Program-made: the position numbers and the translations under genes
Virus record (IMG/VR): IMGVR_UViG_3300043496_000120
Coordinates: 1 to 59,071 of that record
DNA: 59,071 nt
Origin: a virus
Strand: one strand, 5' to 3'
Shown: in pieces, positions 1-59,071 of the stretch
Layout: each line of letters opens with the position of its first letter
Position numbering within the stretch: the stretch's first letter is position 1
Notes under the pieces: model-generated
Database searches by the model: none
Seen by the model: the letters and a program-made list of their open reading frames with translations, nothing else
Told to the model about the DNA's origin: nothing

Positions 1-127
1 GTTCGAGGGCGAGCCCGCGATTGATGTCCTCCTGCGAAAAGTTCTGCTCGCGCAGCGTGCCGTTGACGTTCGTCTCTTTGATGAGGCGATCGGCACGACG
101 CGCGGCGGCATAGAACTCCCACAACGG
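1..127. repeat. terminal direct repeat identical to 58945..59071 (contig-end overlap; sequence closes into a 58,944-bp circle)
   Basis: both ends read base by base: 1-127 = 58945-59071. Confidence 0.95.
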
Positions 128-3100
128 CATGAGGCTTTCGCCGCCCGCGTCCTGGTACAGCGGACGGAACACCTCGAACATGCCTTTGCGTCCGGCCACA
201 GGTTGAAACGAGCCGTCCTTGTACTCCGGGACGCCGAGCTTCATAACGGCGGCCATGACCGCGTGACCATTCTTCGCCAGGTTGTACATCTTGTACGGCG
301 ATTCCGCGGCGTCGCCGAGGAAACCGCCGAACACTTCGCGCTCGATACGCGCGACCTGGTTGCCGGCGTCGAGCATGCCTTGCTTGAAACCTTCCCAGCC
401 ATCGCGGAAGTTCGACGCCTTCACGTCGGCGAGCCAGCGCCGCGCACGATCGCCGAGCGTCAGGTCTTCAGGCGGCGTCTTCATCGTGCGCGCCATCGAC
501 TCCTCTTGTTCCTTCGTGCCCTTCGCGCGCGCTACGCGATAGCGCACGTCGTCGACGGCGGGCTCGTCGTTCTTGTCGTAGTGGAAACCGCCATCGAGAC
601 GATGCCGCGGCGTCACCAGGTCGACCGGCGAACGCGAGTCATGCGACGGCGACAGCCCTGCGCGCTGGTGGTCGTGCGCGTTGTACATCACTTCGCGCAG
701 CTCGCTCGGCGAGTAGTCGACATCGCGACCCATCTTGCGCGACGTCGCGTTGAACCAGTCGTTGAACTTCTCGAACAGCGTCTTGCCGCGGCCGGCGGGG
801 TCGAGCTTCGCGAGATATTCTTCGGCGACGAGACGGCGGCCCTCGGGCAGTGATGCGTTCGCGCGGTAGTCGCGCGCGATCGAGGCGCGTTCCGATTTCG
901 GGATCGCGGACCATGCGCGATCGAGGAAATCGTTCAGCTCGTGCTTGTTGAAAATCTTGCGCAGACCGCCATGGCCGAGATGTTCTTCCGTCAGCGTGCG
1001 GTACAGCTCTTTCGGCGACGTCATCTTGTCGGCGATCACATGCACCTTGCCGGTGGCGCCGTCGTAGATGCCATGCACTCGGCCGCGGAACTCCGGCGAG
1101 ATGTTGTTGCGCAGTCGCGCCGGCAGGTCGGCTTCCGACTGATGCACTTCGACGTGCGTTTCAGCGGCGTGCCACTTCAGCAGTTTGACGAGGCCCTTCG
1201 CTGCCGACTTCGACATGCCTGGGCCGTCGTAGGCTACCTTCTGCCGAGGTGCGCTTTCGGATTTTTCGGCACCTTCGCCGGCCGGAACATCGGACTCGGC
1301 GCCTTTATCGCCTGGCTCGCCTTCGCCCGGACGCCCGGCATCTCCGACGTCTTCGGTTGCGGTGTCATGAACGGCTTCGGGCTCGCCTTGCGCGAGAGTT
1401 TCTTCAGCGGGAACAGGCTGCTCACGTTCGCCTCCCTCGGCGTGTGCGACTGGAACATCATGACCGAGCACGGTGACGTGCCCTTCGTTGCGGTAACCAT
1501 CGAATCCGTTCGCGACGACCTGGCGCTCGAACTCGTTGATGACGTGATCCTCGTCCATCGGCAGGCCGCGCGCTTCGACTTCAGCGCGCGCGCGCTGCAT
1601 CAGGTTGCGCGTGTCGCGGCCGAGATCGTAGACGTTGCGCAGCACCGCGCTCGCGTGACCATCGGGCACAGCCTGGCCGCGCTGCACTTCGTCGAGCACG
1701 ACGCGTCGACGCGAAGGCAGGCTCGCGTTGTCGAGCGACAGCCTGGCGAGCGGTTCGCCGTCAAAGCCGCGAGTGCCGGCCGTGACCGTCGTTCCGTCAG
1801 TCTCGGTGCTGGCGTGAACTGTGCTCGCATCCGGCTGCTGGTGACGCAGTGTGACGCGCGGCACGTTGTCTGAAACGGGTCCGGTCGCCGCCTCATCGCG
1901 GCCCGCGCCCTTCGCCCAGGTCTTGAACTCCGGCGCCGTCATGGAGCGCACGCGGCCCATGCCTTGCCAGCCCTTCGGGTATTCGCTCAGGTACGCTTGC
2001 TCGGCCGCGCGCTGGTTGCGGAATCCGAGCATGACCTTGTGCTCATCGAAGCCGCCATCGGGCTTGTGCTGGTCGACCACGAAGACCTGGCGCGTCGGAT
2101 TGTGCGGCTGGTCGCCGAGCAGAACGTCGAGATGATCGCCGTCCGCGCCGAGCGTGCCGCGAATGTAGCCGTAGTGGTGATTCATCACGCGCGAGAACGG
2201 ACGGCCGTCGAGGCCGATGCCGCTGCGCGTGGAGCCGCGCGGGTTCTCGATCGAGATGTCGAGACCCTGCGCGCGAATGTGACCCTTGCGATAGTTGCCT
2301 ACCGCGATTTTCGACGTGCTCGGCTGGCCCTCGGTTAGCGGGCTTGTCTCTGCAACGTGAGCTGCTGCATCGACTGAGAGAGGAGCCGCGCGCTGTCCGG
2401 CCGGTTCTTCTCCAGCCACTTCTCCACCGACTGCTGCTCCTCGCGTTTCATCCGCAGGAACGCGCTCGCCATTAAGCTCGGTGGCAGCGCGATCAGCTTG
2501 TTCGCCGTCACTCTCACGTCCAAGACGATACCTCGTGTTCTCTAGTCCGACATCTCCATCGGATCGCACGGCAGCTCCAGGATGTTGCCCCGGTTCCACG
2601 CGCTCTCCGCCAGCCTCAACCACATCGCCGGTCCCTCGGCCAGCTCTTTGCTCACGTAGAACGGAAGCCGTCCATACTGCTCTTTTAAGCGAGCTGCTAC
2701 CTGCTCCAGATGAGCGGATGACGGTGTCTCCCGCGATGGTGCGGAAGTCTGCGTTTGTGACGGGCTTCCCGTCCGACCACTCGAATCGTCCATTGTCAAA
2801 GTTGAAACGCATGCGCGATAGCGCGGGATGACGATCGTACACGTTCTCCATCGCCGTGTGTGCGAGCACGCCGGTATTGTGTTCAGCCGCCGCTTTGCTT
2901 CGGCCCGCCATCCATAGCCCCGTGAGGCGCTGCGTCTGAGCGGGTTCGAGATGGTGCGTCGAGCCAGTGCGGCCGGCGCTGGCCGCCATGTTCTCGGTGC
3001 GGCGGAAGTTGTTGATCGCGGTGAGGCCGCCGACGTCGGGCGATGCCTTGAAATTGTTGCGGTGTGCGAACGTGTTGATGATGTGGTAGAGGCGCGCGCC

Positions 3101-5425
3101 GTAGCCGCTGCCCTCGCGCGCGCGGCTGATGTCGAACTGCATCTTGCCGGTCTCGCCGTCGACGTGCAGCGCTGCCGGCGTCGTCGGCGCGCCGTAGCGG
3201 TCGCCGGTCGGCATGTGGATCATGTACGTCTGATCGCCGTGCTCGTTCGTTTCGCCAAGCTGCTCGACGTCGACGTCCGGCGCAATGGCCTTCGCGATGC
3301 CGGCGAGAGTCGTTTCACCTTCGGGAGCGTCGGGAAGCTGACGCGCACCAGGTGCTTGCGTCGCCTCGTGGACAGCGCGGCCGAGCGCCGGAAAGTCAGC
3401 GCTCACGCCGCTCACCGGCTGGTCGAGCTCTGGCGGCATCTCGGCGTCGCCGCTGATATGGTTTTCGATCAGCGCGGCGGGGTGAACCTCCTCCTCGCCG
3501 AGCCGGAAACGAGGCTCCGCGTCGTGGTCGCCGACGAAGCCCGGAAGATCTGATTCGTGCGGCGGCTCGGTGCCGAATACCTCCGCGCCGGCCGCTTGCT
3601 CGCTCTGCTGCTCGGCCGCGCTCGACTCCGGCGTGACGCCCATCTCGGCCGCCTCCGGGCTCGTCGCCGCCTGGTGCGCCGCGTAGGCTTCCTCGTCGCG
3701 GGTCTGGCCGGTCTTCGCGATATGGCGCAGCTCCGCGATCGTGGAGAGGCCGCTGCGCTTGCCGTCGTTGAACTCGGTGAGCGCGTAGTCGGCGCGAGCG
3801 CGTGCTTCGGGCGCGTCGCCGATGTCGTCGAGCACCTTCGAGAAGCGGGCTTCCCAGCCCGCCTGCTGCGCCGTGGCGGCCTTCGCCTCCTCGGCCGAGC
3901 CGAAACCCGCTCGCGCCGCGGTGACGTCCTCCGGCCGCTGCACGTCGGCGTGCGGGCTCACGTGCGCCGCGCCCATGCCCATGCCGAGCGCAACGTCGCT
4001 CGCGACATCGGCCGCGTCTGAGGGCGCGCCAGCGGCCGCACGCTGCGAAGCGCCGAGCGCACCCTGCGACGCACCGCCCTGGGCGAGCCGGGCCATCAGC
4101 GAGCCGGGCGCTGCCAGCGCGGGGGTGTTGAAGATGATGTTCGAGCCCAGCTCGCCAGCGAACTCCGCGCCGGATGGGGCGTCGCCCTCCTGCGCGCGCG
4201 CCAGGGCGCCTTCCGTGGTCGTGGGCACTGCCATGGCCGTCGCGCCAGGCAGGTTCGCTTCTACGGCCGCGGCGGCGGTCTGGAGCGCGGTGAGATCGGC
4301 CGGCGCCGTGAGGGTCGCCAGCTCCGGGTTGCGCGTCGCCATCGCGAGCGCGAACGCTGGAGCCATGTCGCCGAGCTTGGCGACGAGCTTCTGCGCGAAG
4401 CCCTGCGGCACCGATCCTGCGCGCAGCTCTTTCGCCTCCTCGACGTCCGGCTGCACCAGGTTGTTGAACACCCAATCCTGAGCCGCGTGTTCGTCGCCGC
4501 CGAATTCCTTCGCGATCGAATCGAACAGCATCGCGGGCGGAGCCGCGACGAGCAGGTTCACGGTCGCCGGAATTCCCATGGCGCCGGCCGCAAGATGCGT
4601 CGCGCCCATCTCGCCGAGATCAGCGGCGTCGGACGACAGGCCGCCGATCTTGTCGAGGAATGATTGATCCGGCTGCGTTTCAGGATTGTCGCCCTGCAAC
4701 GATGACGGCAGCGGGACGTCCGTGTCGTGGTGCAGATAGAAATCCGACTGCTTCGCCGGCAGCGCGTTGACGCCGTACATCTCCAGCGCGCGCGATGCGT
4801 CCTGGCCGCTGAGCTGCGCGAGAATCGAGTCGCGCTGGTACGGCAGATCGGCCGCCTCTTTCGAGATGACGTCGCGTGCGTAAGCGCGGCGCTGATCCTC
4901 GGGCATCATCTCCGGCGGCGTCGAGTCGTAGACCTGCTTGTAGCGATCCGACGCCATGAGCTTTTCATGGTTCATGCCGGCGATGATGTCGCTGGCCTTC
5001 GTGTCGGTCATCGGATCGTCAGGGCCTTGACCGGCCATTTGCGACAGCACCGCGTCGATGCGCGCCAGGCGCTTCGCCGAGGTCGCCGCTTTCGCCTTGG
5101 TCTCGACGTCGGCGTTCGGATCGCTGCCGCTGTCGATGTCAGTCAGGTACGGCGCGCGTTTCGCAATGAGGCTCGTGAGCGTCGTCGGGTCTGTCGACGG
5201 CATGCTCGGCGCTTCATCGCGCGTGCTCGCGTGATACGCCTCCGACGCGTGATCCTTGAGGTGACCCCAATACTGGCCCCACCAGTCTTCAGGGTCCGGC
5301 GTGCTTTGCGCGGCGAGCGAGTCGAGCGCGCTACCGTAGTCGGACGGCTGCTGCTGGTCGTCGTCCTGTGGCAGCGTGCCGCCGGCAAGTGCAGCGAGAG
5401 AATCGGCGTAAGAGGGAGTCGCCAT
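1..5425 (-). CDS. 5' 1,808 codons of an uninterrupted giant ORF (2,551 codons after circular closure; 3' part is 56714..58944). Virion-associated multidomain, polyvalent-type protein with an inorganic-pyrophosphatase-like domain (~1915..2300)
   Basis: ATG at 5425, directly after the stop of the upstream gene. The frame (first codon base = 1 mod 3) has no stop down to the window edge by hand translation, and the track lists no ORF in this frame, consistent with a missing stop. YGYIRGTLGADGDHLDVLLG resembles the family I pyrophosphatase core. Coding signal leaves this frame in 2335..~2715 (see findings). Confidence 0.7.
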   Translation of the reverse strand, partial: MATPSYADSLAALAGGTLPQDDDQQQPSDYGSALDSLAAQSTPDPEDWWGQYWGHLKDHASEAYHASTRDEAPSMPSTDPTTLTSLIAKRAPYLTDIDSGSDPNADVETKAKAATSAKRLARIDAVLSQMAGQGPDDPMTDTKASDIIAGMNHEKLMASDRYKQVYDSTPPEMMPEDQRRAYARDVISKEAADLPYQRDSILAQLSGQDASRALEMYGVNALPAKQSDFYLHHDTDVPLPSSLQGDNPETQPDQSFLDKIGGLSSDAADLGEMGATHLAAGAMGIPATVNLLVAAPPAMLFDSIAKEFGGDEHAAQDWVFNNLVQPDVEEAKELRAGSVPQGFAQKLVAKLGDMAPAFALAMATRNPELATLTAPADLTALQTAAAAVEANLPGATAMAVPTTTEGALARAQEGDAPSGAEFAGELGSNIIFNTPALAAPGSLMARLAQGGASQGALGASQRAAAGAPSDAADVASDVALGMGMGAAHVSPHADVQRPEDVTAARAGFGSAEEAKAATAQQAGWEARFSKVLDDIGDAPEARARADYALTEFNDGKRSGLSTIAELRHIAKTGQTRDEEAYAAHQAATSPEAAEMGVTPESSAAEQQSEQAAGAEVFGTEPPHESDLPGFVGDHDAEPRFRLGEEEVHPAALIENHISGDAEMPPELDQPVSGVSADFPALGRAVHEATQAPGARQLPDAPEGETTLAGIAKAIAPDVDVEQLGETNEHGDQTYMIHMPTGDRYGAPTTPAALHVDGETGKMQFDISRAREGSGYGARLYHIINTFAHRNNFKASPDVGGLTAINNFRRTENMAASAGRTGSTHHLEPAQTQRLTGLWMAGRSKAAAEHNTGVLAHTAMENVYDRHPALSRMRFNFDNGRFEWSDGKPVTNADFRTIAGDTVIRSSGAGSSSLKRAVWTASVLREQRAGRGTGDVVEAGGERVEPGQHPGAAVRSDGDVGLENTRYRLGRESDGEQADRAATELNGERVPADETRGAAVGGEVAGEEPAGQRAAPLSVDAAAHVAETSPLTEGQPSTSKIAVGNYRKGHIRAQGLDISIENPRGSTRSGIGLDGRPFSRVMNHHYGYIRGTLGADGDHLDVLLGDQPHNPTRQVFVVDQHKPDGGFDEHKVMLGFRNQRAAEQAYLSEYPKGWQGMGRVRSMTAPEFKTWAKGAGRDEAATGPVSDNVPRVTLRHQQPDASTVHASTETDGTTVTAGTRGFDGEPLARLSLDNASLPSRRRVVLDEVQRGQAVPDGHASAVLRNVYDLGRDTRNLMQRARAEVEARGLPMDEDHVINEFERQVVANGFDGYRNEGHVTVLGHDVPVAHAEGGEREQPVPAEETLAQGEPEAVHDTATEDVGDAGRPGEGEPGDKGAESDVPAGEGAEKSESAPRQKVAYDGPGMSKSAAKGLVKLLKWHAAETHVEVHQSEADLPARLRNNISPEFRGRVHGIYDGATGKVHVIADKMTSPKELYRTLTEEHLGHGGLRKIFNKHELNDFLDRAWSAIPKSERASIARDYRANASLPEGRRLVAEEYLAKLDPAGRGKTLFEKFNDWFNATSRKMGRDVDYSPSELREVMYNAHDHQRAGLSPSHDSRSPVDLVTPRHRLDGGFHYDKNDEPAVDDVRYRVARAKGTKEQEESMARTMKTPPEDLTLGDRARRWLADVKASNFRDGWEGFKQGMLDAGNQVARIEREVFGGFLGDAAESPYKMYNLAKNGHAVMAAVMKLGVPEYKDGSFQPVAGRKGMFEVFRPLYQDAGGESLMPLWEFYAAARRADRLIKETNVNGTLREQNFSQEDINRGLALE
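2335..2523 (-). CDS. small ORF (62 aa, helical-looking) in an alternative frame inside the giant ORF
   Basis: TTG start 7 nt after GAGG. Third-position G+C ~89% here versus ~40% in the giant-ORF frame (hand count). Confidence 0.55.
   Translation of the reverse strand: MDVRVTANKLIALPPSLMASAFLRMKREEQQSVEKWLEKNRPDSARLLSQSMQQLTLQRQAR
2542..2799 (-). CDS. ORF in an alternative frame inside the giant ORF. Only the last ~55 codons (below ~2715) look coding. It may be the C-terminus of the upstream module, reached by a +1 shift.
   Basis: ORF track. GC3 ~78% versus ~46% in the giant-ORF frame for 2545..2715. The N-terminal part is junk-like where the other frame looks coding. TAG stop at 2542. Confidence 0.45.
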   Translation of the reverse strand: MTMDDSSGRTGSPSQTQTSAPSRETPSSAHLEQVAARLKEQYGRLPFYVSKELAEGPAMWLRLAESAWNRGNILELPCDPMEMSD

Positions 5426-5428
5426 ACA

Positions 5429-6841
5429 TTAGGTGAACTCGGGCTGCTGCTGCTGTTGTTCGAGATACCAGTCGATGTATCCGTTCGCATCCTGGTCTGG
5501 CATCGCGTCCTGAACCTGAAACTCCGCCTGACGGCGCAGCTTGTCTTGCTGCACCGGGTTCTCCGACGTCGCTAGACGATCGAGCGTCGCGTGCAAGCCC
5601 TGGCCTTCGGGCGATTGCGCGAGCTGCTGCTGCATTTGGCTGTACTGCGCCGACTGATCCATTTGGTCGCTCGGCGTTTCAACGCCGTCCGGCGCTTCGC
5701 TCGTGTCGCCGCCAGCATTCGGGTCGGGCACAGCCGAATCACCGCCGGCCATGTCGGCCACCTGCGCGTTCGGATCGGTTCCGGGGATCGGCGCCTGAGC
5801 TTGCGGGCCGCCGCCTGTTGCGTCTGTGGCCGTTGCCTTCATGTCCGCACCTTGTGGTTCTGCATCGTTGAGAACGTCGGGTGCGTTCGCGCTGGCGAGT
5901 GCGCCAGAGTTTTTGATTCCGCCGGTCGTGTCGCCAGGCGCGGCGATGAAGTCGCTCGGCGACGGCGTGGCGCCGCCCGTTTCAGTATCGGCGGTCGGGC
6001 GCGACGACATCATGCCGTCGATCTGCTTCTGCGGCGCGCGCTTCAGCGTGTCGAGCAGCATGCTCGGATCGGTGTCCGGGTGAGCCTTCAGCGTGTCGTC
6101 GTAAAGCTGCTGGCGATCCGGGCTCAGGTGCGCAGAGTCAGCGCCGGCAGCAGTCTTGTCCGCGGTCGACGTGAAGCCGGCCGACTTGCGCAGGTCGCGC
6201 AGATCGGTGCGCGTCGCAGAGATTTGCGCGTCGAGCGCCTTCAGCTTGTCGGCGCCCTCGGCGGCGGCTTTCGGATCGAGCTTGCTGAGCGGGTTGTTGA
6301 TCTCCTTGTTCAGCTCGTCGCGTTCCTTCATGTACGACGTCAGCTCGGCCTCGGTCGAATGTAGTGCCGTCGCCGCGCGATTCTTTTCATCGGTGGACTC
6401 CGCGCGCTTGTCGCGTTCGCCCTGGCGCGCATCGTCGCGCGCTGACTTGTCTCGATCGAGCGCCAGGTGCGCGCCGGAGATTCCCAGCTCGGCGTTGCGG
6501 TACGCCACTTCGTCGCCGTGCTCGGCCACGCGCCGCGCTTCGTCGGCAGCGTGAATCTCTTTTTCCGTGTCGAGGCGTTTCTGTTCGCGGTCGCCCTCGG
6601 CGCCGATGGTCTTGTCGAGGCGGGCGTTCTCCTCGCCGGAGTGGAAGCGCGCCAGGTTCTCGTCCATTGCACGGCGCGCAGCATCGCGCGCGTCCTCGTG
6701 CTTCTCTTTGCGCTCGTCGTTCTCGCGAGCCTCGTGCATCTTGCCTATCTCGGCGAGGCCACGCGATAGGCCGTCGAGCACATTCGCCCAGCGGTTCCGC
6801 GGTGACGCTTTCAGAAACGGACTCTCGAAGACGGCCATCAC
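5429..6841 (-). CDS. internal-virion/ejection-type protein, 470 aa; charged coiled-coil half plus a P/G/D/Q-rich half
   Basis: ORF track; overlapping start/stop with neighbours; composition; position upstream of the giant ORF. Confidence 0.6.
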   Translation of the reverse strand: MMAVFESPFLKASPRNRWANVLDGLSRGLAEIGKMHEARENDERKEKHEDARDAARRAMDENLARFHSGEENARLDKTIGAEGDREQKRLDTEKEIHAADEARRVAEHGDEVAYRNAELGISGAHLALDRDKSARDDARQGERDKRAESTDEKNRAATALHSTEAELTSYMKERDELNKEINNPLSKLDPKAAAEGADKLKALDAQISATRTDLRDLRKSAGFTSTADKTAAGADSAHLSPDRQQLYDDTLKAHPDTDPSMLLDTLKRAPQKQIDGMMSSRPTADTETGGATPSPSDFIAAPGDTTGGIKNSGALASANAPDVLNDAEPQGADMKATATDATGGGPQAQAPIPGTDPNAQVADMAGGDSAVPDPNAGGDTSEAPDGVETPSDQMDQSAQYSQMQQQLAQSPEGQGLHATLDRLATSENPVQQDKLRRQAEFQVQDAMPDQDANGYIDWYLEQQQQQPEFT

Positions 6842-7923
6842 ATGCCCCCTGGAGGTGCTGCGTTCGGATCGCCGCCGCTACCATCGTCAGGCGGCGGCGC
6901 GTTCGGGTCTGCGTTCGGATCGCCGCCCTGGTCCGGCGGCGGTGCTTGCTGCTGCGGCGCTCCGCCTGGCGCTCCACCTTGCGGCACGAGCCGCGGATGG
7001 CCGCGCGATTGAAAGTCAGAGATCGACGACGGCGGCTTGTAGCGCCCGCTCGCGAGCGCGGCCTTGCCTTGCGCGGCGCGTGAAAGGAAATCGCTGAGCT
7101 GGTTCGGTGAAATCTGATCGCTCGGATTCCAGTGTTCGAGCGCGCCACTGTCGGCTTCGCGCTGGAGCTGCTGCATGTAGAACTGCCGCGCCTCGTCCTG
7201 GTTGTTCAACCCGGAGTCGATCACGTTGTTGCCGAAGTACTGGCACGCGTAGAGCTTCGCCATGCCGAGCAGCTTTTGCTCCTGCGGCGAGTCGGCCGGC
7301 GGCGGATTCTTGATCGCTCCAGACCGCACGCCGATCTCGTACACGTGCGACATGATCTCGTCGGCGCCGTGGTAGAGCACGTCCGGCGGATAGTCGACGC
7401 CCTGATGCTTCGCGTTCGTGAACAGCAGCCACGCGACCTGCGCGGTCGTGCGACCGACAGCCTGGTCCGCCTTCATGCCGGTCACGTTCAAGTGGTCGAT
7501 GATGACGTCGCGCGGCGCCTTGCCGTCTTCGTTCGGCTTGCCGTCTTTGCCGGCGGGTTTGCGCGGATCGTTGATGAACAGCAACGCGCGCGTCACGAAG
7601 TCATCGTAAGCGTGCTGCTCCTGCTGCGATACCTCCGTTTCATCCGCCGACTCCATCACGCCGCTGGTTTGATGCTGCCCGGACGGTCCAGCCGTCACCG
7701 CGCCGGAGTGATCGGCGGCGGCTACTTCTTCGTCGCTGTACTCAGTGCCAGGCGAGGCGGTCGGATCAGCTCCGCCGCCGGCCATGAAGTCGCCGCCCGG
7801 ATCAGCCGCGGCTTGCGCCTCTCCTGAAACGGTCGGGTCCGCACCTTGCGGCGGACCACCAGGCGCAGCACCAGGATCGGCACCGCCGCCCGCAGGTAGG
7901 AAATCGTCAGGCGCGGTTTGCAT
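6838..7923 (-). CDS. hypothetical virion protein, 361 aa, with G/P/D-rich termini
   Basis: ORF track; same operon frame logic. Confidence 0.6.
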   Translation of the reverse strand: MQTAPDDFLPAGGGADPGAAPGGPPQGADPTVSGEAQAAADPGGDFMAGGGADPTASPGTEYSDEEVAAADHSGAVTAGPSGQHQTSGVMESADETEVSQQEQHAYDDFVTRALLFINDPRKPAGKDGKPNEDGKAPRDVIIDHLNVTGMKADQAVGRTTAQVAWLLFTNAKHQGVDYPPDVLYHGADEIMSHVYEIGVRSGAIKNPPPADSPQEQKLLGMAKLYACQYFGNNVIDSGLNNQDEARQFYMQQLQREADSGALEHWNPSDQISPNQLSDFLSRAAQGKAALASGRYKPPSSISDFQSRGHPRLVPQGGAPGGAPQQQAPPPDQGGDPNADPNAPPPDDGSGGDPNAAPPGGM

Positions 7924-9070
7924 CGAGGCGAGCCCTCAAGTCGTTGAAGAATTGTTCGTTGCGCGTCGCACCCTGCGCGAGATTGCGCGCGCCGGTCTGC
8001 GTGGCGCGCTGTGCATTCGCTGCACCCGTGCCGCTCGCCGGCAAGAAGTCGCTGCCCGACGCGGCGCCGGCCGCTGCTGTCGGAAGGTTGTTTTGCTGCG
8101 TCGTGTCGCCAGTGTCCGCGGTCGCGTTCGCATCGAGCGATCCGCCGGCCTGCATCGTGCCGACCGTGGGCGCAACGCCGCCAGCTTGCGCAGGTGCGCC
8201 GGCCTGCTGCGCCGGCTTCTGATCCGCGCCAGTCACGCCCGCTTTGTACACGGCCGCGAGATCGGTGCTGTTGCCCTTCTCGTCCATGCCGAAGTACGCA
8301 CCGCCAGGCCACAAACCTTCTTCCGCGCGCGTCGGTTCTTTCAGCGCGCCGCTGATAGCTTGAAACGCCGTGCTCGCGAACATCAGCTTTTCGCCGGTCG
8401 ACATGCCGCCCCAAAATCCCTTGACGGCTCCGCCCGCTTTCGAGAGGAGACTGGTGCCCGCGCTCGTACCGCTGCCGGCGCCGGTCGCCGCGCCCGTTGC
8501 GTCAGCACCCGCGGTCGTCGACGCGGCTGATCCGTCCGCGGCGTACTGCGTGCCTTCGAGCGGCGACGTGATGCCTGGCAATCCGCCGCCGGCCGTTTCA
8601 GCAGCGGTAGCACCCGCGTCGGCGCCGAAGCCCGTGCCCTCGACTGACGACGTGATGCCCGGCATTCCTTCAGCCGCAGCACCGCCGGCAAGCGCAGCAC
8701 CGCCGCCCGCTTCAGCAGCGCCGAGGCCGACGCCGGCAGCAACGCCACCGGCCGCGGTGAACTCGGCGGCAGACATCGCAGCAGCGCCCGCGCCGTACTC
8801 CGCCGCGGTGGAGATGCCGAGCGCCGCCGTCATCGAGCCTGCCTCGGCCGTGCCGGCGATGGCCGCAGTCGTGCCGGCGTACCCAGCACCCGCAGCGACA
8901 GCGCCCGACTCCGCGGCGACGGCTCCTGTTGCGGCGGGCGCCATGGCGCCAGCGGCGAGACCGGCGGTGAAGTAGATGGCCGCGCAGATAACGATCACCT
9001 TCCAGTACTTCTTGACGAAGGAGCCGACCGCTTTGAACACCTTCTTGATGCCCTTCACTATGCCGCCCAT
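7907..9070 (-). CDS. membrane-anchored G/A/T-rich protein (387 aa, start MGGIVKGIKK, N-terminal TM helix)
   Basis: in-frame ATG at 9070. The upstream part of track ORF 7907..9196 is Arg-rich and overlaps the GNAT gene. Confidence 0.6.
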   Translation of the reverse strand: MGGIVKGIKKVFKAVGSFVKKYWKVIVICAAIYFTAGLAAGAMAPAATGAVAAESGAVAAGAGYAGTTAAIAGTAEAGSMTAALGISTAAEYGAGAAAMSAAEFTAAGGVAAGVGLGAAEAGGGAALAGGAAAEGMPGITSSVEGTGFGADAGATAAETAGGGLPGITSPLEGTQYAADGSAASTTAGADATGAATGAGSGTSAGTSLLSKAGGAVKGFWGGMSTGEKLMFASTAFQAISGALKEPTRAEEGLWPGGAYFGMDEKGNSTDLAAVYKAGVTGADQKPAQQAGAPAQAGGVAPTVGTMQAGGSLDANATADTGDTTQQNNLPTAAAGAASGSDFLPASGTGAANAQRATQTGARNLAQGATRNEQFFNDLRARLDANRA

Positions 9071-9525
9071 GACTGCACCTCTTTTGAAACGGGGATGCTC
9101 AGTGTCACGCCGCGCTTGGTCATGCCATGCGCGACGAGCGCTTTGGTCGCCCGCTCCGTGTCGATGTTGGAATTCAGTGAAATGATGATCTCGCACACGC
9201 GCGGAATCGTGTGCGCCCAGGCGATGCCGAGCTTCAGCAGGTGCCGGCCAAGACCGGGCCTTTCACAGTAGATCAGGTCGTCGACCACCTGCCACTTCGA
9301 GGGCTGCCACCACATCGGCTGCGCCACGAGAATCAAGAAGCCGACGACTTGCTCTTTGTGGATCGCCACCGCGATGAACTCGGTGCGAGATTGTACGGCG
9401 CGCGTGAGGCGGTCGACTGCCGCGCGGAAGTCAATGCCGCTGTACGCGAACGCACCGCGCTGCATCAGGCGATGACCGACGTCGATGATCGCAGGGATGT
9501 CGCCGAGGCGCGCGCGCCGGATCAC
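9058..9525 (-). CDS. GNAT-family N-acetyltransferase (155 aa)
   Basis: GNAT-like layout with an RxxGxG-type acetyl-CoA loop (ERPGLGRHLL). Confidence 0.65.
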   Translation of the reverse strand: MIRRARLGDIPAIIDVGHRLMQRGAFAYSGIDFRAAVDRLTRAVQSRTEFIAVAIHKEQVVGFLILVAQPMWWQPSKWQVVDDLIYCERPGLGRHLLKLGIAWAHTIPRVCEIIISLNSNIDTERATKALVAHGMTKRGVTLSIPVSKEVQSWAA

Positions 9526-11426
9526 GGACCACCGCGCGACGGAATGAAGTCGTTGCCGCCCGAGTAGTTCGCGCCGCCGGTCGACTGGCCGGGCGAATTT
9601 CCGATCGGGTTGTTGTTCGTGAGCTGGTTGTTGTAGTCGACCGTGTTGCCGGTCGCGTTCTCGAAGTCGGTGTTCGAGCCGTACATCGCGATGCCGCCCT
9701 GCGACGTCGGCAAGCCCGAGCCGCCTTCATACGGCAGCACCGGAGGAGCGACCATCGTGTAGCCGCCCTGGCCGTAGCTCAGGTAATCGCCGTACTGCTG
9801 GTACGTCGGTCCGCCTGGGCCGGTGTTCGTGCTCGCGCCGTTCGAGCCCGACGTCACGTTCGCGCCGGCCTGGCCGCTGCCGAGCGAGTATGCCGGCGTC
9901 GTGTAGAACGAGTTCGTGAGCGACGCGTTCGTGTGATAGATGTCGGTGACCGTGCGGATCGCGTTCGCTTGCTGATCGCCAGTCAGGCCAGGCGTCGCGC
10001 CGATCTGGCCGACAGTGCCCATGAGCTGACGCAGGTTCGCGTTGCTCTCCGTGTTCATTTGGAGAGTGAGCTGCTGGCCGAACTGCTGATTTGAAACGAC
10101 CGTGTCGTGACGGATCGAGTTGTCCGTCGTGCGATCCGACATCTCCAGGCCGTGCGCCTGGCCTTGCTCGTTCAACGTCCACTGCGCCTGGAAATTCGCG
10201 TTGATCGAATCCATTGCGGTCTGACGCTGGATGTTCGCGCTCGCGAGCGCAGCGCCAGCGGAGATCGAGGCGGCCGCGCGCTGAGCGGCGGCACCGATCT
10301 GCGCGCTTGCGACCTGCGCGTTCGCGCCGATCGACGTCGCGCGAATCTGGCCGGCGATCTGCATCGAGACCGACTGGAGATTGCCCTGAATCTGTTGCGA
10401 CTGGAGCACCTGCGACTGCTGGTAATTCTGCGTCGAGAGGAGCGCCTGCTGCATGAACTGTCGGTTCGACAGCGCGAATTGATTCGCCGTCGACGCGTTG
10501 AACTCGGCCGAGCGCGCATACGTCGCGGCATCGGCGCTCGCAACCTGAAACGCCAGGTTGACCACGCCGTTGTACGCGGCGGTCTCCGCCATCAGCGAGT
10601 TCTCGCCGCCGTGCGAAGCCTGTGCGCGTTCGAGCGACGCGGCGAGAGACTGGTAAACCGGGTTCTCCTGCATGTGCCCGACGATCTGATCCATCTGGCC
10701 TTGCACGGTTTGATCGGCGGTGACGTCCCAATTCACCGGCTGCGTATCCGCGGCGGCGTCGACGCTGGAATTGTCCGGCGTGAACGTCGTGTCGGTCATC
10801 AGAAAATCGCCGGACGTGTTGCCCGTGCCGGTGTAGACGTCGCCCGGCTGCCAATCGCCGAGGTCTTCGCCCACAACGCCAGGATCGTCCGGCGTACCTT
10901 CGCCCGCGAGCCCGCCTTGACCGACGTAGCCCGTGCCAGGATCGCCCGTGCCGTAGTCATTCGGATAAGGTGGGCCACCGTAAAAGCCGCCGCCGGTCGT
11001 GCGGCTGCCGCCGTTGATCGGCGTGCCGTTTGCGTTGTACTGCTGCGAATACATCGCGCTGATCTGATCCGCGCTGTACCCGGCGGCCTGCATTTGCGAC
11101 TGCCACTGCGAATATCCAGCCGTTCCCATTGGCGCCGGGGGAGGCGTCATTGGCGCTGGTGAGTTGTCGCCTATCGGCTGGCCGGTGTCTCCCGACACTG
11201 GCGGTCCTGTGGGCGCAGGCGGTGACGTGCCCTGCGTTTCAGAATCGGAATCTGTTGACTGCGTCGTGTCGTCGGCGTTGTCGATGAAGTTGCCGGTCGA
11301 CGTGCTCTGCTGAGTCGGTGCCGGCGCCGTTGCATCCGGCGGAATAAACGACGAGTCGTCCTGCGACGCCGGCTGTGTAGCTGGCGCCTGCTGTTGCGTT
11401 GGATCGTAGAAGGCTGTGTCGGCCAT
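9522..11426 (-). CDS. low-complexity Q/G/T/S/N-rich virion protein (634 aa)
   Basis: ORF track; GAGGAA RBS; composition. Confidence 0.65.
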   Translation of the reverse strand: MADTAFYDPTQQQAPATQPASQDDSSFIPPDATAPAPTQQSTSTGNFIDNADDTTQSTDSDSETQGTSPPAPTGPPVSGDTGQPIGDNSPAPMTPPPAPMGTAGYSQWQSQMQAAGYSADQISAMYSQQYNANGTPINGGSRTTGGGFYGGPPYPNDYGTGDPGTGYVGQGGLAGEGTPDDPGVVGEDLGDWQPGDVYTGTGNTSGDFLMTDTTFTPDNSSVDAAADTQPVNWDVTADQTVQGQMDQIVGHMQENPVYQSLAASLERAQASHGGENSLMAETAAYNGVVNLAFQVASADAATYARSAEFNASTANQFALSNRQFMQQALLSTQNYQQSQVLQSQQIQGNLQSVSMQIAGQIRATSIGANAQVASAQIGAAAQRAAASISAGAALASANIQRQTAMDSINANFQAQWTLNEQGQAHGLEMSDRTTDNSIRHDTVVSNQQFGQQLTLQMNTESNANLRQLMGTVGQIGATPGLTGDQQANAIRTVTDIYHTNASLTNSFYTTPAYSLGSGQAGANVTSGSNGASTNTGPGGPTYQQYGDYLSYGQGGYTMVAPPVLPYEGGSGLPTSQGGIAMYGSNTDFENATGNTVDYNNQLTNNNPIGNSPGQSTGGANYSGGNDFIPSRGGP

Positions 11427-11441
11427 CGCAGGATTCCTCGG

Positions 11442-12251
11442 TTACATCATCTTCGGGCGCTGACGACCCTGGGCGAGCGTACCGCCGCCGCCACCGACCG
11501 GCTGAATCGACGGCTTCGGCGCGGGAGTCGGCGGCTTCATCGTCTGCGCACTTCCGACCGGGCCGGGCTTCGGCGCGACGACCGGCGGCATGCGCTGTCC
11601 GCCGGCACCAGGCTTCGGGTGCGACGAGTGACCCTGCTGCATTTGCTGCATGGCCCCGCGCGCCGCGTTCACAGCGCCAGGATTCGCGCCGCCGCCCGTG
11701 CGTGCGCCCATGCGCGACGCGATGCCGGTGAGCCCTGGCGAGCCTGCACCTGGCTTCTGCTGCGCGCGCATCGCGTTGAACGCCTTGACGCGATCCATCG
11801 TGCGCTGCGGACCACCAGGCCCGCCGATGTTGCCACCGAAGCGACCCTGGCCGCCGGCACCGATGCCGGGCTTGATCGGCGGCTTGCCGCCACCGAGCGG
11901 AACGCGGTTCGAGTCGGAGAAGCGAGCGCCGGGCTTCGGGCCGCCCTGCGGCGGTTTCGGACCACCCTGGGGCGGCTTCGTGCTGTACGCGCGGCCGCGC
12001 TGGTTCGCCGATGAAACCGGCTTGCCCTGCTGACGGCGGCCCTTCGCGATCTGGCCCGCGCCCTGCGGCGGCTTCGTGCCGGGGTTCTTCGGTCCCGATT
12101 GTGAAACGCCGAGACCTGCGACCGGCTTCGCGCCGCGCGCATCCATGTACGCTTTGATCTTTCCGCCGGAACCCGCGAGACCATCAGAGGCTCGCTGCCC
12201 GGCTGTTTGCGGCGGCTTCTGCGCCGGGGTGGTGCTGTAGCTATTCGCCAT
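11442..12251 (-). CDS. very basic G/P/K/Q-rich low-complexity protein (269 aa) with KPPQGGP repeats
   Basis: ORF track; GGAG RBS. Confidence 0.6.
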   Translation of the reverse strand: MANSYSTTPAQKPPQTAGQRASDGLAGSGGKIKAYMDARGAKPVAGLGVSQSGPKNPGTKPPQGAGQIAKGRRQQGKPVSSANQRGRAYSTKPPQGGPKPPQGGPKPGARFSDSNRVPLGGGKPPIKPGIGAGGQGRFGGNIGGPGGPQRTMDRVKAFNAMRAQQKPGAGSPGLTGIASRMGARTGGGANPGAVNAARGAMQQMQQGHSSHPKPGAGGQRMPPVVAPKPGPVGSAQTMKPPTPAPKPSIQPVGGGGGTLAQGRQRPKMM

Positions 12252-12555
12252 GACACGTCTCCGCGTTGATCCAGTCGATGAGGATGAGGATGTTGTTGCG
12301 CATCGTCGAGTACGCCTGCTGTGCTTCAGTCGCGAAGCTGCCGACCCACCGCGCCTGTTCTTGCGGGGTGAGTTGTTCGAGGTTTGCCGGCGGTGCTGGG
12401 AATGGCGGTGGGTTTCCCATCGCCGACTCCGGCTTTTGGCGCGGAGGTTTTGTTGCTGGGGTTGTCGCGATCGGCGGCGTTGGCTTCGTCTGAGATGCGA
12501 CGGAGCAACCCGACAAGATCAGGACTGAAAGAGCAAGTGCCAACAGAGATCGCAT
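12241..12555 (-). CDS. outer-membrane lipoprotein, o-spanin (Rz1-like), 104 aa
   Basis: signal peptide with lipobox LSGC and a Pro-rich mature region. ATG at 12555 with GAGGG RBS. It starts inside the i-spanin-like ORF in another frame. Confidence 0.65.
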   Translation of the reverse strand: MRSLLALALSVLILSGCSVASQTKPTPPIATTPATKPPRQKPESAMGNPPPFPAPPANLEQLTPQEQARWVGSFATEAQQAYSTMRNNILILIDWINAETCHGE

Positions 12556-12877
12556 ATAACGCCCTCGTGTTCGCTGCGAAAGCGAGCGCGTCGCGCTGCT
12601 GTTTCGTAGCGAGGTCCGCCAACCGTTGCGCATCGCCGTGTGCAAGCGTGCTGGCTTCGCGCAGTTGGTCTTCGAGGGCGTGGTTTGCGCCGGATAGGTC
12701 TGACTCGCGCTGCGCCGCGATGGAAGCGTTACACGTTGCGAGGTCTTTGGCGGCTGTTGCTGCCGCCGCGGCCCCATCCGCGGCACCCTTCCACGCGCCG
12801 ATCTTATACCCGCCGAGCGCAACAGCGCCAGATAGGGCGACGCCGACAGCCAGCTTGGCCCACAGTGGAATCAGCAT
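12326..12877 (-). CDS. i-spanin (Rz-like): N-terminal TM helix plus coiled coil, in overlapped architecture with the o-spanin
   Basis: GGAGG RBS; MLIPLWAKLAVGVALSGAVALGG TM segment followed by a helical charged region. Confidence 0.6.
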   Translation of the reverse strand: MLIPLWAKLAVGVALSGAVALGGYKIGAWKGAADGAAAAATAAKDLATCNASIAAQRESDLSGANHALEDQLREASTLAHGDAQRLADLATKQQRDALAFAANTRALYAISVGTCSFSPDLVGLLRRISDEANAADRDNPSNKTSAPKAGVGDGKPTAIPSTAGKPRTTHPARTGAVGRQLRD

Positions 12878-12886
12878 GCTTGCCTC

Positions 12887-13678
12887 CTACGGCCGGATGA
12901 TGTCGACGACGAACGATCGCAGGACCGCCTTCACAGCGGCGGCCGCGGCGCCCATTTGGACGGAAAGCACGATGTCTCTCAGAGAGGCAGTTGTCGCCGT
13001 GATCGGCGCGATGTTGACCATCATGGAGCCGATGACTCCCTGCGCGCCACCGGGCACTCCGGCGGCCGCGCCCGAGGAGATGTTGCCGACCGTGAGCGTG
13101 CCGTTGCACTCCAGCGTGCCGGCTCCGCCGATCGCAGTGACGAGCAGATCGGCCGTGACCTCGAAGCCGCCATTGACGACGCCGTTCGGAACCGTGACGT
13201 TGCCGAGGAGCAGCAGCACCGCGCCATACCGGATGCGGAAAGTGAACGACACATTTGCGAGCGCGGTGCTCACAGTGCCGCGCGCATGCACGCGGATCAG
13301 CGAGCCGACCGTCAGGAAATTCGCAGCGATCGAGTTGACCGACGCGAACGCCGTGTCTGCCGTCGTATTTGAAACGGTGTTGCCGGCCGGCACGGTGCCG
13401 TCCGCGGTCGTCGTGTAATTGATGCCGCCAGGGAGATCGGATTGCACGATCGCGCGGAACGATGGCGCGCTCGGCAGACCGCTAACCGGCCCGGCCAGGA
13501 AAAAGCCAGAAGCGACGACGTCATCGAATGCGACCGGGTTGAAGAAATCCCACGAGTCGGCGATCAGGCCGCCGGCTTTTCTGAGGGACTGGCCGGCGGC
13601 GATCGGGGCGAGCTGGACGTCGCCGAGCACTTCGCTCGGCGCCATGCCGCGCAGTGCTGGGCGTGCCGCGCAGGTCAT
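12887..13678 (-). CDS. tail fibre/spike-like structural protein (263 aa)
   Basis: ATG at 13678 overlaps the upstream stop (ATGA). G/T/V/N-rich beta-like sequence. Confidence 0.45.
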   Translation of the reverse strand: MTCAARPALRGMAPSEVLGDVQLAPIAAGQSLRKAGGLIADSWDFFNPVAFDDVVASGFFLAGPVSGLPSAPSFRAIVQSDLPGGINYTTTADGTVPAGNTVSNTTADTAFASVNSIAANFLTVGSLIRVHARGTVSTALANVSFTFRIRYGAVLLLLGNVTVPNGVVNGGFEVTADLLVTAIGGAGTLECNGTLTVGNISSGAAAGVPGGAQGVIGSMMVNIAPITATTASLRDIVLSVQMGAAAAAVKAVLRSFVVDIIRP

Positions 13679-14067
13679 CCGTTCGTGTCGACCGAGTTGA
13701 TGACGATCGCGATGCTGCCGCCGCCGCCGATGACCGTCGTGATCGCCAGCTCGAACGCGTCGAAAAACCCGCTCACTTCCCAAGCCATGTTGTTGATCTT
13801 TGTGAAGTCGATAGTCTCGATTCCGATCATCGCCGAGCGTGACGGGCTCGTGTTCGTCATTGCCGGCTCGATGACCGGCTTTGCGCGCACCGAGAAAATA
13901 CCGCTCGTCACAACGCCGAAACGCACGACGGCGATGTAGTGCTTATCGCACCACTTGATGTCCGGTTTGCTCGCGCTGTACGCCGCGACTGCCGTCGCTC
14001 CGTCCGGCTTGATGATCGTCGTTACTCGACGTCGGACACGGGTGTCGCCTGCCGGCGTGGCGGCCAT
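13675..14067 (-). CDS. hypothetical structural protein (130 aa)
   Basis: ATG at 14067 overlaps the upstream stop (TAATG). Confidence 0.5.
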   Translation of the reverse strand: MAATPAGDTRVRRRVTTIIKPDGATAVAAYSASKPDIKWCDKHYIAVVRFGVVTSGIFSVRAKPVIEPAMTNTSPSRSAMIGIETIDFTKINNMAWEVSGFFDAFELAITTVIGGGGSIAIVINSVDTNG

Positions 14068-14834
14068 TACATCACCTCGTATCGAGCGGTGCCCGTGCAA
14101 ACGCACTGCTTGTGGACGTGGTCGACCGCGAATATCTGCGGCGACGCTGCGCCGTTGACGGTGTCGAGACCGCCAGCGCGGCCGATGGCGACCGAGCAGC
14201 CGGTGACCGGCGTGAATCCGAAACGGTCGCCGCGATTCGTCGGCAGATTGCGTAGCAACAGCGACGCACCGAACGCCGCGGCACTCGCGATGACGTCGAA
14301 ACCTTGAAACGCATTCTGCTCAGGAATGGCGATGGCCGCCGGGCCTGTGGTCGTCGACAGAGCTACCGGCGCATACGTGCCGATGTCGAGGCAAGCGATT
14401 GCCCAGCCGGTCGTGCCGCCGACCCACAGCAGCTCGATGTAGTCACCCGCTCCGTACAGGCGCGGCAAGATCGTGAGCGAACCCATGATCGGATCGCCGG
14501 CACCTGTGTCGCCTTGGATGTACGTCGCGGTGTGCCCGTTCAGCGTGGCGTAGCCCGCATTGAGGAGCTGGATGCGCACTGGCGGATCGCTGACGGTCGG
14601 GCTCGCCGGCATCATGATGATGATCGGGTTGCCGGTGTTCAGCGCGATCGTGTTGTCGACCAGGATGTTGCGCGACGTGCCGGCGCCGACCTGCATCGAC
14701 GCGGTCGCGACCTGAAGCAAGTCGATCGCGTTGAACGCGCTGACGATGCTGTTGTACTCGTTATTCGAGTCAGTCGGTTTCACCTGCTGAAACGCGGCAG
14801 CAGTCAGTGTCGGGACATAACGAGGGGCGGCCAT
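14067..14834 (-). CDS. tail-fibre-like structural protein (255 aa)
   Basis: ORF track; position in the tail module. Confidence 0.45.
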   Translation of the reverse strand: MAAPRYVPTLTAAAFQQVKPTDSNNEYNSIVSAFNAIDLLQVATASMQVGAGTSRNILVDNTIALNTGNPIIIMMPASPTVSDPPVRIQLLNAGYATLNGHTATYIQGDTGAGDPIMGSLTILPRLYGAGDYIELLWVGGTTGWAIACLDIGTYAPVALSTTTGPAAIAIPEQNAFQGFDVIASAAAFGASLLLRNLPTNRGDRFGFTPVTGCSVAIGRAGGLDTVNGAASPQIFAVDHVHKQCVCTGTARYEVM

Positions 14835-17152
14835 TATCTCAATCCTCTACGTGAGCGGAGCGCGGCCACGAACTCGATGGCCTGGATGGTGAAGGGGAGC
14901 GAGATGTTCGACGAGAATGTGAATATGAAGCTCACGCCGACGCCCTGCCCGCCGAGCTGCTTGCGCACGACGTTCTTGTTGCTCGGGCCATAGAACGCCT
15001 GGTTGTAGGCGGAGTAAGCCTGGTACTGGCCGCCAGCGAGATAGCGAGTAATGTTTTCCGGCTGCTCGATCGTGCGGTAGTCGGCGCCGTCGTCGTATTC
15101 GGCAGAGAATTTGAGATTCGTGTACGCGTCAGCGCCGAGCACGTCGACGAACATTTGCCGGTAGCGCTTTTCGAGCGCCTGGTTGTCCTGGCCGCGGTAG
15201 AACTGCGTCTGACACTTGCCGACGATGAAGCTGCCGCCGAACGATCCACCGCTGTCGTCTTGATACACGAAGCCGCTGTCGGAGCAAAACAGGATGCGCT
15301 CCGGCGGCTGGTTTGCTCCGCCGGTCGAGACCGTCGATGGACCGCTCCAGAAATTGTGCGGCGTGAGGCCGTAATCGCAATAGCCGATTCCCAGGCACTT
15401 GTCGCCGACGATGCAGATCGACAGGCATTTGCCGCTGTCGAAGTACAGGCGGTACATGCTGCGCTCGCGCGAGATCGTCGCCTCCGTGACGCCGGCCCCG
15501 TCACGCATGAGCGCGCGCAATAGGCCGTTCACGAGTGACGACTGCGACAGCGACGAGAAGTTGCCGAAGTCGTTCGACTGCGATTGCACCATCACGCCCT
15601 GATCGGTGAGGAACAGCGCCGCGCCCGTGAGCTTTGCCGCGGTGTACGCGTAGCCGCCTGCCTCCGCGTCGTTCCACCGGAGCTGAAAATTCTCGTTGAC
15701 GTCGCCGTAAATCTGGCCGGTGCGCGTGCGTGTCTGCACCATCAGCGTGCCGTTGACGTTCTCGACCAGGTTCTCGATGTCGTCGCCGGTCTGCCGCGTG
15801 TCGGCGCCTTGCACTGCCGTCCAATTCAACGGCGTCTGCAAACCCGAATGCTGAAGGCCGCCGCCGTCATAGCCGAGAAACAGGTGATCTGCCTGCACGG
15901 CCAGGTGCGTCGGGCGTTCCTGCGACGGAGCTGAAACGTTCCACACGAGCGCCGTCAGGCCAAGGCCCGTCAGGATCGGCGTCGTCGTCGTGCCATCGAA
16001 CTCGAACGCCGGGCCTTGCGCGCTCACGCCGTAGATGCGCTGGCCGCCGCCCGTGATGTTCGGCGGCTTGCCGCTGAAGTTCCACCGCCTGAAACGGTAA
16101 TTCGTCGGCGGTGTGACGCCACCCGAGCCGTCGCGCGGAAGGCGAAACGTCGTCTGCACCGCGCCGGCCGTGGGCGTCGACGCGACAGCCGCGCCCGCCC
16201 GGCGGATCACCTGCGCGTTGCCCCACGGTGCGCCAGCGCCCGCGATGTTGTTCGACATGAAGTAGCCGCACGCGTCGCCAGTGCCGGTCGTGCCGAACTG
16301 GATGATGACGCGGTTCACGGTCATCGTGATCGTGCCGGCGACGTTCGTGAGCACGTCACCTTCATTGATGTCGGTCGTGAGGTTCTGGAAAAAGACAATC
16401 GTGCTGCGCGGGACGATGACCCAGCTCGCGCCGCTCGATCTCCAGATGTCGCCGAAGCTGTCGGTCGATCCGTTGTTGCGGATCGCGTAGAGCTGGCCGT
16501 TGATGTCGAACACGCCGCACGCGCGGCCGGTGCCACTGGAGCCGCCCACCGGCTTGATGAGGCTCCGCGCGTAGTCGCGCGAGCGAGAGATGTACTGGCC
16601 GGCGAGCCCGACGTTGTCGAGCGACTGCATGTAATCGAAGGTGTTCGCCAGGATCGCGAACGGACCGATCGTGCTGTTGATCGTGGCGCCGGGATTGAAC
16701 GGCGCGAGATCGGACGGAGCGCCAGCGCCAGGCGCGCGCCAGTCCGCGGTGACGAAGCTCGGCAGCACCGCTGTCGCGATGATGTAGAGCTGCCCGGCAA
16801 TCGTTTCAAAACCAAGGAACGCGCAAAAATGGATGCCGTCGTTGATAATCACGAACGGCGATGTCGGCTTCGCGCCGGCCGCGCCGATGATCGCCGAGAC
16901 CTTGTACGCGATGTAGTAGAACGCGCTCGGCTGGCGCTGCCCGTCGACGGGCTCGAAACCACCCTTCGTGATGTAGCCGCCAGCGAAGTTTGGCTCGAAG
17001 TTCTGGCAATAGATCAGCGACCCGGCGTCACCATCCGACTGCGGCTGCTCGATATTGAGGCCGCCACTCAGAATGAAACGCTCGGAGAAATTGTTGTCCT
17101 GCTGCGGGAACCCGATCTTGCGACGGGTGCTGGCGATGTTGATGACGCCCAT
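14834..17152 (-). CDS. large tail/nozzle protein (772 aa; size and position like podovirus tail tubular protein B)
   Basis: ORF track; GAGGA RBS; gene order. Confidence 0.5.
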   Translation of the reverse strand: MGVINIASTRRKIGFPQQDNNFSERFILSGGLNIEQPQSDGDAGSLIYCQNFEPNFAGGYITKGGFEPVDGQRQPSAFYYIAYKVSAIIGAAGAKPTSPFVIINDGIHFCAFLGFETIAGQLYIIATAVLPSFVTADWRAPGAGAPSDLAPFNPGATINSTIGPFAILANTFDYMQSLDNVGLAGQYISRSRDYARSLIKPVGGSSGTGRACGVFDINGQLYAIRNNGSTDSFGDIWRSSGASWVIVPRSTIVFFQNLTTDINEGDVLTNVAGTITMTVNRVIIQFGTTGTGDACGYFMSNNIAGAGAPWGNAQVIRRAGAAVASTPTAGAVQTTFRLPRDGSGGVTPPTNYRFRRWNFSGKPPNITGGGQRIYGVSAQGPAFEFDGTTTTPILTGLGLTALVWNVSAPSQERPTHLAVQADHLFLGYDGGGLQHSGLQTPLNWTAVQGADTRQTGDDIENLVENVNGTLMVQTRTRTGQIYGDVNENFQLRWNDAEAGGYAYTAAKLTGAALFLTDQGVMVQSQSNDFGNFSSLSQSSLVNGLLRALMRDGAGVTEATISRERSMYRLYFDSGKCLSICIVGDKCLGIGYCDYGLTPHNFWSGPSTVSTGGANQPPERILFCSDSGFVYQDDSGGSFGGSFIVGKCQTQFYRGQDNQALEKRYRQMFVDVLGADAYTNLKFSAEYDDGADYRTIEQPENITRYLAGGQYQAYSAYNQAFYGPSNKNVVRKQLGGQGVGVSFIFTFSSNISLPFTIQAIEFVAALRSRRGLR

Positions 17153-17161
17153 GTGTGATCC

Positions 17162-17983
17162 TCAGCCGAACGGGTCGATCTGTTGCGGGATGTCGTCCTG
17201 CGATGCCCAATCGCCCTCCTGGCCCGGCAGCGCGATCGACTGCATCTCTTTCAGACAGTCCTCGTACTCGGCCATCGAGCCTTGCATGACCTCCATCGCG
17301 CCTTCCGCCTCGGCGTAGATCATTTTCGCGCGGCAGATAATGATGCGGCCGTCGTAGTCGCGCTCGTTCGCCGCGCTCGCGCTTTGGTACGACATCACGA
17401 CCTGATCGCCGAGATTCGCCGAAGCGAGAATCTTGTTCATCGGGTGCGACGACATGTAGCGCACGATAGGTGAAACGTCGGCGTCCGACTTCATGCGGTA
17501 CGCCTGGGCGAAACCCTCGATCTGATACGGCGTCGCGCCGCTCACCGGGTTCGAGAGATAGATGCGCCGATTCGGCGAGACCGAGAATGCCTCCGGCGTC
17601 GCGACGAAGGTCGTCGACGACGTCGTGCTCAGGTACAGCCGCACGAACTCGCGCCAGTCGACGAAGCGCGGCGTGTACGCCTGCGTCGTGCCAGGGAACA
17701 GCACGAGCGATCCGCGATCGAACAGACGGAAGACGTAGGAGTCGACCTTGTAGCTCGGGAGCGAAAGCTGGCCGCCGGTGACGATCTGTCCGGTGTACTG
17801 GCGCCACAGGAAATTCCAGTTGTTGTAGAGCGACTGGATGCGCAGATCGGCATCGGCGACGAAACCAGCAACACGGAGCGCTTCTTTCGTGTTGTCGGCC
17901 GCGCCGATGCCGGCGAGCTGCCTGCCGCCATTGATGCCCAATTCGAGGATTAGAGCGTTGACCAGGTCGAGATTGGTCATCAT
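17162..17983 (-). CDS. tail/adaptor protein (273 aa; position like tail tubular protein A)
   Basis: ORF track; gene order. Confidence 0.45.
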   Translation of the reverse strand: MMTNLDLVNALILELGINGGRQLAGIGAADNTKEALRVAGFVADADLRIQSLYNNWNFLWRQYTGQIVTGGQLSLPSYKVDSYVFRLFDRGSLVLFPGTTQAYTPRFVDWREFVRLYLSTTSSTTFVATPEAFSVSPNRRIYLSNPVSGATPYQIEGFAQAYRMKSDADVSPIVRYMSSHPMNKILASANLGDQVVMSYQSASAANERDYDGRIIICRAKMIYAEAEGAMEVMQGSMAEYEDCLKEMQSIALPGQEGDWASQDDIPQQIDPFG

Positions 17984-17998
17984 GGCGGTGGTTTCCTA

Positions 17999-18562
17999 TT
18001 ACTGAGCCGGTGCAGCACCCGCCGTAGCGTCGGCGATCGGGTCTTTCGTTTCAGCCGGTGAAACGGTCTTTGCGGCGGCCTTGACCGGCGCTGGCTGGCT
18101 CTTGCCGGCGGCTTCCATGCGATCGAGACGCGCCTTCAGCTCCTCGATCATGCGCCCGTTCGCGTTGATGATCTCGTCGCGATCGGCCAGCTCGCGCTCG
18201 TGCTGCTTGCGCTCGATGTCACTGAGGCCAGGATCGGCTTCGGTCTCGGCGGGCTCGCCGCGTGCGGCGTCCTGAGCGGCCTTCAGTGCGGCGATGCGGG
18301 ACTTGTCGCGGCGGATCGGCGGCGGTGCGAGCACGGTGTTCGGTGGCAGCACGGCCGGATCGAGCGTCGGCGTCAGGTCGTCGAGCACGTCTTCGTCGGG
18401 CGGCAGCGCATAGCCGTCGTTCGTCAGATCGTCGTCCTGCTGGATGACGTCGCGCGGGACCAGGATGCCGGCGGCCGTGTAGCTCTCGCCGCCCCAGCTC
18501 CAGACGCCGCGGCACGTGCCGTAGATTCGACTAGCATGGGTCTGTTGATTCGTATCGGACAT
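17999..18562 (-). CDS. hypothetical structural protein with a coiled coil (187 aa)
   Basis: ORF track; GAGGAG RBS. Confidence 0.55.
   Translation of the reverse strand: MSDTNQQTHASRIYGTCRGVWSWGGESYTAAGILVPRDVIQQDDDLTNDGYALPPDEDVLDDLTPTLDPAVLPPNTVLAPPPIRRDKSRIAALKAAQDAARGEPAETEADPGLSDIERKQHERELADRDEIINANGRMIEELKARLDRMEAAGKSQPAPVKAAAKTVSPAETKDPIADATAGAAPAQ
18047..18065. repeat. perfect palindrome CGTTTCA-GCCGG-TGAAACG (inverted pair of the genome-wide 7-mer)
   Basis: read directly. Confidence 0.9.
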
Positions 18563-18664
18563 CTTCGCTGAACTCCTCTAAGGCTTCACCATCGACGAAA
18601 ACGAGGCCGTCCGCCGCGACAGTTCGAGGAGACTCGATGTCGGCCGGATACTCCCGCTCCAGAA

Positions 18665-18928
18665 TTAGCGACGGACCAGTGATAGCTTCTGTTCCAGGTC
18701 GCCTTGATCCGCCATCGCTTCGCGGAATGAAACGCCCTCGGCTGGCGCTGGAGTGCGCGAGTTCTGAGGCTGCTTCAGCGGAGCGCAGGCGATGTCGGCG
18801 CACGGCATCGGCGACGCGTTGTCGCCGGCCAGCGTGTCGTTTGTCTTCGCGGTGTAGCCGCGCTTCGTGAGGCTATGGTCTTCCATCGCCTCGCCGATCA
18901 TGTATCCGGGTGTTGGTAGCGTGCTCAT
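18665..18928 (-). CDS. hypothetical protein (87 aa)
   Basis: AAGGAGG RBS just upstream of the ATG. Confidence 0.6.
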   Translation of the reverse strand: MSTLPTPGYMIGEAMEDHSLTKRGYTAKTNDTLAGDNASPMPCADIACAPLKQPQNSRTPAPAEGVSFREAMADQGDLEQKLSLVRR

Positions 18929-18947
18929 TGCGCACCTCCTTTCATGG

Positions 18948-18974
18948 AAAAAGGGCCGGGCACTTGCCCGGCCC
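18948..18974 (-). terminator. rho-independent terminator after the capsid gene cluster
   Basis: minus strand reads GGGCCGGGC-aagt-GCCCGGCCC followed by TTTTT. Confidence 0.75.
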
Positions 18975-18997
18975 TTGAGACCACTCTGTCGCGCCGA

Positions 18998-19273
18998 TCA
19001 GCCGAAGCGGGTGCCTCGGCCGGCGGGGTTTTTCGGGTGCTGCACATGAATCTGCCCGCCACCCTGCGTGTCGGCGCCGATGTCGGCCGGCGTGACGTCC
19101 GCGATTGATTCGCGGTATGCCATGCCGGTCGTAATGTCGGAGCCGGCGGTCTCGCCGGTTTCGGGTTTCATCACACGCTGCCCCGGCATCGCGGGACTGG
19201 TGTTGCTCGTCGACGCGTCACCGGGATTTTCACCGCCGTTGTCATACGACGGGCTTTTCGGTGAATCAGACAT
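18998..19273 (-). CDS. hypothetical protein (91 aa)
   Basis: ORF track; GGAGAAG RBS. Confidence 0.55.
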   Translation of the reverse strand: MSDSPKSPSYDNGGENPGDASTSNTSPAMPGQRVMKPETGETAGSDITTGMAYRESIADVTPADIGADTQGGGQIHVQHPKNPAGRGTRFG

Positions 19274-19324
19274 CGCACTTCTCCTGCCGTTTCGTTTTCG
19301 GTACGCGTTGCCGTCAGATCAGGA

Positions 19325-19810
19325 TCAGAACCAGCGGATCATGATGTTGGCGGTGAACGTTCCGGCCGGTGTGCCCGTGCCTGCCACCGTGCCGATCTTC
19401 AGCGTGGTGAGCAAGGTGTTGAGCGCGTCGCCATCGTTGAACAAGTCGATGAAGCCCTTGTTCGTCGAGCCGGCGCCGGTCGTTACGTTCGGATTGTACG
19501 CCGCAACGCGACCGTCGATGTCAGCGCACGAGAAAGCCGCGCCGACAGCAAGACCCGCCAGGGTCGACACGGACTGCGCAGCGTACTTGCCGCTCGTAGC
19601 CGGGGTGCCGATCTGGATTACCGCGGCCAGCGTCGTGTTGACGATGGCGACGGTCGGGGTGATGTTGATGTCCTCGATCGCCGCGGCGCGAACGCCGAGG
19701 TGAGTCGGAACACGGATCGCCGCCGCTGCCGCGACAGTGGCGTTCGTGAGACCCGAGAAGGTGTAGCAGACGCGGTAACCGTTGTCGTAGCTCACGCTGC
19801 GCTCTCCCAC
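19325..19810 (-). CDS. capsid-associated (decoration-like?) protein, 161 aa
   Basis: ORF track; immediately downstream of the major capsid gene. Confidence 0.45.
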   Translation of the reverse strand: MGERSVSYDNGYRVCYTFSGLTNATVAAAAAIRVPTHLGVRAAAIEDINITPTVAIVNTTLAAVIQIGTPATSGKYAAQSVSTLAGLAVGAAFSCADIDGRVAAYNPNVTTGAGSTNKGFIDLFNDGDALNTLLTTLKIGTVAGTGTPAGTFTANIMIRWF

Positions 19811-20796
19811 TTGAGGATGCGCGCGTTCTTGACGTCCGTGCCAAGATCACCCTGCGTGCGGCCGTAGCCGAGCAGCGCGTACCACGCAACACCCTTCGAG
19901 CGGCCGTAGTCGGTCGGAATCTTGCCGCGGATTTCCTCGGGAATCGCGATGGCTTCCGCCACCGTGTCTTCGCCGAAGAAGAAAATCCAGTCCGACTTGC
20001 CGTTGTTCCACGGGTCCGCCGTGTCGGTCTGCGGATTGAACGTGACGCTGTCCTCGGCTCCGCCGGCCGGGATGTGCGTCTGCTCGACGAACCGCATGTT
20101 GTAGTAGCGGCCGATCTCGCCGTTCAAGATTTCCTGGAAGCCCGTCTCGGTGTACTGATAGACGCCTTCGAGGTCGGCCTTGAGCTGCGCGAACGTGGTC
20201 GGGCGAGCGATGCAGTAGTAGTCGTCGCCGATGTACGCCGGGATGTTGCGTTCCTTCATCGTGTCGACGATGGGACGCACATGGCCCTTGCCGAACGCCA
20301 CGTTGTTCGTGACGCCGATGGAGCCCGACTCGACGAGCGTGATCGCCGTCGTGCTCGCGCCCGTTGCCGCCTGCACCTTGACCGGCGTCGTCTGGAACTG
20401 AGCCCAAACGGCCACGTCGATCGACTGCTTGCAGTCGTGCTTCAGAACGCGGTGGATGATCTCCTGCACCGGGTGCTGCGACATGTTGTCGAGCTTGCCG
20501 GTGTAGGGAACCGAGTTGCCGAACTCGGTCATCGTCAGAGTCTTCTGAGTGATGACGAAGTTCGTCTCGGGCATCGCCGACGTTTCAGGAAGGGGAGCAC
20601 CCTTGGTCTGAACGCGGGAGTAGACGTTCCACGAGAACTTGTCGCCGCGCTGCAAGCCCTTGTCGGTCGCGTCCTTCGCGTCGCAGAACTGACGGAATTT
20701 CACGACCGGGAGCACTGCCATGCGCAGCACGTTGCTCAGCTCGGGCGCGAACATGTAGCCGCCGAGCATGTTTACAGACCAAAGCTGGCCTGCCAT
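19792..20796 (-). CDS. major capsid protein (334 aa, HK97-fold-like)
   Basis: GAGGAG RBS; follows a scaffold-like gene; sequence is typical of phage major capsid proteins; terminator lies downstream. Confidence 0.8.
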   Translation of the reverse strand: MAGQLWSVNMLGGYMFAPELSNVLRMAVLPVVKFRQFCDAKDATDKGLQRGDKFSWNVYSRVQTKGAPLPETSAMPETNFVITQKTLTMTEFGNSVPYTGKLDNMSQHPVQEIIHRVLKHDCKQSIDVAVWAQFQTTPVKVQAATGASTTAITLVESGSIGVTNNVAFGKGHVRPIVDTMKERNIPAYIGDDYYCIARPTTFAQLKADLEGVYQYTETGFQEILNGEIGRYYNMRFVEQTHIPAGGAEDSVTFNPQTDTADPWNNGKSDWIFFFGEDTVAEAIAIPEEIRGKIPTDYGRSKGVAWYALLGYGRTQGDLGTDVKNARILKWESAA

Positions 20797-20816
20797 ATCC
20801 GATCTCCTCGCGGGGG

Positions 20817-22085
20817 CTACATCGGGGGTTGCCCGCGTGCGACCCGCATCATGTTGACGATGTCGCTTGGCTTGGTCGGGAAAGTTTCTTCCGCCTCCGC
20901 CGACGAGCTACGCTCGCTGACGGTGGACTGCTGCGGGAGGCGGCGCTTCATGTGCCTGCGCGTCTGAACTTCGCGGTTGACGGTGCCTTCTTCGCCTGCT
21001 GCCTCAGCAGCCGCGCCCTCCAGACCGAACCGTTTCATCATTGACGCGCCGACATCGTCGGCAATCGCTACCAGCGAGCGTCCCTTGTTCCGTGGATCGG
21101 ATTGGGCTTTCTGGAAAAGACCGCGGGCCATCGCCTGAAGCTCCGGGTCGCCGTTCACCGCCGCGTATTTGGTACGCATGAGGCTGTTGACGTCCTGGGT
21201 TTCCTGCGCTTCCGCTGTCTTCGCCTGTGCCGCCCTCTCGTCAGCACGGTCGCGGAACAGCTTTGCTTCGACCTTTGCAAGCACCAGTGCGGTGACGTCT
21301 TCGACGGAGGGCGGAGCCCCACGTTGCGGACGTGCCGCGAGTACTTCGGTGAGGGCTTTTTCGATACCCTCGGCATCGCCTTTGAACATCTCGCCGACCA
21401 GTGATTTCACGGTCGCACGGAGGTCGGCATCGGCAGGTTGACCATTGGTCGTGGTCGTCTGCTGCTGACCGGAAGGCGTACCACCGGCAGCGGATGCGTC
21501 GCGCATCTTACGTTCGAGCCTTTCGGCTTCCGCAAGTCGCGCTTTGGCGGCAGTGTCCGCTTCCCTCGCAGAATTTGCAAGAGCGGTCGCTTGCCGGAAA
21601 CGGTGATCGGCGGCGAGCAGCATTTGCACCACTGCCGGGCCGCCGCGTGCGTCGACTTCGGACTTCGGCATTTGGATGTCGCGGCCGAAGACTTTCATCG
21701 TGATGATCGGATCATCGCCGCCGGTATCGGTGACGACATTCTCGCCGGACAGGTCGACGTCGCCGGCACCCGCTACGGCGTCAGCCGTTTCAGATTCGGT
21801 GTCTTCTTCACCGCGCGAGCGCGCCGACTGCCGGCGCAACACGCTGTCTTCTGAGACGGTGCGAACGTCCTCTCCCATCTCGCTGATCTCGCCGCGCTCG
21901 ATCGCCTCCGTCGCAGCATCGACGTCCTGGTGCTGCTCGCGGTCTATCGAGATGTCGGCGGCGGTGCCGGCGGCCGCGCGCGCAAAGATCGCTTTGCGTG
22001 CGTCGAGCTTGGAATTGCCGGTGGTCTGAAGAGTGTCGGTTCCGGTGCCTTGTGAGTCACCGGCACGAGTGGTTTGCTCGGCCAT
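20817..22085 (-). CDS. scaffolding protein (422 aa)
   Basis: A/E/D/R-rich helical protein immediately upstream of the capsid gene. Confidence 0.6.
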   Translation of the reverse strand: MAEQTTRAGDSQGTGTDTLQTTGNSKLDARKAIFARAAAGTAADISIDREQHQDVDAATEAIERGEISEMGEDVRTVSEDSVLRRQSARSRGEEDTESETADAVAGAGDVDLSGENVVTDTGGDDPIITMKVFGRDIQMPKSEVDARGGPAVVQMLLAADHRFRQATALANSAREADTAAKARLAEAERLERKMRDASAAGGTPSGQQQTTTTNGQPADADLRATVKSLVGEMFKGDAEGIEKALTEVLAARPQRGAPPSVEDVTALVLAKVEAKLFRDRADERAAQAKTAEAQETQDVNSLMRTKYAAVNGDPELQAMARGLFQKAQSDPRNKGRSLVAIADDVGASMMKRFGLEGAAAEAAGEEGTVNREVQTRRHMKRRLPQQSTVSERSSSAEAEETFPTKPSDIVNMMRVARGQPPM

Positions 22086-22100
22086 GGCGGTGCGTGTCCT

Positions 22101-22361
22101 TTAGTGAGTGGGTTCGTTCGCGGAGGTGGGTCGGAAGTGCGTCCAGCGTGATCCGCCGGACATGAGATCGAGCTTGGCGTATTCGAGCAGCGCCGTGCCG
22201 GCCATCGGGTCGACGGCCATGCTCGTCATCGCCGCCCAATTTCCATCGGCGCGCATCGCGATGATGATAACGGCCACTACCGGCGGGTCTTCTGCCGGCG
22301 CCGCCTCGATCGTGGCGGCCATGTGGTGCAGCATCTTGACTGAGTCGTCGCTTTCGCTCAC
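22101..22361 (-). CDS. hypothetical protein (86 aa)
   Basis: ORF track. Confidence 0.55.
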   Translation of the reverse strand: MSESDDSVKMLHHMAATIEAAPAEDPPVVAVIIIAMRADGNWAAMTSMAVDPMAGTALLEYAKLDLMSGGSRWTHFRPTSANEPTH

Positions 22362-22738
22362 GGCGTTTCATCCTGGAAGTCTGGATCGAGCTGGCGCATC
22401 TCGTGCTCTGCTTCTTTCGCATCGGCCAGCGTGTCTGCGAAAATTGATAGTGCGGCGATGGCGCCCTGCGCCTCGATTTTTGCTTTGGCGATGACGTCGT
22501 CGTCGTTCGTCGTCAGCCACAGCGTGCATGCGTTCTCGATCGACGCCATGCAGCGCGCGGCGAATTGCTTGCCGACTGGCAGATTGAAGAACACCTGCGT
22601 CCGCAGACCGGCGCGCACGCGCGCGAACACCATCTCGAACGCCGTGCCGCGCAGGCGCTCCATCAGGTCTTCTTCGGCCTTCTGCGCTGCGTCGTTGATG
22701 AGCTGTCGGGCAGCGGCTTCGAGTTCGGAATCGGCCAT
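22358..22738 (-). CDS. hypothetical protein (126 aa, start MADSELEAA)
   Basis: ATG at 22738 overlaps the upstream TGA (TGATG); in frame with track ORF 22358..22798. Confidence 0.55.
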   Translation of the reverse strand: MADSELEAAARQLINDAAQKAEEDLMERLRGTAFEMVFARVRAGLRTQVFFNLPVGKQFAARCMASIENACTLWLTTNDDDVIAKAKIEAQGAIAALSIFADTLADAKEAEHEMRQLDPDFQDETP

Positions 22739-22929
22739 CACTTTCTCCGGTGCTTCCGTGTCCGCTTGCGCGGCACCGGAGCGAATTTCTGTTGCCACGC
22801 CGCGACGACGTGGAAGTTCCCGCGGTGCAGCGTGCCAGGCTTGAACGACTCGGCCAGGCGCATGCCGAGCCGGCTGTCGACGAACGACTGCGCCAGCGCG
22901 ACACTGATCCCGAACGGAGCCTCAGTCAT
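22738..22929 (-). CDS. hypothetical small protein (63 aa)
   Basis: ATG at 22929 overlaps the upstream stop (ATGA); C-terminal part of track ORF 22738..23073. Confidence 0.4.
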   Translation of the reverse strand: MTEAPFGISVALAQSFVDSRLGMRLAESFKPGTLHRGNFHVVAAWQQKFAPVPRKRTRKHRRK

Positions 22930-23087
22930 ACCGGCCCTGAAATCCCGAGCACCATGAATCGAAACGATTTGATCGGGTGCCGGAGCACGGCGCGCAATCC
23001 GACCGCGTACATCGGTCCGCGTTTCGGAACAACGTACACGCGCATCGGGCCGCGGCCGTAGTCCGTCCTCCACCTGGCGAACTTCAT
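22926..23087 (-). CDS. hypothetical small protein (53 aa, MKFARWRTDYG...)
   Basis: in-frame ATG at 23087 in track ORF 22926..23204, two nt after the upstream stop. Confidence 0.4.
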   Translation of the reverse strand: MKFARWRTDYGRGPMRVYVVPKRGPMYAVGLRAVLRHPIKSFRFMVLGISGPV

Positions 23088-23088
23088 G

Positions 23089-23292
23089 TCAGTACTCCGT
23101 CTTTGGCTTTGCGCGGCCCGAGAACGTCGACGGCGCGCGCGGCGGCAGCTTGCGCACTGAGCGCTTGCCCTTCGCCTTGTCGGCCGCAATGAAGTCGCTC
23201 GCAACAGCCTGGCTGGGGCCGCCCTTGCGCGGCTTCATGCCGTGCTTGACCGCCTCCATGAAGTTGTGTTGCGCTTTTGAAACGGACGGCAC
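23089..23292 (-). CDS. small basic protein, DUF3008-like (67 aa)
   Basis: SKAQHNFMEAVKHG N-terminus; C-terminus RAKPKTEY shared with the next gene. Confidence 0.55.
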   Translation of the reverse strand: MPSVSKAQHNFMEAVKHGMKPRKGGPSQAVASDFIAADKAKGKRSVRKLPPRAPSTFSGRAKPKTEY

Positions 23293-23295
23293 GGA

Positions 23296-23547
23296 TCAGT
23301 ACTCCGCCTTTGGCTTCGCGCGCGAGACGATCGGAGCGCGCGGAGCAATCTCCTTGCCCTCCTTGCCCGCTGACATGCCGCGCACGCGCTTCGCGCTTTT
23401 CGCGAGGAACCCGGCCTTCAGGTTGTTCGCGTTGACCTTGTCGACGCGCGCGGGCTGTTTGCCCACGCCGGTCGTGCGCTGCGTGCCTGGCACTGTTGGC
23501 GTGCCCTGCGATTTGCCGATTTTCGGCTTTGGCATTTTTCCGAACAT
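23296..23547 (-). CDS. small basic protein (83 aa) with a C-terminus paralogous to 23089..23292
   Basis: C-terminus SRAKPKAEY; ~26-nt DNA repeat at the 3' ends of the two genes. Confidence 0.55.
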   Translation of the reverse strand: MFGKMPKPKIGKSQGTPTVPGTQRTTGVGKQPARVDKVNANNLKAGFLAKSAKRVRGMSAGKEGKEIAPRAPIVSRAKPKAEY

Positions 23548-23550
23548 GGT

Positions 23551-25971
23551 CTACCCCTTCGCGCCTGGAATCTTTCCGAAGTCGCCGCGCTGGATCACAC
23601 CAGCCGCGTCGTTGCCGGGCAGATTCATTGTCTTGCCGGGATTGGCACCTGCGTCTTCCATTCCTGAAACGACACTGTCGCTTCCGGGCGACAGCAGCTC
23701 GCCGGCAAGCGCGGCCTCGGCGGGCTCGCCAGGCACCTCGGCTTGCGCCTCGGGTGCGACGGCCGGCGTGGTAGCGACTTGGAGCGCGAACGCGCGATCG
23801 GATTCCATGATCGCGTGCGACAGCGCCTCGCGTTCGAGGAGCAGGTTCGCTTTCTTGACGGTGTTGGCCTCCTCGGCGATCTGCTGATCGACGCGCTTGA
23901 GCTGTCCCTGCAAATTCGCCTTGTACTTGTCCATGTCCATGCGCGCGACGGCGACGTTTTGCTGCGCCTCCGCCTTGATCTGCGCGATCTTTTCCGAACT
24001 CTCGGCCTTGATCTTGGCGACGGTGATGCCGCCCTGCGCTTCCTGGAGCTGCTGCTGGAGCTGCGTGATCTGATCCTGAAGCTGTTTTTCTTTCGGCGAC
24101 GTTTTGTCGTCGGCCAGGCCAGGAAAGAAACGCGTTCCATCTTTGAAACCCAGGCGGCCGAAAACCTCGTGAGTGATCTCGCGCTTGTCGACCTGCTGCA
24201 CGACGTCGGGCGCGATGCCCTGGAGAATCTGGAAGCCGAGCTGCAATTTCTGGAGTTGCTTCATCGGATCGGTGCTGCCGAATCCGACCGACACGGTGAC
24301 GTTCACGGGCTGTTCGAGCGCGCGGAAAGCGTGCATCCAGTCCTGCGTCTTCGCGCGATTTGAAACGCGCGCGAGAATGCTCTGATCCGACTCGAATATC
24401 CGCTCCAGCTCGACGAAGTCGTTCAGAACGGCATTCGCCCACGTGATGCAGAACGTTTGCAGCGACAGCTCGGTGATGATGTCGGCGTTGTTGCCGAGGA
24501 GTTCCGTCGTCCCGACCGGCGTGTCCTGGCCCATTTTCATGGCGCCCATCGTCATGCCGCTGAGCTGGCCGGCGATCTCGTCGAACTCGGCGTTGAAACG
24601 GTCTTGCTCCTGGTACGAGGAGCTTGTGACGTCTTTCGTTTCGAGCTGCTTGACGTCGCCGGTCGGGTCCGTCGTCATCGTGATCGAGCCCGGCACGTTG
24701 CGCATGAGCGAACGCGAGTCGACCATCTGGCCGCGCTTGACCAGGAACCGATTGTTCAGCACGAGGGCGACGTTGTCGCGGCGCTGATTCGTGACGTCGT
24801 TGATGCCCTCCTGCAAACCCTTGACCATCTCGACAGGGCCGGACGGATACAGCCGGTGCGGCTCGATCGCGACGGAACCCATCTTGTACGGCCGCGTGCG
24901 GCGGCCGAAGACGTCTTCGATCGGCACCGGCTCGCTGAGCATCATCGTCGTGCCGAGCGTTTCGTAGCACCAGTCAAGACCGCCGATTCGGACGATATTG
25001 CGATGCACCCAAACCGGCCGGAATTTCGAGCCCTGCTGCACCTGGCTGTAGCGATCGAGGCGCGAATGCTCGCGCGCCATGCGCACGGACATCGCCGACG
25101 TGCTCTGCTCGGACATGCCGGCCATCAGGTCGGATTCGGTGAAGTCGCGCAGATATGGCACCTGCGAACCGTAGGAGCGCGCGTTCTTGATGCGCTCGAC
25201 CAGGTCCGGGATGAACCATGGGATCATTTCGATGATGTAGGGCGAGCTGTTGACCGGATCGCACCAGTCGGTCGACGGGTGCAGCAACAGATTCTCGACC
25301 GGAATCAGGCGGCACCCCGGAGTGTCTTTCAGCACGACCGGCGTTTCATTCGTGTTGCCGGTCATCTCGCCGTCGTCGCCGTACTCGTCTTCGGTGATCG
25401 TCGCCTCGGCGTACTGCCACTCCTGGCAAGAGATCACAACGCCCGTCGTGGCCGCATCGTGAAACGCGCCCATGCAGATTTTGAACCAGGGGATTGTGGT
25501 CTTCAGCCGCTCGTTCAGCAGCTCTTTGTGGACGTCCGCGGCGAGCACGTTGTTGATGTCGTTCTCGTCGTTCGGCGCGGCGTCGATGATGTCGCGCGTC
25601 GAGAAGAACGCAATCGCGCACGCGGCCTCCAGCTTGCGCAGCATCGCGCGCGTCTTCGGCCGGAAAATCTTGCTGCGCTTGTCGTACTCCGGCGAGTAGA
25701 ACTTCGAGCCGCTGGCGTGTCGACTGTACGCGTGCGCCAGGTTGTCCTCGACGCGACGGCGCACGGCGATGTCGAAGTAGTTTTTGCCGACGTTGAAATT
25801 CTCCTGCGCCATTTTCAGGAAATCGTTGTACGGCGTGTTGCTCGGCAAGCCTCCGTTCGACAGCGGGACTGGATTTTTCGTGTACCCGTCCTGGCCTCCG
25901 CCCTTGCTCGCGCCGAAGTCTGACGCGCCGGAGATGGATGAATCGGTGTTTTTGGGCGCGTAGTCAGCCAT
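23551..25971 (-). CDS. portal protein (806 aa)
   Basis: largest ORF of the packaging module; portal-like core; C-terminal coiled coil (QLQDQITQLQQQLQEAQ) as in barrel-bearing portals. Confidence 0.75.
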   Translation of the reverse strand: MADYAPKNTDSSISGASDFGASKGGGQDGYTKNPVPLSNGGLPSNTPYNDFLKMAQENFNVGKNYFDIAVRRRVEDNLAHAYSRHASGSKFYSPEYDKRSKIFRPKTRAMLRKLEAACAIAFFSTRDIIDAAPNDENDINNVLAADVHKELLNERLKTTIPWFKICMGAFHDAATTGVVISCQEWQYAEATITEDEYGDDGEMTGNTNETPVVLKDTPGCRLIPVENLLLHPSTDWCDPVNSSPYIIEMIPWFIPDLVERIKNARSYGSQVPYLRDFTESDLMAGMSEQSTSAMSVRMAREHSRLDRYSQVQQGSKFRPVWVHRNIVRIGGLDWCYETLGTTMMLSEPVPIEDVFGRRTRPYKMGSVAIEPHRLYPSGPVEMVKGLQEGINDVTNQRRDNVALVLNNRFLVKRGQMVDSRSLMRNVPGSITMTTDPTGDVKQLETKDVTSSSYQEQDRFNAEFDEIAGQLSGMTMGAMKMGQDTPVGTTELLGNNADIITELSLQTFCITWANAVLNDFVELERIFESDQSILARVSNRAKTQDWMHAFRALEQPVNVTVSVGFGSTDPMKQLQKLQLGFQILQGIAPDVVQQVDKREITHEVFGRLGFKDGTRFFPGLADDKTSPKEKQLQDQITQLQQQLQEAQGGITVAKIKAESSEKIAQIKAEAQQNVAVARMDMDKYKANLQGQLKRVDQQIAEEANTVKKANLLLEREALSHAIMESDRAFALQVATTPAVAPEAQAEVPGEPAEAALAGELLSPGSDSVVSGMEDAGANPGKTMNLPGNDAAGVIQRGDFGKIPGAKG

Positions 25972-26485
25972 CGAGAAGTCCTACCTCAATCGCTTTCGTG
26001 AGGGGGTTGATCCGAACGCGGCCGGCGGCGATGGCATCGGCGATCTTGTGCTTCTTCTTCGCCTTCTTCGCCGCAGCGTGTTCGAGATCGCTCAGGATCG
26101 GGATACCTTGCCCGCGGCTGTCTCGCTTCATCAGCATCAGCCGCGCGTAGTCGATGCCGGCGCGCGGCATTTTGAAACGCTCCAGAATCTCGCCGCCCGC
26201 CTTGATGAAAATCGCGCGCGTCGGATCGTGCTCGGCCTCCATGATGCGGATCGTGTAGCCCCAGGTGAGATGCAGTTCGAGGCAAAAGATGTTCATCATC
26301 CGCCCGAACTGGTTGATCTGGATCGCCCACGTCCAGCCGGGATAGTGCTGCTGGAGCAGCGCCATGCCGTCTTTGGCGAGTATTTTCAGCCCGGCCTTGA
26401 CGTCGAATTTCTCGGCGTTGTTGATCTCGCCCTCGGCCTCGCCGATGCGGTCACGGACTGTCGGCCGCGGGTTCCACTTCAGCAC
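25964..26485 (-). CDS. hypothetical protein (173 aa)
   Basis: ORF track; GTG start overlapping the upstream stop. Confidence 0.6.
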   Translation of the reverse strand: MLKWNPRPTVRDRIGEAEGEINNAEKFDVKAGLKILAKDGMALLQQHYPGWTWAIQINQFGRMMNIFCLELHLTWGYTIRIMEAEHDPTRAIFIKAGGEILERFKMPRAGIDYARLMLMKRDSRGQGIPILSDLEHAAAKKAKKKHKIADAIAAGRVRINPLTKAIEVGLLDG

Positions 26486-26973
26486 TTGGGCATCTCCGGT
26501 GCGTCACCGCCGCGCCACCACTCCGGCCCCTCGGGGTTCAGCTCGCGATCGTATGCCTTCGCGTCGTCTGTGGATCGGTGCGGGAACACGCGGAGCCCGG
26601 CGGCCACCTCGCGCGACTCCTGCTCGCTCTGCACGAGATCGGGAATCTTGTCGAACTCGGCGCGCAGCACCATGCGCTCGGCCAGCGTGGCCGCTGCGTC
26701 GGGCTTGCCGCTCTTTTCGTCGATCACGCGCGCGCCAACGCGCTTCTTGAAGTAATTGTCGCGCGTGCGGAGATACTGCTTCGCCTGGGCGACGCGCTCA
26801 TCGTGCATGCGCGCGTGGGACTCGGTGCGGCCATGGTCGAGCATCGGCGCGATGCCAACGAGTCCGGCGTCGGCGTCGCGCTGTTCGAGCGGGCCTCGCT
26901 CGCCTCGGAACGTTTTTGAAACGGCGTCGACCGCTACGGCAGTGCGAACGCCGAGCAGCCGCAGCAGATTCAC
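26479..26973 (-). CDS. hypothetical protein (~164 aa; GTG 26973 overlaps the upstream TGA)
   Basis: plausible part of track ORF 26479..27111; start uncertain. Confidence 0.5.
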   Translation of the reverse strand: MNLLRLLGVRTAVAVDAVSKTFRGERGPLEQRDADAGLVGIAPMLDHGRTESHARMHDERVAQAKQYLRTRDNYFKKRVGARVIDEKSGKPDAAATLAERMVLRAEFDKIPDLVQSEQESREVAAGLRVFPHRSTDDAKAYDRELNPEGPEWWRGGDAPEMPKC

Positions 26974-27275
26974 GCGGTCACCTGGAACACGCACGGCGCG
27001 TTTCCGCTCGTGTACGCCGAGCAAAAAACTCGGAACTCCATATCGCCGTAGATGATGCCGGGATTGATGAGACCCGACGCGGACAGACCTGCGCCGCCGA
27101 TCGGCTGCCACATGGCGGCCGAGCCACCGGCAGGGCGCGCCTGGAGCTGGATCGTGCCGACCAGCGAGCCGGTCACGCCGTCGACGAACAGCGTCGGCGC
27201 GCCATTTTGCGCTGACGCGCTGACGCCGGCAGCGCCGGCAGCGACAACGGCTACGTTTTGCGAAGCGGTGCGCAT
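26970..27275 (-). CDS. hypothetical protein (101 aa)
   Basis: ATG at 27275 preceded by GAGGAGAG. Confidence 0.55.
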   Translation of the reverse strand: MRTASQNVAVVAAGAAGVSASAQNGAPTLFVDGVTGSLVGTIQLQARPAGGSAAMWQPIGGAGLSASGLINPGIIYGDMEFRVFCSAYTSGNAPCVFQVTA

Positions 27276-27285
27276 CTCACTCTCC

Positions 27286-27459
27286 TCAGTCGTAACCGGC
27301 AGGATCGTTCTGCGGCTCGGTGAACTTCCGGCCGTTTGGGAATTCGTAGGTGACGATGGGTTCTTTCCAGCGCGGGTCGATCGCGGCAACGAGCGTCTTC
27401 TGATCGACCGACTTGGACTGCACCTGCGGAGGCGGTGTCATTGCGCCGAACTGGCTCAT
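27286..27459 (-). CDS. hypothetical small protein (57 aa, MSQFGAMTPPPQ...)
   Basis: not in the track (<60 aa); hand translation; GGGAGAGGG RBS. Confidence 0.5.
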   Translation of the reverse strand: MSQFGAMTPPPQVQSKSVDQKTLVAAIDPRWKEPIVTYEFPNGRKFTEPQNDPAGYD

Positions 27460-27471
27460 TATCCCTCTCCC

Positions 27472-27510
27472 AATGAAAGACGCCTCACGTACCGGAGGTA
27501 ACGTGAGGCG
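27472..27510 (-). terminator. hairpin downstream of terL (10-bp stem CGCCTCACGT/ACGTGAGGCG, 10-nt loop) followed by a T-rich tract; weak terminator or RNA-stability element
   Basis: read directly. Confidence 0.4.
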
Positions 27511-27558
27511 CCTGATCGGCCAGCACTCCGGGCAATGCGGGCCTGGCGCAGCATACGG

Positions 27559-29028
27559 CTACACAACGTCAGGTTCAAGCGATCCCTCCTCCTCGAACAT
27601 CTTGACCGGCACCGCGTGCGCGAAGGTCATCGCCAGCGCGTCGCCGTCATCCGGCGAATTCGAGCCGCGTTTACGGATCGAATCCTTCGATTCGAGCAGC
27701 AGCCGCTCGGTCTTTTTCTCGTGGCCGTAGCCTGGCGTGATGAGTGATTCGCGCAGGATGTCGTCGGCCGGTAGGATAGCCTCGCGCATGACCCACTCTT
27801 TCATGCGAGCCCACATCTCGGCGCGCTTGTTCGCGTATTCCTTCGGCTTGTCGGCCGAGACGCCGAACTGCACACCGATCACGCTGTGATTCATTTGCCG
27901 CAAACGGTCGATCACGCCCGCGCCGTAGCCGCCCGTTTCATCTATGAATACGACGTCGGGGCGGTAATAGTTGATTTTCTCCGCGCAGATCGACGCGATC
28001 TGCATCGTGTCCGCGATGTTGTAGCGGAACACGTCGGGCGAGACATAGCGGCCCTTGCGCATGCGGATCACGGTCTGATCCTTACCTTGGCGCGCAACGT
28101 CGATGCCCATCAGCAGCGGGATTGAAACGCCGATGGTGCGAGTGTCGAACTCTTTGAAGCGCGCAATCGCCGCGGCGACGGTGCCCGGCGGGATGAAGCA
28201 CACCGAACCGTTGATCGGGAACAGCCCGCGGACGCGCACGCGCACGAAGTCGCTGTCGTAGCCGTAATCTTCGATCCACTCGTCGTAGAGCTTCTTGTTT
28301 TTCGTGACGAGCGAGTCGCGGCCGTCGACCTGGATATGCGTCCAGCGATGCGCGAAGCGCCCGAAGCATTCGTAGAAACGACCCTCGGCGTCGGTCGGGT
28401 TGCCGAACGCGAGCCAGATACCTTTTGTGGTGAAAGCGCCCTCGGCGACTTCCCAAATCGACGTGGCGATGGCCGACGCTTCGTCGAACACCATCATCAC
28501 CATGTCTTCGTGCGTGCCGGCGAACGCTTTGGAGTTGTTCTCGCTCCATGCGATCGCGGACGCGTACCACGTGTTCGGTTTCCATTTGCAGATGTAGCGG
28601 GTCTGCGTCCACTCGAATTGCCAGTGGTTCATCGCGAGCGTGCGCCACTTCTCAAGCTCGCGCCACGTCGTCGTCGCGAGCTGATCGCGAGTGCCGGCCG
28701 TGACCTTGCACATCGACTTGCCGTAGCAGCTCTCGAACCAGTGGATCAGCCAGGCGTGCAGCGCTGACTTGCCGATGCCGTGCGCCGCCGCGACCGCGAT
28801 GCGCACAAGTGAAACGCCAGCGCGCAGTTGCTTGCCGATTTCGTCGAGCACGATGCCTTGCCAGACGTCGAGCTGTTCAAATTCGAGCGCGGTGCCCTTC
28901 TGGCCCCATGGATATATTGCGAGAACCCAGCCGAGCGGGTCTTCACGGAACTGATTGATGAACGCGGCCCACGCAGCCTGCTCGGCTTGCGTTTCAGGTG
29001 AGCGAAAGAATCCGCTGCCGTCAGCCAC
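27559..29028 (-). CDS. terL: terminase large subunit (489 aa)
   Basis: Walker A (AHGIGKSAL) and Walker B (MMVFDEAS); nuclease-like C-half; position between the TerS-like gene and portal. Confidence 0.85.
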   Translation of the reverse strand: MADGSGFFRSPETQAEQAAWAAFINQFREDPLGWVLAIYPWGQKGTALEFEQLDVWQGIVLDEIGKQLRAGVSLVRIAVAAAHGIGKSALHAWLIHWFESCYGKSMCKVTAGTRDQLATTTWRELEKWRTLAMNHWQFEWTQTRYICKWKPNTWYASAIAWSENNSKAFAGTHEDMVMMVFDEASAIATSIWEVAEGAFTTKGIWLAFGNPTDAEGRFYECFGRFAHRWTHIQVDGRDSLVTKNKKLYDEWIEDYGYDSDFVRVRVRGLFPINGSVCFIPPGTVAAAIARFKEFDTRTIGVSIPLLMGIDVARQGKDQTVIRMRKGRYVSPDVFRYNIADTMQIASICAEKINYYRPDVVFIDETGGYGAGVIDRLRQMNHSVIGVQFGVSADKPKEYANKRAEMWARMKEWVMREAILPADDILRESLITPGYGHEKKTERLLLESKDSIRKRGSNSPDDGDALAMTFAHAVPVKMFEEEGSLEPDVV

Positions 29029-29221
29029 GACGCTCGATCTCCTGGATGCGCGCCTCTAACACCTCGATGTCGGTCGCGGCGTCGCGCACGCCGTGCCAAT
29101 CCTCGGCCTCAAGCTCCGCCCGAATCAGCGTCTTCTTGACGTTCAGTAAATGTTTCAGTCGCGGGAGTCTTCTCCGCTCGAATCTGTCCAGAGCCTCGCC
29201 CACTTCCATCAAGCCACTCAT
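29021..29221 (-). CDS. hypothetical small helical protein (66 aa)
   Basis: in-frame ATG in track ORF 29021..29356; good GC3. Confidence 0.45.
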   Translation of the reverse strand: MSGLMEVGEALDRFERRRLPRLKHLLNVKKTLIRAELEAEDWHGVRDAATDIEVLEARIQEIERRG

Positions 29222-29387
29222 AGCTAAGCCCTCGTCGGGCCATTCCGTCGATGGCGAATCGCGGGTTTCGGCCGTGCATCCAAAAGATCGCGTCGGGCGC
29301 TTCAGAACAAAGCCACGCACCGCCCTCCGTCTTGCGCCAAGTCGCAATGGCGTCAAGTTTTGTTCCCGTCACTCTTAACCGTTTCAT
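29109..29387 (-). CDS. hypothetical protein (92 aa); its 3' third overlaps the next gene
   Basis: ORF track; the N-terminal two-thirds look coding. Confidence 0.4.
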   Translation of the reverse strand: MKRLRVTGTKLDAIATWRKTEGGAWLCSEAPDAIFWMHGRNPRFAIDGMARRGLSYEWLDGSGRGSGQIRAEKTPATETFTERQEDADSGGA

Positions 29388-30084
29388 CTTTTGGAGCCTC
29401 CGGCGCCGGCAGGAGATTCTTCGGGCGATTGAGCTGGCCGATCGTGCGCGACTCGGCGTAGATGGTGCGCATTTCGTCGGCGCGCAGCGGCGCCGCTTTG
29501 CGTGCGGCCTCGATCATGCGCAGCATGTCGTCGCCGTTGATGTTGACCTGCGTGCCGGGCGTGACCCAGCCCTTGATTTTCGCGAGGAGTTCGAGCGCCG
29601 GCTGTTTCGGCTCCAGCTCGATCTCGCGCGTCTTGACCTGGCCGAACTGATCGTAGGTCACTTTGTACTTGCGCACGAGCCGGCGCTTCGCGAGCGGCAG
29701 CGCCTCGCGCATATCCTTCAGCGACATCAGATCGGCGACGTCCTTGCCGTCCTGAGAGGGCACGACCTTCACGTAGTCGGTGATGTCGCCGTCTATGGTC
29801 TCCAGGAGCCGCCGCAGGGCGAACGTCTGATCGACGCCGAGTGCGACGAGGTGCGGCTTCAGGAAGTCGGCCACGGCCTTCTGAGCGGCCTTCGTGCGGA
29901 TCAGGCGGTCGCCGTTCGTCTTGTCGGTCGGCAGCGGGTTCTCGGCCGGACGATAGACGTCGCGGAACGCCTGAGCGGTGTCCATCGTCTCGGCGAACAC
30001 GCGCGCGAAAGCGATCACCCGGAGCCGGCGCTGTGTGAGCCGCGGCGCGAGATCGAGCACCTTGGCGGTGGCTTCTTCGCTCAT
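29353..30084 (-). CDS. terS: terminase small subunit (243 aa, Terminase_2/P27-like)
   Basis: ATG at 30084 overlaps the upstream stop. Pattern LTQRRLRV..F...A...V..KTNGDRL...AAQKAV and the C-terminal KQPALELLAKIKGW resemble TerS family members. Confidence 0.65.
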   Translation of the reverse strand: MSEEATAKVLDLAPRLTQRRLRVIAFARVFAETMDTAQAFRDVYRPAENPLPTDKTNGDRLIRTKAAQKAVADFLKPHLVALGVDQTFALRRLLETIDGDITDYVKVVPSQDGKDVADLMSLKDMREALPLAKRRLVRKYKVTYDQFGQVKTREIELEPKQPALELLAKIKGWVTPGTQVNINGDDMLRMIEAARKAAPLRADEMRTIYAESRTIGQLNRPKNLLPAPEAPKDETVKSDGNKT

Positions 30085-30422
30085 GACGTTGTCGGTGGAG
30101 ACGACCCTTGCTTGCCCGCAAGATACTTCATCCAGACCGATGCACCCAAACATAGGGCCATGTAGCCGTTGAAATACCACTCGGTCATCGTGTTCGCCAG
30201 CTCGGCGTGAACAAAGCCCCAGGTGGCCGTGACGCCGCACGTGCATGCGAGTACCTTCGACCACGACAGCTTGCCGTCATCGCCGACGATCATATCGAAC
30301 GGGTCGATGCCGCGGCGCTGCGCGATCCACAGCATGCGCAGCAGGAGCGCGAGCCCGATCACGAACAGCAGCTCGGAATCGTTTAGACGGCCGCCCGTAA
30401 TCCACTGGATGAAGTCAGGCAC
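30081..30422 (-). CDS. three-TM holin-like protein (~113 aa; start uncertain, GTG 30422)
   Basis: three hydrophobic segments; adjacent to the endolysin. Confidence 0.5.
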   Translation of the reverse strand: MPDFIQWITGGRLNDSELLFVIGLALLLRMLWIAQRRGIDPFDMIVGDDGKLSWSKVLACTCGVTATWGFVHAELANTMTEWYFNGYMALCLGASVWMKYLAGKQGSSPPTTS

Positions 30423-30460
30423 CGGGGCGGGTGCGATGACGACAGTGGTCGGGATGTCAC

Positions 30461-30976
30461 TCAAGCGGCAAGCAGCTCGGCGTAGATGCGTTCGATGCGC
30501 GTGATGTAGTCGCGCGTTTGCTTCGCGTTCGCCTCGCCCGTCACGTGATGGAGCTGCGCGACGATGTCCTCGTAACCGAGGGCGCCGTGCGCGAGCTTCT
30601 GCGCTTCGAGCAGGTTGCCGAACCCGGCGTTGTAGCTCGCCAGCGTCAGGTGCCAGCGGTCGAGGAGCGTGCGCTGCGGATTCGTCCACTCCAGCCACAG
30701 CTTGTGGTCGTACCACGCGTTCGCCGGGATCGCGTACTGCGTTTGAAACGGCGACGCGTCGTGAACCAGGCGCATGCCAGGGATCACGTCGTTCTCCCAG
30801 GTGAGCGGCATGAACTGCGCGATGCCCTGGGCGCCGGCCTCGCTCTCTGCGTCCGGGTCCAAGCCCGACTCCTGGATGAGCTGCGCTTTGTTGCGCCGCC
30901 AGTCGTTGAAGTTCGGCGGCATGTGCCGGTCCGCCGACATCTTGATGAGTTCGTCGTAGCGATCGGTGTACTTCAC
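30461..30976 (-). CDS. lytic transglycosylase (SLT-domain) endolysin, 171 aa
   Basis: ESEAGAQGIAQFMPLTW catalytic-Glu/GxxQxMP motif; GGGGAGG RBS. Confidence 0.8.
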   Translation of the reverse strand: MKYTDRYDELIKMSADRHMPPNFNDWRRNKAQLIQESGLDPDAESEAGAQGIAQFMPLTWENDVIPGMRLVHDASPFQTQYAIPANAWYDHKLWLEWTNPQRTLLDRWHLTLASYNAGFGNLLEAQKLAHGALGYEDIVAQLHHVTGEANAKQTRDYITRIERIYAELLAA

Positions 30977-31335
30977 GATTTGCCTCCCCTGATAGCGCGG
31001 TCGATTCGCTGCTCGATCGTGTCGAAGCGCGCGCCCATGCTCTTTTCCAGATCGGTGACGTCGGCTTTCGTCGGGAACTCGCGCAAGCTGTGCGCGTGAT
31101 CGAGCTGCGTTTTCGTGATGTCACGATTGAGCTGCGCGGTCTGGCGTTCCAATCTTGCGGCGGCGTTCTTGTGTTCGGCGGTCGATAGATTCAGATCGCC
31201 TACGAGCTTGTCGTGTGAGGCTTTCACAGCGATCTCCGTCTCGCGCCTCGTGTCTCTGAAACGCTTTTCGATCCAAGCGACGCTGGTTGCCAGTGCGCCA
31301 CCGCCGGCAAGGAGTTCGCCAAGGCCAAGGTCCAC
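30973..31335 (-). CDS. membrane-anchored coiled-coil protein in the lysis cassette (120 aa; role unclear)
   Basis: GTG at 31335; TM segment LGELLAGGGALATSVAWI followed by a helical charged region. Confidence 0.45.
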   Translation of the reverse strand: MDLGLGELLAGGGALATSVAWIEKRFRDTRRETEIAVKASHDKLVGDLNLSTAEHKNAAARLERQTAQLNRDITKTQLDHAHSLREFPTKADVTDLEKSMGARFDTIEQRIDRAIRGGKS

Positions 31336-31336
31336 G

Positions 31337-31510
31337 TCACGTGTTTCCGGTCTTGCGCCGGAACTTGGCGACGACCCATTTCGCCGCTGCCTTGACATCC
31401 TGAGCAGTCTGCGCAAGCGATACACGGCCAACTCGCCACTCGACAACGTAGCCAAGTGATAGTGCCGTCGTGGTCGCGACAAAGCCATATTTCACCAGTG
31501 CCAACAGCAT
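31337..31510 (-). CDS. small single-TM protein (57 aa), holin/antiholin candidate
   Basis: in-frame ATG at 31510 (MLLALVKYGF...). Confidence 0.45.
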   Translation of the reverse strand: MLLALVKYGFVATTTALSLGYVVEWRVGRVSLAQTAQDVKAAAKWVVAKFRRKTGNT

Positions 31511-31555
31511 TGCATCACCCCTGTTGATGCGTGCGGGGCGCCCGGAGCCCCGCAA

Positions 31556-31574
31556 CGTTTCAGCCGTTGAAACG
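31556..31574. repeat. palindrome CGTTTCA-GCCGT-TGAAACG spanning the stop codon of gene 31560..32039
   Basis: read directly; nearly identical to 18047..18065. Confidence 0.9.
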
Positions 31575-32039
31575 GACGTCGATCGCGACTGCGTTCTGTA
31601 CGAACGTCACGGTGACCGTGGCGGTGCCGGTCTGGAGAGCGTTGCCGCCCACCGAACCGTCAGCCGTCAGAATCGCCGAGCCTGCGCCGACGCCCGTCAC
31701 GTCGAGATCGTTGAACGTCGAACCCGGCGCGACGGTGAAGACCGACTCATCCGAGCTGGCGAGCACCGGCTGCGCATCGAACGCCGCACCGGGAATGTCC
31801 TGGCCGTTCTGATCGAGAACTACGAGTACGCCGGGCTTGGTCTCGCCGGGCTGAATGTTGGTATCCACGAAGCGCCTCCACAATCGCCGCCACGAGAAGC
31901 GACGCGCACCATGCGGCGAGAAGCTGATGCGAATCGCGGTCGGCCGTCGCGTGAGATGGCCTGTGATCCAGACGGTCCACGCGATCAGCAACAAAATTGC
32001 CACGACGAAAAGGATTGCAACGATGTCGTCGAGGCCCAT
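31560..32039 (-). CDS. membrane-anchored protein with a bacterial Ig-like (Big_2-type) C-terminal domain (159 aa)
   Basis: N-terminal TM helix; the C-terminal ~95 aa resemble Ig-like group 2 repeats. Confidence 0.55.
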   Translation of the reverse strand: MGLDDIVAILFVVAILLLIAWTVWITGHLTRRPTAIRISFSPHGARRFSWRRLWRRFVDTNIQPGETKPGVLVVLDQNGQDIPGAAFDAQPVLASSDESVFTVAPGSTFNDLDVTGVGAGSAILTADGSVGGNALQTGTATVTVTFVQNAVAIDVRFNG

Positions 32040-32123
32040 GGCCGCGAAGGGTACGCGCGCGCGACCTTGTCCACAAGGGGTTGTGGATCAGGGGGTTTAC
32101 CGGCCGGCAGGATTGTGGTGCCG

Positions 32124-32384
32124 CTACGCTCGCGGGCGCCACTGTACGAGCTTGCCATCGACGATGCAGTTCGCAGTGACGAAGGCTTTGATCGTGCGGA
32201 TGCCGCGCATGTGCTCGGGCGGAACACCGAGCACCTGGGCCGCGTACTGGCTGACGATCTGATTGATGCGCGGCAGCGACACGTCCTCGTCACCCGCCAC
32301 GCGAACCGGCGTGTAGCCGAGTACCAAAATCCGAAACGCTACATCGGCGTTTCGGAGCGGCTTCGCGTGGCGGGTGTTGGTCAT
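32124..32384 (-). CDS. hypothetical protein (86 aa)
   Basis: ATG at 32384 overlaps the upstream stop. Confidence 0.5.
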   Translation of the reverse strand: MTNTRHAKPLRNADVAFRILVLGYTPVRVAGDEDVSLPRINQIVSQYAAQVLGVPPEHMRGIRTIKAFVTANCIVDGKLVQWRPRA

Positions 32385-32725
32385 TAGTACGTGCAGTTGA
32401 TCGAGTAGTGCAGCCAGCCTGGCGACTTGTAGAGGCTGTCGTTGAAACAGTTCAGCATCTCGATCGTCGCGCCAGTGGTGAGCGTGAAGTCGACCGACGT
32501 GTGCCCGCCGCGGCCGCCATCGTGCGGAAAGAACGGCCCGGTGAGCGTGCATCCGGTCCCGCTGATGGTGCCGTACTTCTGGAAGTCGGTGTGTACGAAG
32601 TAGTCCGTACACGTGATCGTTTCAACCTGTGTGTTACCTTCCAGCACGAACTCCGCGTCCGGCAATGGCGCAGCGCGCGCCGGCAGCGTTGCGGCAATCA
32701 TCACCGCGATCAGCAAAGCTCTCAT
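32384..32725 (-). CDS. secreted Cys-containing protein (113 aa) with a signal peptide
   Basis: MRALLIAVMIAATLPARA signal-like N-terminus; ATGA overlap with the upstream gene. Confidence 0.55.
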   Translation of the reverse strand: MRALLIAVMIAATLPARAAPLPDAEFVLEGNTQVETITCTDYFVHTDFQKYGTISGTGCTLTGPFFPHDGGRGGHTSVDFTLTTGATIEMLNCFNDSLYKSPGWLHYSINCTY

Positions 32726-33615
32726 CGCTTTCCCCTTCTGTTGAAATTTCGGGCGGTCTTGTCCAGGCGCTCGCGAATCCCCTCGATCTCGTCCTCGCGC
32801 TCCTGCCATGCGTCGGCGTCAATGTAGCGCCTGATCGACTTCTCCGCCAGTTTCGTCAGGAACGCAGGGTGTAGAGCGTCAAGCTCCCAGGATTTCGTGC
32901 CGAACTTTTTCTTGTAGCCGCGGAAGCGGACATCGGTCGTCTTCGCGGGATTCGGCGGCGGCTTCTGCGAATGCACCTGATCGAGATTCAGCGCGAGTCG
33001 ATCGAGTTCCCAATCGTACTCGTTGACGCCCAGCTCTGTGAGCCGGTCTTCGATGTCGCGCGTCATGTCGATGCCGCTCGGATCGTGGTCGCCGAAGTGC
33101 AGCACGACCATGTGCTGATCGCGCATTTTCATCTCGGACTCTGCGAAGTCTCGCATCACGGACGCAGACGGATAGCCGCGCGCCGCGAGCAGCGGCACGT
33201 CGAACTCACGCGCCACCGGCTCGAACACGGACATCAGCGCCTCTTTCTCGACGATGATGAACACGCGGTTTTCCTGGTTCTCCCACATGTCCATGTGGAA
33301 CTGCGGCACGATCGCGCTGAGGATGTCCTGCCCGCTCGTCCAGCGCGGCCGCGTGTCGAACTCGCGTGTGCGGTCGACGATCATGTCCCAATCTATCAGC
33401 CCGGCCATGCGCCCATCCGTACACGCCTGGATCAGCCGCTTGTACGCGCGCTGCTCGTTCGGGATGAGGTCGCGCGCGACGAGCTGGTAGTAGAGCTGGC
33501 GGATCGTGAGCTTGTAGCCCTGCTTGTGGTACTCGTCGATGATCGGATTTATGACGGTCTCGATCATCAAGAGCGCCGCTTTTGTGAAACGGTGGCCCCT
33601 GTAGGCTTGTTTCAT
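32722..33615 (-). CDS. Topo VI subunit A / Spo11-like protein (297 aa; 'Mini-A'-type)
   Basis: winged-helix Tyr motif TIRQLYYQL, Toprim Glu (FIIVEKEA) and DxD (FGDHDPSG) in canonical order. Confidence 0.65.
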   Translation of the reverse strand: MKQAYRGHRFTKAALLMIETVINPIIDEYHKQGYKLTIRQLYYQLVARDLIPNEQRAYKRLIQACTDGRMAGLIDWDMIVDRTREFDTRPRWTSGQDILSAIVPQFHMDMWENQENRVFIIVEKEALMSVFEPVAREFDVPLLAARGYPSASVMRDFAESEMKMRDQHMVVLHFGDHDPSGIDMTRDIEDRLTELGVNEYDWELDRLALNLDQVHSQKPPPNPAKTTDVRFRGYKKKFGTKSWELDALHPAFLTKLAEKSIRRYIDADAWQEREDEIEGIRERLDKTARNFNRRGKR

Positions 33616-34451
33616 TCGCCGTTCCCCTTCGCCGCGACCGCGCGCACTTCATCCGTGATGTCGCGCTGCACGCCATCCTTGCCGACCGTGTGGTAGCGGT
33701 GGCCGCCCGGCGGTGGCATGCGCAGCTCGACGCTCGGCGTCGCGCTCGGATCAGCGGGCATGCCATCGGGCACCAGGCCGTCGCCGATCGCCGCCTCGAC
33801 TTCTTGGAACTCCGGGTCGACTTCTTGGAACTCCGGCACTTCGAGCGTTTCATCGCCTGAGTGCTCCAGGCGATCGAGACGATCCCACTCGGCGGCGAGC
33901 AGCGCGCCCGCTTTTTCGAGGTTGTGCTTGGGCGTGCTCGGCTTCCACCAGTCAGGGCTCCACGGCCAGCCGCTCGGCATGAGGATCGGTGCGCCCTTCC
34001 ATACCGCCAGGCGCGCGTAGCAGATCGCGGCCGCGGCAAGCTCGCCCGTCGCGTGCATGTTGTCGTGCTCGGCCGTCCAGCCCTCCTCCGTGACCTGGCG
34101 CATGCGCTCGGTGTTGATCGCCTCCGTGCCCGCGCTCCACGGCTCGACGTGACCGAGCGATTTGTACGTCGCGTGCTCGGCCGCGCGCTCTGCCTCGCCG
34201 AGCTTGCGATCGAGATACTTTGCGAGCTGGCAGCCGCCGAGCGCGTTGATGAAGACGGCGCACTCGGCGTCGGTCGTGAGACAGCTCATCGACTTCGACA
34301 GGTCGATGATGTCGCGCAGTCCTTCGACCTTGCCATCGCTCACGGTCGTCCCGCTCACGGTCGTCTTGATCGAATCTCGGTCAAGACCGGCAACCATCAT
34401 CGCCGCCTCGCGCAGCGTGTGCGCCTCGATTGTGATTGTGATGCCCATCAT
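33612..34451 (-). CDS. two-domain protein (279 aa); C-half resembles dATP/dGTP diphosphohydrolase (DUF550-type)
   Basis: EEGWTAEHD..H..GELAAAAICYA...WPW..WWKP....LEKAGALLAAEWDRLDR pattern, from memory of the family. Confidence 0.5.
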   Translation of the reverse strand: MMGITITIEAHTLREAAMMVAGLDRDSIKTTVSGTTVSDGKVEGLRDIIDLSKSMSCLTTDAECAVFINALGGCQLAKYLDRKLGEAERAAEHATYKSLGHVEPWSAGTEAINTERMRQVTEEGWTAEHDNMHATGELAAAAICYARLAVWKGAPILMPSGWPWSPDWWKPSTPKHNLEKAGALLAAEWDRLDRLEHSGDETLEVPEFQEVDPEFQEVEAAIGDGLVPDGMPADPSATPSVELRMPPPGGHRYHTVGKDGVQRDITDEVRAVAAKGNGE

Positions 34452-34461
34452 TTACTCCCGG

Positions 34462-34689
34462 TTATGAAAACGACATGCCGCACATTACGAAGCGCCCGTC
34501 TTCCGTTTCAGCTTTCGGACGGAGCCAAACCTGCTCGCGGTCCGAATCCTTCGCGTAGACGTAGTACGGCTTCAGGTCTGACTCCATGGTCGCGTGATAG
34601 AGCACGCGATACATGCCGCCCGTTTTCCGATGCTTCAGCAGGGCGCCGCTGGCGAACTTGTAGTCGCGGTCGATCTCAAGCTCGCACAT
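34462..34689 (-). CDS. DUF1653-like small protein (75 aa)
   Basis: in-frame ATG at 34689; KHRKTGGMYRVLYHATMESDL...VWLRP pattern. Confidence 0.5.
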   Translation of the reverse strand: MCELEIDRDYKFASGALLKHRKTGGMYRVLYHATMESDLKPYYVYAKDSDREQVWLRPKAETEDGRFVMCGMSFS

Positions 34690-34691
34690 CG

Positions 34692-35474
34692 TCAGTCCCC
34701 CGTGAGCGCACCCGTGCGACTGTTGCGCGTCGCGCCCGTTTCGTGATCGGGAATGCCGTGACGAACGCCGCGCGCATCCTCCTGGGTCGACTGATCCAGC
34801 GCCATCACCGGCCGCTTCGCATCGGCACCGAGCTTGGCTTTCGGCATCAGCTCGAACCCGAGGCGGTTCGCCTCGATGTACAGCTTCTCGACGTCGCGCT
34901 TGTAGGTAATCATCGCGTAGTCGTTGCTGTAGAGATCGCGCGCGATCTGAAGCTCGCCCTCGCTGATCCCGGACAGCTCGCACCACTGGCGCTCGACATG
35001 AAACGGCACGACGACGCCCGCCAGCATGTTGAAGCTGTTGCCCTTGTACGTGCCGGCGACGCGACCCGACGTGCTGCGCCAGAACGTGAAGTTCCGATCG
35101 GTGCTCGGCTCCTTGCTCCAGCTCTCGCCGAAAACCGGATCGACCTCGTTCAGCACGTTCGGCGCGTTCAGTTCGTACTTCGAGCGATCGACGTAGCTGC
35201 CCTTGATCGTGCTCGTGCTCGGCCCGGCGTCTGCCGGCTTGTCCTCGTAGCGGACCTTGATGCCGCCGGATGCGAGCATCGAATTCAGCTCGACCCACTT
35301 CCGCGGCCGCACGGCAATGTCGCCCGTTTCAGGATTCAGCAGCACGTAGCCGTCAGACGCGTTGCCCATCCGACCGACGACGCGCGCCCGATTCAACACC
35401 TGGTACACAGTCCGGTGCTGCCGAGCGCGCGTCGCGATGTACTGCCCTTTCGTGAAAACCCACTCTTTCTTCAT
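34692..35474 (-). CDS. hypothetical protein (260 aa)
   Basis: ORF track; GGGAG RBS. Confidence 0.65.
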   Translation of the reverse strand: MKKEWVFTKGQYIATRARQHRTVYQVLNRARVVGRMGNASDGYVLLNPETGDIAVRPRKWVELNSMLASGGIKVRYEDKPADAGPSTSTIKGSYVDRSKYELNAPNVLNEVDPVFGESWSKEPSTDRNFTFWRSTSGRVAGTYKGNSFNMLAGVVVPFHVERQWCELSGISEGELQIARDLYSNDYAMITYKRDVEKLYIEANRLGFELMPKAKLGADAKRPVMALDQSTQEDARGVRHGIPDHETGATRNSRTGALTGD

Positions 35475-35502
35475 GGCCTACTCCCGGTTGCAGCGTTTCA
35501 GT

Positions 35503-35907
35503 TTACGCGTGCGGCTTTGGGTGATGGTGCGCCCGATGCTTCAGCCACAAGCGGTAGATGCCCACGAGCGAGCGCCCACAGGCGAGCGCGTCGACGAGTT
35601 CGGTCGTCAGCTCGCGCAGGTGCTTCTCCAGCACGATGATGATCCGCACCGGCCGCGCGGTGCCCTCGGCGTTCAGCGACCACGAGTCGCGTTCGCCGTG
35701 CGTCTCGATCGCGGCAACGCCCACCGTCGCGTGATCGCATGGCCGCCAGACCGTTTCGCAAACGTGACACAGGTGCGACTTGTGCGGCGGGTTGTGCCAG
35801 CCCTTGTGCGGTTCCGGCTTGTCGACGTGCTGATTGCCGCAGTTCGGGCAGAACAGCAGCATCGGGATCGCGCCGATCCTGACAGGGACGTGATCGACAT
35901 CACTCAT
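35503..35907 (-). CDS. zinc-finger protein (134 aa)
   Basis: CPNCG...CHVC pairs. Confidence 0.6.
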   Translation of the reverse strand: MSDVDHVPVRIGAIPMLLFCPNCGNQHVDKPEPHKGWHNPPHKSHLCHVCETVWRPCDHATVGVAAIETHGERDSWSLNAEGTARPVRIIIVLEKHLRELTTELVDALACGRSLVGIYRLWLKHRAHHHPKPHA

Positions 35908-36136
35908 TGAAATATCCTCGTTTGATGCACTCGGTTAACAGCGATTCGGTGCCGTCGAACATGACGTTGCCGCTGTCCGGCAGCACCGCGATTGCGCGGC
36001 CTTCGGGAAGGTGCTCGACGCGTAACGTCTGCGACACCTTGATCGGCTTGTCACGCCGATTGAAACGCACGTCGTACCAGCGGCCGACGAAGCTGATCCA
36101 GTTGCTCATCGTTGCGCCCGGCCACTGCTCGCTCAT
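35900..36136 (-). CDS. hypothetical protein (78 aa)
   Basis: in-frame ATG at 36136 overlapping the upstream stop. Confidence 0.5.
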   Translation of the reverse strand: MSEQWPGATMSNWISFVGRWYDVRFNRRDKPIKVSQTLRVEHLPEGRAIAVLPDSGNVMFDGTESLLTECIKRGYFNE

Positions 36137-36504
36137 GGGTTTCCGTCCACCCGCGTTCCGCAGTTTGGCACGACCTGGATGGCGCGGTCGTCCCAAAGCT
36201 CCACCATGCCGAAATCCTTGCTCGCGGTGCATGGCAGCCGCACCCCGAAGTGAATCTCGGTCCAGTCCTGGATGATGCGGGTCTGCTCGTCGGCGAACGC
36301 ATCGTCGTCGACGCCGCCCACCTGGTTGCGCAAGCCCGTGCGAGCGACGCGCGCGGTGAAGATGCGGACGTCGCGCCCGGTCGCCAGCCAGGCCCGCACG
36401 CGCGCGGCCATGCGCGGCACGGGGTTGCCGACGCCGCCGCCAGTCCAGCCGTTGTACTCGGCCAGCGTGCCGTCGAGATCGACGGCGATCCATCCGCCAT
36501 TCAT
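36133..36504 (-). CDS. HAD-superfamily phosphatase-like protein (123 aa)
   Basis: motif I DLDGTL near the N-terminus; ATG at 36504 overlaps the upstream stop. Confidence 0.55.
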   Translation of the reverse strand: MNGGWIAVDLDGTLAEYNGWTGGGVGNPVPRMAARVRAWLATGRDVRIFTARVARTGLRNQVGGVDDDAFADEQTRIIQDWTEIHFGVRLPCTASKDFGMVELWDDRAIQVVPNCGTRVDGNP

Positions 36505-36734
36505 GGGATGTCCTTTGATTGAGAGATGTTGTTCGCGAACAGCAGCAGGAAAATGCCGAGGTTCACCCACCAGCTCGTCCAGTACGCGACGATCAGTGCG
36601 CCCGGCAGCGCGACGATAAGTGAAACGGTGGCGTTCGTGAGCGCGCGCTGCGTTCGTTCGCGTTGCTTCTCGCGCTCGCGCTGGCGCCATGCTTCGGTGG
36701 CCTCCTGGAGTTGCGGCAGATCGCGAAGGCTCAT
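36501..36734 (-). CDS. small membrane protein (77 aa)
   Basis: two hydrophobic segments; ATG at 36734. Confidence 0.5.
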   Translation of the reverse strand: MSLRDLPQLQEATEAWRQREREKQRERTQRALTNATVSLIVALPGALIVAYWTSWWVNLGIFLLLFANNISQSKDIP

Positions 36735-37072
36735 GTCGGCGGCTCCAGTGGCAGTTGCAGCATGCTTTCCGCGAGCTGCGGCGTGCAGTAGCCGTCGACG
36801 ACGCGGCCATCCTGGTGGATCACGCGCATGTGAATCCACTCGGACGGAACGTTGCGCGACTCGGGTCCGACCGTGCGTATGTCGTCGCTGGCGCGGCGGT
36901 TGTACGCGTCGACCGCAGCAGCGCCCACGAGCCGCGGGCCGAACGAGATCACGGCCATGCACGTGTCGCACACGAAGAACTCGATCTCGCCGCCGCCGTC
37001 CGGGTCTTTCGCGTAGTGCCGGTTGTTGTCGCTCTTGCAGAACGGGCAAGACCGCAGTTCGCCGCCGCTCAT
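36731..37072 (-). CDS. Lar-like (restriction alleviation family) zinc-ribbon protein (113 aa)
   Basis: N-terminal CPFC...CDTC arrangement. Confidence 0.4.
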   Translation of the reverse strand: MSGGELRSCPFCKSDNNRHYAKDPDGGGEIEFFVCDTCMAVISFGPRLVGAAAVDAYNRRASDDIRTVGPESRNVPSEWIHMRVIHQDGRVVDGYCTPQLAESMLQLPLEPPT

Positions 37073-37446
37073 GTTGGCCTCCGGCGAGCCATGTCCGCCA
37101 CAAAGGCCGGATCGAACGACGTTTCAATTCGCGTCGGCATGTGCTTCGCGAGCAGGCCGAGCGCGATGTGCTGCATGTCGCGCAGGTGGCGCTCCACCGC
37201 GGCGAGCTGGCCCGCGCTGCCAGTGCCCTCACTCGGGCGCAAGCCGGCGTGCCACAGGTCGTCGATCAACACCTGTGCGGCCTCCATCGACAGGTTAAAC
37301 GCGGGCTCGACGTAGTCCGCACTCTCTGTCGTCTTCATCGTGAAGCTCGTGGCGACGGCGGTGTACGTGTCGCCGTTCGCCTCGAACAGCCCGAATTGAA
37401 TGCGCGGGCTCCAGTCCTTCTTCGCGGCGCGGAGTCGCAGGTTCAT
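37069..37446 (-). CDS. hypothetical protein (125 aa)
   Basis: ORF track. Confidence 0.6.
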   Translation of the reverse strand: MNLRLRAAKKDWSPRIQFGLFEANGDTYTAVATSFTMKTTESADYVEPAFNLSMEAAQVLIDDLWHAGLRPSEGTGSAGQLAAVERHLRDMQHIALGLLAKHMPTRIETSFDPAFVADMARRRPT

Positions 37447-37874
37447 GGCAGCCTCCGCAGACGTTCCTTTTCGGAGCGGGCGACGAGCTTGTAGCCGCGG
37501 CGTTTCACGAGTTTGACGGCCTTGGCGAACGCGCTCAGGTCTTCGAGCTGGCGTTCGTACTCGCGCACGAGCTTGCGCGCCGCTTCGAGTTCAGAATATG
37601 AAACGGTGGTGATGCGGCACCACAGGCGGCGGATCGAGGCGTTCGCCTGGATGTTGCACAGCAGGTCGAGGTCGCCCGAGCGCACGGCGTAGACCTGGTG
37701 CGCGACGCCGGGTTCACCGCCGCTGACGACGAACGCGACGTTCGCCCTACGCGTCCCGCGGGCGTGGTTGCGCAGCCGGTACACCGCGGCGCCGAAGAAC
37801 TCGCCATCCGGCAGCGCCGGCACGCGGTACTTCGCGCGGAGCTGCTTGACCTGCACGGCGTGGATTATTTTCAT
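37443..37874 (-). CDS. hypothetical protein (143 aa, start MKIIHAVQVK)
   Basis: in-frame ATG at 37874 overlapping the upstream stop. Confidence 0.55.
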   Translation of the reverse strand: MKIIHAVQVKQLRAKYRVPALPDGEFFGAAVYRLRNHARGTRRANVAFVVSGGEPGVAHQVYAVRSGDLDLLCNIQANASIRRLWCRITTVSYSELEAARKLVREYERQLEDLSAFAKAVKLVKRRGYKLVARSEKERLRRLP

Positions 37875-38512
37875 CAGCGCACCCCCGCGAGCTTGAAATT
37901 CCCATCGGCCCCGATGATCCGCGTGTCGTCGTCGAGCCAGAACGGCAGACCGCCGATCATCACCCGCGTCCCCGCCGCCAGCGTCTCGCCCGTCATGCCC
38001 TGCGCCAGCAGTTGCTCCCGCGTGATCCGCCGCCCCGGCTCGATGCTCACCGGATTCGCGCACGCGCCCGCGTCGTCGCCGGAAGCGACAGCCTCACGCG
38101 CAGCGGGACGTCGCGTATTTTTGGTTTCGTGCCAATCCAGCTCCCGCTCAAATGCCGGAATCGTGTCCGACCGGAAGCTGAAACGGAGATTGTTGAAATC
38201 CGGGTCCACCATCCCCGCTCCCATGTGCGCCAGGAACGAGATCAGGCGATTCTCGAACTTAAGGGAAAGAGACTTTTGCAACCCTTCCTCGAAATCTGAG
38301 ACGGAGGGTGGCGAAGGGCTGGGCTCAGAAGGGGGATCGACGCCCGCCGCGGCCAGCGAATCGCGGCGGGCCTGGTCGATTTTTTCACAGCGGCGGCGCG
38401 CCTCGGCTGCTGCCCAGGCCCGGCCGGCGGCCAGCGTTTCAGAAAAGATTCTGTTCGCAAATTCTTTTGCGTCGTTGTTCGCGTCGTCGGGTGCTGCCTG
38501 GTCAAGCTCCAT
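37874..38512 (-). CDS. hypothetical protein (212 aa), first gene of the leftward block
   Basis: ORF track; GGAG RBS. Confidence 0.6.
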   Translation of the reverse strand: MELDQAAPDDANNDAKEFANRIFSETLAAGRAWAAAEARRRCEKIDQARRDSLAAAGVDPPSEPSPSPPSVSDFEEGLQKSLSLKFENRLISFLAHMGAGMVDPDFNNLRFSFRSDTIPAFERELDWHETKNTRRPAAREAVASGDDAGACANPVSIEPGRRITREQLLAQGMTGETLAAGTRVMIGGLPFWLDDDTRIIGADGNFKLAGVR

Positions 38513-38611
38513 GATCTGCTCCGGTTCGTGTGTCGGTCATGACGGGCGCAGCATAGGCCCGGCCGGGTGACTTAACAAGAGGCCGCTGCGCGTCGTGTAG
38601 TGCCGGCACTT

Positions 38612-38635
38612 GCGCCCGTGTGCCACTGTGTGCCA
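38612..38635 (+). promoter_or_regulatory. conserved box GCGCCCGTGTGC..CACTGTGTGCCA, copy A (41 nt upstream of ATG 38677); adjacent 10-bp palindrome GTGCCGGCAC at 38600..38609
   Basis: near-identical copy at 39492..39519. Confidence 0.5.
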
Positions 38636-38676
38636 TGGTCCGTCCCGCGCATCCCGCGCACTGGAGACAAACCACC

Positions 38677-39021
38677 ATGAACGCACGCACGATCCTCGCC
38701 GCTGCTCTGCTCCTCGCCACCGCTCCCGCGCTCGCCGATACCCTGACGATCTCGACGCCCGCCGCGCTCCTCGTGTACGAAGGCACGCTGGATGCACTGA
38801 GCACGAACGTCCGCCGCGTCGACTTCAGCGCCGAGGATGCGAGCGCCGCGCGCGCGCCGCAGCGCCGCGCGCCGAAAGCCGGCCCGCTGCTCGACGGTGT
38901 AACCGTGTCGGTCCGCAGCGGTGGCGGCACAGGCTTCGCGGGCAGCGATTGCACCCTCGACGCGGTCGACGCATTGGCGGGCTCGGCGCACGTCTACGTG
39001 ACGTGTGCGCAAAGCGACTGA
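38677..39021 (+). CDS. secreted protein (114 aa) with a signal peptide; moron-like
   Basis: MNARTILAAALLLATAPALA signal; GGAG RBS; own terminator. Confidence 0.6.
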   Translation: MNARTILAAALLLATAPALADTLTISTPAALLVYEGTLDALSTNVRRVDFSAEDASAARAPQRRAPKAGPLLDGVTVSVRSGGGTGFAGSDCTLDAVDALAGSAHVYVTCAQSD

Positions 39022-39043
39022 CGCCAGCAGCATGAACGGCACA

Positions 39044-39071
39044 GGCCCGGCGCAAACCGGGCCTTTTTTTT
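39044..39071 (+). terminator. rho-independent terminator
   Basis: GGCCCGG-cgcaaa-CCGGGCC followed by T8. Confidence 0.85.
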
Positions 39072-39195
39072 ATCTGCCGTTCAGGTGATCGAATTCGGCG
39101 CGGAATCGGACATGATCGTTTTAGGCGCGGAAACGATCACTTAAGGGCTACGGAGCCGGAGCGCGCCAGATCGGGGAGCGCGAATCTGCGCCTCT

Positions 39196-39392
39196 GTACC
39201 ACCTCGTACCACCTTTACCACCTTTTCCCTGGAGCTGGTTTTTTCTCCTGGTGCGTGCTGCACTGCACCATGACCCCTCCTCCTCTCCTCTTATCCTCTC
39301 TCTCTCTTAAAAGGTGGTAACAGGTGGTAACAGTATAAGAAACAGGTGGTTAGGTGGTGTTCGCCAGGTGGTGCGACGTGGTGCGAGTGGTA
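39196..39392. promoter_or_regulatory. iteron array: 3x ACCACCT (39197-39223), a polypyrimidine tract (39275-39308), then 5 perfect plus 2 degenerate AGGTGGT (39312-39392). Candidate origin/operator region.
   Basis: read directly. Confidence 0.6.
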
Positions 39393-39415
39393 ACGGCCGC
39401 TCCGGGCCTGGGTTA

Positions 39416-39487
39416 AGCGTGCGTTCAGTTTGGACCGGCTCCGCGGCTTAACCGTTGTTCAGCGTGCGTTCAGGATAACCGGGTTAT
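39416..39487. promoter_or_regulatory. 13-bp direct repeat AGCGTGCGTTCAG (39416-39428, 39461-39473) plus palindrome ATAACCGGGTTAT (39475-39487)
   Basis: read directly. Confidence 0.5.
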
Positions 39488-39491
39488 GTTC

Positions 39492-39519
39492 GCGCCCGTG
39501 TGCGGCACACTGTGGCACA
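39492..39519 (+). promoter_or_regulatory. conserved box copy B, 24 nt upstream of ATG 39544; contains palindrome GTGTGCGGCACAC
   Basis: shares GCGCCCGTGTGC and CACTGTG(T/G)GC(C/A)A with copy A. Confidence 0.5.
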
Positions 39520-39543
39520 CGCGAACCCATCCCAGGAGCGACC

Positions 39544-39990
39544 ATGTACACGAAAGAAACACTCGCAAAACTTGCGCCGGCAGTACAGCGCCGCATCCGC
39601 ATCGAGCGCCGGCTGGTGCTCGCCACTGTTGACGCGCTGCTCGCGGCCGGCTACGTGCTCGGCGTTGACGACGGCGGGGCCGAGATGGCCGCCGCGCGCG
39701 GCTCAGATCGCGCCGCGATCGTTGACGCGCTGATGAACACGGACGACGACACGCTGTGCGCCTGGCGCGTGCCAGCGGCCGAGGATCGCGACGACGACCC
39801 GCGGCCGGATTGTGCCGTGCGTTTCATCTACGGCAATTCCGGCTTTGACGTCGTCAGCGATTACTCGTGCTCGCTGGAAAGCGTGCTCGCGCCCGTGTTC
39901 GCTATGGCGACGCGCCTGGAGATGGGTCTACCGGGCAAGCCGCGCGCCCGTGCTGACGCTGCGCCCGCTGCCGCAAAGGTGGGCGCATGA
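39544..39990 (+). CDS. hypothetical protein (148 aa), first gene of the rightward block
   Basis: AGGAG RBS; in-frame ATG of track ORF 39430..39990. Confidence 0.6.
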   Translation: MYTKETLAKLAPAVQRRIRIERRLVLATVDALLAAGYVLGVDDGGAEMAAARGSDRAAIVDALMNTDDDTLCAWRVPAAEDRDDDPRPDCAVRFIYGNSGFDVVSDYSCSLESVLAPVFAMATRLEMGLPGKPRARADAAPAAAKVGA

Positions 39991-40580
39991 ACGCGCCGGC
40001 AGTGGCCGCGGGCCTGACGTTTGACGGGTTCGGGATCAATGGCGCCGACGAGTACCGCTCGCGCCTGGCGACCTTCACAGAGTCGGCGATCCGCGACGGT
40101 CGCGCGGCTCGTTTCGGCGATCTCCTCGCGAGCGCGCCGGAGCTGGCCGCGGACCTGGCCGCCGTGCGTGACGAGCTGCACCAGACGCGCGCGCTGCTCG
40201 GCGCCGCGGAGCGTGCCAGCGAGACACGCGGCCGGGCCTACGAGGAGCTTAGCGCCGCGCTGACGACCGCACGCGAGCAGCGCGCGGAAGCTCGGCGCGC
40301 GCTCGCGAACATCATGCGCGCGAGCCTGAGCGGCAATAACGGCGCCGTCATGGGAGAGGCTACGTTGTCGCAGCACTTCGTGAGCCTGGGACGCGCCGCG
40401 CTCGGCGACGAAGCGGCCGCGCTGCTCGGCTCGTTTCACGTGCAGCCGGCGCCGACGCGCATCCGTTATCAATGCGTCGCGGATTGCGGCTGGTGCGGTT
40501 TCCTGGAGCCCGACGACGATTCGTGCCCGGTCTGCGGCGGCGCGCTGTCCGCGCACGTCGTGCAGCGTCCGATTCTGTAG
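39987..40580 (+). CDS. coiled-coil protein with a C-terminal zinc ribbon (197 aa)
   Basis: ORF track; CxxxC...CPVC. Confidence 0.6.
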   Translation: MNAPAVAAGLTFDGFGINGADEYRSRLATFTESAIRDGRAARFGDLLASAPELAADLAAVRDELHQTRALLGAAERASETRGRAYEELSAALTTAREQRAEARRALANIMRASLSGNNGAVMGEATLSQHFVSLGRAALGDEAAALLGSFHVQPAPTRIRYQCVADCGWCGFLEPDDDSCPVCGGALSAHVVQRPIL

Positions 40581-40659
40581 AGTGTCCCGCCGCTGCGCGT
40601 TCTACACGAGCGCGCAGCATCGGCCGCACTTCCGCGACCGTTTCAAAGGTGAAACCATC

Positions 40660-40842
40660 ATGAACCGTAAAGAATGGCGTTTAAGTGACCACGCGGCGCG
40701 AGGCGGGCAATTCACCTGCGCGCCCGATCCGCGCGAGCCGAACCCGCGCCGCGTATGGGATGCGCGCCCGCTCGTGCTCTTTCTCGTGCTCCTGGCGCTG
40801 TCGCTTTTCGCGGCCGCTCCGCTCCTGGCGGCGCTGTCATGA
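40660..40842 (+). CDS. small membrane protein (60 aa)
   Basis: in-frame ATG; C-terminal TM helix. Confidence 0.45.
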   Translation: MNRKEWRLSDHAARGGQFTCAPDPREPNPRRVWDARPLVLFLVLLALSLFAAAPLLAALS

Positions 40843-41324
40843 CCGCGCCCGCCTATCGCACACACAGAAACGGAGCGCGCGAGGTGTACAACGTCGACCG
40901 CTACCGGCGCCGGACTGGTGCGCACTTGGCGGACATCGCCACGTGCGGCACGTGCGGCCGCTCCTGGGATGACTCGCACGCATCGGGCGTCACGCCGACG
41001 CCGAGCGGCCGCTGTCCTTTCGAGTACTCGCACAGACAAGGCGGCGCGCGCGAGAACTACAGCGCGAAGGTCCGCCGGCATGCGTTGCGGATCATGGCGG
41101 CGCCGCCGTTTCATTTTGAGGCGGCCTATAACCTGCTGCCGCGTGATCTGCGCGCCGACGTCGAGAAAGAATGCGACGCGATAGCACAGGCGGGCGCGTT
41201 CGCTTCCGCGTATCTGACGAGCCGCTATTCCGGGCTCGGCGACCATGGGCACGAACTAGCAATGAAACGCGCGCACGCGATGCGCAAGCGTGCGCGGCGC
41301 ATCCTGGGATACACGCAGCCATGA
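40839..41324 (+). CDS. hypothetical Cys-rich protein (161 aa)
   Basis: ATGA overlap with the upstream gene. Confidence 0.55.
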   Translation: MTAPAYRTHRNGAREVYNVDRYRRRTGAHLADIATCGTCGRSWDDSHASGVTPTPSGRCPFEYSHRQGGARENYSAKVRRHALRIMAAPPFHFEAAYNLLPRDLRADVEKECDAIAQAGAFASAYLTSRYSGLGDHGHELAMKRAHAMRKRARRILGYTQP

Positions 41325-41533
41325 CACAGCGCGCGGATTTCTCAAACGGCGGTTACGTCGTCCACAAAATCGCGCCGCCTGGCGTTCGCTGCCGTGCGTC
41401 CGCATGGTTTGACGCGTCCGGCTCGCTGCTCGATGCGGAGCTAATCGACCGCCGCGACCGCTCGCGCCAGGTAAAGCGAGGCGGTCCGGTCTGGCGTTTC
41501 ATTTCTCGAATCTATGGAGCGAAAACACCATGA
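41321..41533 (+). CDS. hypothetical protein (70 aa)
   Basis: ATGA overlap. Confidence 0.5.
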   Translation: MTQRADFSNGGYVVHKIAPPGVRCRASAWFDASGSLLDAELIDRRDRSRQVKRGGPVWRFISRIYGAKTP

Positions 41534-42213
41534 AAGCACAGAGCACAATCAAAGCCCGCGCCGCCATGCGTGCGAGCATACTGCGCCAGGTAGCGGCCGC
41601 GATCAGCACAGCGCCGGAGGAATGCGACGCGGCGACGTCGGCGGCGCCTGGTCACATGGTTTTCAGTGTGGCGAGCACACGCTATCGCGTCGTCAATACG
41701 CGCGAATCTCTCCAGGCGTTTGAATCAAAGGTGAAACGCTGCGGCGGATTCGGGAAACAGCGCACAGCGGCCGAGGAGTGCGCTAGCGCGTGGAAGTCGC
41801 ACGGGCTCCGCGGCACGAGCTGCACGCCCGCGGTTAACGGGTTCGTCAGCGCCGCCGGATATTGGGACCACGACAGCGCCGACGATGCGAACGCGGCCGA
41901 GCTGGCGCGCGTCGTGCTCGGCGACAATGCGGCCGAGTGCGACATATGGCGCGGCGACGATGAAAAAACCGGGCATCTTGTCGGCGAGTGGTCCGATTGT
42001 GACGGGCTCGCGTGCGTGGTCGGAAAGTTTGATGGTCAATGGACCGTCACGGAGCCGCGCAGCGGGTTCAGCGTAGGCCGCGGCAAGACGCGCAACGCGG
42101 CTATTGAAACGGCACGCGCTGCCGTTAAAAAGCTCGGCGTTGACAAGGCCCGCGAGGCAGTAGAGCGCGCCATGGAACGCCGAGCAGTGGCACAGGCGGC
42201 CATCGCGGCATGA
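41530..42213 (+). CDS. hypothetical protein (227 aa)
   Basis: ORF track. Confidence 0.6.
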   Translation: MKAQSTIKARAAMRASILRQVAAAISTAPEECDAATSAAPGHMVFSVASTRYRVVNTRESLQAFESKVKRCGGFGKQRTAAEECASAWKSHGLRGTSCTPAVNGFVSAAGYWDHDSADDANAAELARVVLGDNAAECDIWRGDDEKTGHLVGEWSDCDGLACVVGKFDGQWTVTEPRSGFSVGRGKTRNAAIETARAAVKKLGVDKAREAVERAMERRAVAQAAIAA

Positions 42214-42293
42214 TGACTGCGGCGGCGCGTTCTCACGAGCGCGCCGCATCGGTCCGCAATCCTGCGACCGTTTCAAACCATGGAGCACGCGTT

Positions 42294-44141
42294 ATGCAAT
42301 GCGACGCCACCTATTCACCCGAAGACAATAAGTTAAGACTCTACGCGGCGACGCGCCTGGACAGCGAGACTTATTTGCGAGTCAAGGCCGCCGGTTATTC
42401 ATGGGCACCAAAACAAGAGCTTTTTGTCGCTCCCATGTGGACGCCCGAACGCGAAGACCTGGCGCTAGAACTTGCTGGCGAGATCGGCGACGAGGACACG
42501 ACACTATGCGACCGCGCCGAGGATCGCGCCGAGCGTTTCGCCGACTACAGCGACAAACGCGCAGCCGATGCGGACCGCGCACAGCGTGGCGTCGCGGCCA
42601 TCGCGGACAATATCCCGCTTGGACAGCCGATCTTAGTCGGACATCACAGCGAGCGGCACGCCAGGAAAGACGCGGAGCGGATCGAGAACGGCATGCGTAA
42701 AACCGTGCGCATGTGGGAAACGTCGATTTACTGGAAACAGCGCGCAGCCGGCGCACTCCGCGCCGCCAAGTATAAAGAGCTGCCCGCGGTCCGCGCTCGG
42801 CGCATTAAGAAAATCGAGGCGGACAAGCGCCGCCAGGAGCGGAGCCGCGCCAATAGTGAAACGAAACTAAAACTTTGGGCATCGTTAGACACGATCGAAA
42901 AGGCGCGGTTTGTGGCGTCGCGCGTTTACTTCACAGTCATCCGCGAGGGTTCGCAATCCTGGGATGCGTCCGACGTGCTAAAGCCCGATGGCGAGCGCTC
43001 CGACCGCTGCCCGGCTTGGACGCTGGAGCAGGTAAAAGAGCACGCGCACAAGGTCTTTACGCGCTGGATCGAGTATTGCGACCGCTGGATTGCGCACTAT
43101 GAAAACCGGCTGACTTACGAGCGCGCGCTACTCGGCGAAACGGGTTACATAGCGCCGCCGAAGCGTGCGACAAAGGCGCTCCTCCCGATGCTGAACTATA
43201 AACAAGAGACTTACGAAGTGCGGAGCCAGTACCGCCGCGAGAATTCGCACTATCCGCGGCACGACATGACAAAGGCCGAATATACGAAGATAAACAAGGA
43301 TTATAAAGGCTCCTGCGTTTCAGCCGATGGAACGCACCGCATTCGCTCCGCAATGATCCGCTCCGCTCTCTATGCGGTTTTCTTGACGGACTCGAAAGTA
43401 CACCCGAAGCCCGGCGCCGGACCGATCGAAGGAAAAGACGCGGAGCTAGTCGCCGCGCGCGTGAACCGTGCGGCCGAAAAGATCGAACGCACGAACGCGA
43501 ACGCGCGCGCAGTCGCCGAGCATAACCGCGCGATCACGACCGCGGCGCACGCGCTGCCGGACATGCCGCAATGCCAAGCGATCAGCCGCGAAAAGCTCGA
43601 CGCGTTGCGCCAGGCGGCCGCCGCTGGCGTGCAAGTCGTCAGCGCTCCGCAGCTATTCCCGACGCCCGCGGACCTGGCGGCGCGCATGGTAGAGCTTGCG
43701 GAGATCGAAGCCGGGCAGACCGTGCTAGAACCATCGGCGGGCACGGGTCGACTACTCGACGCGATACACGCGGCCGAGCCTGGCGCGAAGGTCTACGCGG
43801 TCGAGATCAACGCGGCGCTATGCGGCAAGCTGGACGCGTCGCGCCAGGCGGTCATATGCGGCGATTTTCTCGCGGTCCGCTCTGACATGTTCGCGTGCGG
43901 CTCGTTTGACCGGATCGTTATGAACCCGCCGTTTCAAAACGCGTCCGACGTCGCGCACATAATCCACGCGCGCACGCTGCTCGCGCCAGGCGGCCGCCTG
44001 GTCGCACTCTGCGCGAACGGATCGCGCCAGGCCGCGAAGCTCCAGCCGCTTTGCGATAGCTGGGAGGAGTTACCGCCGGGCACGTTCCAGGCGGAGGGCA
44101 CAGGCGTCCGCGTGGTACTGCTGACGATGGGCGGCGCGTAG
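42294..44141 (+). CDS. DUF3560-like domain fused to an N6-adenine DNA methyltransferase (615 aa; alternative start 42210)
   Basis: GGAG RBS before ATG 42294; SAM motif EPSAGTG and catalytic NPPF. Confidence 0.8.
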   Translation: MQCDATYSPEDNKLRLYAATRLDSETYLRVKAAGYSWAPKQELFVAPMWTPEREDLALELAGEIGDEDTTLCDRAEDRAERFADYSDKRAADADRAQRGVAAIADNIPLGQPILVGHHSERHARKDAERIENGMRKTVRMWETSIYWKQRAAGALRAAKYKELPAVRARRIKKIEADKRRQERSRANSETKLKLWASLDTIEKARFVASRVYFTVIREGSQSWDASDVLKPDGERSDRCPAWTLEQVKEHAHKVFTRWIEYCDRWIAHYENRLTYERALLGETGYIAPPKRATKALLPMLNYKQETYEVRSQYRRENSHYPRHDMTKAEYTKINKDYKGSCVSADGTHRIRSAMIRSALYAVFLTDSKVHPKPGAGPIEGKDAELVAARVNRAAEKIERTNANARAVAEHNRAITTAAHALPDMPQCQAISREKLDALRQAAAAGVQVVSAPQLFPTPADLAARMVELAEIEAGQTVLEPSAGTGRLLDAIHAAEPGAKVYAVEINAALCGKLDASRQAVICGDFLAVRSDMFACGSFDRIVMNPPFQNASDVAHIIHARTLLAPGGRLVALCANGSRQAAKLQPLCDSWEELPPGTFQAEGTGVRVVLLTMGGA

Positions 44142-44208
44142 TCTGCTGCGGCTGGCGCTTCGCAAGAGGCGCCAGCATCGGGAAGACCACCCGCGGAGCG
44201 TTTCAATC

Positions 44209-44607
44209 ATGGCAACGGAACTCACTGCAACAGACGTTATCACGGCCCTTGCGCTGCGTTTTGGAATCCTTCCGACGCGCGCGCGAGATCGCGAGCACCA
44301 CCACCAGTGCGGCGCGCGAGCACCGATGCTGCGCGCCGATGGCATGACGGTTTACTATCCCGGCCACGACCGCCGGAAAGGGTGCGGCGCGATCTGGCGC
44401 CACTCTCGCGAGCAAATTTTCGATTACGACATGGCGCACTGCTGCCCGAAGTGCGGCCGAGAAAGCACCTGGGCAATTCCTGAAACCGCAATGCGCGGAG
44501 CGAATCCGCGTTCATATGAACGGAGAATGTGCGATGGCAAGGGCCTATCAATCGAACGCGCCGCACCTGGTGATGTCAGCGCCGCCGGTCAAACTATCAA
44601 GTTCTGA
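44209..44607 (+). CDS. zinc-finger protein (132 aa)
   Basis: ORF track; CCPKCG. Confidence 0.5.
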   Translation: MATELTATDVITALALRFGILPTRARDREHHHQCGARAPMLRADGMTVYYPGHDRRKGCGAIWRHSREQIFDYDMAHCCPKCGRESTWAIPETAMRGANPRSYERRMCDGKGLSIERAAPGDVSAAGQTIKF

Positions 44608-44809
44608 AACGCAGCCGGCTTTCCGGCAGTACACAAGCGCAGTCGACCGCGGAGCGCAGTACGCTATCGCGGCCGTCGAGTTTGACGCACAACACGAGCT
44701 GCGCGCGCCGGACGGTTCCAAGCTGCCTACCGCAATCAACAATGCGGACCTGATCGCGTTCGCGACCTGGCTCCGCTACATTCGCAGCAAGCGCGAGGTG
44801 ACGACGTGA
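44534..44809 (+). CDS. hypothetical protein (91 aa)
   Basis: GGAGA RBS 7 nt before the ATG. Confidence 0.5.
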   Translation: MARAYQSNAPHLVMSAPPVKLSSSETQPAFRQYTSAVDRGAQYAIAAVEFDAQHELRAPDGSKLPTAINNADLIAFATWLRYIRSKREVTT

Positions 44810-45171
44810 GACACATGGGGCTGATGAGCGCGGCCGTGGCCGCACAGATCGCGCGGGAATCTGCGCAACCCGACCTGGTCTCGGAAGACGGCAGCGCGAT
44901 CGACCTGAAGACACGCTATCGCGACGTCTTCGACATCATGGCCGACGAGGTGCGCCGGCCGCGCAAAGGCAACGACGAACGCAAGCTCACGAAGGCCGAG
45001 AAAAAGCGGCTGAAGAAGCTGCGCACACGCATGAACGTGGCGATCCAGACGGGTCGCCGCATCCACGAGCTGCACGCGAAGCTGCTCGCGAACGAAAGCA
45101 ACGCCGGACCTACCGCGGGGACCATGGACGCTCCGCAAACACCGGCCACTCCCAGCGCGCAGGTGGAGTGA
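44806..45171 (+). CDS. hypothetical basic protein (121 aa)
   Basis: GTGA overlap. Confidence 0.5.
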   Translation: MRHMGLMSAAVAAQIARESAQPDLVSEDGSAIDLKTRYRDVFDIMADEVRRPRKGNDERKLTKAEKKRLKKLRTRMNVAIQTGRRIHELHAKLLANESNAGPTAGTMDAPQTPATPSAQVE

Positions 45172-45370
45172 TAACGAGGAAACAGCGCGCAACGGCAGCG
45201 GGTCCGCACTGCTTCGAGCTGGTAGCAGGTGGAACTATTTTGAAACGCCAGCACGGCAGCGGAGGAAAGGCCGCTGTGCAGCGATGGTTGTACCCCTCGG
45301 CGCGAACAAGAGCGCGCCGCGGGAAGTCGCTATAGGGCTCGTGATGCCGCCACACTGAACGGAGAATGAG

Positions 45371-45547
45371 ATGACACCGCAACAGCGTTACAAAGCGACA
45401 GTCAAGGCCGGCGGAGGTAGGATCGTCGAGCTACGGTTATCACCCGATGCGCTCGCGAAGCTGGATCGCTTGCAATCGCATCACGGAAAGAACCGGCGGG
45501 CGTTGATCGAGGTGCTGATCGCGCAAGCCGCCAAGCTACTTCAGTAA
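45371..45547 (+). CDS. ribbon-helix-helix (CopG/Arc-like) DNA-binding protein (58 aa)
   Basis: not in the track; hand translation MTPQQRYKATVKAGGGRIVELRLSPDALAKLDRL...; GGAGA RBS. Confidence 0.55.
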   Translation: MTPQQRYKATVKAGGGRIVELRLSPDALAKLDRLQSHHGKNRRALIEVLIAQAAKLLQ

Positions 45548-47920
45548 GTCACTCGTCGAGCCGGGCCGGCGCCACACGCGCGCCAGCCCGGACTCGCGGC
45601 GCTGTACATCGCGAGACCATCCGTTCGCTGACATGATCTTTCCGACCCGCATCTGCGTCGCCTTGTCGAGCTTCGACGTTTCAATAAACAGCGCACCGCT
45701 TGTGATCTCGCGCAGCGTGAACGCATCCTCGTGATTCCGCATCGGCGCACAGCACCAGTTCATCACGATGCCGTTCCACTCGTCGTGGAACTTGCGCGTT
45801 TCTCTTTCGGTCTTGACCGCCATCACAAGCTCCGACTCCTCGGGCTTGATCCACCAGTGCTGGCCGCCCTCGTACTTCTCGCGCGCCTCGGCCCACAGTT
45901 GATCTCGATCGCGGCGCAGCGCTGCGATGTCGCAGTACCGCGTGAGGATCGGCCAGAAGCGACGGTGATCGCCATCGGGCGGCAGCCACTCCTTGCGACC
46001 GTCCTTGTCCGTGTTGACCGTGCCGGCGAATACGCTCGTGCGGAACAGCCGCTCGGCGTTGCGCCTGTACGCGAGGCGCATCATCTCCTCGGTCGTCGAC
46101 AGAAAATCCTTCAGCGTTTCCCAATCGGTGCGGTTGATGCCCTCCAGCTCGCCGAACTCGATGATCCAGTTCGTAGCCGCGCACGTGGCCGCACGCCCGT
46201 CGCTCGCGCCGATGGTGCCGCGCAGTGGCGTGAACAGCTCGCCGCCCAGCACGCGCAGCAGCGACGTCTTGTAGATGCCCTCGATCCCTTCGAGCACGAG
46301 CATCGTGTCGACCTGCGTGCCAGGCTTCATGCCGCGCGCGACCGCGCTCACCATCCAGCGCTTGCCGATCTCGCGCGTGTAGAGGTTGTCGTCGGCGCCA
46401 GCGTAGGCACTGAGCCACGTGTCGAGGCGCTTCGTGCCGTCCCAATTCAGCGATCCGAGATAGTTCGCGATCGGGTTGTAGCTCCACTCCTGGGCGACGC
46501 AATCGACGGCATCGCCCATCATCTCCTTGCCCATGTGGAAGCCCATGCGATTGAACCACTGGCACATGCGCACCAGGTTCGAGTCGCGGAACTCGCCAGG
46601 CTTGTCGCCCCATGGCATCTCGCGCGCGATCTCGATCACGCCGCGCACGGAATTGAAACGGAACGCGCCCTTCAGTTCATCCATGTGGCGAAACGGAACC
46701 GCTGTGTTGTGCTCGCACTTCAGCACGCGATCCTTGTCCTCGCCGCCCAGGATCAGCTTCGTGCGCCATGGCTGGTTGCTCCAGTGCCACGGGTCGTGCT
46801 GCGGAGGCGGTCGGTCCTGGTCTTCGACGGGCTCGACCTTCGTTTCAGTCTTCGGCACGAGCACGCCGGTCTGCACGGCTGTCGGCTTATTGATCTTGCG
46901 AATGCGCTGCTGCCCATCGGGCATGACCTTCTTGATGAACTCGCGCAGCCAGGCGGCGTCGCGGTTCTCGTCTTCGACGGCGTCGGCGACGTCCCATCCC
47001 TTCGGCAGCTCAGGATCGTCGACGTTGATGAGCCACAGATCGCCGGTAATCATCGGGCCGATCTCGGCCGCGACCCACTCCATTGCCCGCCGGCCGCTTT
47101 CGTCGGCGTCGGGCCACAGGATCACGATGCCACGCCCGGCAAGCGGCTCCCAATCCGCATGCTGCACGCCGTCGTCGCCACCGGGCCAGGTGAGCACGAT
47201 CGACTCGGGCATGATCTTTTCGGCGGCGTCCTTGCACTTCTCGCCGCTCACGATCACGACGCGTTTCTGATCTGCGCCAGGCTCGCTCAGTTTCTCCAGG
47301 CCGTAGAGCGGATACGGACGTTGCCAGCGGCGACAGCGCCAGCGAACCACCTTGTCTTCAGCGCGCTCGCCCTGGGGATAGCTGCCGTATGTCCACGTGC
47401 GAATCTCTTTCTTGCCGTTCGAGTTGTCGATATAGCGGCCGACGAACCCGAGCAGATTGCCGTCGCGATCTCGATACGCCCAGGATCGTTGCGGCTTGCC
47501 GAGCGCGGGCTTGCCCTCGAAACCCTTGATCTCCATGTCGGGCATGCGGACGTCGGGCGGCACCGCGATGGCGACGTAGTCTGTCGCGCGCTTGCGGATC
47601 GGCGGCGCCTTCGCGATCGGCACGACGTTGTGCTCGCGCATGGAGCCAAGCTCCTCGCACGCCGTCTTGAAGTCGCAGCCCTTCTGGAATTGAATCCAGT
47701 CGATCGCCGTGCCGTGCGCGCCGCACCCGAAGCAATGGTAGAAGCCCTTCTCGTCGTTGATGTAGAACGACGGCGTGCGCTCCTCGTGAAACGGGCACAG
47801 CGACTTGAACTCACGGCCGTCGCGGACGATCTGCTGATCCTGGCCGATGACGTCGGACAGATTGATCGCCGCGAGTATTCGGTCGCGGTCGATGCGCGGT
47901 TTGCCGATGCCTGTACTCAC
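45536..47920 (-). CDS. bifunctional DNA primase/helicase (794 aa)
   Basis: DnaG-type CHC2 zinc finger (CPFHEERTPSFYINDEKGFYHCFGCGAHG), a central primase-like region, and a C-terminal P-loop (GIEGIYKTS) of VirE/D5 type. Confidence 0.85.
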   Translation of the reverse strand: MSTGIGKPRIDRDRILAAINLSDVIGQDQQIVRDGREFKSLCPFHEERTPSFYINDEKGFYHCFGCGAHGTAIDWIQFQKGCDFKTACEELGSMREHNVVPIAKAPPIRKRATDYVAIAVPPDVRMPDMEIKGFEGKPALGKPQRSWAYRDRDGNLLGFVGRYIDNSNGKKEIRTWTYGSYPQGERAEDKVVRWRCRRWQRPYPLYGLEKLSEPGADQKRVVIVSGEKCKDAAEKIMPESIVLTWPGGDDGVQHADWEPLAGRGIVILWPDADESGRRAMEWVAAEIGPMITGDLWLINVDDPELPKGWDVADAVEDENRDAAWLREFIKKVMPDGQQRIRKINKPTAVQTGVLVPKTETKVEPVEDQDRPPPQHDPWHWSNQPWRTKLILGGEDKDRVLKCEHNTAVPFRHMDELKGAFRFNSVRGVIEIAREMPWGDKPGEFRDSNLVRMCQWFNRMGFHMGKEMMGDAVDCVAQEWSYNPIANYLGSLNWDGTKRLDTWLSAYAGADDNLYTREIGKRWMVSAVARGMKPGTQVDTMLVLEGIEGIYKTSLLRVLGGELFTPLRGTIGASDGRAATCAATNWIIEFGELEGINRTDWETLKDFLSTTEEMMRLAYRRNAERLFRTSVFAGTVNTDKDGRKEWLPPDGDHRRFWPILTRYCDIAALRRDRDQLWAEAREKYEGGQHWWIKPEESELVMAVKTERETRKFHDEWNGIVMNWCCAPMRNHEDAFTLREITSGALFIETSKLDKATQMRVGKIMSANGWSRDVQRRESGLARVWRRPGSTSDLLK

Positions 47921-48228
47921 GGAGTCAGCGTGTTCTCGGCCCAGCGGTGAAGGGTCGAGACTGACGGCTCGATGCCGAACTCCTCTTTCAACGCGGCGCG
48001 CACCTTCGCCCAGGTGCAGCGGGCCATGCGCAGCTCGACGACGCGGCCGACGATCAGCTCGACCTTGACTGCCTTCGCGACCTTCGGATTCTTGCCAAGC
48101 TCGCCAGGGTTCGCGCGGAAGTAGCTCTGCTCGGCCTCGTCAAACTTCGCGATGACGCGATGAACGAGCGGAGGGAACGTATCCGTTTCAGGTTTCGTGT
48201 TGGGCCGCAGCCCGTAGTCAGATTTCAT
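47917..48228 (-). CDS. small HTH-like protein (103 aa)
   Basis: in-frame ATG at 48228 overlapping the helicase stop. Confidence 0.45.
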   Translation of the reverse strand: MKSDYGLRPNTKPETDTFPPLVHRVIAKFDEAEQSYFRANPGELGKNPKVAKAVKVELIVGRVVELRMARCTWAKVRAALKEEFGIEPSVSTLHRWAENTLTP

Positions 48229-49682
48229 TCGACATAACCCCTGCGGTTCGAGTACTTGGCGATGGTTTTTTGCTTCGCCTCGAACACGTGCTTCGCCCAT
48301 CCGGGTTTGTAACCCTTCGCCGCGCCGTACTCCTCGTAATCCTTGAGGGTCTGAAGCTCGCGCAGCTCGCGCTTGCGCAAGTTCCTGGCCTTGTATTCGT
48401 CCTGACTTGCCGCGTCTTTCGCGCGTTTCTTTTCGCGTTCCTCGGGCGTGATCTCGTGCAGCGTGCCGTCCTTTTGGTCCGGCCTCCCGCGTCCGCCCGC
48501 GAAAGCAGGATCGTACATCACAGTGCCACACTCGGGACACACCTTGTGCTTCTCCCTGAACGCAGCGAAGCAAGCCGGGCAGGTGAAGATCGGCGGGCTC
48601 ACCTTCTTGTGCTTGACATCGTCGAGAGACCATTCGACGACGTCATCGGGGAACCCGTGCCGTAGCGCGTTGCCCGCGTGATCCAGTATGCTCGCCGGCT
48701 GCTTGCCCTCGTACATGCGGAGGGCGCGGCCCCAAAATTGTTTGGCCTTCGTGAGTGACTTCGTCGGCGCGAGATCGCTGACGGCCTGGATGCCGGGGAT
48801 GTCGACGCCCTCGCCGGCAATGTCCACCTGCGTCATCACCTCCAGCTCGCCGCTCGCGAAGTGATCGAACGTGTCGCGCCGGTAGTGCTTGTTCGACATG
48901 CCGTCGACGTGCGCAGCGCGATAGCCCGCGTCGCGGAATTTCTGCGCCACCTCGATCGAGAACGCGACGTCAACGCAGCGAATCAAGAGACGCTGGTGGT
49001 CGCAGTGCTTCTTGTATTCGCGGATCGCGTCGCCGACGATCGTCGACTTCTTCAGCGCCTCCGCGAGCGCGGCTTTGTCGTAGTCGCCGGCAGTGATCTT
49101 GACGTCGTCGAGCACGGGCGGCGGCGGCATGAACAGCCGGTAGTCGCTCAGGTATCCGCGCTCGATCAGCCAGCGCATCTCCGGGCCGACGACCATCGCG
49201 TCATAGTGTTTGCCCAGGCCCTTGCCGTCGAGCCGCTGCGGCGTCGCTGTGAGCCCCACGTTCCACGCTTGCGGGAACATGTCGAGCATCTTGTCCCACG
49301 TCGCAGCGCGCGCGTGGTGGCACTCGTCGGGGATGATGAGCTTCGGCGGCTGGAGATACTTGAGCCGCGACATGAGCGAGCCGATGAGGATGATCTGCAC
49401 GTGGTGCCACGGGTGCATGGGCTCGTCGGCCATCACCAGGCCGTGCGGAATGCCGTACTTGCGGAACGCCTTGCCGGTTTGGTACGCCAGCTCGCGGCGA
49501 TGCACGACGAACCATCCGCTCTGCTCGCGCTTGTGCGAGCCTTCGAGCATGTAGCTCGCGATGGCCGTCTTTCCGCCGCCGGTCGGCAGCACGTACACCT
49601 GGCGGCGCACGCCGCGTTTCATGTTGGCAACGATCTTGCTGAGATCGGTGCCCTGGTAGTCGCGAAGGATGATGCTGCTCAC
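48225..49682 (-). CDS. SF2 DEAD/DEAH-box helicase with a C-terminal zinc ribbon (485 aa)
   Basis: motif I LPTGGGKT, motif II DECH, motif III TATP; CPAC...CPECG. Confidence 0.8.
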   Translation of the reverse strand: MSSIILRDYQGTDLSKIVANMKRGVRRQVYVLPTGGGKTAIASYMLEGSHKREQSGWFVVHRRELAYQTGKAFRKYGIPHGLVMADEPMHPWHHVQIILIGSLMSRLKYLQPPKLIIPDECHHARAATWDKMLDMFPQAWNVGLTATPQRLDGKGLGKHYDAMVVGPEMRWLIERGYLSDYRLFMPPPPVLDDVKITAGDYDKAALAEALKKSTIVGDAIREYKKHCDHQRLLIRCVDVAFSIEVAQKFRDAGYRAAHVDGMSNKHYRRDTFDHFASGELEVMTQVDIAGEGVDIPGIQAVSDLAPTKSLTKAKQFWGRALRMYEGKQPASILDHAGNALRHGFPDDVVEWSLDDVKHKKVSPPIFTCPACFAAFREKHKVCPECGTVMYDPAFAGGRGRPDQKDGTLHEITPEEREKKRAKDAASQDEYKARNLRKRELRELQTLKDYEEYGAAKGYKPGWAKHVFEAKQKTIAKYSNRRGYVE

Positions 49683-49768
49683 GCCCGCGGAGTCCTTTGT
49701 TGCGGGCCGGAAGCGACCCGGCTATAGTCGGGTCTCTCAAGCGACGGACTGGCCCATCCATCCATCGC

Positions 49769-49808
49769 AGCCCCGGTCGAGTTCGTCGCTCACCGGGGCT
49801 TTTTTATT
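49769..49808 (+). terminator. terminator-like hairpin oriented for the plus strand (AGCCCCGGT-14 nt-ACCGGGGCT then TTTTTATT) inside a minus-strand block
   Basis: read directly. Confidence 0.5.
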
Positions 49809-49965
49809 ACCGACGACTCTGCGCCGCCCGTGCTCGCTTCGTCAAGTCTTCACGCAGGATCGAACGAAGCGCTCGCACGCGATCCTCAAGCTCGGCGTTC
49901 TGCCGGCGGAGCCGCATGTTCTCTCGCGAGACCATGCGATACAGGCCACGCCAGACCCACGCCAT
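49807..49965 (-). CDS. small coiled-coil ORF (52 aa)
   Basis: not in the track; ATG overlaps the upstream TGA; ends in a double TAA. Confidence 0.4.
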   Translation of the reverse strand: MAWVWRGLYRMVSRENMRLRRQNAELEDRVRALRSILREDLTKRARAAQSRR

Positions 49966-50258
49966 CACGACTCGTATTCCGGCAACGAGCGCACGAACGC
50001 ATCGAGATCATCGTTTGGCGCAGAGTAGTGCAGATAACCCGGCTCGTGCGCGACGAAGTAGCGATCATTCCAGCGCGCCACCATCACGGTCTTACTCGGC
50101 TCGCGCCCCAGGTCCATGCCGATGAAACGGAGGTTGTAGAACGAGCCTACCTGGCCGGTGAAGTTCGTCGGCTTCGGCAGATCGAGCAGCGCCGGCAGCG
50201 GAAGCGCCGCGACGACGGCCGCGCTAATGGCGCTGCGAAGGAATTGTCGGCGGTTCAT
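49965..50258 (-). CDS. small exported protein with a twin-arginine signal (97 aa; alternative start 50297)
   Basis: MNRRQFLRSAISAAVVAALP matches the S/T-R-R-x-F-L-K pattern; GGAGAG RBS. Confidence 0.5.
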   Translation of the reverse strand: MNRRQFLRSAISAAVVAALPLPALLDLPKPTNFTGQVGSFYNLRFIGMDLGREPSKTVMVARWNDRYFVAHEPGYLHYSAPNDDLDAFVRSLPEYES

Positions 50259-50460
50259 CCGCGCTCTCCGTGGTGAGGGTGAAGCCTGGCGCGCCATCGA
50301 GATCGTAGCTGATCTCGCGGCACGGCGGGTGCGAGTGCTGATACATCCACACGTACATCTCGACGACCGGGGTCTCGGCCATCAGTGTCGGGTAATACTT
50401 CATGAGCGTCTTGCTCGCGCCGCACGTGTCGCACTTGATGATGATGCGATCGTTAGCCAC
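50224..50460 (-). CDS. small Cys-containing protein (78 aa)
   Basis: GTG at 50460; KCDTCG motif. Confidence 0.4.
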   Translation of the reverse strand: MANDRIIIKCDTCGASKTLMKYYPTLMAETPVVEMYVWMYQHSHPPCREISYDLDGAPGFTLTTESADEPPTIPSQRH

Positions 50461-50998
50461 TGACTGAAACGCCCTGCACTTCTTCGAGCTTGGCTTCCCA
50501 ATACTCGTCTTCGGTTTGGCCGTCTTCATTGATCGGCTCGGCGTCCGGGTCGGTCTCGCGCGACGTCGCGGTCTCGTCTTCATCCTCGACCCACGCGCTG
50601 AAGTCGATGCCCTCCAGCTCATCGGCCGCGTTCGAGCACGCCTCGGCGCGCTCTTGCAGCAGGTTACCAGTGTCGCTCTCTTGCAGCGACTCCGGCATGT
50701 TGTTGCGCTTCTCCTCCTGCTCCTCGCCCAGCTCACGCAGACTGCCGGCGATCTCGCCAACAGTTTCTTCGAGCGTGGCGTCGGCCGTCAGCTCCTCGAT
50801 CCGCTCCTCGATCTCGACCAGGCGGCCCAGGTATTCCGAGCGCGTGAGCTGCGATTGCTTCGGATAGGTCTTGCTGAAGCATCTCGTGCCCTTGCCGAAC
50901 CGATTCCGAAACGTCCAGTAGTAGTACGTGTCGCCGACAGCGATGCCAGCGGAGGGCCGCGCCTTGCGGGCGCGTTCAACCTTGTGTACGCGTGGCAT
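50453..50998 (-). CDS. hypothetical protein with an acidic C-half (181 aa)
   Basis: ORF track. Confidence 0.6.
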   Translation of the reverse strand: MPRVHKVERARKARPSAGIAVGDTYYYWTFRNRFGKGTRCFSKTYPKQSQLTRSEYLGRLVEIEERIEELTADATLEETVGEIAGSLRELGEEQEEKRNNMPESLQESDTGNLLQERAEACSNAADELEGIDFSAWVEDEDETATSRETDPDAEPINEDGQTEDEYWEAKLEEVQGVSVSG

Positions 50999-51377
50999 GG
51001 TTCGCTCCGAACTTCTTGAGCAGCGCCAGGTAGTCGGCGACGCTGTGACAAAACCCTGCGATGCCGCGAGCGTCGAGCACGCCTTGAATCTTGCGCTCCT
51101 GCTCGCGACGGTGGCGGCCGTCTTCGGCCTTCGTCTCGACCATCGTGTAAACCGGCACGAGCACTTCGCTCGATCCGTAGCCGTGGCCGCTCACGTAGCG
51201 CACCTGCGTCCAGCCGATCAGATCGCCGCTTCCCTTACCGCCGACGCCGAACGCTGTGTAGCGCACGGAGCCGTCGCGATTGAGATTCTTCGCCTTGCCG
51301 ACATTGTTGCGCATCAGGCGGTGGCCGCATTCCGTTGCGACCACCATGATGTCCCGCTGGATGTCGGTCTCACTCAT
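50976..51377 (-). CDS. VRR-NUC domain nuclease (133 aa)
   Basis: in-frame ATG at 51377; GDLIGW...VETK catalytic-type pattern. Confidence 0.6.
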   Translation of the reverse strand: MSETDIQRDIMVVATECGHRLMRNNVGKAKNLNRDGSVRYTAFGVGGKGSGDLIGWTQVRYVSGHGYGSSEVLVPVYTMVETKAEDGRHRREQERKIQGVLDARGIAGFCHSVADYLALLKKFGANHATRTQG

Positions 51378-51679
51378 CAGTGTGCGTGCTTCGGCACCGG
51401 CTTGACCGGCCCGGTCGGATCGGGCGGTATGAAATTCGCCGCGCTCACGAGCGAGACGAAGGGCGCGACGAACGTGTGGATCGGGCCAGGCAGCGGGTCT
51501 GTGCGCTGCACGTTGATGTCGACGTCGTACATCTCCAGCTTGCACGTGGTGTTGCCGGCGCCGTTGCCGCCGACGTTCATCACGTAGCTCTCGGCCTTCA
51601 CGCGGAACCAGTTCCATCCCATGCCATCGGCTGACGGAATGCCGACGATCCATTCTTTCTCGCAGCTTTTCGTTTCCAC
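51377..51679 (-). CDS. hypothetical protein (~100 aa; GTG 51679)
   Basis: GGGAGAG RBS 4 nt upstream; the upstream part of the track ORF looks non-coding. Confidence 0.45.
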   Translation of the reverse strand: METKSCEKEWIVGIPSADGMGWNWFRVKAESYVMNVGGNGAGNTTCKLEMYDVDINVQRTDPLPGPIHTFVAPFVSLVSAANFIPPDPTGPVKPVPKHAH

Positions 51680-51697
51680 TGCACTCTCCCGGTAGGA

Positions 51698-51755
51698 GGT
51701 GGGCGTCGCGCATCGAAAGCGCCTTCGGTGTAAGGAAAGGGTCGCGACGCCCACC
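51698..51755. repeat. 13-bp-stem inverted repeat GGTGGGCGTCGCG / CGCGACGCCCACC with a 32-nt loop, intergenic
   Basis: read directly. Confidence 0.8.
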
Positions 51756-51835
51756 GTTGAAACGTTGCCGGCAGAACTTTCCCGCTGCCGGCGCCGGGGC
51801 TGTGTTGCCTATCACCTGATTCCCTTAAGGAGTGG

Positions 51836-52114
51836 TCAAGTCTTCATAGGCGTCCTCCGACGTTTGGTAGCTGGTGCTGGCTTCGCTCCTGGGAGCATGT
51901 CAGCGACGGTGACTTTACCACCCGTCTCCCGCTCCAGCACTGTCGCCAGCAGCCATGAAGCGCGGCGCGTACCTTGGGCGACCTGGTAGAGATGAAACGG
52001 CGTAACATCGCCGGCCTTCGCCAATCGCTCCAGCTCGGGAGCGTTTCGCTTTTTGACGTTGCCACTGCGGGAGTAGCCGTCGCAGACCGTGAGATGCGCA
52101 AAGAGTTTATTCAT
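51836..52114 (-). CDS. Cro/YdaS-like HTH regulator (92 aa)
   Basis: in-frame ATG at 52114; HTH-like segment; position at the divergent promoter. Confidence 0.5.
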   Translation of the reverse strand: MNKLFAHLTVCDGYSRSGNVKKRNAPELERLAKAGDVTPFHLYQVAQGTRRASWLLATVLERETGGKVTVADMLPGAKPAPATKRRRTPMKT

Positions 52115-52124
52115 AGTGGGGCGG

Positions 52125-52188
52125 AGAGTAGTGGCACAAAAATATCCTGTCAACACCTATTGACACACGACGGCACAACGCCGAATAT
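52125..52188. promoter_or_regulatory. back-to-back divergent sigma70-like promoters. Rightward: TTGACA (52160-52165), 17 nt, GAATAT (52183-52188). Leftward: TTGACA (complement of 52148-52153), 17 nt, TACTCT (complement of 52125-52130). The two -35 boxes form the palindrome TGTCAA-N6-TTGACA.
   Basis: read directly; spacing counted. Confidence 0.55.
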
Positions 52189-52214
52189 CGCACCCTCACA
52201 CGGAGGAACCCGCA

Positions 52215-53282
52215 ATGCCCGAACAATCGCAAGCCCTGGCCGTCAGCGAGCCGCACTACAACCCGCTCGCGTTGATGCCCCGCACTGCCGCCGATGCGAA
52301 AGCACTCGCGCAGGACATGTCGACGTCGATGCTGATCCCGGTGCATCTCCAGAAGAAACCGGGCGACTGCCTCATGATCGTGATGCAAGCGTACCGCTGG
52401 CAGATGGACCCGTTCGTTGTCGCGAACTGCACGAGCGTCGTGCATGGTCGACTCTGCTACGAAGGCAAGCTCGTCGCCGCCGCGCTCACCACGATGAACG
52501 CGCTCGAAGGTCGCCTCGAATACGAGATCGAGGGCAAAGACGATCAGGCGTCGATCAGCATCACCGGCACGCCGCGCGGCGGCAAGCCGCAGACCATCAC
52601 TGGCACTGTCAAGGGATGGCGCACGCGCGCCTACAAAGACGGCAAAGAGATTCAGAATAATTGGGACAAAGACCCGATCTCGATGCTCGTCTACCGCGGC
52701 ACGCGCCAGTGGGCCAGGCTGTTCGCACCCGAAGCGCTGCTCGGCGTGTACACGCCCGACGAACTCGACGACACGCCGATCGACGTGGTCGCCACCACCG
52801 AGCGCGCCGTGCCGGAGATCAAGAAGGCCGAGCCGATCGTCGACGCCGAGGTGATCGAGCCGACCGCGAAGAAGGCCGAGCCCGCGAAAGCGGAGCCGAA
52901 GAAGGCGGCCCCTACGAAGGCCGAGCCGGCGGCCGCGCAGCAGCAATCGCAGCCCTCTCCCTCGTCGCCTTCGTCAACGGCCCCTGCCGCGACGCAGGAG
53001 ACGGCAGCAGCGGCGACCGGCTCTGGAAGCGACCTTCCGTTCGACGCGCCTGACGCCGCGCAGACGGCCGCTCCTGCGGCCACAGAGGCACCGGCCGAGA
53101 CGGCCAGCACGACCGATCGCGGCGAGCCCCTGACCGAGAGCATGACCCGCGTGCTCGAATCCCGGCGCACGGGCGTCAAGGTCTCGAAGGAACAGCTCGC
53201 GGCCAAGTATCCGAACGGCATCGGCCTGGGCAATTTGAACGAGGCCCTGAAGTGGCTGGAGGATAAGAGGGCCGCCGGGTGA
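52215..53282 (+). CDS. single-strand annealing protein (RecT/Red-beta-like), 355 aa
   Basis: RecT-like core followed by a low-complexity A/P/E/K tail; GGAGG RBS; paired with an exonuclease. Confidence 0.6.
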   Translation: MPEQSQALAVSEPHYNPLALMPRTAADAKALAQDMSTSMLIPVHLQKKPGDCLMIVMQAYRWQMDPFVVANCTSVVHGRLCYEGKLVAAALTTMNALEGRLEYEIEGKDDQASISITGTPRGGKPQTITGTVKGWRTRAYKDGKEIQNNWDKDPISMLVYRGTRQWARLFAPEALLGVYTPDELDDTPIDVVATTERAVPEIKKAEPIVDAEVIEPTAKKAEPAKAEPKKAAPTKAEPAAAQQQSQPSPSSPSSTAPAATQETAAAATGSGSDLPFDAPDAAQTAAPAATEAPAETASTTDRGEPLTESMTRVLESRRTGVKVSKEQLAAKYPNGIGLGNLNEALKWLEDKRAAG

Positions 53283-53911
53283 CAACCTTCAGCTTCGACG
53301 ATCCACGCGTCGCCTACGACGACGAGACGCACACGTACCGGGCGAACATGCCCGGCACGTTGCAAGGGTCGCGGCTGCCGAGCGTGACCGAGATCATCAA
53401 GCCGCTGCTGCCGGCGGAGGTGACGAAGTACTTCACGCCCGAGTCGCGCGACCGAGGCAAGCGCGTGCATCGCATGGTGCAGCTCGACATCGAAGGGCGC
53501 CTCGACATCGCGGCGCTCGACGATGAGCTGATGTCGTACTACGAAGGCTGGCAAAACTTCCGCCTGGGCGCCGATTTCAAACCGGAGCTGGTCGAGCAGA
53601 TCGTCATGGATTCGGCGCAGTACTATGCCGGCCGGCTCGATCTGTACGGCAAGCTCGACGGGTATCCCGCGCTGATCGACATCAAGACCGGCGTGGTCGA
53701 CCTGCGCAGTGCTGGCCCGCAGACGGCCGGCTATCTCAGCGCCGCGGCGTATGAGGGTCTGATGCCATTCACGACGCGCCGTTTCGTCCTGGATTTGAAA
53801 CCAGGTCGCGCGAGCCTATCGAAAGAATTGACGAGCAAGATGGACAAGCAGAGTTTCTTCGCCTGCTACCACATCTACCGTCGCAACCGTGGAGACTTCG
53901 ACAATGAGTAA
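53279..53911 (+). CDS. PD-(D/E)XK exonuclease (210 aa)
   Basis: D...(LIDIK) catalytic pattern; GTGA overlap with the annealase gene. Confidence 0.6.
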   Translation: MTTFSFDDPRVAYDDETHTYRANMPGTLQGSRLPSVTEIIKPLLPAEVTKYFTPESRDRGKRVHRMVQLDIEGRLDIAALDDELMSYYEGWQNFRLGADFKPELVEQIVMDSAQYYAGRLDLYGKLDGYPALIDIKTGVVDLRSAGPQTAGYLSAAAYEGLMPFTTRRFVLDLKPGRASLSKELTSKMDKQSFFACYHIYRRNRGDFDNE

Positions 53912-54164
53912 GGGTTTTTGGGTGACGTTCAAACGTGACCAAAAGACGCGCACGATCACCGGGCTGTTCCGCCTGCACGAGCCCGTCGAGGCGGGCGAGA
54001 CGCGGCCCGTGCTTCGCCTGGTGCGCGACTGTCGCAAGCTGCTGTGGAAACAGCGGTTCGCGATGCGGCACGAGCTGATCCGCCGAGGCGCCAGGCTCCG
54101 CACCATCATCCGCTACATCCGCACGGGTGACAGCGGCAACATCCCGCAATTCGAGGAATTCTAA
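53904..54164 (+). CDS. hypothetical basic protein (86 aa)
   Basis: in-frame ATG at 53904. Confidence 0.45.
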   Translation: MSKGFWVTFKRDQKTRTITGLFRLHEPVEAGETRPVLRLVRDCRKLLWKQRFAMRHELIRRGARLRTIIRYIRTGDSGNIPQFEEF

Positions 54165-54165
54165 A

Positions 54166-54936
54166 ATGGAAGGCGAGCTGATCCCGAGGGAAGTCGAGAA
54201 CGACGGCGCCGCGCTGGCGATCGTCATGGAGGCCGACGAGCTGTCTGACGCAGCCGGCTACATCGCCATCGCGAGCCCTGGTGAGCTGGAGTTCGCGGCC
54301 GCCGAACTGCGCAACATCGTCACGAAGAAAGACGCGATCGAGGCCACGTTCAAGCGGCTGAAGGAACCGTTTCAGAAAGGTATCGACGGGCTCCGCGCAT
54401 TCTTCGACATGCCGATCAAGCGTCTGAACGCGGCCGAGGCCGAGATCAAACAGCGGATCAACGTGTACCAGGGCCACGAGCAGGCGAAGGCGGCCGAGGC
54501 GCGCCGCGAGATCAGCACCACGCGCGAAGACCGCGTGCTGGAGCTACAAGACAAGGCGGCCGAGGCCGAGGCCGCGTCGATCATCGCGCCGAACGAACAG
54601 CGCGCCGAGTGCCTGGCCGCGCTGGCGACCGAGTATCGCCGGCAGATCGACGAGATCGAGCACGCTGACGCGCCGGTCGGTTCCGTTCCGGTCGTGCCAT
54701 CGGCTGCCGGCGTGTCGCGTCGATCGAATTGGAAGGGCGAGATCGAGGAGGATGGCGGCATCGACAAGCTGTGGGACGCCGCCTACAAAGACGGCACGCT
54801 GCGCAATCTGTTCAAGCTCGACGAGTCGGCGCTGAACAACCTGGCGAAGCTCACGAAGGGCGCGCGCAAGATTCCCGGCGTCCGCTTCTACGACAAGGGC
54901 AGCGTCGCTGTCCGTCGCAACCCGAGGGCCGTGTGA
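54166..54936 (+). CDS. hypothetical coiled-coil protein (256 aa)
   Basis: ATG at 54166 just after the upstream TAA. Confidence 0.6.
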   Translation: MEGELIPREVENDGAALAIVMEADELSDAAGYIAIASPGELEFAAAELRNIVTKKDAIEATFKRLKEPFQKGIDGLRAFFDMPIKRLNAAEAEIKQRINVYQGHEQAKAAEARREISTTREDRVLELQDKAAEAEAASIIAPNEQRAECLAALATEYRRQIDEIEHADAPVGSVPVVPSAAGVSRRSNWKGEIEEDGGIDKLWDAAYKDGTLRNLFKLDESALNNLAKLTKGARKIPGVRFYDKGSVAVRRNPRAV

Positions 54937-55181
54937 TGAGCATCGAGCATCGCGAGGGAATCCAGAAAATCAACGAGGAGCTGGCCGTGCTCGACGCGAC
55001 CTATGCCAGCATGGAACGGCTGAACGACATCGGCGGCGAGAACAAGCTGACGGTCGTGGTTGTCGCGCTGTCGCCGGCCGAGGCGCGTGCGCTGTACGAG
55101 CAACGCGTGCTGAAGTCGAAGGCCACGCTGCGCACGCTCGGCTACAGCGGAGCGATCGTCAGCACGACGGCCGACAAGTGA
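54936..55181 (+). CDS. hypothetical protein (81 aa)
   Basis: TGATG overlap. Confidence 0.5.
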   Translation: MSIEHREGIQKINEELAVLDATYASMERLNDIGGENKLTVVVVALSPAEARALYEQRVLKSKATLRTLGYSGAIVSTTADK

Positions 55182-55666
55182 ACGCCGAGATCAGCGTCGA
55201 CGGACGCTACCGCTACCGCCTCGATCGCGCGCTTGCTGAAACGGGTATAGTCGTCGCCTTCTTTGGCGTGAACCCGAGCCGAGCTGATGCGGAGATCGAC
55301 GACCCGACGTCGCGGAAGTGGAAGTACTTCGCTCGCAAGCTCGGAGCGCGCAAGTACATCGCCGGCAACCCGTTCGCGCTGCGCTCGCACGACGTCAAAG
55401 AGCTGGCTGTCGCGGTCGACCCGATCGGATGGATGAACGAGTGGTACTTGCAGCAGATCATCGCCGAGGCCGACGTGCTCGTTCCGTGCTGGGGCTCGCG
55501 CATGAAACTACTGCCGGCGCTGCGACCGAAGCTCGACAACCTGGCGTCGATGCTCAGCGCGTCAGGCAAGCCGCTCAAGATATTCGGGCTCACGGCGAGC
55601 GGTGACCCGAAGCACCCGCTGATGCTCAGCTACGAAACACCACTCATTGACTGGAGGAGACCATGA
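55178..55666 (+). CDS. DUF1643-family protein (162 aa)
   Basis: RYRYRL...FGVNPSRADAEIDDPT...WG...GDPKHPL pattern. Confidence 0.65.
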   Translation: MNAEISVDGRYRYRLDRALAETGIVVAFFGVNPSRADAEIDDPTSRKWKYFARKLGARKYIAGNPFALRSHDVKELAVAVDPIGWMNEWYLQQIIAEADVLVPCWGSRMKLLPALRPKLDNLASMLSASGKPLKIFGLTASGDPKHPLMLSYETPLIDWRRP

Positions 55667-55908
55667 ACGAAAAAGAATTTCTCGCGCACGTGCGCAAGCA
55701 GATCAAGGGCGCGCCGAGCATTCAGGCGGCGGCTGACAAACTCGGCTGCTCGCGCGGCCAGCTCTCGAACTTTCTCTCGGGCCGGCGACCGGCCAGCGCC
55801 GAGATGCTGCGCGGCATGCGCATGGGCCGCGTGAAGCAATGGGTGTATCTGCCGGTCAAGACCCGGAGGAAAAAGGCCCGTGCAAAGACAGCTCGTAAAA
55901 AGCAGTAA
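55663..55908 (+). CDS. HTH DNA-binding protein with a basic tail (81 aa)
   Basis: AAADKLGCSRGQLSNFLSG helix-turn-helix. Confidence 0.55.
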   Translation: MNEKEFLAHVRKQIKGAPSIQAAADKLGCSRGQLSNFLSGRRPASAEMLRGMRMGRVKQWVYLPVKTRRKKARAKTARKKQ

Positions 55909-56089
55909 CATCAAGTCGGTAGGATACAGCGATGAAACGGCCACTCTTGAGGTGGAGTTCAAGAGTGGCGGAACGTACCAGTACTACGACGTTCCTCGTA
56001 GTGTGTACGACGAGATGATGAAGGCCAGCTCGATCGGCAGCTTCTTCGCCACTCGCATCAAGTCGAACTACCGATCCGATCCTGTTTGA
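55880..56089 (+). CDS. KTSC-domain protein (69 aa)
   Basis: SSNIKSVGYSDETATLEVEFKSGGTYQYYDVP pattern. Confidence 0.7.
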   Translation: MQRQLVKSSNIKSVGYSDETATLEVEFKSGGTYQYYDVPRSVYDEMMKASSIGSFFATRIKSNYRSDPV

Positions 56090-56132
56090 CCGCAGCCGCG
56101 CGGCTCGCGGCATCCTTGCAAGGAGAACACGA

Positions 56133-56717
56133 ATGACAAACCCAACACCGACGCCCGCGGCGCCATCGCCGCCGAAGCCCGCCATCACGCCGGGGCCGGG
56201 CATCATCACGCAGCCGTTCAAGCCGCTGCTCGTCAATCCGTTTGGCCGTCCGTTCGCAACGCAGTGTCCGCAGCGCGACTACGGCTACGACGCGAATCAA
56301 GGTCATGGCGGATTCGGCCCGCGCATCACGCGCCAGTGCAACATCGCGCCGCAGGGTCGCGGCGGCCGCTGCACCGAGTACAGCAAGCCCGAAGGCCACA
56401 GCATCGCGCTCGCGTTCGCCGTCGCCAGCCAGAACGTCGCCGCCGATTTCTTCGAGTTCGCGAAGGACTTGAACAATTCGACGCAGCAGCCGATGGACGC
56501 GTACCTGGTCTCCGGCGACGGTCGCATCCTGGGCCACTTCACCGGCCGCGACACGGACACGGATCAGCCTCACTGCTGGTACGTCACGACGGGCGTCGTC
56601 CACAACGGCAAGACAGCAGCGCTCGCGAACGGCATCTACTTCTACGTCATCGACACGCCGGACGGCCACGCTGCAAACATGCCCGTGTGGCACAACGGGT
56701 CGAACCAGTTCAACTAG
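56133..56717 (+). CDS. hypothetical protein (194 aa), Pro-rich N-terminus
   Basis: ORF track. Confidence 0.6.
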   Translation: MTNPTPTPAAPSPPKPAITPGPGIITQPFKPLLVNPFGRPFATQCPQRDYGYDANQGHGGFGPRITRQCNIAPQGRGGRCTEYSKPEGHSIALAFAVASQNVAADFFEFAKDLNNSTQQPMDAYLVSGDGRILGHFTGRDTDTDQPHCWYVTTGVVHNGKTAALANGIYFYVIDTPDGHAANMPVWHNGSNQFN

Positions 56718-59071
56718 AACTGGTCGTGTAGAGAATCGAGGAAAGGACCGTATTGATCCAGCAGCTTGATGCGCACGTCTGTCGCGTTATCGAGCTGCTG
56801 GCGTTTTTCCTCCGGGCCGATGAACGGGTTTTGCATGATCTGTTTCTCGGCCGAGCGAATCTTCGACACGTCGCGACTCATCGCATCGAGCGTCGCGCGA
56901 TTCTGAAACGCCGGTCGACTCATCAGCTCCCGCGCGTGCTCCGTGTCTCCCTGCTGCACCGTCGACTGAAACGACTGAAACGTTGCGTCAGCCTCGGCGC
57001 GCATCTCGTACAGCTTGTCCTCGTACTTCGATCGGTCGCCAGAGTCGCTGTCGCCGGCATAGAACCGCTTCACGACCGGCATATCCTGGAGCCGCTTCGT
57101 CGGCGCGCTCGGCGCCAGGCCCGAAGCTCGGGCCAGCCAGTCGCCGGCATCGAGCGCGTAGACGCCCATGGTGCCGGCGAGCGCGCGTGTCAGGTGCTCG
57201 ACGCGCTGCGGTGAGTTCAGCCAGGGCACCTTGCTGAAGCCGCTGGCGATGGCCTTCGCGGTGACGTGCGTGAACGGCGAGTACTGCGTTTCGGGCAGCT
57301 CGTCGGCCGTCGACGCCGGCACGATCGCGCGCCAGCTCGACGTGTCCTTGTTCGCCCACTGCTCGACGCCCTGGCGGATGATCTGCGGCAAGAAGTTCAG
57401 CCGCATCTCCTCGGTCACCATCACCTGCATGGCGTGCAGCGTGTCGCGCGTCGTGTCGTTTCCGTTCAAGCGCTGCATGATCCGCTCCGGCAGCGAGCCG
57501 AAGACCACGCCGGCCTCGAACGGCTTCGGCAGCTTGAAGTGCTGATCGCCGATGAAGAAATGCCAGTAGCGATCCTTGTCGTCGTTCGACAGCCGGTTGT
57601 AGCGCGGGTCGTCCTGATTCTTCCACGCGTTCGCGATCGTCGCCGCCAGGAGAACGGAGCCGCGCAGCATGTACGACTTGAGCTGCGACGTGTCGCCGGC
57701 CTTGGCGTTCGCCACTCCCGCGCCACGCATGAAACGGTAAAGGCCCTGCATGCCCGCGTTCCAGAACGGAGCCGTGGCAGAGAGAATGCGCGCCGCGGTG
57801 TAGTCGCCGCGCATCGAGTAGTTCAAGATGTCCTGCGCCTGGTACGCCGCCTCCGCCATGGAGCCGCCGCGCGCGAGCACAGACTTCGCGATGGCGATGC
57901 GGCTCGATGCCTCGGCCGCGATGCCGACACGGTTGTAGAAGTCGAGACCCTTGCCGGCCAGGCCGATGATCGTCGTCTTGCCGTAGTTCCGTTCGAGCTG
58001 CGTGCGGACCTTCGCGCCCTGCGTTTCATAGTGCGGAGCGACGCCGACGCCGGCCATCATCAGCTTGCTTACGATCGGATCGCCGCGCACTGAGCTGATG
58101 GCGCCCTTCATGTTGTCGACGAACGGCGTGATCGGCGAGTGTGAGCCCACCCAATTTATGAGCGTGTCGCGGAACCAGGTCGCGGCCATGAAGCCTGGGT
58201 CTTTCGTCACGCCCCAGGTGACGCCGCGCTTCGCGCTCGACAGCACGCCGATCACCTTGCCGAACGAGTCGTGACCCATGGCGCCGATCGTGCGCAGCAG
58301 CAGCGGATCGGTGACGCGGTAGTACTCCTGCTTGCCGTTGCGCATGATCGGCACGACGTCGGGATCGGTCGGCGCAACGCGCTGGAAGACGGTCGACCAC
58401 TGCGCCTTCTCGGCCGGCGTGAGTCTGTCGACCTCGACCGTCGCCCAATGCTTCGACGGCTGGATGTTCGGCGACGCGTGCTGCTGGTGCAGCGCCGAGC
58501 CGGAAAAGAATCCGCCCTTCTCAAGCGCCCGCGCGAGATCGCCGACTGAAACGCTGACGGCCTTGTTCGCCATCGGCACGCGCTCCAGCACCGTACCCTC
58601 GCCCATGTCGAGCAGGCGATTCATGAACTCCTGCTTGTACGTGCGATCGAGCACGTAGGCCGTGTTCGCCAGGATGTTCTCGAACACGTTGTCCACCTTC
58701 TCCTCGCTGCCGGTGAGGCGGCGCGAGTAAATCTTTTGGTTCGCGGTGACCGATCCGCGTTTCGTCTTCGGTGCGTTCGTCTGCTCCAGCTCCTCCATCG
58801 CGCGATAGAACGGCACGTAGAAGTTCGCTTTCCACGACGCCGCCTCGGCGTCAGAGATCGCGCCGCGATCGGCGGCCAGGTCGAGCAGGTGATTGTTGAA
58901 TTCCTGGAAGTCGTCGGCCACCTTCTTGAAGACCGGATACTTCAGTTCGAGGGCGAGCCCGCGATTGATGTCCTCCTGCGAAAAGTTCTGCTCGCGCAGC
59001 GTGCCGTTGACGTTCGTCTCTTTGATGAGGCGATCGGCACGACGCGCGGCGGCATAGAACTCCCACAACGG
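56714..59071 (-). CDS. 3' part (785 codons plus stop) of the giant ORF that continues from 1..5425 across the circle junction
   Basis: track ORF 56714..59068 is open to the window edge. The frame is conserved across the junction (58944 is divisible by 3). Confidence 0.8.
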   Translation of the reverse strand, partial: PLWEFYAAARRADRLIKETNVNGTLREQNFSQEDINRGLALELKYPVFKKVADDFQEFNNHLLDLAADRGAISDAEAASWKANFYVPFYRAMEELEQTNAPKTKRGSVTANQKIYSRRLTGSEEKVDNVFENILANTAYVLDRTYKQEFMNRLLDMGEGTVLERVPMANKAVSVSVGDLARALEKGGFFSGSALHQQHASPNIQPSKHWATVEVDRLTPAEKAQWSTVFQRVAPTDPDVVPIMRNGKQEYYRVTDPLLLRTIGAMGHDSFGKVIGVLSSAKRGVTWGVTKDPGFMAATWFRDTLINWVGSHSPITPFVDNMKGAISSVRGDPIVSKLMMAGVGVAPHYETQGAKVRTQLERNYGKTTIIGLAGKGLDFYNRVGIAAEASSRIAIAKSVLARGGSMAEAAYQAQDILNYSMRGDYTAARILSATAPFWNAGMQGLYRFMRGAGVANAKAGDTSQLKSYMLRGSVLLAATIANAWKNQDDPRYNRLSNDDKDRYWHFFIGDQHFKLPKPFEAGVVFGSLPERIMQRLNGNDTTRDTLHAMQVMVTEEMRLNFLPQIIRQGVEQWANKDTSSWRAIVPASTADELPETQYSPFTHVTAKAIASGFSKVPWLNSPQRVEHLTRALAGTMGVYALDAGDWLARASGLAPSAPTKRLQDMPVVKRFYAGDSDSGDRSKYEDKLYEMRAEADATFQSFQSTVQQGDTEHARELMSRPAFQNRATLDAMSRDVSKIRSAEKQIMQNPFIGPEEKRQQLDNATDVRIKLLDQYGPFLDSLHDQF
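58945..59071. repeat. second copy of the 127-bp terminal overlap
   Basis: identical to 1..127. Confidence 0.95.

Follow-up and report, generated by a model that had tools for sequence, protein, structure and literature searches.

The word TGAAACG is sharply enriched throughout one phage genome and may serve as a double-stranded DNA tag

Short DNA words dispersed through whole genomes are known from several biological settings. The DNA-uptake sequences of the Neisseriaceae (DUS; consensus (AT)GCCGTCTGAA, or a dialect with a CTG core) and of the Pasteurellaceae (USS; core AAGTGCGGT or ACAAGCGGT, with AT-rich flanks) are short words in about 20-fold excess, present roughly once per kb or more densely, which fall in several reading frames, occur in either orientation, form occasional inverted pairs and are spaced more evenly than random. 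HIP1 (GCGATCGC) of the cyanobacteria is dispersed in very high numbers, has no known function and is maintained by selection within genes. Among phages, the stoperators of Cluster A mycobacteriophages and the C1 operators of phage P1 comprise tens of asymmetric sites for one protein, distributed over the whole phage genome. Chi is likewise a phage-selected word that marks DNA to be spared, and where the genome is circularly permuted it occurs either way round. Host Chi can be enriched in phages (Bobay et al. 2013, PMC3784561), with a median excess of 2.4-3.1-fold; the enrichment is seen in phages relying on host recombination, whereas recombinase-encoding phages select against Chi (PMC3784561).

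The window analyzed here, the whole 59,071-nt stretch of IMG/VR record IMGVR_UViG_3300043496_000120, represents one circular phage genome, complete at 58,944 bp. The stretch carries a 127-bp terminal duplication from assembly, and because no copy of TGAAACG lies inside it, the count stays at 98 per 58,944 bp. An exact recount of the whole genome gave 55 TGAAACG and 43 CGTTTCA on the plus strand (Table 1), in agreement with a sequence-only reading that had logged about 95-100 copies (about 55 and about 42), and whose 13 example coordinates (7 plus, 6 minus) are all correct. This amounts to about 12-24 times the chance expectation. For both strands together, the null models predict: 1) 4.0 copies from base composition; 2) 8.5, 10.9 and 16.5 copies from Markov models of order 1, 2 and 3, respectively; 3) 8.3 +/- 2.8 copies, with a maximum of 18, from 200 dinucleotide-preserving shuffles. 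Within called genes, 84 copies were observed as against 9.3 +/- 2.8 in synonymous-codon shuffles (maximum 20), 4.7 +/- 2.2 in codon-order shuffles and 6.1 +/- 2.4 when codons were resampled from non-motif usage. The strong excess over chance claimed earlier thus holds against the composition, dinucleotide and synonymous-codon models alike: no shuffle yielded comparable counts, and the recount did not bring the word near its expected frequency. The excess is also specific to the full 7-mer, as had been proposed, with each one-mismatch variant reaching at most 23 copies, although 39 sites have another base in place of the leading T (A 8, C 23, G 8), not the dozen or so first reported, and CGAAACG stands at about 3 times its composition expectation.

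Table 1. TGAAACG copies, composite sites and candidate reader genes in the phage genome (strand -, the copy reads CGTTTCA on the plus strand)
Feature	Position	Strand
copy	204-210	+
copy	1157-1163	-
copy	1871-1877	+
copy, 5/7 inverted partner at spacer 5 (2444-2462)	2444-2450	-
copy	2803-2809	+
copy	3311-3317	-
copy	4676-4682	-
copy	5675-5681	-
copy	5978-5984	-
copy	7636-7642	-
copy	7825-7831	+
copy	8361-8367	+
copy	8594-8600	-
copy	9085-9091	+
copy	10092-10098	+
copy	10546-10552	+
copy	11235-11241	-
copy	12102-12108	+
copy	13370-13376	+
copy	14305-14311	+
copy, near-palindrome GGTTTCAcctgcTGAAACG (14776-14794)	14788-14794	+
copy	15932-15938	+
copy, 5/7 partner at spacer 5	16090-16096	+
copy	16802-16808	-
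copy	17074-17080	+
copy	17471-17477	+
perfect full site CGTTTCA-GCCGG-TGAAACG, intragenic	18047-18065	18047 -, 18059 +
copy, 5/7 partner at spacer 5	18728-18734	+
copy	20581-20587	-
copy	21031-21037	-
copy	21786-21792	-
copy	22364-22370	-
copy	23278-23284	+
copy, portal gene	23665-23671	+
copy, portal gene	24361-24367	+
copy, portal gene	24594-24600	+
copy, portal gene	25342-25348	-
copy, portal gene	25460-25466	+
copy	26173-26179	+
copy	26917-26923	+
copy	27934-27940	-
copy	28123-28129	+
copy	28810-28816	+
copy	28990-28996	-
copy	29380-29386	-
copy	30744-30750	+
copy	31257-31263	+
perfect full site CGTTTCA-GCCGT-TGAAACG, gene boundary	31556-31574	31556 -, 31568 +
copy	32618-32624	-
Mini-A (Spo11/Top6A-like) gene, 297 aa, largely excluded as reader	32722-33615	-
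copy, within Mini-A gene	33585-33591	+
copy	33846-33852	-
copy	34504-34510	-
copy	34999-35005	+
copy	35325-35331	-
copy	35494-35500	-
copy	36061-36067	+
copy	36621-36627	+
copy	37120-37126	-
copy	37501-37507	-
copy	37599-37605	+
copy	38179-38185	+
copy	38435-38441	-
copy	39820-39826	-
copy	40432-40438	-
copy, GGTTTCA partner at spacer 4	40639-40645	-
copy	41107-41113	-
copy	41263-41269	+
copy	41495-41501	-
copy	41732-41738	+
copy	42105-42111	+
DUF3560 + DNA methyltransferase gene, 643 aa, candidate reader	42210-44141	+
copy, methyltransferase gene	42269-42275	-
copy, methyltransferase gene	42857-42863	+
near-perfect full site CGTTTCA-GCCGA-TGGAACG, GCCG spacer as in both perfect sites	43316-43334	exact copy 43316 -
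copy, methyltransferase gene	43930-43936	-
copy, 5/7 partner at spacer 5	44199-44205	-
copy	44605-44611	+
copy	45241-45247	+
copy	45677-45683	-
copy	46654-46660	+
copy	46841-46847	-
copy	47787-47793	+
copy	48184-48190	-
copy	49615-49621	-
copy	50123-50129	+
copy	50465-50471	+
copy	51758-51764	+
copy	51993-51999	+
copy	54368-54374	-
copy	55237-55243	+
Cro/XRE-type HTH protein gene, 81 aa, basic tail, candidate reader	55663-55908	+
copy	55933-55939	+
copy	56904-56910	+
tandem direct pair TGAAACGacTGAAACG, copies at 56967 and 56976	56967-56982	+
copy	57730-57736	+
copy	58022-58028	-
copy	58547-58553	+

The enrichment is restricted to this phage lineage among the sister phages compared. The sister set comprised ten loci from at least six phages (164 kb), with the gene order and G+C content of the present phage, and with portal and primase proteins 57-74% and 60-65% identical to its own. 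These loci hold 15 copies of TGAAACG, the chance level, at a density of 0.09/kb as against 1.66/kb here, and the sister phages showed no dispersed word of their own. A compositional or codon-usage artefact is accordingly rejected, given relatives of the same composition at this density and shuffles yielding only 4.7-9.3 copies. Where the sisters have the codons TTC GAG ACG, CGC TTC ATC and GAC GAG ACG, the orthologous sites of this phage read TTT GAA ACG, CGT TTC ATT and GAT GAA ACG. Since the sisters preserve these amino acids through G/C-ending codons, it was at the DNA level that this lineage installed the word; at many further orthologous sites amino-acid changes accompany it. Selection therefore acts on the DNA word and not on the protein, as the sequence-only reading had argued. 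This phage also has CCWGG 238 times, against 0 times in loci representing two or more sister phages, and this difference in restriction-site avoidance suggests that its host differs from theirs.

The word also disregards coding context. Copies within genes (84/98, 86%) and between them (14/98, in a genome about 11% non-coding) are equally dense, and the genic ones, which were already noticed to lie in both orientations and several frames, use all permitted frames, with 34 sense and 50 antisense. That is the neutral 2:3 ratio of a word indifferent to strand, given that sense frame 0 is closed to it by the TGA stop it would introduce. The equal genic density and the neutral strand ratio reject an array of repressor operators or stoperators; the known stoperators and C1 operators are 13-17 bp long, mostly intergenic and present in at most 40 copies, in contrast to 98 copies of a 7-bp word here, and stoperators are oriented with transcription, whereas TGAAACG is random in this respect. 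HIP1, which is similar in its selection within genes, differs in being a palindrome of host genomes, whereas TGAAACG is asymmetric and belongs to one phage lineage.

The spacing of the copies is even, and only when orientation is ignored. Gaps between the 98 pooled sites have a coefficient of variation (CV) of 0.69, and none of 5000 random sets was equally even; gaps below 100 bp are depleted (5 observed, 15 expected), as are long gaps, and the gap analysis of all sites revealed no periodicity. Within single orientations the CV is 0.91 (plus) and 0.84 (minus), neither differing from random and both equal to the values from label permutation (0.82 and 0.85), with longest gaps of 5.0 and 5.6 kb. 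The order of orientations is random as well (51 runs versus 49.3 expected). What is distributed evenly is thus roughly one tag per stretch of DNA, regardless of the way it faces.

A second structural theme emerges from the flanks. The T/C-rich 5' flank described earlier is present at position -1 only as a mild pyrimidine richness (C 34, T 29, G 13 of 98 sites); the strong signal sits further out, with C at -7 in 60/98 and T at -9 in 34/98. T follows the word in only 8/98 sites, so that TGAAACGT is depleted. An inverted partner is preferred at a spacer of 5 bp, where the mean number of matches is 2.39 as against about 1.65 at other spacers, and where 10 sites have partners matching at 5/7 positions or more, versus 0-3 elsewhere. 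The three best palindromes have a GCCG spacer in common, which yields the consensus CGTTTCA-GCCGN-TGAAACG. TGAAACG is most likely a half-site of this 19-bp symmetric site, and a strong half paired with a weak one (T at -9, C at -7) seems to suffice; a recognizable second half-site is seen in only 10/98 sites, and a dimeric reader is proposed on these together with the -7/-9 signal. Orientation-blind evenness and the spacer-5 partner together favor a two-fold-symmetric reader of double-stranded DNA, and for the same two reasons Chi, primase sites and other signals that depend on direction are disfavored. With opposite-strand sites only 5 bp apart, a nicking site is unlikely.

Taken together, these observations lead us to propose, at a probability of about 0.45, that TGAAACG is a positively selected double-stranded DNA tag that works either way round and is read by a dimeric protein as a mark of self. 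The phage lineage would have written the word throughout its genome, about every 600 bp, mostly via rarer A/T-ending synonymous codons and partly via amino-acid changes, as the strong half-site of a 19-bp two-fold-symmetric element bound by a dimeric, sequence-specific protein. Its logic would be that of an uptake sequence, with any orientation serving and one copy sufficing per stretch. Among the alternatives offered by the sequence-only reading, the best fit is a word recognized by a factor that binds or modifies DNA, although we know of no phage system that works in this manner, which counts against the proposal. Candidate readers are two proteins particular to this lineage, the orphan DNA methyltransferase and the small HTH protein, and, possibly, a host-encoded protein. 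The HTH gene adjoins a DUF1643 gene, and neither has a homologue in the sister loci that hold the flanking genes; a search for relatives of the HTH protein detected none.

The version in which the methyltransferase is the reader is a specific form of this proposal, set apart here because it names the protein: TGAAACG would be its target, and the dense methyl marks a self-signal, for example as a block to nucleases or as a licence for packaging or repair. The C-terminal domain of the enzyme matches PADLOC MTase_II and mad2 (E=1e-17), as well as a Pfam model, and asymmetric targets of 6-7 bp are typical of gamma-class adenine methyltransferases, though the specificity of the enzyme is not readable from its sequence. 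In four sister phages that are free of the motif (L143, L265, L266 and L267), the syntenic early region has no homologue of its gene or of the two neighbors upstream. Ownership of a methyltransferase, however, accounts for tolerance of sites and not for a 20-fold enrichment, and a monomeric enzyme leaves the spacer-5 partner unexplained. Moreover, the nearest full-length relatives (45-48% identity) come from conjugative broad-host-range plasmids of Burkholderiales, and plasmid enzymes of this kind are regarded as general anti-restriction methyltransferases, with no sign of a 7-bp specificity. On balance we consider this version unlikely.

A Chi-like signal, through which host RecBCD or AddAB would spare linear or rolling-circle phage DNA from degradation, was another of the alternatives raised earlier, and is now disfavored. 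The lengths of AddAB-type Chi accommodate a 7-mer; Salmonella phage SPN19 carries GCTGGTGG in 19 copies per 50 kb (2.2 expected) in both orientations; and the restriction of TGAAACG to one lineage could reflect the host switch suggested by restriction-site avoidance. Chi, however, acts one way only, so that evenness is expected within each orientation, whereas here it exists only in the pooled set, with single-orientation gaps of up to 5.6 kb. Chi is also read as single-stranded DNA, which leaves the fixed-spacer partner of this orientation-blind word unexplained. The phage encodes its own RecT (52215-53282) and a PD-(D/E)XK exonuclease, unlike Chi-enriched phages; the excess of 12-24-fold is 4-8 times that reported for Chi in phages; and the sister phages are without any word of their own. 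These points render a Chi-like role improbable.

The resemblance to uptake sequences noted earlier holds for the logic of the distribution and not for membership of the class. TGAAACG, with its CV of 0.69, shows the orientation independence and greater-than-random evenness of DUS and USS, and it shares their presence in coding DNA in all frames and their occasional inverted pairs; as the uptake sequence of a naturally competent host, it would simply be carried by the phage. Nevertheless, TGAAACG cannot be equated with any known DUS or USS: it has no flank extending it towards the Neisseriaceae consensus, and it differs from the Pasteurellaceae core. It sits in a phage, is absent from the sisters, and at one per 0.6 kb is denser than DUS or USS are known to be in their own hosts. 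Accumulation driven by uptake has no obvious route, because it would need residence in a host genome and no integrase was found among the phage genes scanned. A scan of the genomes of 185,579 species for the 19-bp palindrome returned at least 120 matches in unrelated taxa, none locally enriched among the matches listed. We regard a host uptake sequence as very improbable.

Still fainter is the prospect that the word is the recognition or cleavage site of Mini-A, which as a two-fold-symmetric DNA-cleaving dimer would need sites genome-wide. The protein bears the family signature (RxxYY, Toprim E, DxDxxG, WELDAL). The two genes flanking its gene adjoin each other in sister phage L002, and L002, L006 and L010 all lack the gene; Spo11/Top6A enzymes act as symmetric dimers, which fits a palindromic full site. 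The Mini-A-bearing Pseudomonas phage NP1 (50 kb) likewise has sharp, evenly dispersed words, TGACCACA 34 times (1.9 expected) and GGCTTGCCC 16 times (0.8 expected), of which we found no description in the literature. Like TGAAACG they lie within genes, but they are different words, 3-8 times less dense, they show no preference for an inverted partner, and there is a strand bias for TGACCACA (10 to 24). Comparison with Mini-A-bearing phages devoid of the word largely excludes the enzyme as reader: L143, from the same family, encodes a Mini-A with 62% identity to it, but in 20.9 kb has 0 copies of TGAAACG and is free of any dispersed word, and no such word is present in Xylella phage Salvo, SPN19 or contig L144. 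The Mini-A family is, besides, very large, exceeding 7,900 proteins at E<=1e-40.

Equally faint, finally, is the prospect of a decoy array, with about 100 half-sites per genome copy titrating a regulator, defence sensor or other DNA-binding protein of the host during phage replication: orientation-blind duplex sites with dimer-type architecture would suit it, and chromosomal parS (TGTTTCAC-GTGAAACA) and Cra/FruR operators (TGAAAC-GTTTCA) have TGAAAC as their core half-site, but a decoy has no need of even spacing, and the 5-bp spacer, the G after C and the disfavored G before T are unlike parS and Cra sites. The chromosomal parS bound by ParB, a 16-bp palindrome (TGTTNCACGTGAAACA), is itself rejected, the genome having no match within 3 mismatches and only the TGAAAC core in common, with a spacer of 5 and not 2.

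If TGAAACG is indeed a self-tag read by a dimeric protein, its density of 1 per 0.6 kb, versus about 1 per 7-15 kb by chance in G+C-rich host DNA, would set the phage DNA apart, and a binding, modifying or protecting activity directed to it would then cover the chromosome of the phage and not that of its host.

The heptamer TGAAACG (CGTTTCA on the opposite strand) occurs 98 times in the window by exact count, with 55 copies reading TGAAACG and 43 reading CGTTTCA on the plus strand. The sequence-only reading had reported an excess of this word, at about 95–100 copies, and all of its example coordinates proved correct. At a G+C content of 64.2%, only 4.0 copies are expected on both strands from base composition, and 8.5–16.5 from Markov models of order 1–3, while dinucleotide-preserving shuffles (n=200) yielded 8.3 ± 2.8 copies, with a maximum of 18. 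Gene coordinates rest on heuristic, G+C-position-based calls; 84 copies fall within these genes, as against 9.3 ± 2.8 in synonymous-codon shuffles, 4.7 when codon order is shuffled and 6.1 when codons are resampled from non-motif usage. Thus, neither a shuffle with comparable counts nor a recount near expectation, the two outcomes that would have refuted the earlier claim, was obtained. The word is also sharply defined: its 21 one-mismatch neighbours have 1–23 copies each, CGAAACG being the most frequent (23), and among the window's commonest 7-mers no other is A/T-rich. A compositional or codon artefact is ruled out by the four null models together with the sister genomes, and a longer hidden repeat or mobile element by the lack of conserved flanking sequence beyond positions -9/-7 and +1. 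No description of TGAAACG as a motif was found in the literature searched.

The copies are equally dense in coding and non-coding DNA, with 14 of the 98 being intergenic in a genome that is about 11% non-coding. Within genes, 34 lie on the sense and 50 on the antisense strand; this 2:3 ratio is the strand-neutral expectation, because in sense frame 0 the word would introduce a TGA stop codon. Along the genome, the two orientations follow each other in random order (51 runs, 49.3 expected). When both orientations are pooled, the copies are spaced more evenly than random sites (gap coefficient of variation, CV, 0.69 versus 0.99), none of 2000–5000 random sets being as even, and gaps at either extreme, very short or very long, are under-represented. 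No significant period was found in the spacing, which rules out periodic placement such as packaging-spool phasing. Taken singly, the plus and minus orientations have gap CVs of 0.91 and 0.84, neither of which differs from random, and random relabelling of the pooled sites reproduces these values (0.82 and 0.85). The evenness is confined to the pooled set, and hence the reader, i.e. whatever recognizes TGAAACG, would be indifferent to the direction of the word. The strand indifference of the word rules out a signal at the level of RNA or transcription. The longest word-free stretch measures 2,375 bp and takes in the RecT and exonuclease genes; it is not significant by itself.

The flanks of the word are non-random, with C at -7 in 60 of the 98 sites, T at -9 in 34, S at +1 in 79 and G disfavoured at -1. 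An inverted copy, CGTTTCA, was scored upstream of each site for all spacers of 0–25, and spacer 5 alone stood out, with a mean of 2.39 matches as opposed to about 1.65 at other spacers; at least 5 of 7 partner positions match in 10 sites at spacer 5 and in 0–3 at the others. The three best palindromes, two of them perfect, share the spacer sequence GCCG, which gives CGTTTCA-GCCGN-TGAAACG as the full 19-bp site. Judged from its sequence, this architecture is that of a two-fold-symmetric dimer site on duplex DNA, one half being strong and the other weak. The sequence-only reading had also listed a nicking function for the word; this is unlikely given the dimer-type layout, since nicking on opposite strands at a distance of 5 bp would fragment the genome.

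The record begins and ends with the same 127 bases, a direct repeat representing an assembly overlap, and the genome is therefore complete and circular or circularly permuted, with a length of 58,944 bp. Two leftward ORFs fuse in frame over the junction to form a single polyvalent protein of about 2,550 residues containing LPD37, InPase and LPD38 domains. The genome is that of a phage, and further genes encode an endolysin, an SU10-type portal and both terminase subunits (small and large), a DnaG-zinc-ribbon/VapE primase-helicase and an SNF2/ResIII helicase, RecT with a PD-(D/E)XK exonuclease, a VRR-NUC nuclease, a DUF3560-DNA methyltransferase and a small HTH protein. No tRNA gene was found in the window and no integrase among the genes scanned. 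Isolated phages gave no nucleotide (megablast) match, and the portal has only distant relatives among them; a contig of 7.8 kb in another sequencing run, SRR35197222, matches the window at 100% identity. In the intergenic region from which the leftward and rightward gene blocks diverge, there are 20-bp inverted repeats based on GGTGGTA; GGTGGTAA is also locally repeated in the same-family locus L143, and these repeats are probably an operator or origin of the family, distinct from TGAAACG.

Positions of the features discussed (window coordinates unless a contig is named)
Feature	Position	Strand	Remarks
Terminal direct repeat	1-127 and 58945-59071		127 bases
Polyvalent protein, ORF parts	2-5428 and 56714-59071	-	fused over junction
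Perfect palindrome	18047-18065		spacer GCCG
Perfect palindrome	31556-31574		spacer GCCG
Best imperfect palindrome	43316-43334		spacer GCCG
Mini-A (Spo11/Top6A-like)	32722-33615	-	297 aa
GGTGGTA-based inverted repeats	39197-39329		20-bp repeats
Three-gene block	40755-44141	+	window-specific
DUF3560-DNA methyltransferase	42210-44141		candidate reader, window-specific
Longest word-free stretch	52000-54368		RecT and exonuclease genes
Cro/XRE-type HTH protein	55663-55908		candidate reader, 81 aa, window-specific, beside DUF1643
Iteron-like TGAAACG cluster	L098 1990-2192		12 copies within ~200 bp
Iteron-like TGAAACG clusters	L101 7766-7833 and 13063-13234		

Sister phages were recovered through portal and primase homologues as ten loci on partial contigs, totalling 164 kb from at least 6 related phages; one sister phage is ERR1883819_781393, of 59,316 bp. 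They share portal identities of 57–74% and primase identities of 60–65% with the window, an identical gene order and a G+C content of 62–64%. Together these loci contain 15 copies of TGAAACG, or 0.09/kb, which is the chance level, as opposed to 1.66/kb in the window. At aligned codons the relatives often encode the same amino acids with G/C-ending codons: FET is TTC GAG ACG in the relatives and TTT GAA ACG in the window, RFI is CGC TTC ATC and CGT TTC ATT, DET is GAC GAG ACG and GAT GAA ACG, and SVS is TCC GTC TCG and TCC GTT TCA, respectively. At many other word sites the amino acids themselves differ. The word thus arose in the lineage of the window by DNA-level selection, at a cost in both codon choice and protein sequence. 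No comparable word of their own was found in the relatives' loci; among apparent candidates, TTCGGCAA in locus L002 reflects the coding of Phe-Gly-Lys/Asn, and CACCGGAG in L143 a Shine-Dalgarno context. A primase recognition site is ruled out by the orthologous primases (60–65% identity) of the motif-free sisters, and is also disfavoured by orientations without a replichore pattern.

The genes specific to the window, relative to the syntenic regions of its relatives, include a Lar-like gene, DUF1643 with the 81-residue HTH protein, and a three-gene block which ends in the methyltransferase and has no counterpart in four sisters. Only the methyltransferase and the HTH protein among them have a predicted sequence-specific function on DNA. 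It is conceivable, if rather doubtful, that the methyltransferase is the reader and the tags are methyl marks. Its best full-length relatives (45–48% identical) are found on conjugative plasmids of Burkholderiales, namely of Acidovorax, Alicycliphilus, Comamonas, Paraburkholderia and Cupriavidus, a weak hint of a betaproteobacterial host. No homologues of the HTH protein were found in isolate phages or IMG/VR.

Comparison of restriction sites bears on the possibility of a reader supplied by the host. CCWGG occurs 238 times in the window, 0–1 times per 9–22 kb in the same-family loci L002, L265, L143, L006 and L007, and not at all in loci from at least 2 sisters; of the family loci compared, L005 is the only one with CTGCAG, and L006 the only one with TTCGAA. 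Family members hence appear to be exposed to different restriction systems and probably live in different hosts. As its restriction-site avoidance differs from that of the sisters, the window phage is probably in a different host, and this leaves room for a host-encoded, orientation-blind reader. The window as such avoids restriction-type palindromes to an extreme degree, 30 of the 64 six-bp palindromes being wholly absent: CCCGGG and GGGCCC each occur 0 times (65 expected), as do CTGCAG, CTCGAG, CAGCTG, GGATCC, GGTACC, GTGCAC and TGGCCA (20 expected for each). CTAG occurs 9 times (193 expected), whereas GATC (502 versus 193 expected) and CGATCG are in excess.

One host-based reading, also raised from the sequence alone, is that TGAAACG is a Chi-like signal, and enrichment of Chi does occur in phages (PMC3784561). 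We consider this improbable, as the evenness is orientation-blind, the site has the architecture of a duplex dimer, and RecT and an exonuclease are encoded by the phage itself, recombinase-encoding phages being known to select against Chi (PMC3784561). Moreover, the 12–24-fold excess contrasts with the phage median of 2.4–3.1-fold reported for Chi (PMC3784561). In the first 50 kb of Salmonella phage SPN19 (NC_019417.1 1-50000), the E. coli Chi GCTGGTGG was found 19 times, with 2.2 expected, in orientations of 8 and 11.

Comparison was also made with the known properties of DUS, USS, parS, Cra, HIP1, stoperators and the P1 operator. A host uptake sequence, likewise suggested earlier, would share its logic with TGAAACG, but the word matches neither the DUS nor the USS consensus as generally known, and no integrase was detected, hence there is no obvious route for uptake-driven accumulation; we regard this origin as quite improbable. 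parS is absent from the window and is ruled out. A search for the 19-bp palindrome in one genome per species gave at least 120 scattered matches, with no local enrichment among the matches listed.

Another phage-encoded candidate is a Mini-A gene, matching PHROG 6247 (annotated 'DNA topoisomerase', E=1.7e-116). The Mini-A branch of type IIB topoisomerase A subunits is characterized by RxxYY, a Toprim E, DxDxxG and WELDAL (PMC7671362), and the protein carries this full signature as RQLYYQ, IIVEKEA, GDHDPSG and SWELDAL. The gene is flanked by a pair of genes that stand side by side in L002, and its absence from three sisters made it attractive as the reader. This link failed: L143 has a Mini-A that is 62% identical, at another locus, and no TGAAACG or other dispersed word in 20.9 kb, and Mini-A-bearing Xylella phage Salvo, SPN19 and contig L144 also lack a dispersed word. 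The family is very large, its member closest to that of the window being 60–62% identical, and 84 isolated phages have homologues with 47–57% identity (Xylella Sano and Salvo, Pseudomonas NP1 and Salmonella Chi-like phages). That Mini-A reads TGAAACG is accordingly very improbable, and we give equally little credence to the word forming a decoy array.

A scan of IMG/VR for the palindrome revealed no other dispersed enrichment, only local iteron clusters in contigs L098 and L101. These look like origins in unrelated phages, with terminase as the sole match to the window's proteins, and their use of TGAAACG is probably a coincidence of word choice; the L098 cluster lies directly downstream of a 640-aa ORF resembling a primase-helicase. 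In Pseudomonas phage NP1 (NC_031058.1 8567-58566, L131; also L141), TGACCACA has 34 copies in 50 kb versus 1.9 expected (10 plus, 24 minus; gap CV 0.72), and GGCTTGCCC has 16 versus 0.8 expected (8 plus, 8 minus; gap CV 0.44, p<0.001). Both words are sharp, dispersed, evenly spaced and within genes, a milder form of the pattern in the window. Neither is enriched in 50 kb of the unrelated P. aeruginosa phage YuA, with 0 and 4 copies, respectively, and we know of no description of either. This type of signal may be commoner in phages than recognized.

Our preferred reading, with a probability of roughly 0.45, is that TGAAACG is a selected, orientation-blind tag on duplex DNA, the strong half of a dimer-type 19-bp site, placed once per 0.3–1 kb of the phage chromosome; by chance the word would recur only once per 7–15 kb of G+C-rich host DNA. 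Within this reading, a reader encoded by the phage is somewhat more likely than one encoded by the host. Tentatively, the phage could be tagging itself, maintaining a 7-bp word about every 600 bp for its own reader, so that phage and host DNA are told apart by word density. The reader might be the acquired methyltransferase, the small HTH protein or an uncharacterized phage protein, and could serve protection, packaging, repair or destruction of host DNA. In a virus, such tagging would parallel uptake sequences and Chi, while being orientation-independent and not borrowed from the host, and the evenly spaced words of NP1 suggest that this strategy may be widespread and overlooked.

Chi, DUS/USS and KOPS are selected genomic words, each of which exposed part of a DNA-handling machinery. 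Tests of the present word can draw on 98 defined sites and three full palindromes, on a small set of lineage-specific genes, and on sisters without the motif that serve as natural controls, and the analysis of word sharpness, orientation-blind evenness and sister genomes is applicable to all phage genomes. The window phage clearly pays for a word that its sisters lack, with rare codons and altered amino acids at about 100 places. If the reader is encoded by the host, the word exposes a host system that rewards word-bearing DNA; if it is encoded by the phage, a new means by which viruses mark their own DNA would have come to light.

Follow-up and report, generated by a model that had tools for sequence, protein, structure and literature searches.

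Candidate small genes overprinted in the +1 frame of a giant phage gene for a polyvalent protein

Results

Organization of the locus

The window, that is, the whole stretch of 59,071 nucleotides analysed, assembles as a circle of 58,944 bp, its two ends sharing an exact overlap of 127 bp. Its genome encodes a terminase, a portal and a primase-helicase, together with a giant gene that lies on the same strand as the head genes, downstream of the terminase and the portal. After removing the overlap, we re-derived the open minus-strand frame described in the first-pass annotation, which runs from ATG 5425 through the circle junction to the stop at 56716-56714 and comprises 2,551 codons; no frame-0 stop codon occurs between 5425 and 1. 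The features of the locus are listed below, frame 0 being that of the giant gene.

1-5425, minus strand: giant ORF, frame 0, first part; ATG 5425, codons 1 to about 1808, running on across the junction
2651-3319, minus strand: LPD37, frame 0, residues 703-925; PF18853, E = 2.3e-31, profile positions 19-242 of 243
2542-2793, minus strand: ORF-A, +1 frame, 83 aa; ATG 2793 (alternative TTG 2799) to TAG 2544-2542
2651-2793, minus strand: dual-coding stretch in which the frame-0 LPD37 tail overlaps the N-terminal half of ORF-A in +1, each frame being constrained independently
2593-2718, minus strand: conserved core of ORF-A from the alignment, residues 26-67, predicted three-helix bundle
2681-2689, minus strand: CTT AAA AGA, candidate slip site; Leu-Lys-Arg in frame 0, contributing Leu-Lys-Glu in +1
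2522-2557, minus strand: frame-0 motif GDVGLENTRYRL between the +1 ORFs, the window version of the '(L)LYS' that follows the LPD37 tail
2531-2534, minus strand: GAGG Shine-Dalgarno, 7 nt upstream of the ORF-B TTG
2335-2523, minus strand: ORF-B, +1 frame, 62 aa; TTG 2523 to TAA 2337-2335, +1 GC3 0.89
1910-2308, minus strand: InPase (phage-type inorganic pyrophosphatase), frame 0; PF18823, E = 1.8e-50
58945-59071, no strand: exact repeat of window 1-127; assembly overlap of the circular contig, not biology
56714-58944, minus strand: giant ORF, frame 0, second part; ends at stop 56716-56714 and holds LPD38
about 57071-57610, minus strand: LPD38; PF18857, E = 3.8e-31

Along the giant protein, the order is N-terminal region, LPD37, linker, InPase, further sequence and LPD38, and the InPase Pfam match begins 10 codons past the TAA of ORF-B. 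Large polyvalent proteins are recognized by the presence of at least two unrelated effector or LPD domains in one polypeptide of a phage or conjugative element, and here LPD37, InPase and LPD38 share an uninterrupted frame. To judge from its sequence, the giant gene encodes a single large polyvalent protein of the Iyer-Aravind type. We found no promoter-like or terminator-like sites in 2200-3200.

Codon usage between LPD37 and InPase

Frame-0 GC3 over 2715-2335 is 52/126 (0.41), for a gene-wide mean of 0.82 (sd 0.12 in 40-codon windows), and GC3 in the +1 frame reaches 44/57 (0.77) over 2715-2545 and 55/62 (0.89) over 2523-2338, which reproduces the frame-0 fall and the high +1 values first seen by hand counting. 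All the landmarks reported for the zone are also present (TAG 2544-2542, GAGG 2534-2531, TTG 2523, TAA 2337-2335 and CTTAAAAGA at 2689-2681), as are the two frame-0 GTG candidates, at 2419 and 2188. A codon-usage log-likelihood trained on the other genes of the window favours the +1 frame from about 2725 to 2455. The frame jump proposed at 2715 is thus real as a codon signal, but the frame-0 protein signal does not end there, since the LPD37 match reaches residue 925 (2651). It is likewise true that the upstream module has no stop and the downstream module no start, a situation repeated in the relative described below, and we attribute both absences to the modules being parts of a single polypeptide.

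Where the +1 frame is dominant, its G+C-rich third positions are the first positions of frame 0, which in the 2715-2335 zone are 0.89-0.92 G+C; stops, which begin with T, are therefore removed and the giant frame is kept open. Under such dominance, the third positions of frame 0 would resemble second positions, at about 41% G+C.

The same gene has a second, weaker GC3 dip at 1234-1510, with a +1 ORF of 88 aa that looks like off-frame sequence of low complexity and lacks conservation in the relative. We set this dip aside as a candidate overprinted gene, as the composition of an acidic linker probably accounts for it; a GC3 shift by itself therefore does not prove overprinting.

Searches for relatives yielded a contig (L001) that is independent of the window, comes from a different sample and has about 57% protein identity. 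Its codon bias runs through frames 0, +1, 0, +1 and 0, as in the window, with frame 0 uninterrupted, and its frame-0 GC3 is back to 0.95 between the two +1 ORFs. Word-indexed protein searches gave no matches with the +1 peptides or with an LPD37-plus-linker query, and an LPD37-to-InPase query retrieved short InPase proteins only, with no giant relatives; in metagenome and genome scans we found InPase-level relatives only, the LPD37/ORF layout being absent from them. BlastP comparison of the whole linker in each frame between the window and L001 was not discriminating (49.7 vs 44.3 bits).

A small protein family in the +1 frame of the LPD37 tail

A full HMMER search identified homologs of ORF-A that had been called as four small proteins of 68-92 aa, one of which (P0121) is the ORF-A of L001 itself. 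One ORF-A homolog is a standalone gene in a bacterial contig of 3.4 Mb, adjoining a tRNA-Thr, and it keeps the +1 similarity (28.9) and has lost the frame-0 similarity (9.8). In the standalone L022 and in L025, the ORF-A homolog starts at an ATG of its own, and the LPD37 frame is either missing or broken by a stop. With an HMM of the core, we detected ORF-A in the +1 frame only, at the LPD37 tail, in L033, L034, L035/36, L037, L041, L042, L043 and L045 (E values from 8e-12 to 5e-4). The core occupies this position and frame also in the Erwinia phages PEp14, Stean and Pavtok, which are cultured and have complete genomes; ORF-A is not annotated in any of the three records. In tblastn searches of cultured phages, the ORF-A of the window and that of the L041 type retrieved nothing, and only a PEp14-type query worked. 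The LPD37-linked loci compared represent about 10 lineages, not all of them phylogenetically independent.

The core of the family conforms to the motif HLExVAxxLKExxxxxPFYA…G..(Y/F)W…S..N, and AlphaFold2, run on an alignment of five sequences, predicts a three-helix bundle with pLDDT > 90 for ORF-A residues 31-60. The ORF-A of the window has no Pfam match at E up to 0.01, the family has no significant profile match (best E values of 0.068 in Pfam, 0.076 in PHROGs and 0.15 with PDB profiles), and Foldseek comparison of the model with the PDB gave E > 1. In PEp14 (NC_016767.1), the ORF-A region lies at 37733-37957, and peptides specific to ORF-A include EVFSSIPFHALK and NPDYWR there.

Conservation of the +1 peptide exceeds what the host frame imposes. 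When the frame-0 protein was held fixed and synonymous codons were resampled, the +1 score of ORF-A was higher than in 500/500 nulls in 11 loci, and the same test showed no +1 excess in the conserved core of LPD37, used as a control. The +1 frame is open across the ORF-A zone, at the homologous place, in 14/14 diverged loci, and in the control LPD37 segment it carries stops in 11 of the 14. An in-frame ATG with no stop before the core was found in all 14 loci examined; Pavtok, which was checked separately, has GTG or TTG only. In most loci, the window among them, the start candidates have at best a weak Shine-Dalgarno, and the position of the ATG varies; Pavtok lacks the ATG of PEp14, yet both carry GGAG-N7-GTG further upstream. 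PEp14 and Pavtok are too similar and too mosaic for a scan of synonymous-site conservation to be informative.

These comparisons support the overprinting option of the first-pass annotation, and they indicate that ORF-A is a gene overprinted in the +1 frame. By the same evidence, it belongs to a conserved and unannotated family that is spread over many phages of distant relationship, cultured Erwinia phages among them, and that is able to exist without LPD37.

Constraint on the giant frame across the overlap

Frame 0 also bears signs of selection where it overlaps ORF-A. The Pfam LPD37 profile gives 113.7 bits when the tail is read in frame 0, 100.6 bits when the domain is truncated and 101.3 bits for a chimera that continues in +1, so that the tail in frame 0 raises the match by 13 bits and the chimera adds none. 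In tblastn comparisons with DarB-like proteins of Erwinia phages, the LPD37 alignment extends to query residue 224. In the reverse resampling, with the +1 peptide fixed, the frame-0 score was above 300/300 codon-resampled nulls in 10 loci; the host frame is, then, constrained within the overlap. Every aligned locus has the frame-0 motifs 'G.S.LKRA..T.SLLR' and '(L)LYS' on either side of the ORF-A stop.

Frame 0 shows further selected motifs within the zone, namely TRYRL, with eight synonymous changes relative to L001 in the region of GDVGLENTRYRL, and AAH..TSPL. Frame 0 is thus conserved on both flanks of the +1 ORFs and between them. The stretch with the lowest nucleotide divergence from L001 is 2651-2793, where the LPD37 tail overlaps the N-terminal half of ORF-A. 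Both frames are, by these measures, under independent constraint, and the ORF-A/LPD37 overlap is dual-coding. The giant frame has no stops in 11/11 loci checked, which is consistent with a main product that stays in frame 0, with no frame shift.

ORF-B

The evidence for a second small gene is thinner. In L001, an ORF at the position of ORF-B has its own Shine-Dalgarno (GGAGGAGG), N6 and then a GTG start, so that both genomes have an open +1 frame at the homologous place, with a Shine-Dalgarno and a start that fall at different, non-homologous aligned positions. The stop is kept, as TAA in the window and TGA in L001, across a change that is synonymous in frame 0. In Smith-Waterman comparisons with L001, ORF-B scores 76 in +1 and 69 in frame 0, whereas in control regions the +1 score is about half that of frame 0. 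Substitution rates between both genomes are equal at all three codon positions of ORF-B. Resampling was non-discriminating for this pair, in which the controls exceed the nulls too. AlphaFold2 predicts a helical fold for ORF-B with a pLDDT of 91, a value that has no off-frame control; there is no Pfam match at E up to 0.01, and Foldseek against the PDB gave E > 1. Neither protein searches nor six-frame translations of every locus fetched revealed homologs beyond L001. ORF-B may thus be a second small +1 gene, found in the phage of the window and in L001.

Alternative explanations

The alternative that survives best is programmed +1 frameshifting at or near CTT AAA AGA, which would join the N-terminal region, LPD37 and the C-terminus of ORF-A into a protein of about 960 aa ending at TAG 2542. 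In that case ORF-A would represent a trans-frame extension, not an independent gene, and the trans-frame protein would be a minor product at most beside the main frame-0 one. Several observations are compatible with it. The nonamer (or a near match to it), in which AGA comes after an A4 run, is almost invariant at the nucleotide level across divergent loci, the Shine-Dalgarno sequences available for independent initiation of ORF-A are mostly weak, and the ORF-A start is variable, as seen in PEp14 and Pavtok. We had dismissed the site for its absence from L001, and revised this when the nonamer proved near-invariant in the family as a whole. We now ascribe its nucleotide conservation to dual coding, because the need to encode LKR in frame 0 and LKE in +1 alone forces the nonamer.

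Other evidence weighs against slippage. The +1 peptide is conserved beyond the frame-0 constraint already in the 10 codons upstream of the site, where z is positive in 11/11 loci (1.1 to 3.0) and, in 8 of the 11, no more than 35 nulls out of 1000 come up to the observed value; the new frame is, then, constrained from before the shift site, and these codons are part of helix 1 of the predicted ORF-A fold. Conservation of the A4 run among homologs had been proposed as a check, and the run turned out to be broken in 4/13 LPD37-linked loci, with AAG AGA in L035, L045 and L037 and ATT AAG CGA in L001, so that the slippery sequence is not kept in all homologs that retain the +1 ORF; the standalone L022 has CAA GGC. 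The changes that break the run are synonymous in frame 0 and replace the +1 Lys by Arg in three loci and by Ser in L001. In addition, ORF-A homologs with their own ATG exist without an intact LPD37 frame (L022 and L025), and all 14 loci examined have the in-frame ATG with no intervening stop. Slippage to a protein of about 960 aa is not supported as the main mechanism, frame-0 LPD37 homology continuing past the site, and we regard programmed frameshifting as unlikely.

A second alternative is that the +1 frame contains no gene, the shift being a compositional by-product of a disordered linker rich in Gly, Ala, Arg and Glu in which +1 ORFs are open by chance. Such ORFs do occur here with lengths of 100-200 codons, at a stop frequency of about 0.025 per codon; the dip at 1234-1510 is a similar, weaker case, and ORF-B has no homologs beyond L001. 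For ORF-A, this explanation is excluded by the family-wide +1 conservation, which frame 0 cannot explain, and by the standalone homolog with its lost frame-0 signal. For ORF-B, it is opposed by the Shine-Dalgarno and start that occur in both genomes at non-homologous positions, by the conserved stop and by the higher conservation of +1 than of frame 0. Overall, we consider the absence of any second-frame gene quite improbable.

It is very improbable, in turn, that the locus consists of separate genes for LPD37, ORF-A, ORF-B and InPase arranged head to tail, with frame 0 open only through the stop-suppressing effect of G+C. The compositional argument is valid, given the G+C content of frame-0 first positions in the zone, and standalone InPase proteins of 190-600 aa are common. 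Nevertheless, in both genomes a stop is missing from the LPD37 module and a usable start from the InPase module, there are selected frame-0 motifs inside the zone, and '(L)LYS' follows in frame 0 in all LPD37 loci.

Lastly, there is next to no chance that two compensating single-base errors in the assembly or sequencing fake the jump in a genome with ordinary genes or a single frame, an option of the first-pass annotation that is refuted, even though the window was assembled in the manner of a metagenome and has a k-mer overlap, because the same alternation and an uninterrupted frame 0 are found in the independent L001, because about 10 lineages, including three cultured Erwinia phage genomes, have the ORF-A/LPD37 overlap in the same relative frame, and because two stops lie in the +1 frame, so that no pair of indels gives one continuous frame.

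Discussion

The reading that we favour, with a probability of about 0.78, is that the 2,551-codon frame is translated straight through and that two small +1 genes are overprinted on it between the LPD37 tail and InPase. The giant frame would thus yield one polyvalent protein. ORF-A (2793-2542) would start inside the conserved LPD37 tail, and the DNA there would therefore be selected in two frames at once; further on it would run through a spacer under little frame-0 constraint, in which codon usage is dominated by +1. ORF-B (2523-2335) would occupy the remaining linker and stop just short of InPase. Both would be made by internal initiation on the mRNA of the giant gene, ORF-B probably by means of its Shine-Dalgarno and TTG, and ORF-A possibly at an ATG surrounded by A+T-rich sequence, where a Shine-Dalgarno is slight or missing.

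ORF-A might act together with the LPD37 module, for example as an inhibitor or chaperone. Tentatively, and by analogy, we suggest that it could be a dedicated partner of LPD37 (an inhibitor or immunity protein, or a chaperone), its solitary chromosomal copies being orphan antidotes captured by the host, although we hold this to be doubtful. If ORF-A is such a partner, its overprinting on the LPD37 tail would block separation by recombination and ensure joint expression, and it would provide the first functional handle on LPD37; if the chromosomal copies are orphan antidotes, they would blunt an incoming phage effector, which would represent a new logic of anti-phage defence.

Overlapping genes are thought to be rare in tailed dsDNA phages, and annotation pipelines skip nested genes. 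ORF-A would add a family of small proteins of about 50-90 aa, kept in the second frame of the LPD37 module in some ten diverged lineages and carried by three cultured, fully sequenced Erwinia phages, with no Pfam, PHROG or PDB counterpart. Annotations of these giant genes therefore appear to miss at least one gene. The LPD37/ORF-A pair would be a clean natural example of long-lived dual coding, and ORF-A offers a testable way into LPD37, an uncharacterised domain of the polyvalent (DarB-like) anti-defence proteins of phages. The comparative resampling used here separates overprinting from frameshifting and from assembly error in G+C-rich giant genes.

Large polyvalent proteins, including the DarB-like proteins of P1, were described in phages and conjugative elements as virion components that enter the host, often once processed by proteolysis (Iyer, Burroughs, Anand, de Souza and Aravind 2017, PMC5512222). 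The giant gene appears to be a member of this class, with LPD37, InPase and LPD38 in one polypeptide of 2,551 aa, and its position behind the head genes, on their strand, would fit such packaging. However, that study deals with domain architectures only and does not describe +1 genes at the LPD37 boundary; the words 'frameshift' and 'overlapping' do not occur in it (PMC5512222).

As an analogy only, a small helical protein tied to one effector domain recalls the effector-immunity pairs of polymorphic toxins, and the solitary copies of ORF-A in bacterial chromosomes, without the effector, recall orphan immunity genes. Immunity genes, however, normally follow the toxin gene, whereas ORF-A is apparently overprinted on the LPD37 tail.

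Known programmed +1 sites are CUU-UGA-C in prfB and CUU-AGG-C in Ty1. CUU AAA AGA is superficially similar to them, in that CUU or AAA could re-pair in +1 beside a rare Arg codon. Unlike at those sites, the zero frame here encodes conserved protein downstream of CUU AAA AGA, the +1 frame is conserved upstream of it, and the slippery run is not kept in all lineages.

The spanin genes Rz and Rz1 of phage lambda provide another comparison. The Rz1 gene lies within Rz in the +1 frame, and one mRNA serves for the translation of both; the Rz1 product, a lipoprotein that carries a signal sequence of its own, works physically with Rz in lysis, and across phages the two genes may be embedded, overlapped or separate. 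ORF-A and ORF-B have no relation to them in sequence or predicted fold, the host gene here encodes a virion-type polyvalent effector, and the embedded genes have no signal peptide. The likeness lies in the arrangement, in which a small gene would be wholly contained, in the +1 frame, within a larger gene of a tailed dsDNA phage.

Organization of the giant gene

The window is a circular assembly whose last 127 bases are identical to the first 127, and the genome measures 58,944 bp. Naive circularisation of the raw window introduces a false frameshift and a stop (58853) into the giant ORF; after removal of the repeat, the 2,551-codon minus-strand frame of the first-pass annotation does run stop-free from ATG 5425, through the junction, to the stop at 56716-56714. 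The gene follows those for terminase and portal on the same strand, and Pfam places LPD37, InPase and LPD38 in one single frame of it (frame 0). By the definition of Iyer et al. 2017 (PMC5512222), its product is a large polyvalent protein. On the opposite strand, a 643-aa protein (42210-44141, plus) has a C-terminal part that aligns with inner portions of PHROG profiles derived from methyltransferase-type proteins of great length (1,200-3,900 aa), and this protein may be a second polyvalent-protein-type fragment in the same genome.

Features of the giant gene and its overlapping ORFs
58945-59071 and 1-127: exact terminal repeat of 127 bp, overlap of the circular assembly
Giant-protein residues 703-925, frame 0: LPD37 (Pfam)
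2793-2542, minus: ORF-A, +1 frame, 83 aa
2522-2557, and aligned positions in loci L027-L045: frame-0 motif (L/I)(L)YS(R), TRYRL in the window
2523-2335, minus: ORF-B, +1 frame, 62 aa
From 10 codons past the TAA (2337-2335), frame 0: InPase, phage-type inorganic pyrophosphatase (Pfam)
Near the C-terminus of the giant protein, frame 0: LPD38 (Pfam)

Codon-position signal

The earlier observation that the coding signal jumps frame for about 380 nt was confirmed. Third-position G+C (GC3) in frame 0, with a mean of 0.82 (sd 0.12) in 40-codon windows, falls to 0.41 over 2715-2335, and that of the +1 frame is 0.77 (2715-2545) and 0.89 (2523-2338); a codon-usage score trained on the window's other genes also prefers the +1 frame in this zone. 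All the signals described are present: the TAG (2544-2542), GAGG (2534-2531), TTG (2523) and TAA (2337-2335), the nonamer CTTAAAAGA at 2689-2681, and the frame-0 GTGs at 2419 and 2188. Where the +1 frame dominates, frame-0 first positions, which are the +1 third positions, contain 0.89-0.92 G+C, and T-initial stop codons are therefore scarce in frame 0. The giant protein can in this way thread a Gly/Ala/Arg/Glu-rich frame-0 spacer through the two small genes. Stop suppression is thus the mechanical link between the two puzzles raised initially, the missing stop of the upstream module and the missing start of the downstream one.

A second frame-0 GC3 dip (0.54) occurs at 1234-1510 (giant residues 1305-1397), with a +1 ORF of 88 aa from ATG 1500 to 1234. 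Its peptide is Ser/Pro/Lys-rich and of low complexity, and the acidic linker bearing it is missing from L001, an IMG/VR contig with ca. 57% protein identity; this dip is probably a compositional effect with no gene, and cautions against inferring overprinting from GC3 shifts alone. Just upstream of LPD37, at 3281-3400, +1 GC3 (0.82) exceeds that of frame 0 (0.62) in one 120-nt window, a stretch that is not flagged in the codon-usage scan.

Evidence for ORF-A as an overprinted gene

The proposal of genes overprinted in a true 2,551-aa protein is backed, for ORF-A, by resampling in both directions. With the frame-0 protein fixed and synonymous codons resampled according to the codon usage of each locus, none of 500 nulls reached the observed +1 HMM score in any of the 11 loci (for instance, 77.6 versus 2.4 ± 4.8 and 44.9 versus 1.3 ± 5.8). 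The same procedure revealed no excess in the most conserved part of LPD37, where 29-168 of 300 nulls reach the observed value and 11 of 14 loci contain +1 stops. Conversely, with the +1 peptide fixed and frame 0 scored with an LPD37-tail HMM, the observed score was above 300 out of 300 nulls in 10 loci. Similarity averaged over lineage pairs is higher in the +1 frame than in frame 0, both in the overlap part of ORF-A (31.5 versus 25.7) and past it (28.7 versus 20.6), and a standalone bacterial copy keeps the +1 similarity (28.9) having lost that of frame 0 (9.8). We consider ORF-A a conserved overprinted gene, well supported as a coding sequence (probability of about 0.85).

In an AlphaFold2 prediction from five sequences only, ORF-A residues 26-67 form a three-helix bundle (pLDDT > 90 for residues 31-60), and the first 25 residues, encoded over the best-conserved part of the LPD37 tail, are disordered. 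Searches of ORF-A against Pfam, PHROG, PDB sequences and Foldseek retrieved no match.

Distribution of ORF-A

When the +1 peptides were searched with full HMMER against 1.84 billion representative proteins, four small proteins of 68-92 aa matched ORF-A. P0121 is the ORF-A of L001, P0122 is a free-standing homolog from a bacterial contig, and P0123 and P0124 are on short contigs, where the adjoining frame is still LPD37-tail-like and the domain body is absent. Two other hits, P0120 and P0125, appear spurious, being long tandem-repeat proteins that match in short ORF-A-like words such as ERHGRLPF.

Homologs of ORF-A outside complete LPD37 genes
L022 and L023, 6001-6216: standalone 71-aa homolog, in 3.4-Mb bacterial contigs of 70% G+C
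L022, 6318-6393: tRNA-Thr(TGT) gene, ca. 100 nt from the standalone homolog
L024, 485-763; L025, 57-299; L026, 334-576: homologs on short metagenomic contigs

The neighbours of the standalone homolog are genes for an EF-hand protein and a SPOR-domain protein; no phage genes lie close by, and at this locus the LPD37-like frame is degraded. In L024-L026, similarity to the LPD37 tail and the (L)LYS motif persists in the -1 frame, but the LPD37 body is missing; this frame is broken in L025 by a TGA exactly at the ORF-A ATG, and continues in L024 into a downstream gene encoding a signal peptide.

Among cultured Erwinia phages, the +1 frame of the PEp14 giant gene encodes …AAQRLKEVFSSIPFHALKAARNPDYWRDFSASAVNF*, which clearly belongs to the ORF-A family, with an LPD37 only ca. 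27% identical. ORF-A is also present in Stean and Pavtok, and in the three records it is covered by the annotated giant CDS and has no separate feature. When an HMM of the 46-residue ORF-A core was compared with the three forward frames of 23 IMG/VR LPD37 loci, all significant matches (E 8e-12 to 5e-4) were in the +1 frame of the LPD37 tail (L033, L035/36, L041, L043, L034, L042, L045 and L037). Counting close relatives once, ORF-A spans about ten lineages. In the five LPD37 loci that lack ORF-A (L029, L031, L038, L044 and L039), the spacer is shorter and no +1 peptide resembles ORF-A, with +1 stops in four of them; frame-0 conservation alone therefore does not create this peptide. L030 (ca. 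2126-2300) yields no significant match, yet contains an open +1 frame, …RLFRERCSRNPFSTS…W..W…, that may be a very divergent ORF-A.

Translation of the giant gene and of ORF-A

The jump point of the first-pass annotation coincides with the GC3 shift, but not with a loss of frame-0 signal, because the LPD37 profile continues well past it: its score is 113.7 bits for the frame-0 tail, against 100.6 for a cut at residue 903 and 101.3 for the +1 continuation. In tblastn comparisons with DarB-like proteins of Erwinia phages, the frame-0 match extends to residue 924. Likewise, the frame-0 peptide GDV.L..TRYRL, between the two +1 ORFs, is kept in L001 despite eight synonymous changes, in a broad set of LPD37 loci the ORF-A stop is flanked in frame 0 by G.S.LKRA..T.SLLR on its upstream side and by (L)LYS downstream, and none of the LPD37 loci examined contains a frame-0 stop. 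Together, these sequence comparisons indicate that the main product is translated straight through in frame 0. Every LPD37 locus, whether or not it carries ORF-A, has the (L/I)(L)YS(R) motif 35-45 residues past the LPD37 tail. The Pfam model stops short of this motif, which may indicate where the domain really ends or where the protein is processed.

Internal initiation is the best-supported route that we infer for ORF-A expression. Each of the 14 loci examined has an in-frame ATG 1-50 codons ahead of the core, with no stop between. This ATG often arises from A+T-rich RYNFD / NG / DG codons of LPD37; its position is not fixed, and most loci have only a weak Shine-Dalgarno sequence. What PEp14 and Pavtok have in common is, instead, GGAG-N7-GTG. 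Frameshifting may also yield a minor trans-frame product, although the +1 slip proposed at CTT AAA AGA is disfavoured: the ten +1 codons that precede the nonamer are conserved past the frame-0 constraint in 11 of 11 loci (z 1.1 to 3.0), so the +1 frame is entered further upstream. The nonamer is indeed almost invariant across the wider family (ATT AAG CGA in L001), because Leu-Lys-Arg in frame 0, part of the LKRA motif of the LPD37 tail, and Leu-Lys-Glu in +1, part of the LKE motif in ORF-A helix 1, jointly force cTT AAA AGA G; the rare AGA is kept because CGN would alter the +1 Lys. The A4 run itself is lost in L035, L045 and L037, where AAA to AAG is synonymous in frame 0 and changes Lys to Arg in a +1 peptide that is otherwise preserved.

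Assembly indels are ruled out as the source of the frame jump by L001, which shows the same layout, with frame 0 open throughout and two +1 ORFs at matching places, and the same alternation of G+C among codon positions (frame-0 GC3 is high in the LPD37 core, at 0.98, drops to 0.46 over the ORF-A zone, recovers to 0.95 across the 19 codons that separate the +1 ORFs, falls again to 0.55 over the ORF-B zone and is back at 0.94 in InPase).

ORF-B

ORF-B was found only in the window and L001, and is probably a real gene, with less confidence than for ORF-A. Its +1 GC3 (0.89) has the same bias in L001, and both genomes have a good Shine-Dalgarno and start, GAGG-N7-TTG in the window and GGAGGAGG-N6-GTG in L001, at non-homologous positions. 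Indels between them have lengths divisible by three, and the two stops align with each other (TAA versus TGA). Similarity to L001 is higher in +1 (76) than in frame 0 (69), whereas in controls +1 reaches around half of the frame-0 value. An uncalibrated single-sequence AlphaFold2 model predicts a four-helix fold (pLDDT 91). Points that are neutral or weigh against a gene are the sample of two genomes and the flat substitution rates per codon position.

Comparison with known systems

The tight coupling to LPD37, the small predicted helical fold and the solitary chromosomal copies raise the speculative, and rather unlikely, idea that ORF-A acts together with the LPD37 module, for example as its inhibitor, immunity protein or chaperone. 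The founding paper on polyvalent proteins (Iyer et al. 2017, PMC5512222) is silent on overlapping genes and frameshifts. Full-text literature searches for "polyvalent protein" with "overlapping gene", judged by title and abstract, and for "LPD37" found nothing relevant to such an overlap. The ORF-A arrangement is a case of overprinted phage genes with unusually deep conservation, tied to one effector module. In phage lambda, Rz1 is a small +1 gene within the larger Rz gene. ORF-A and ORF-B have no sequence, predicted fold or known function in common with the Rz/Rz1 pair, but they resemble it in that a small +1 gene is nested in a bigger phage gene.
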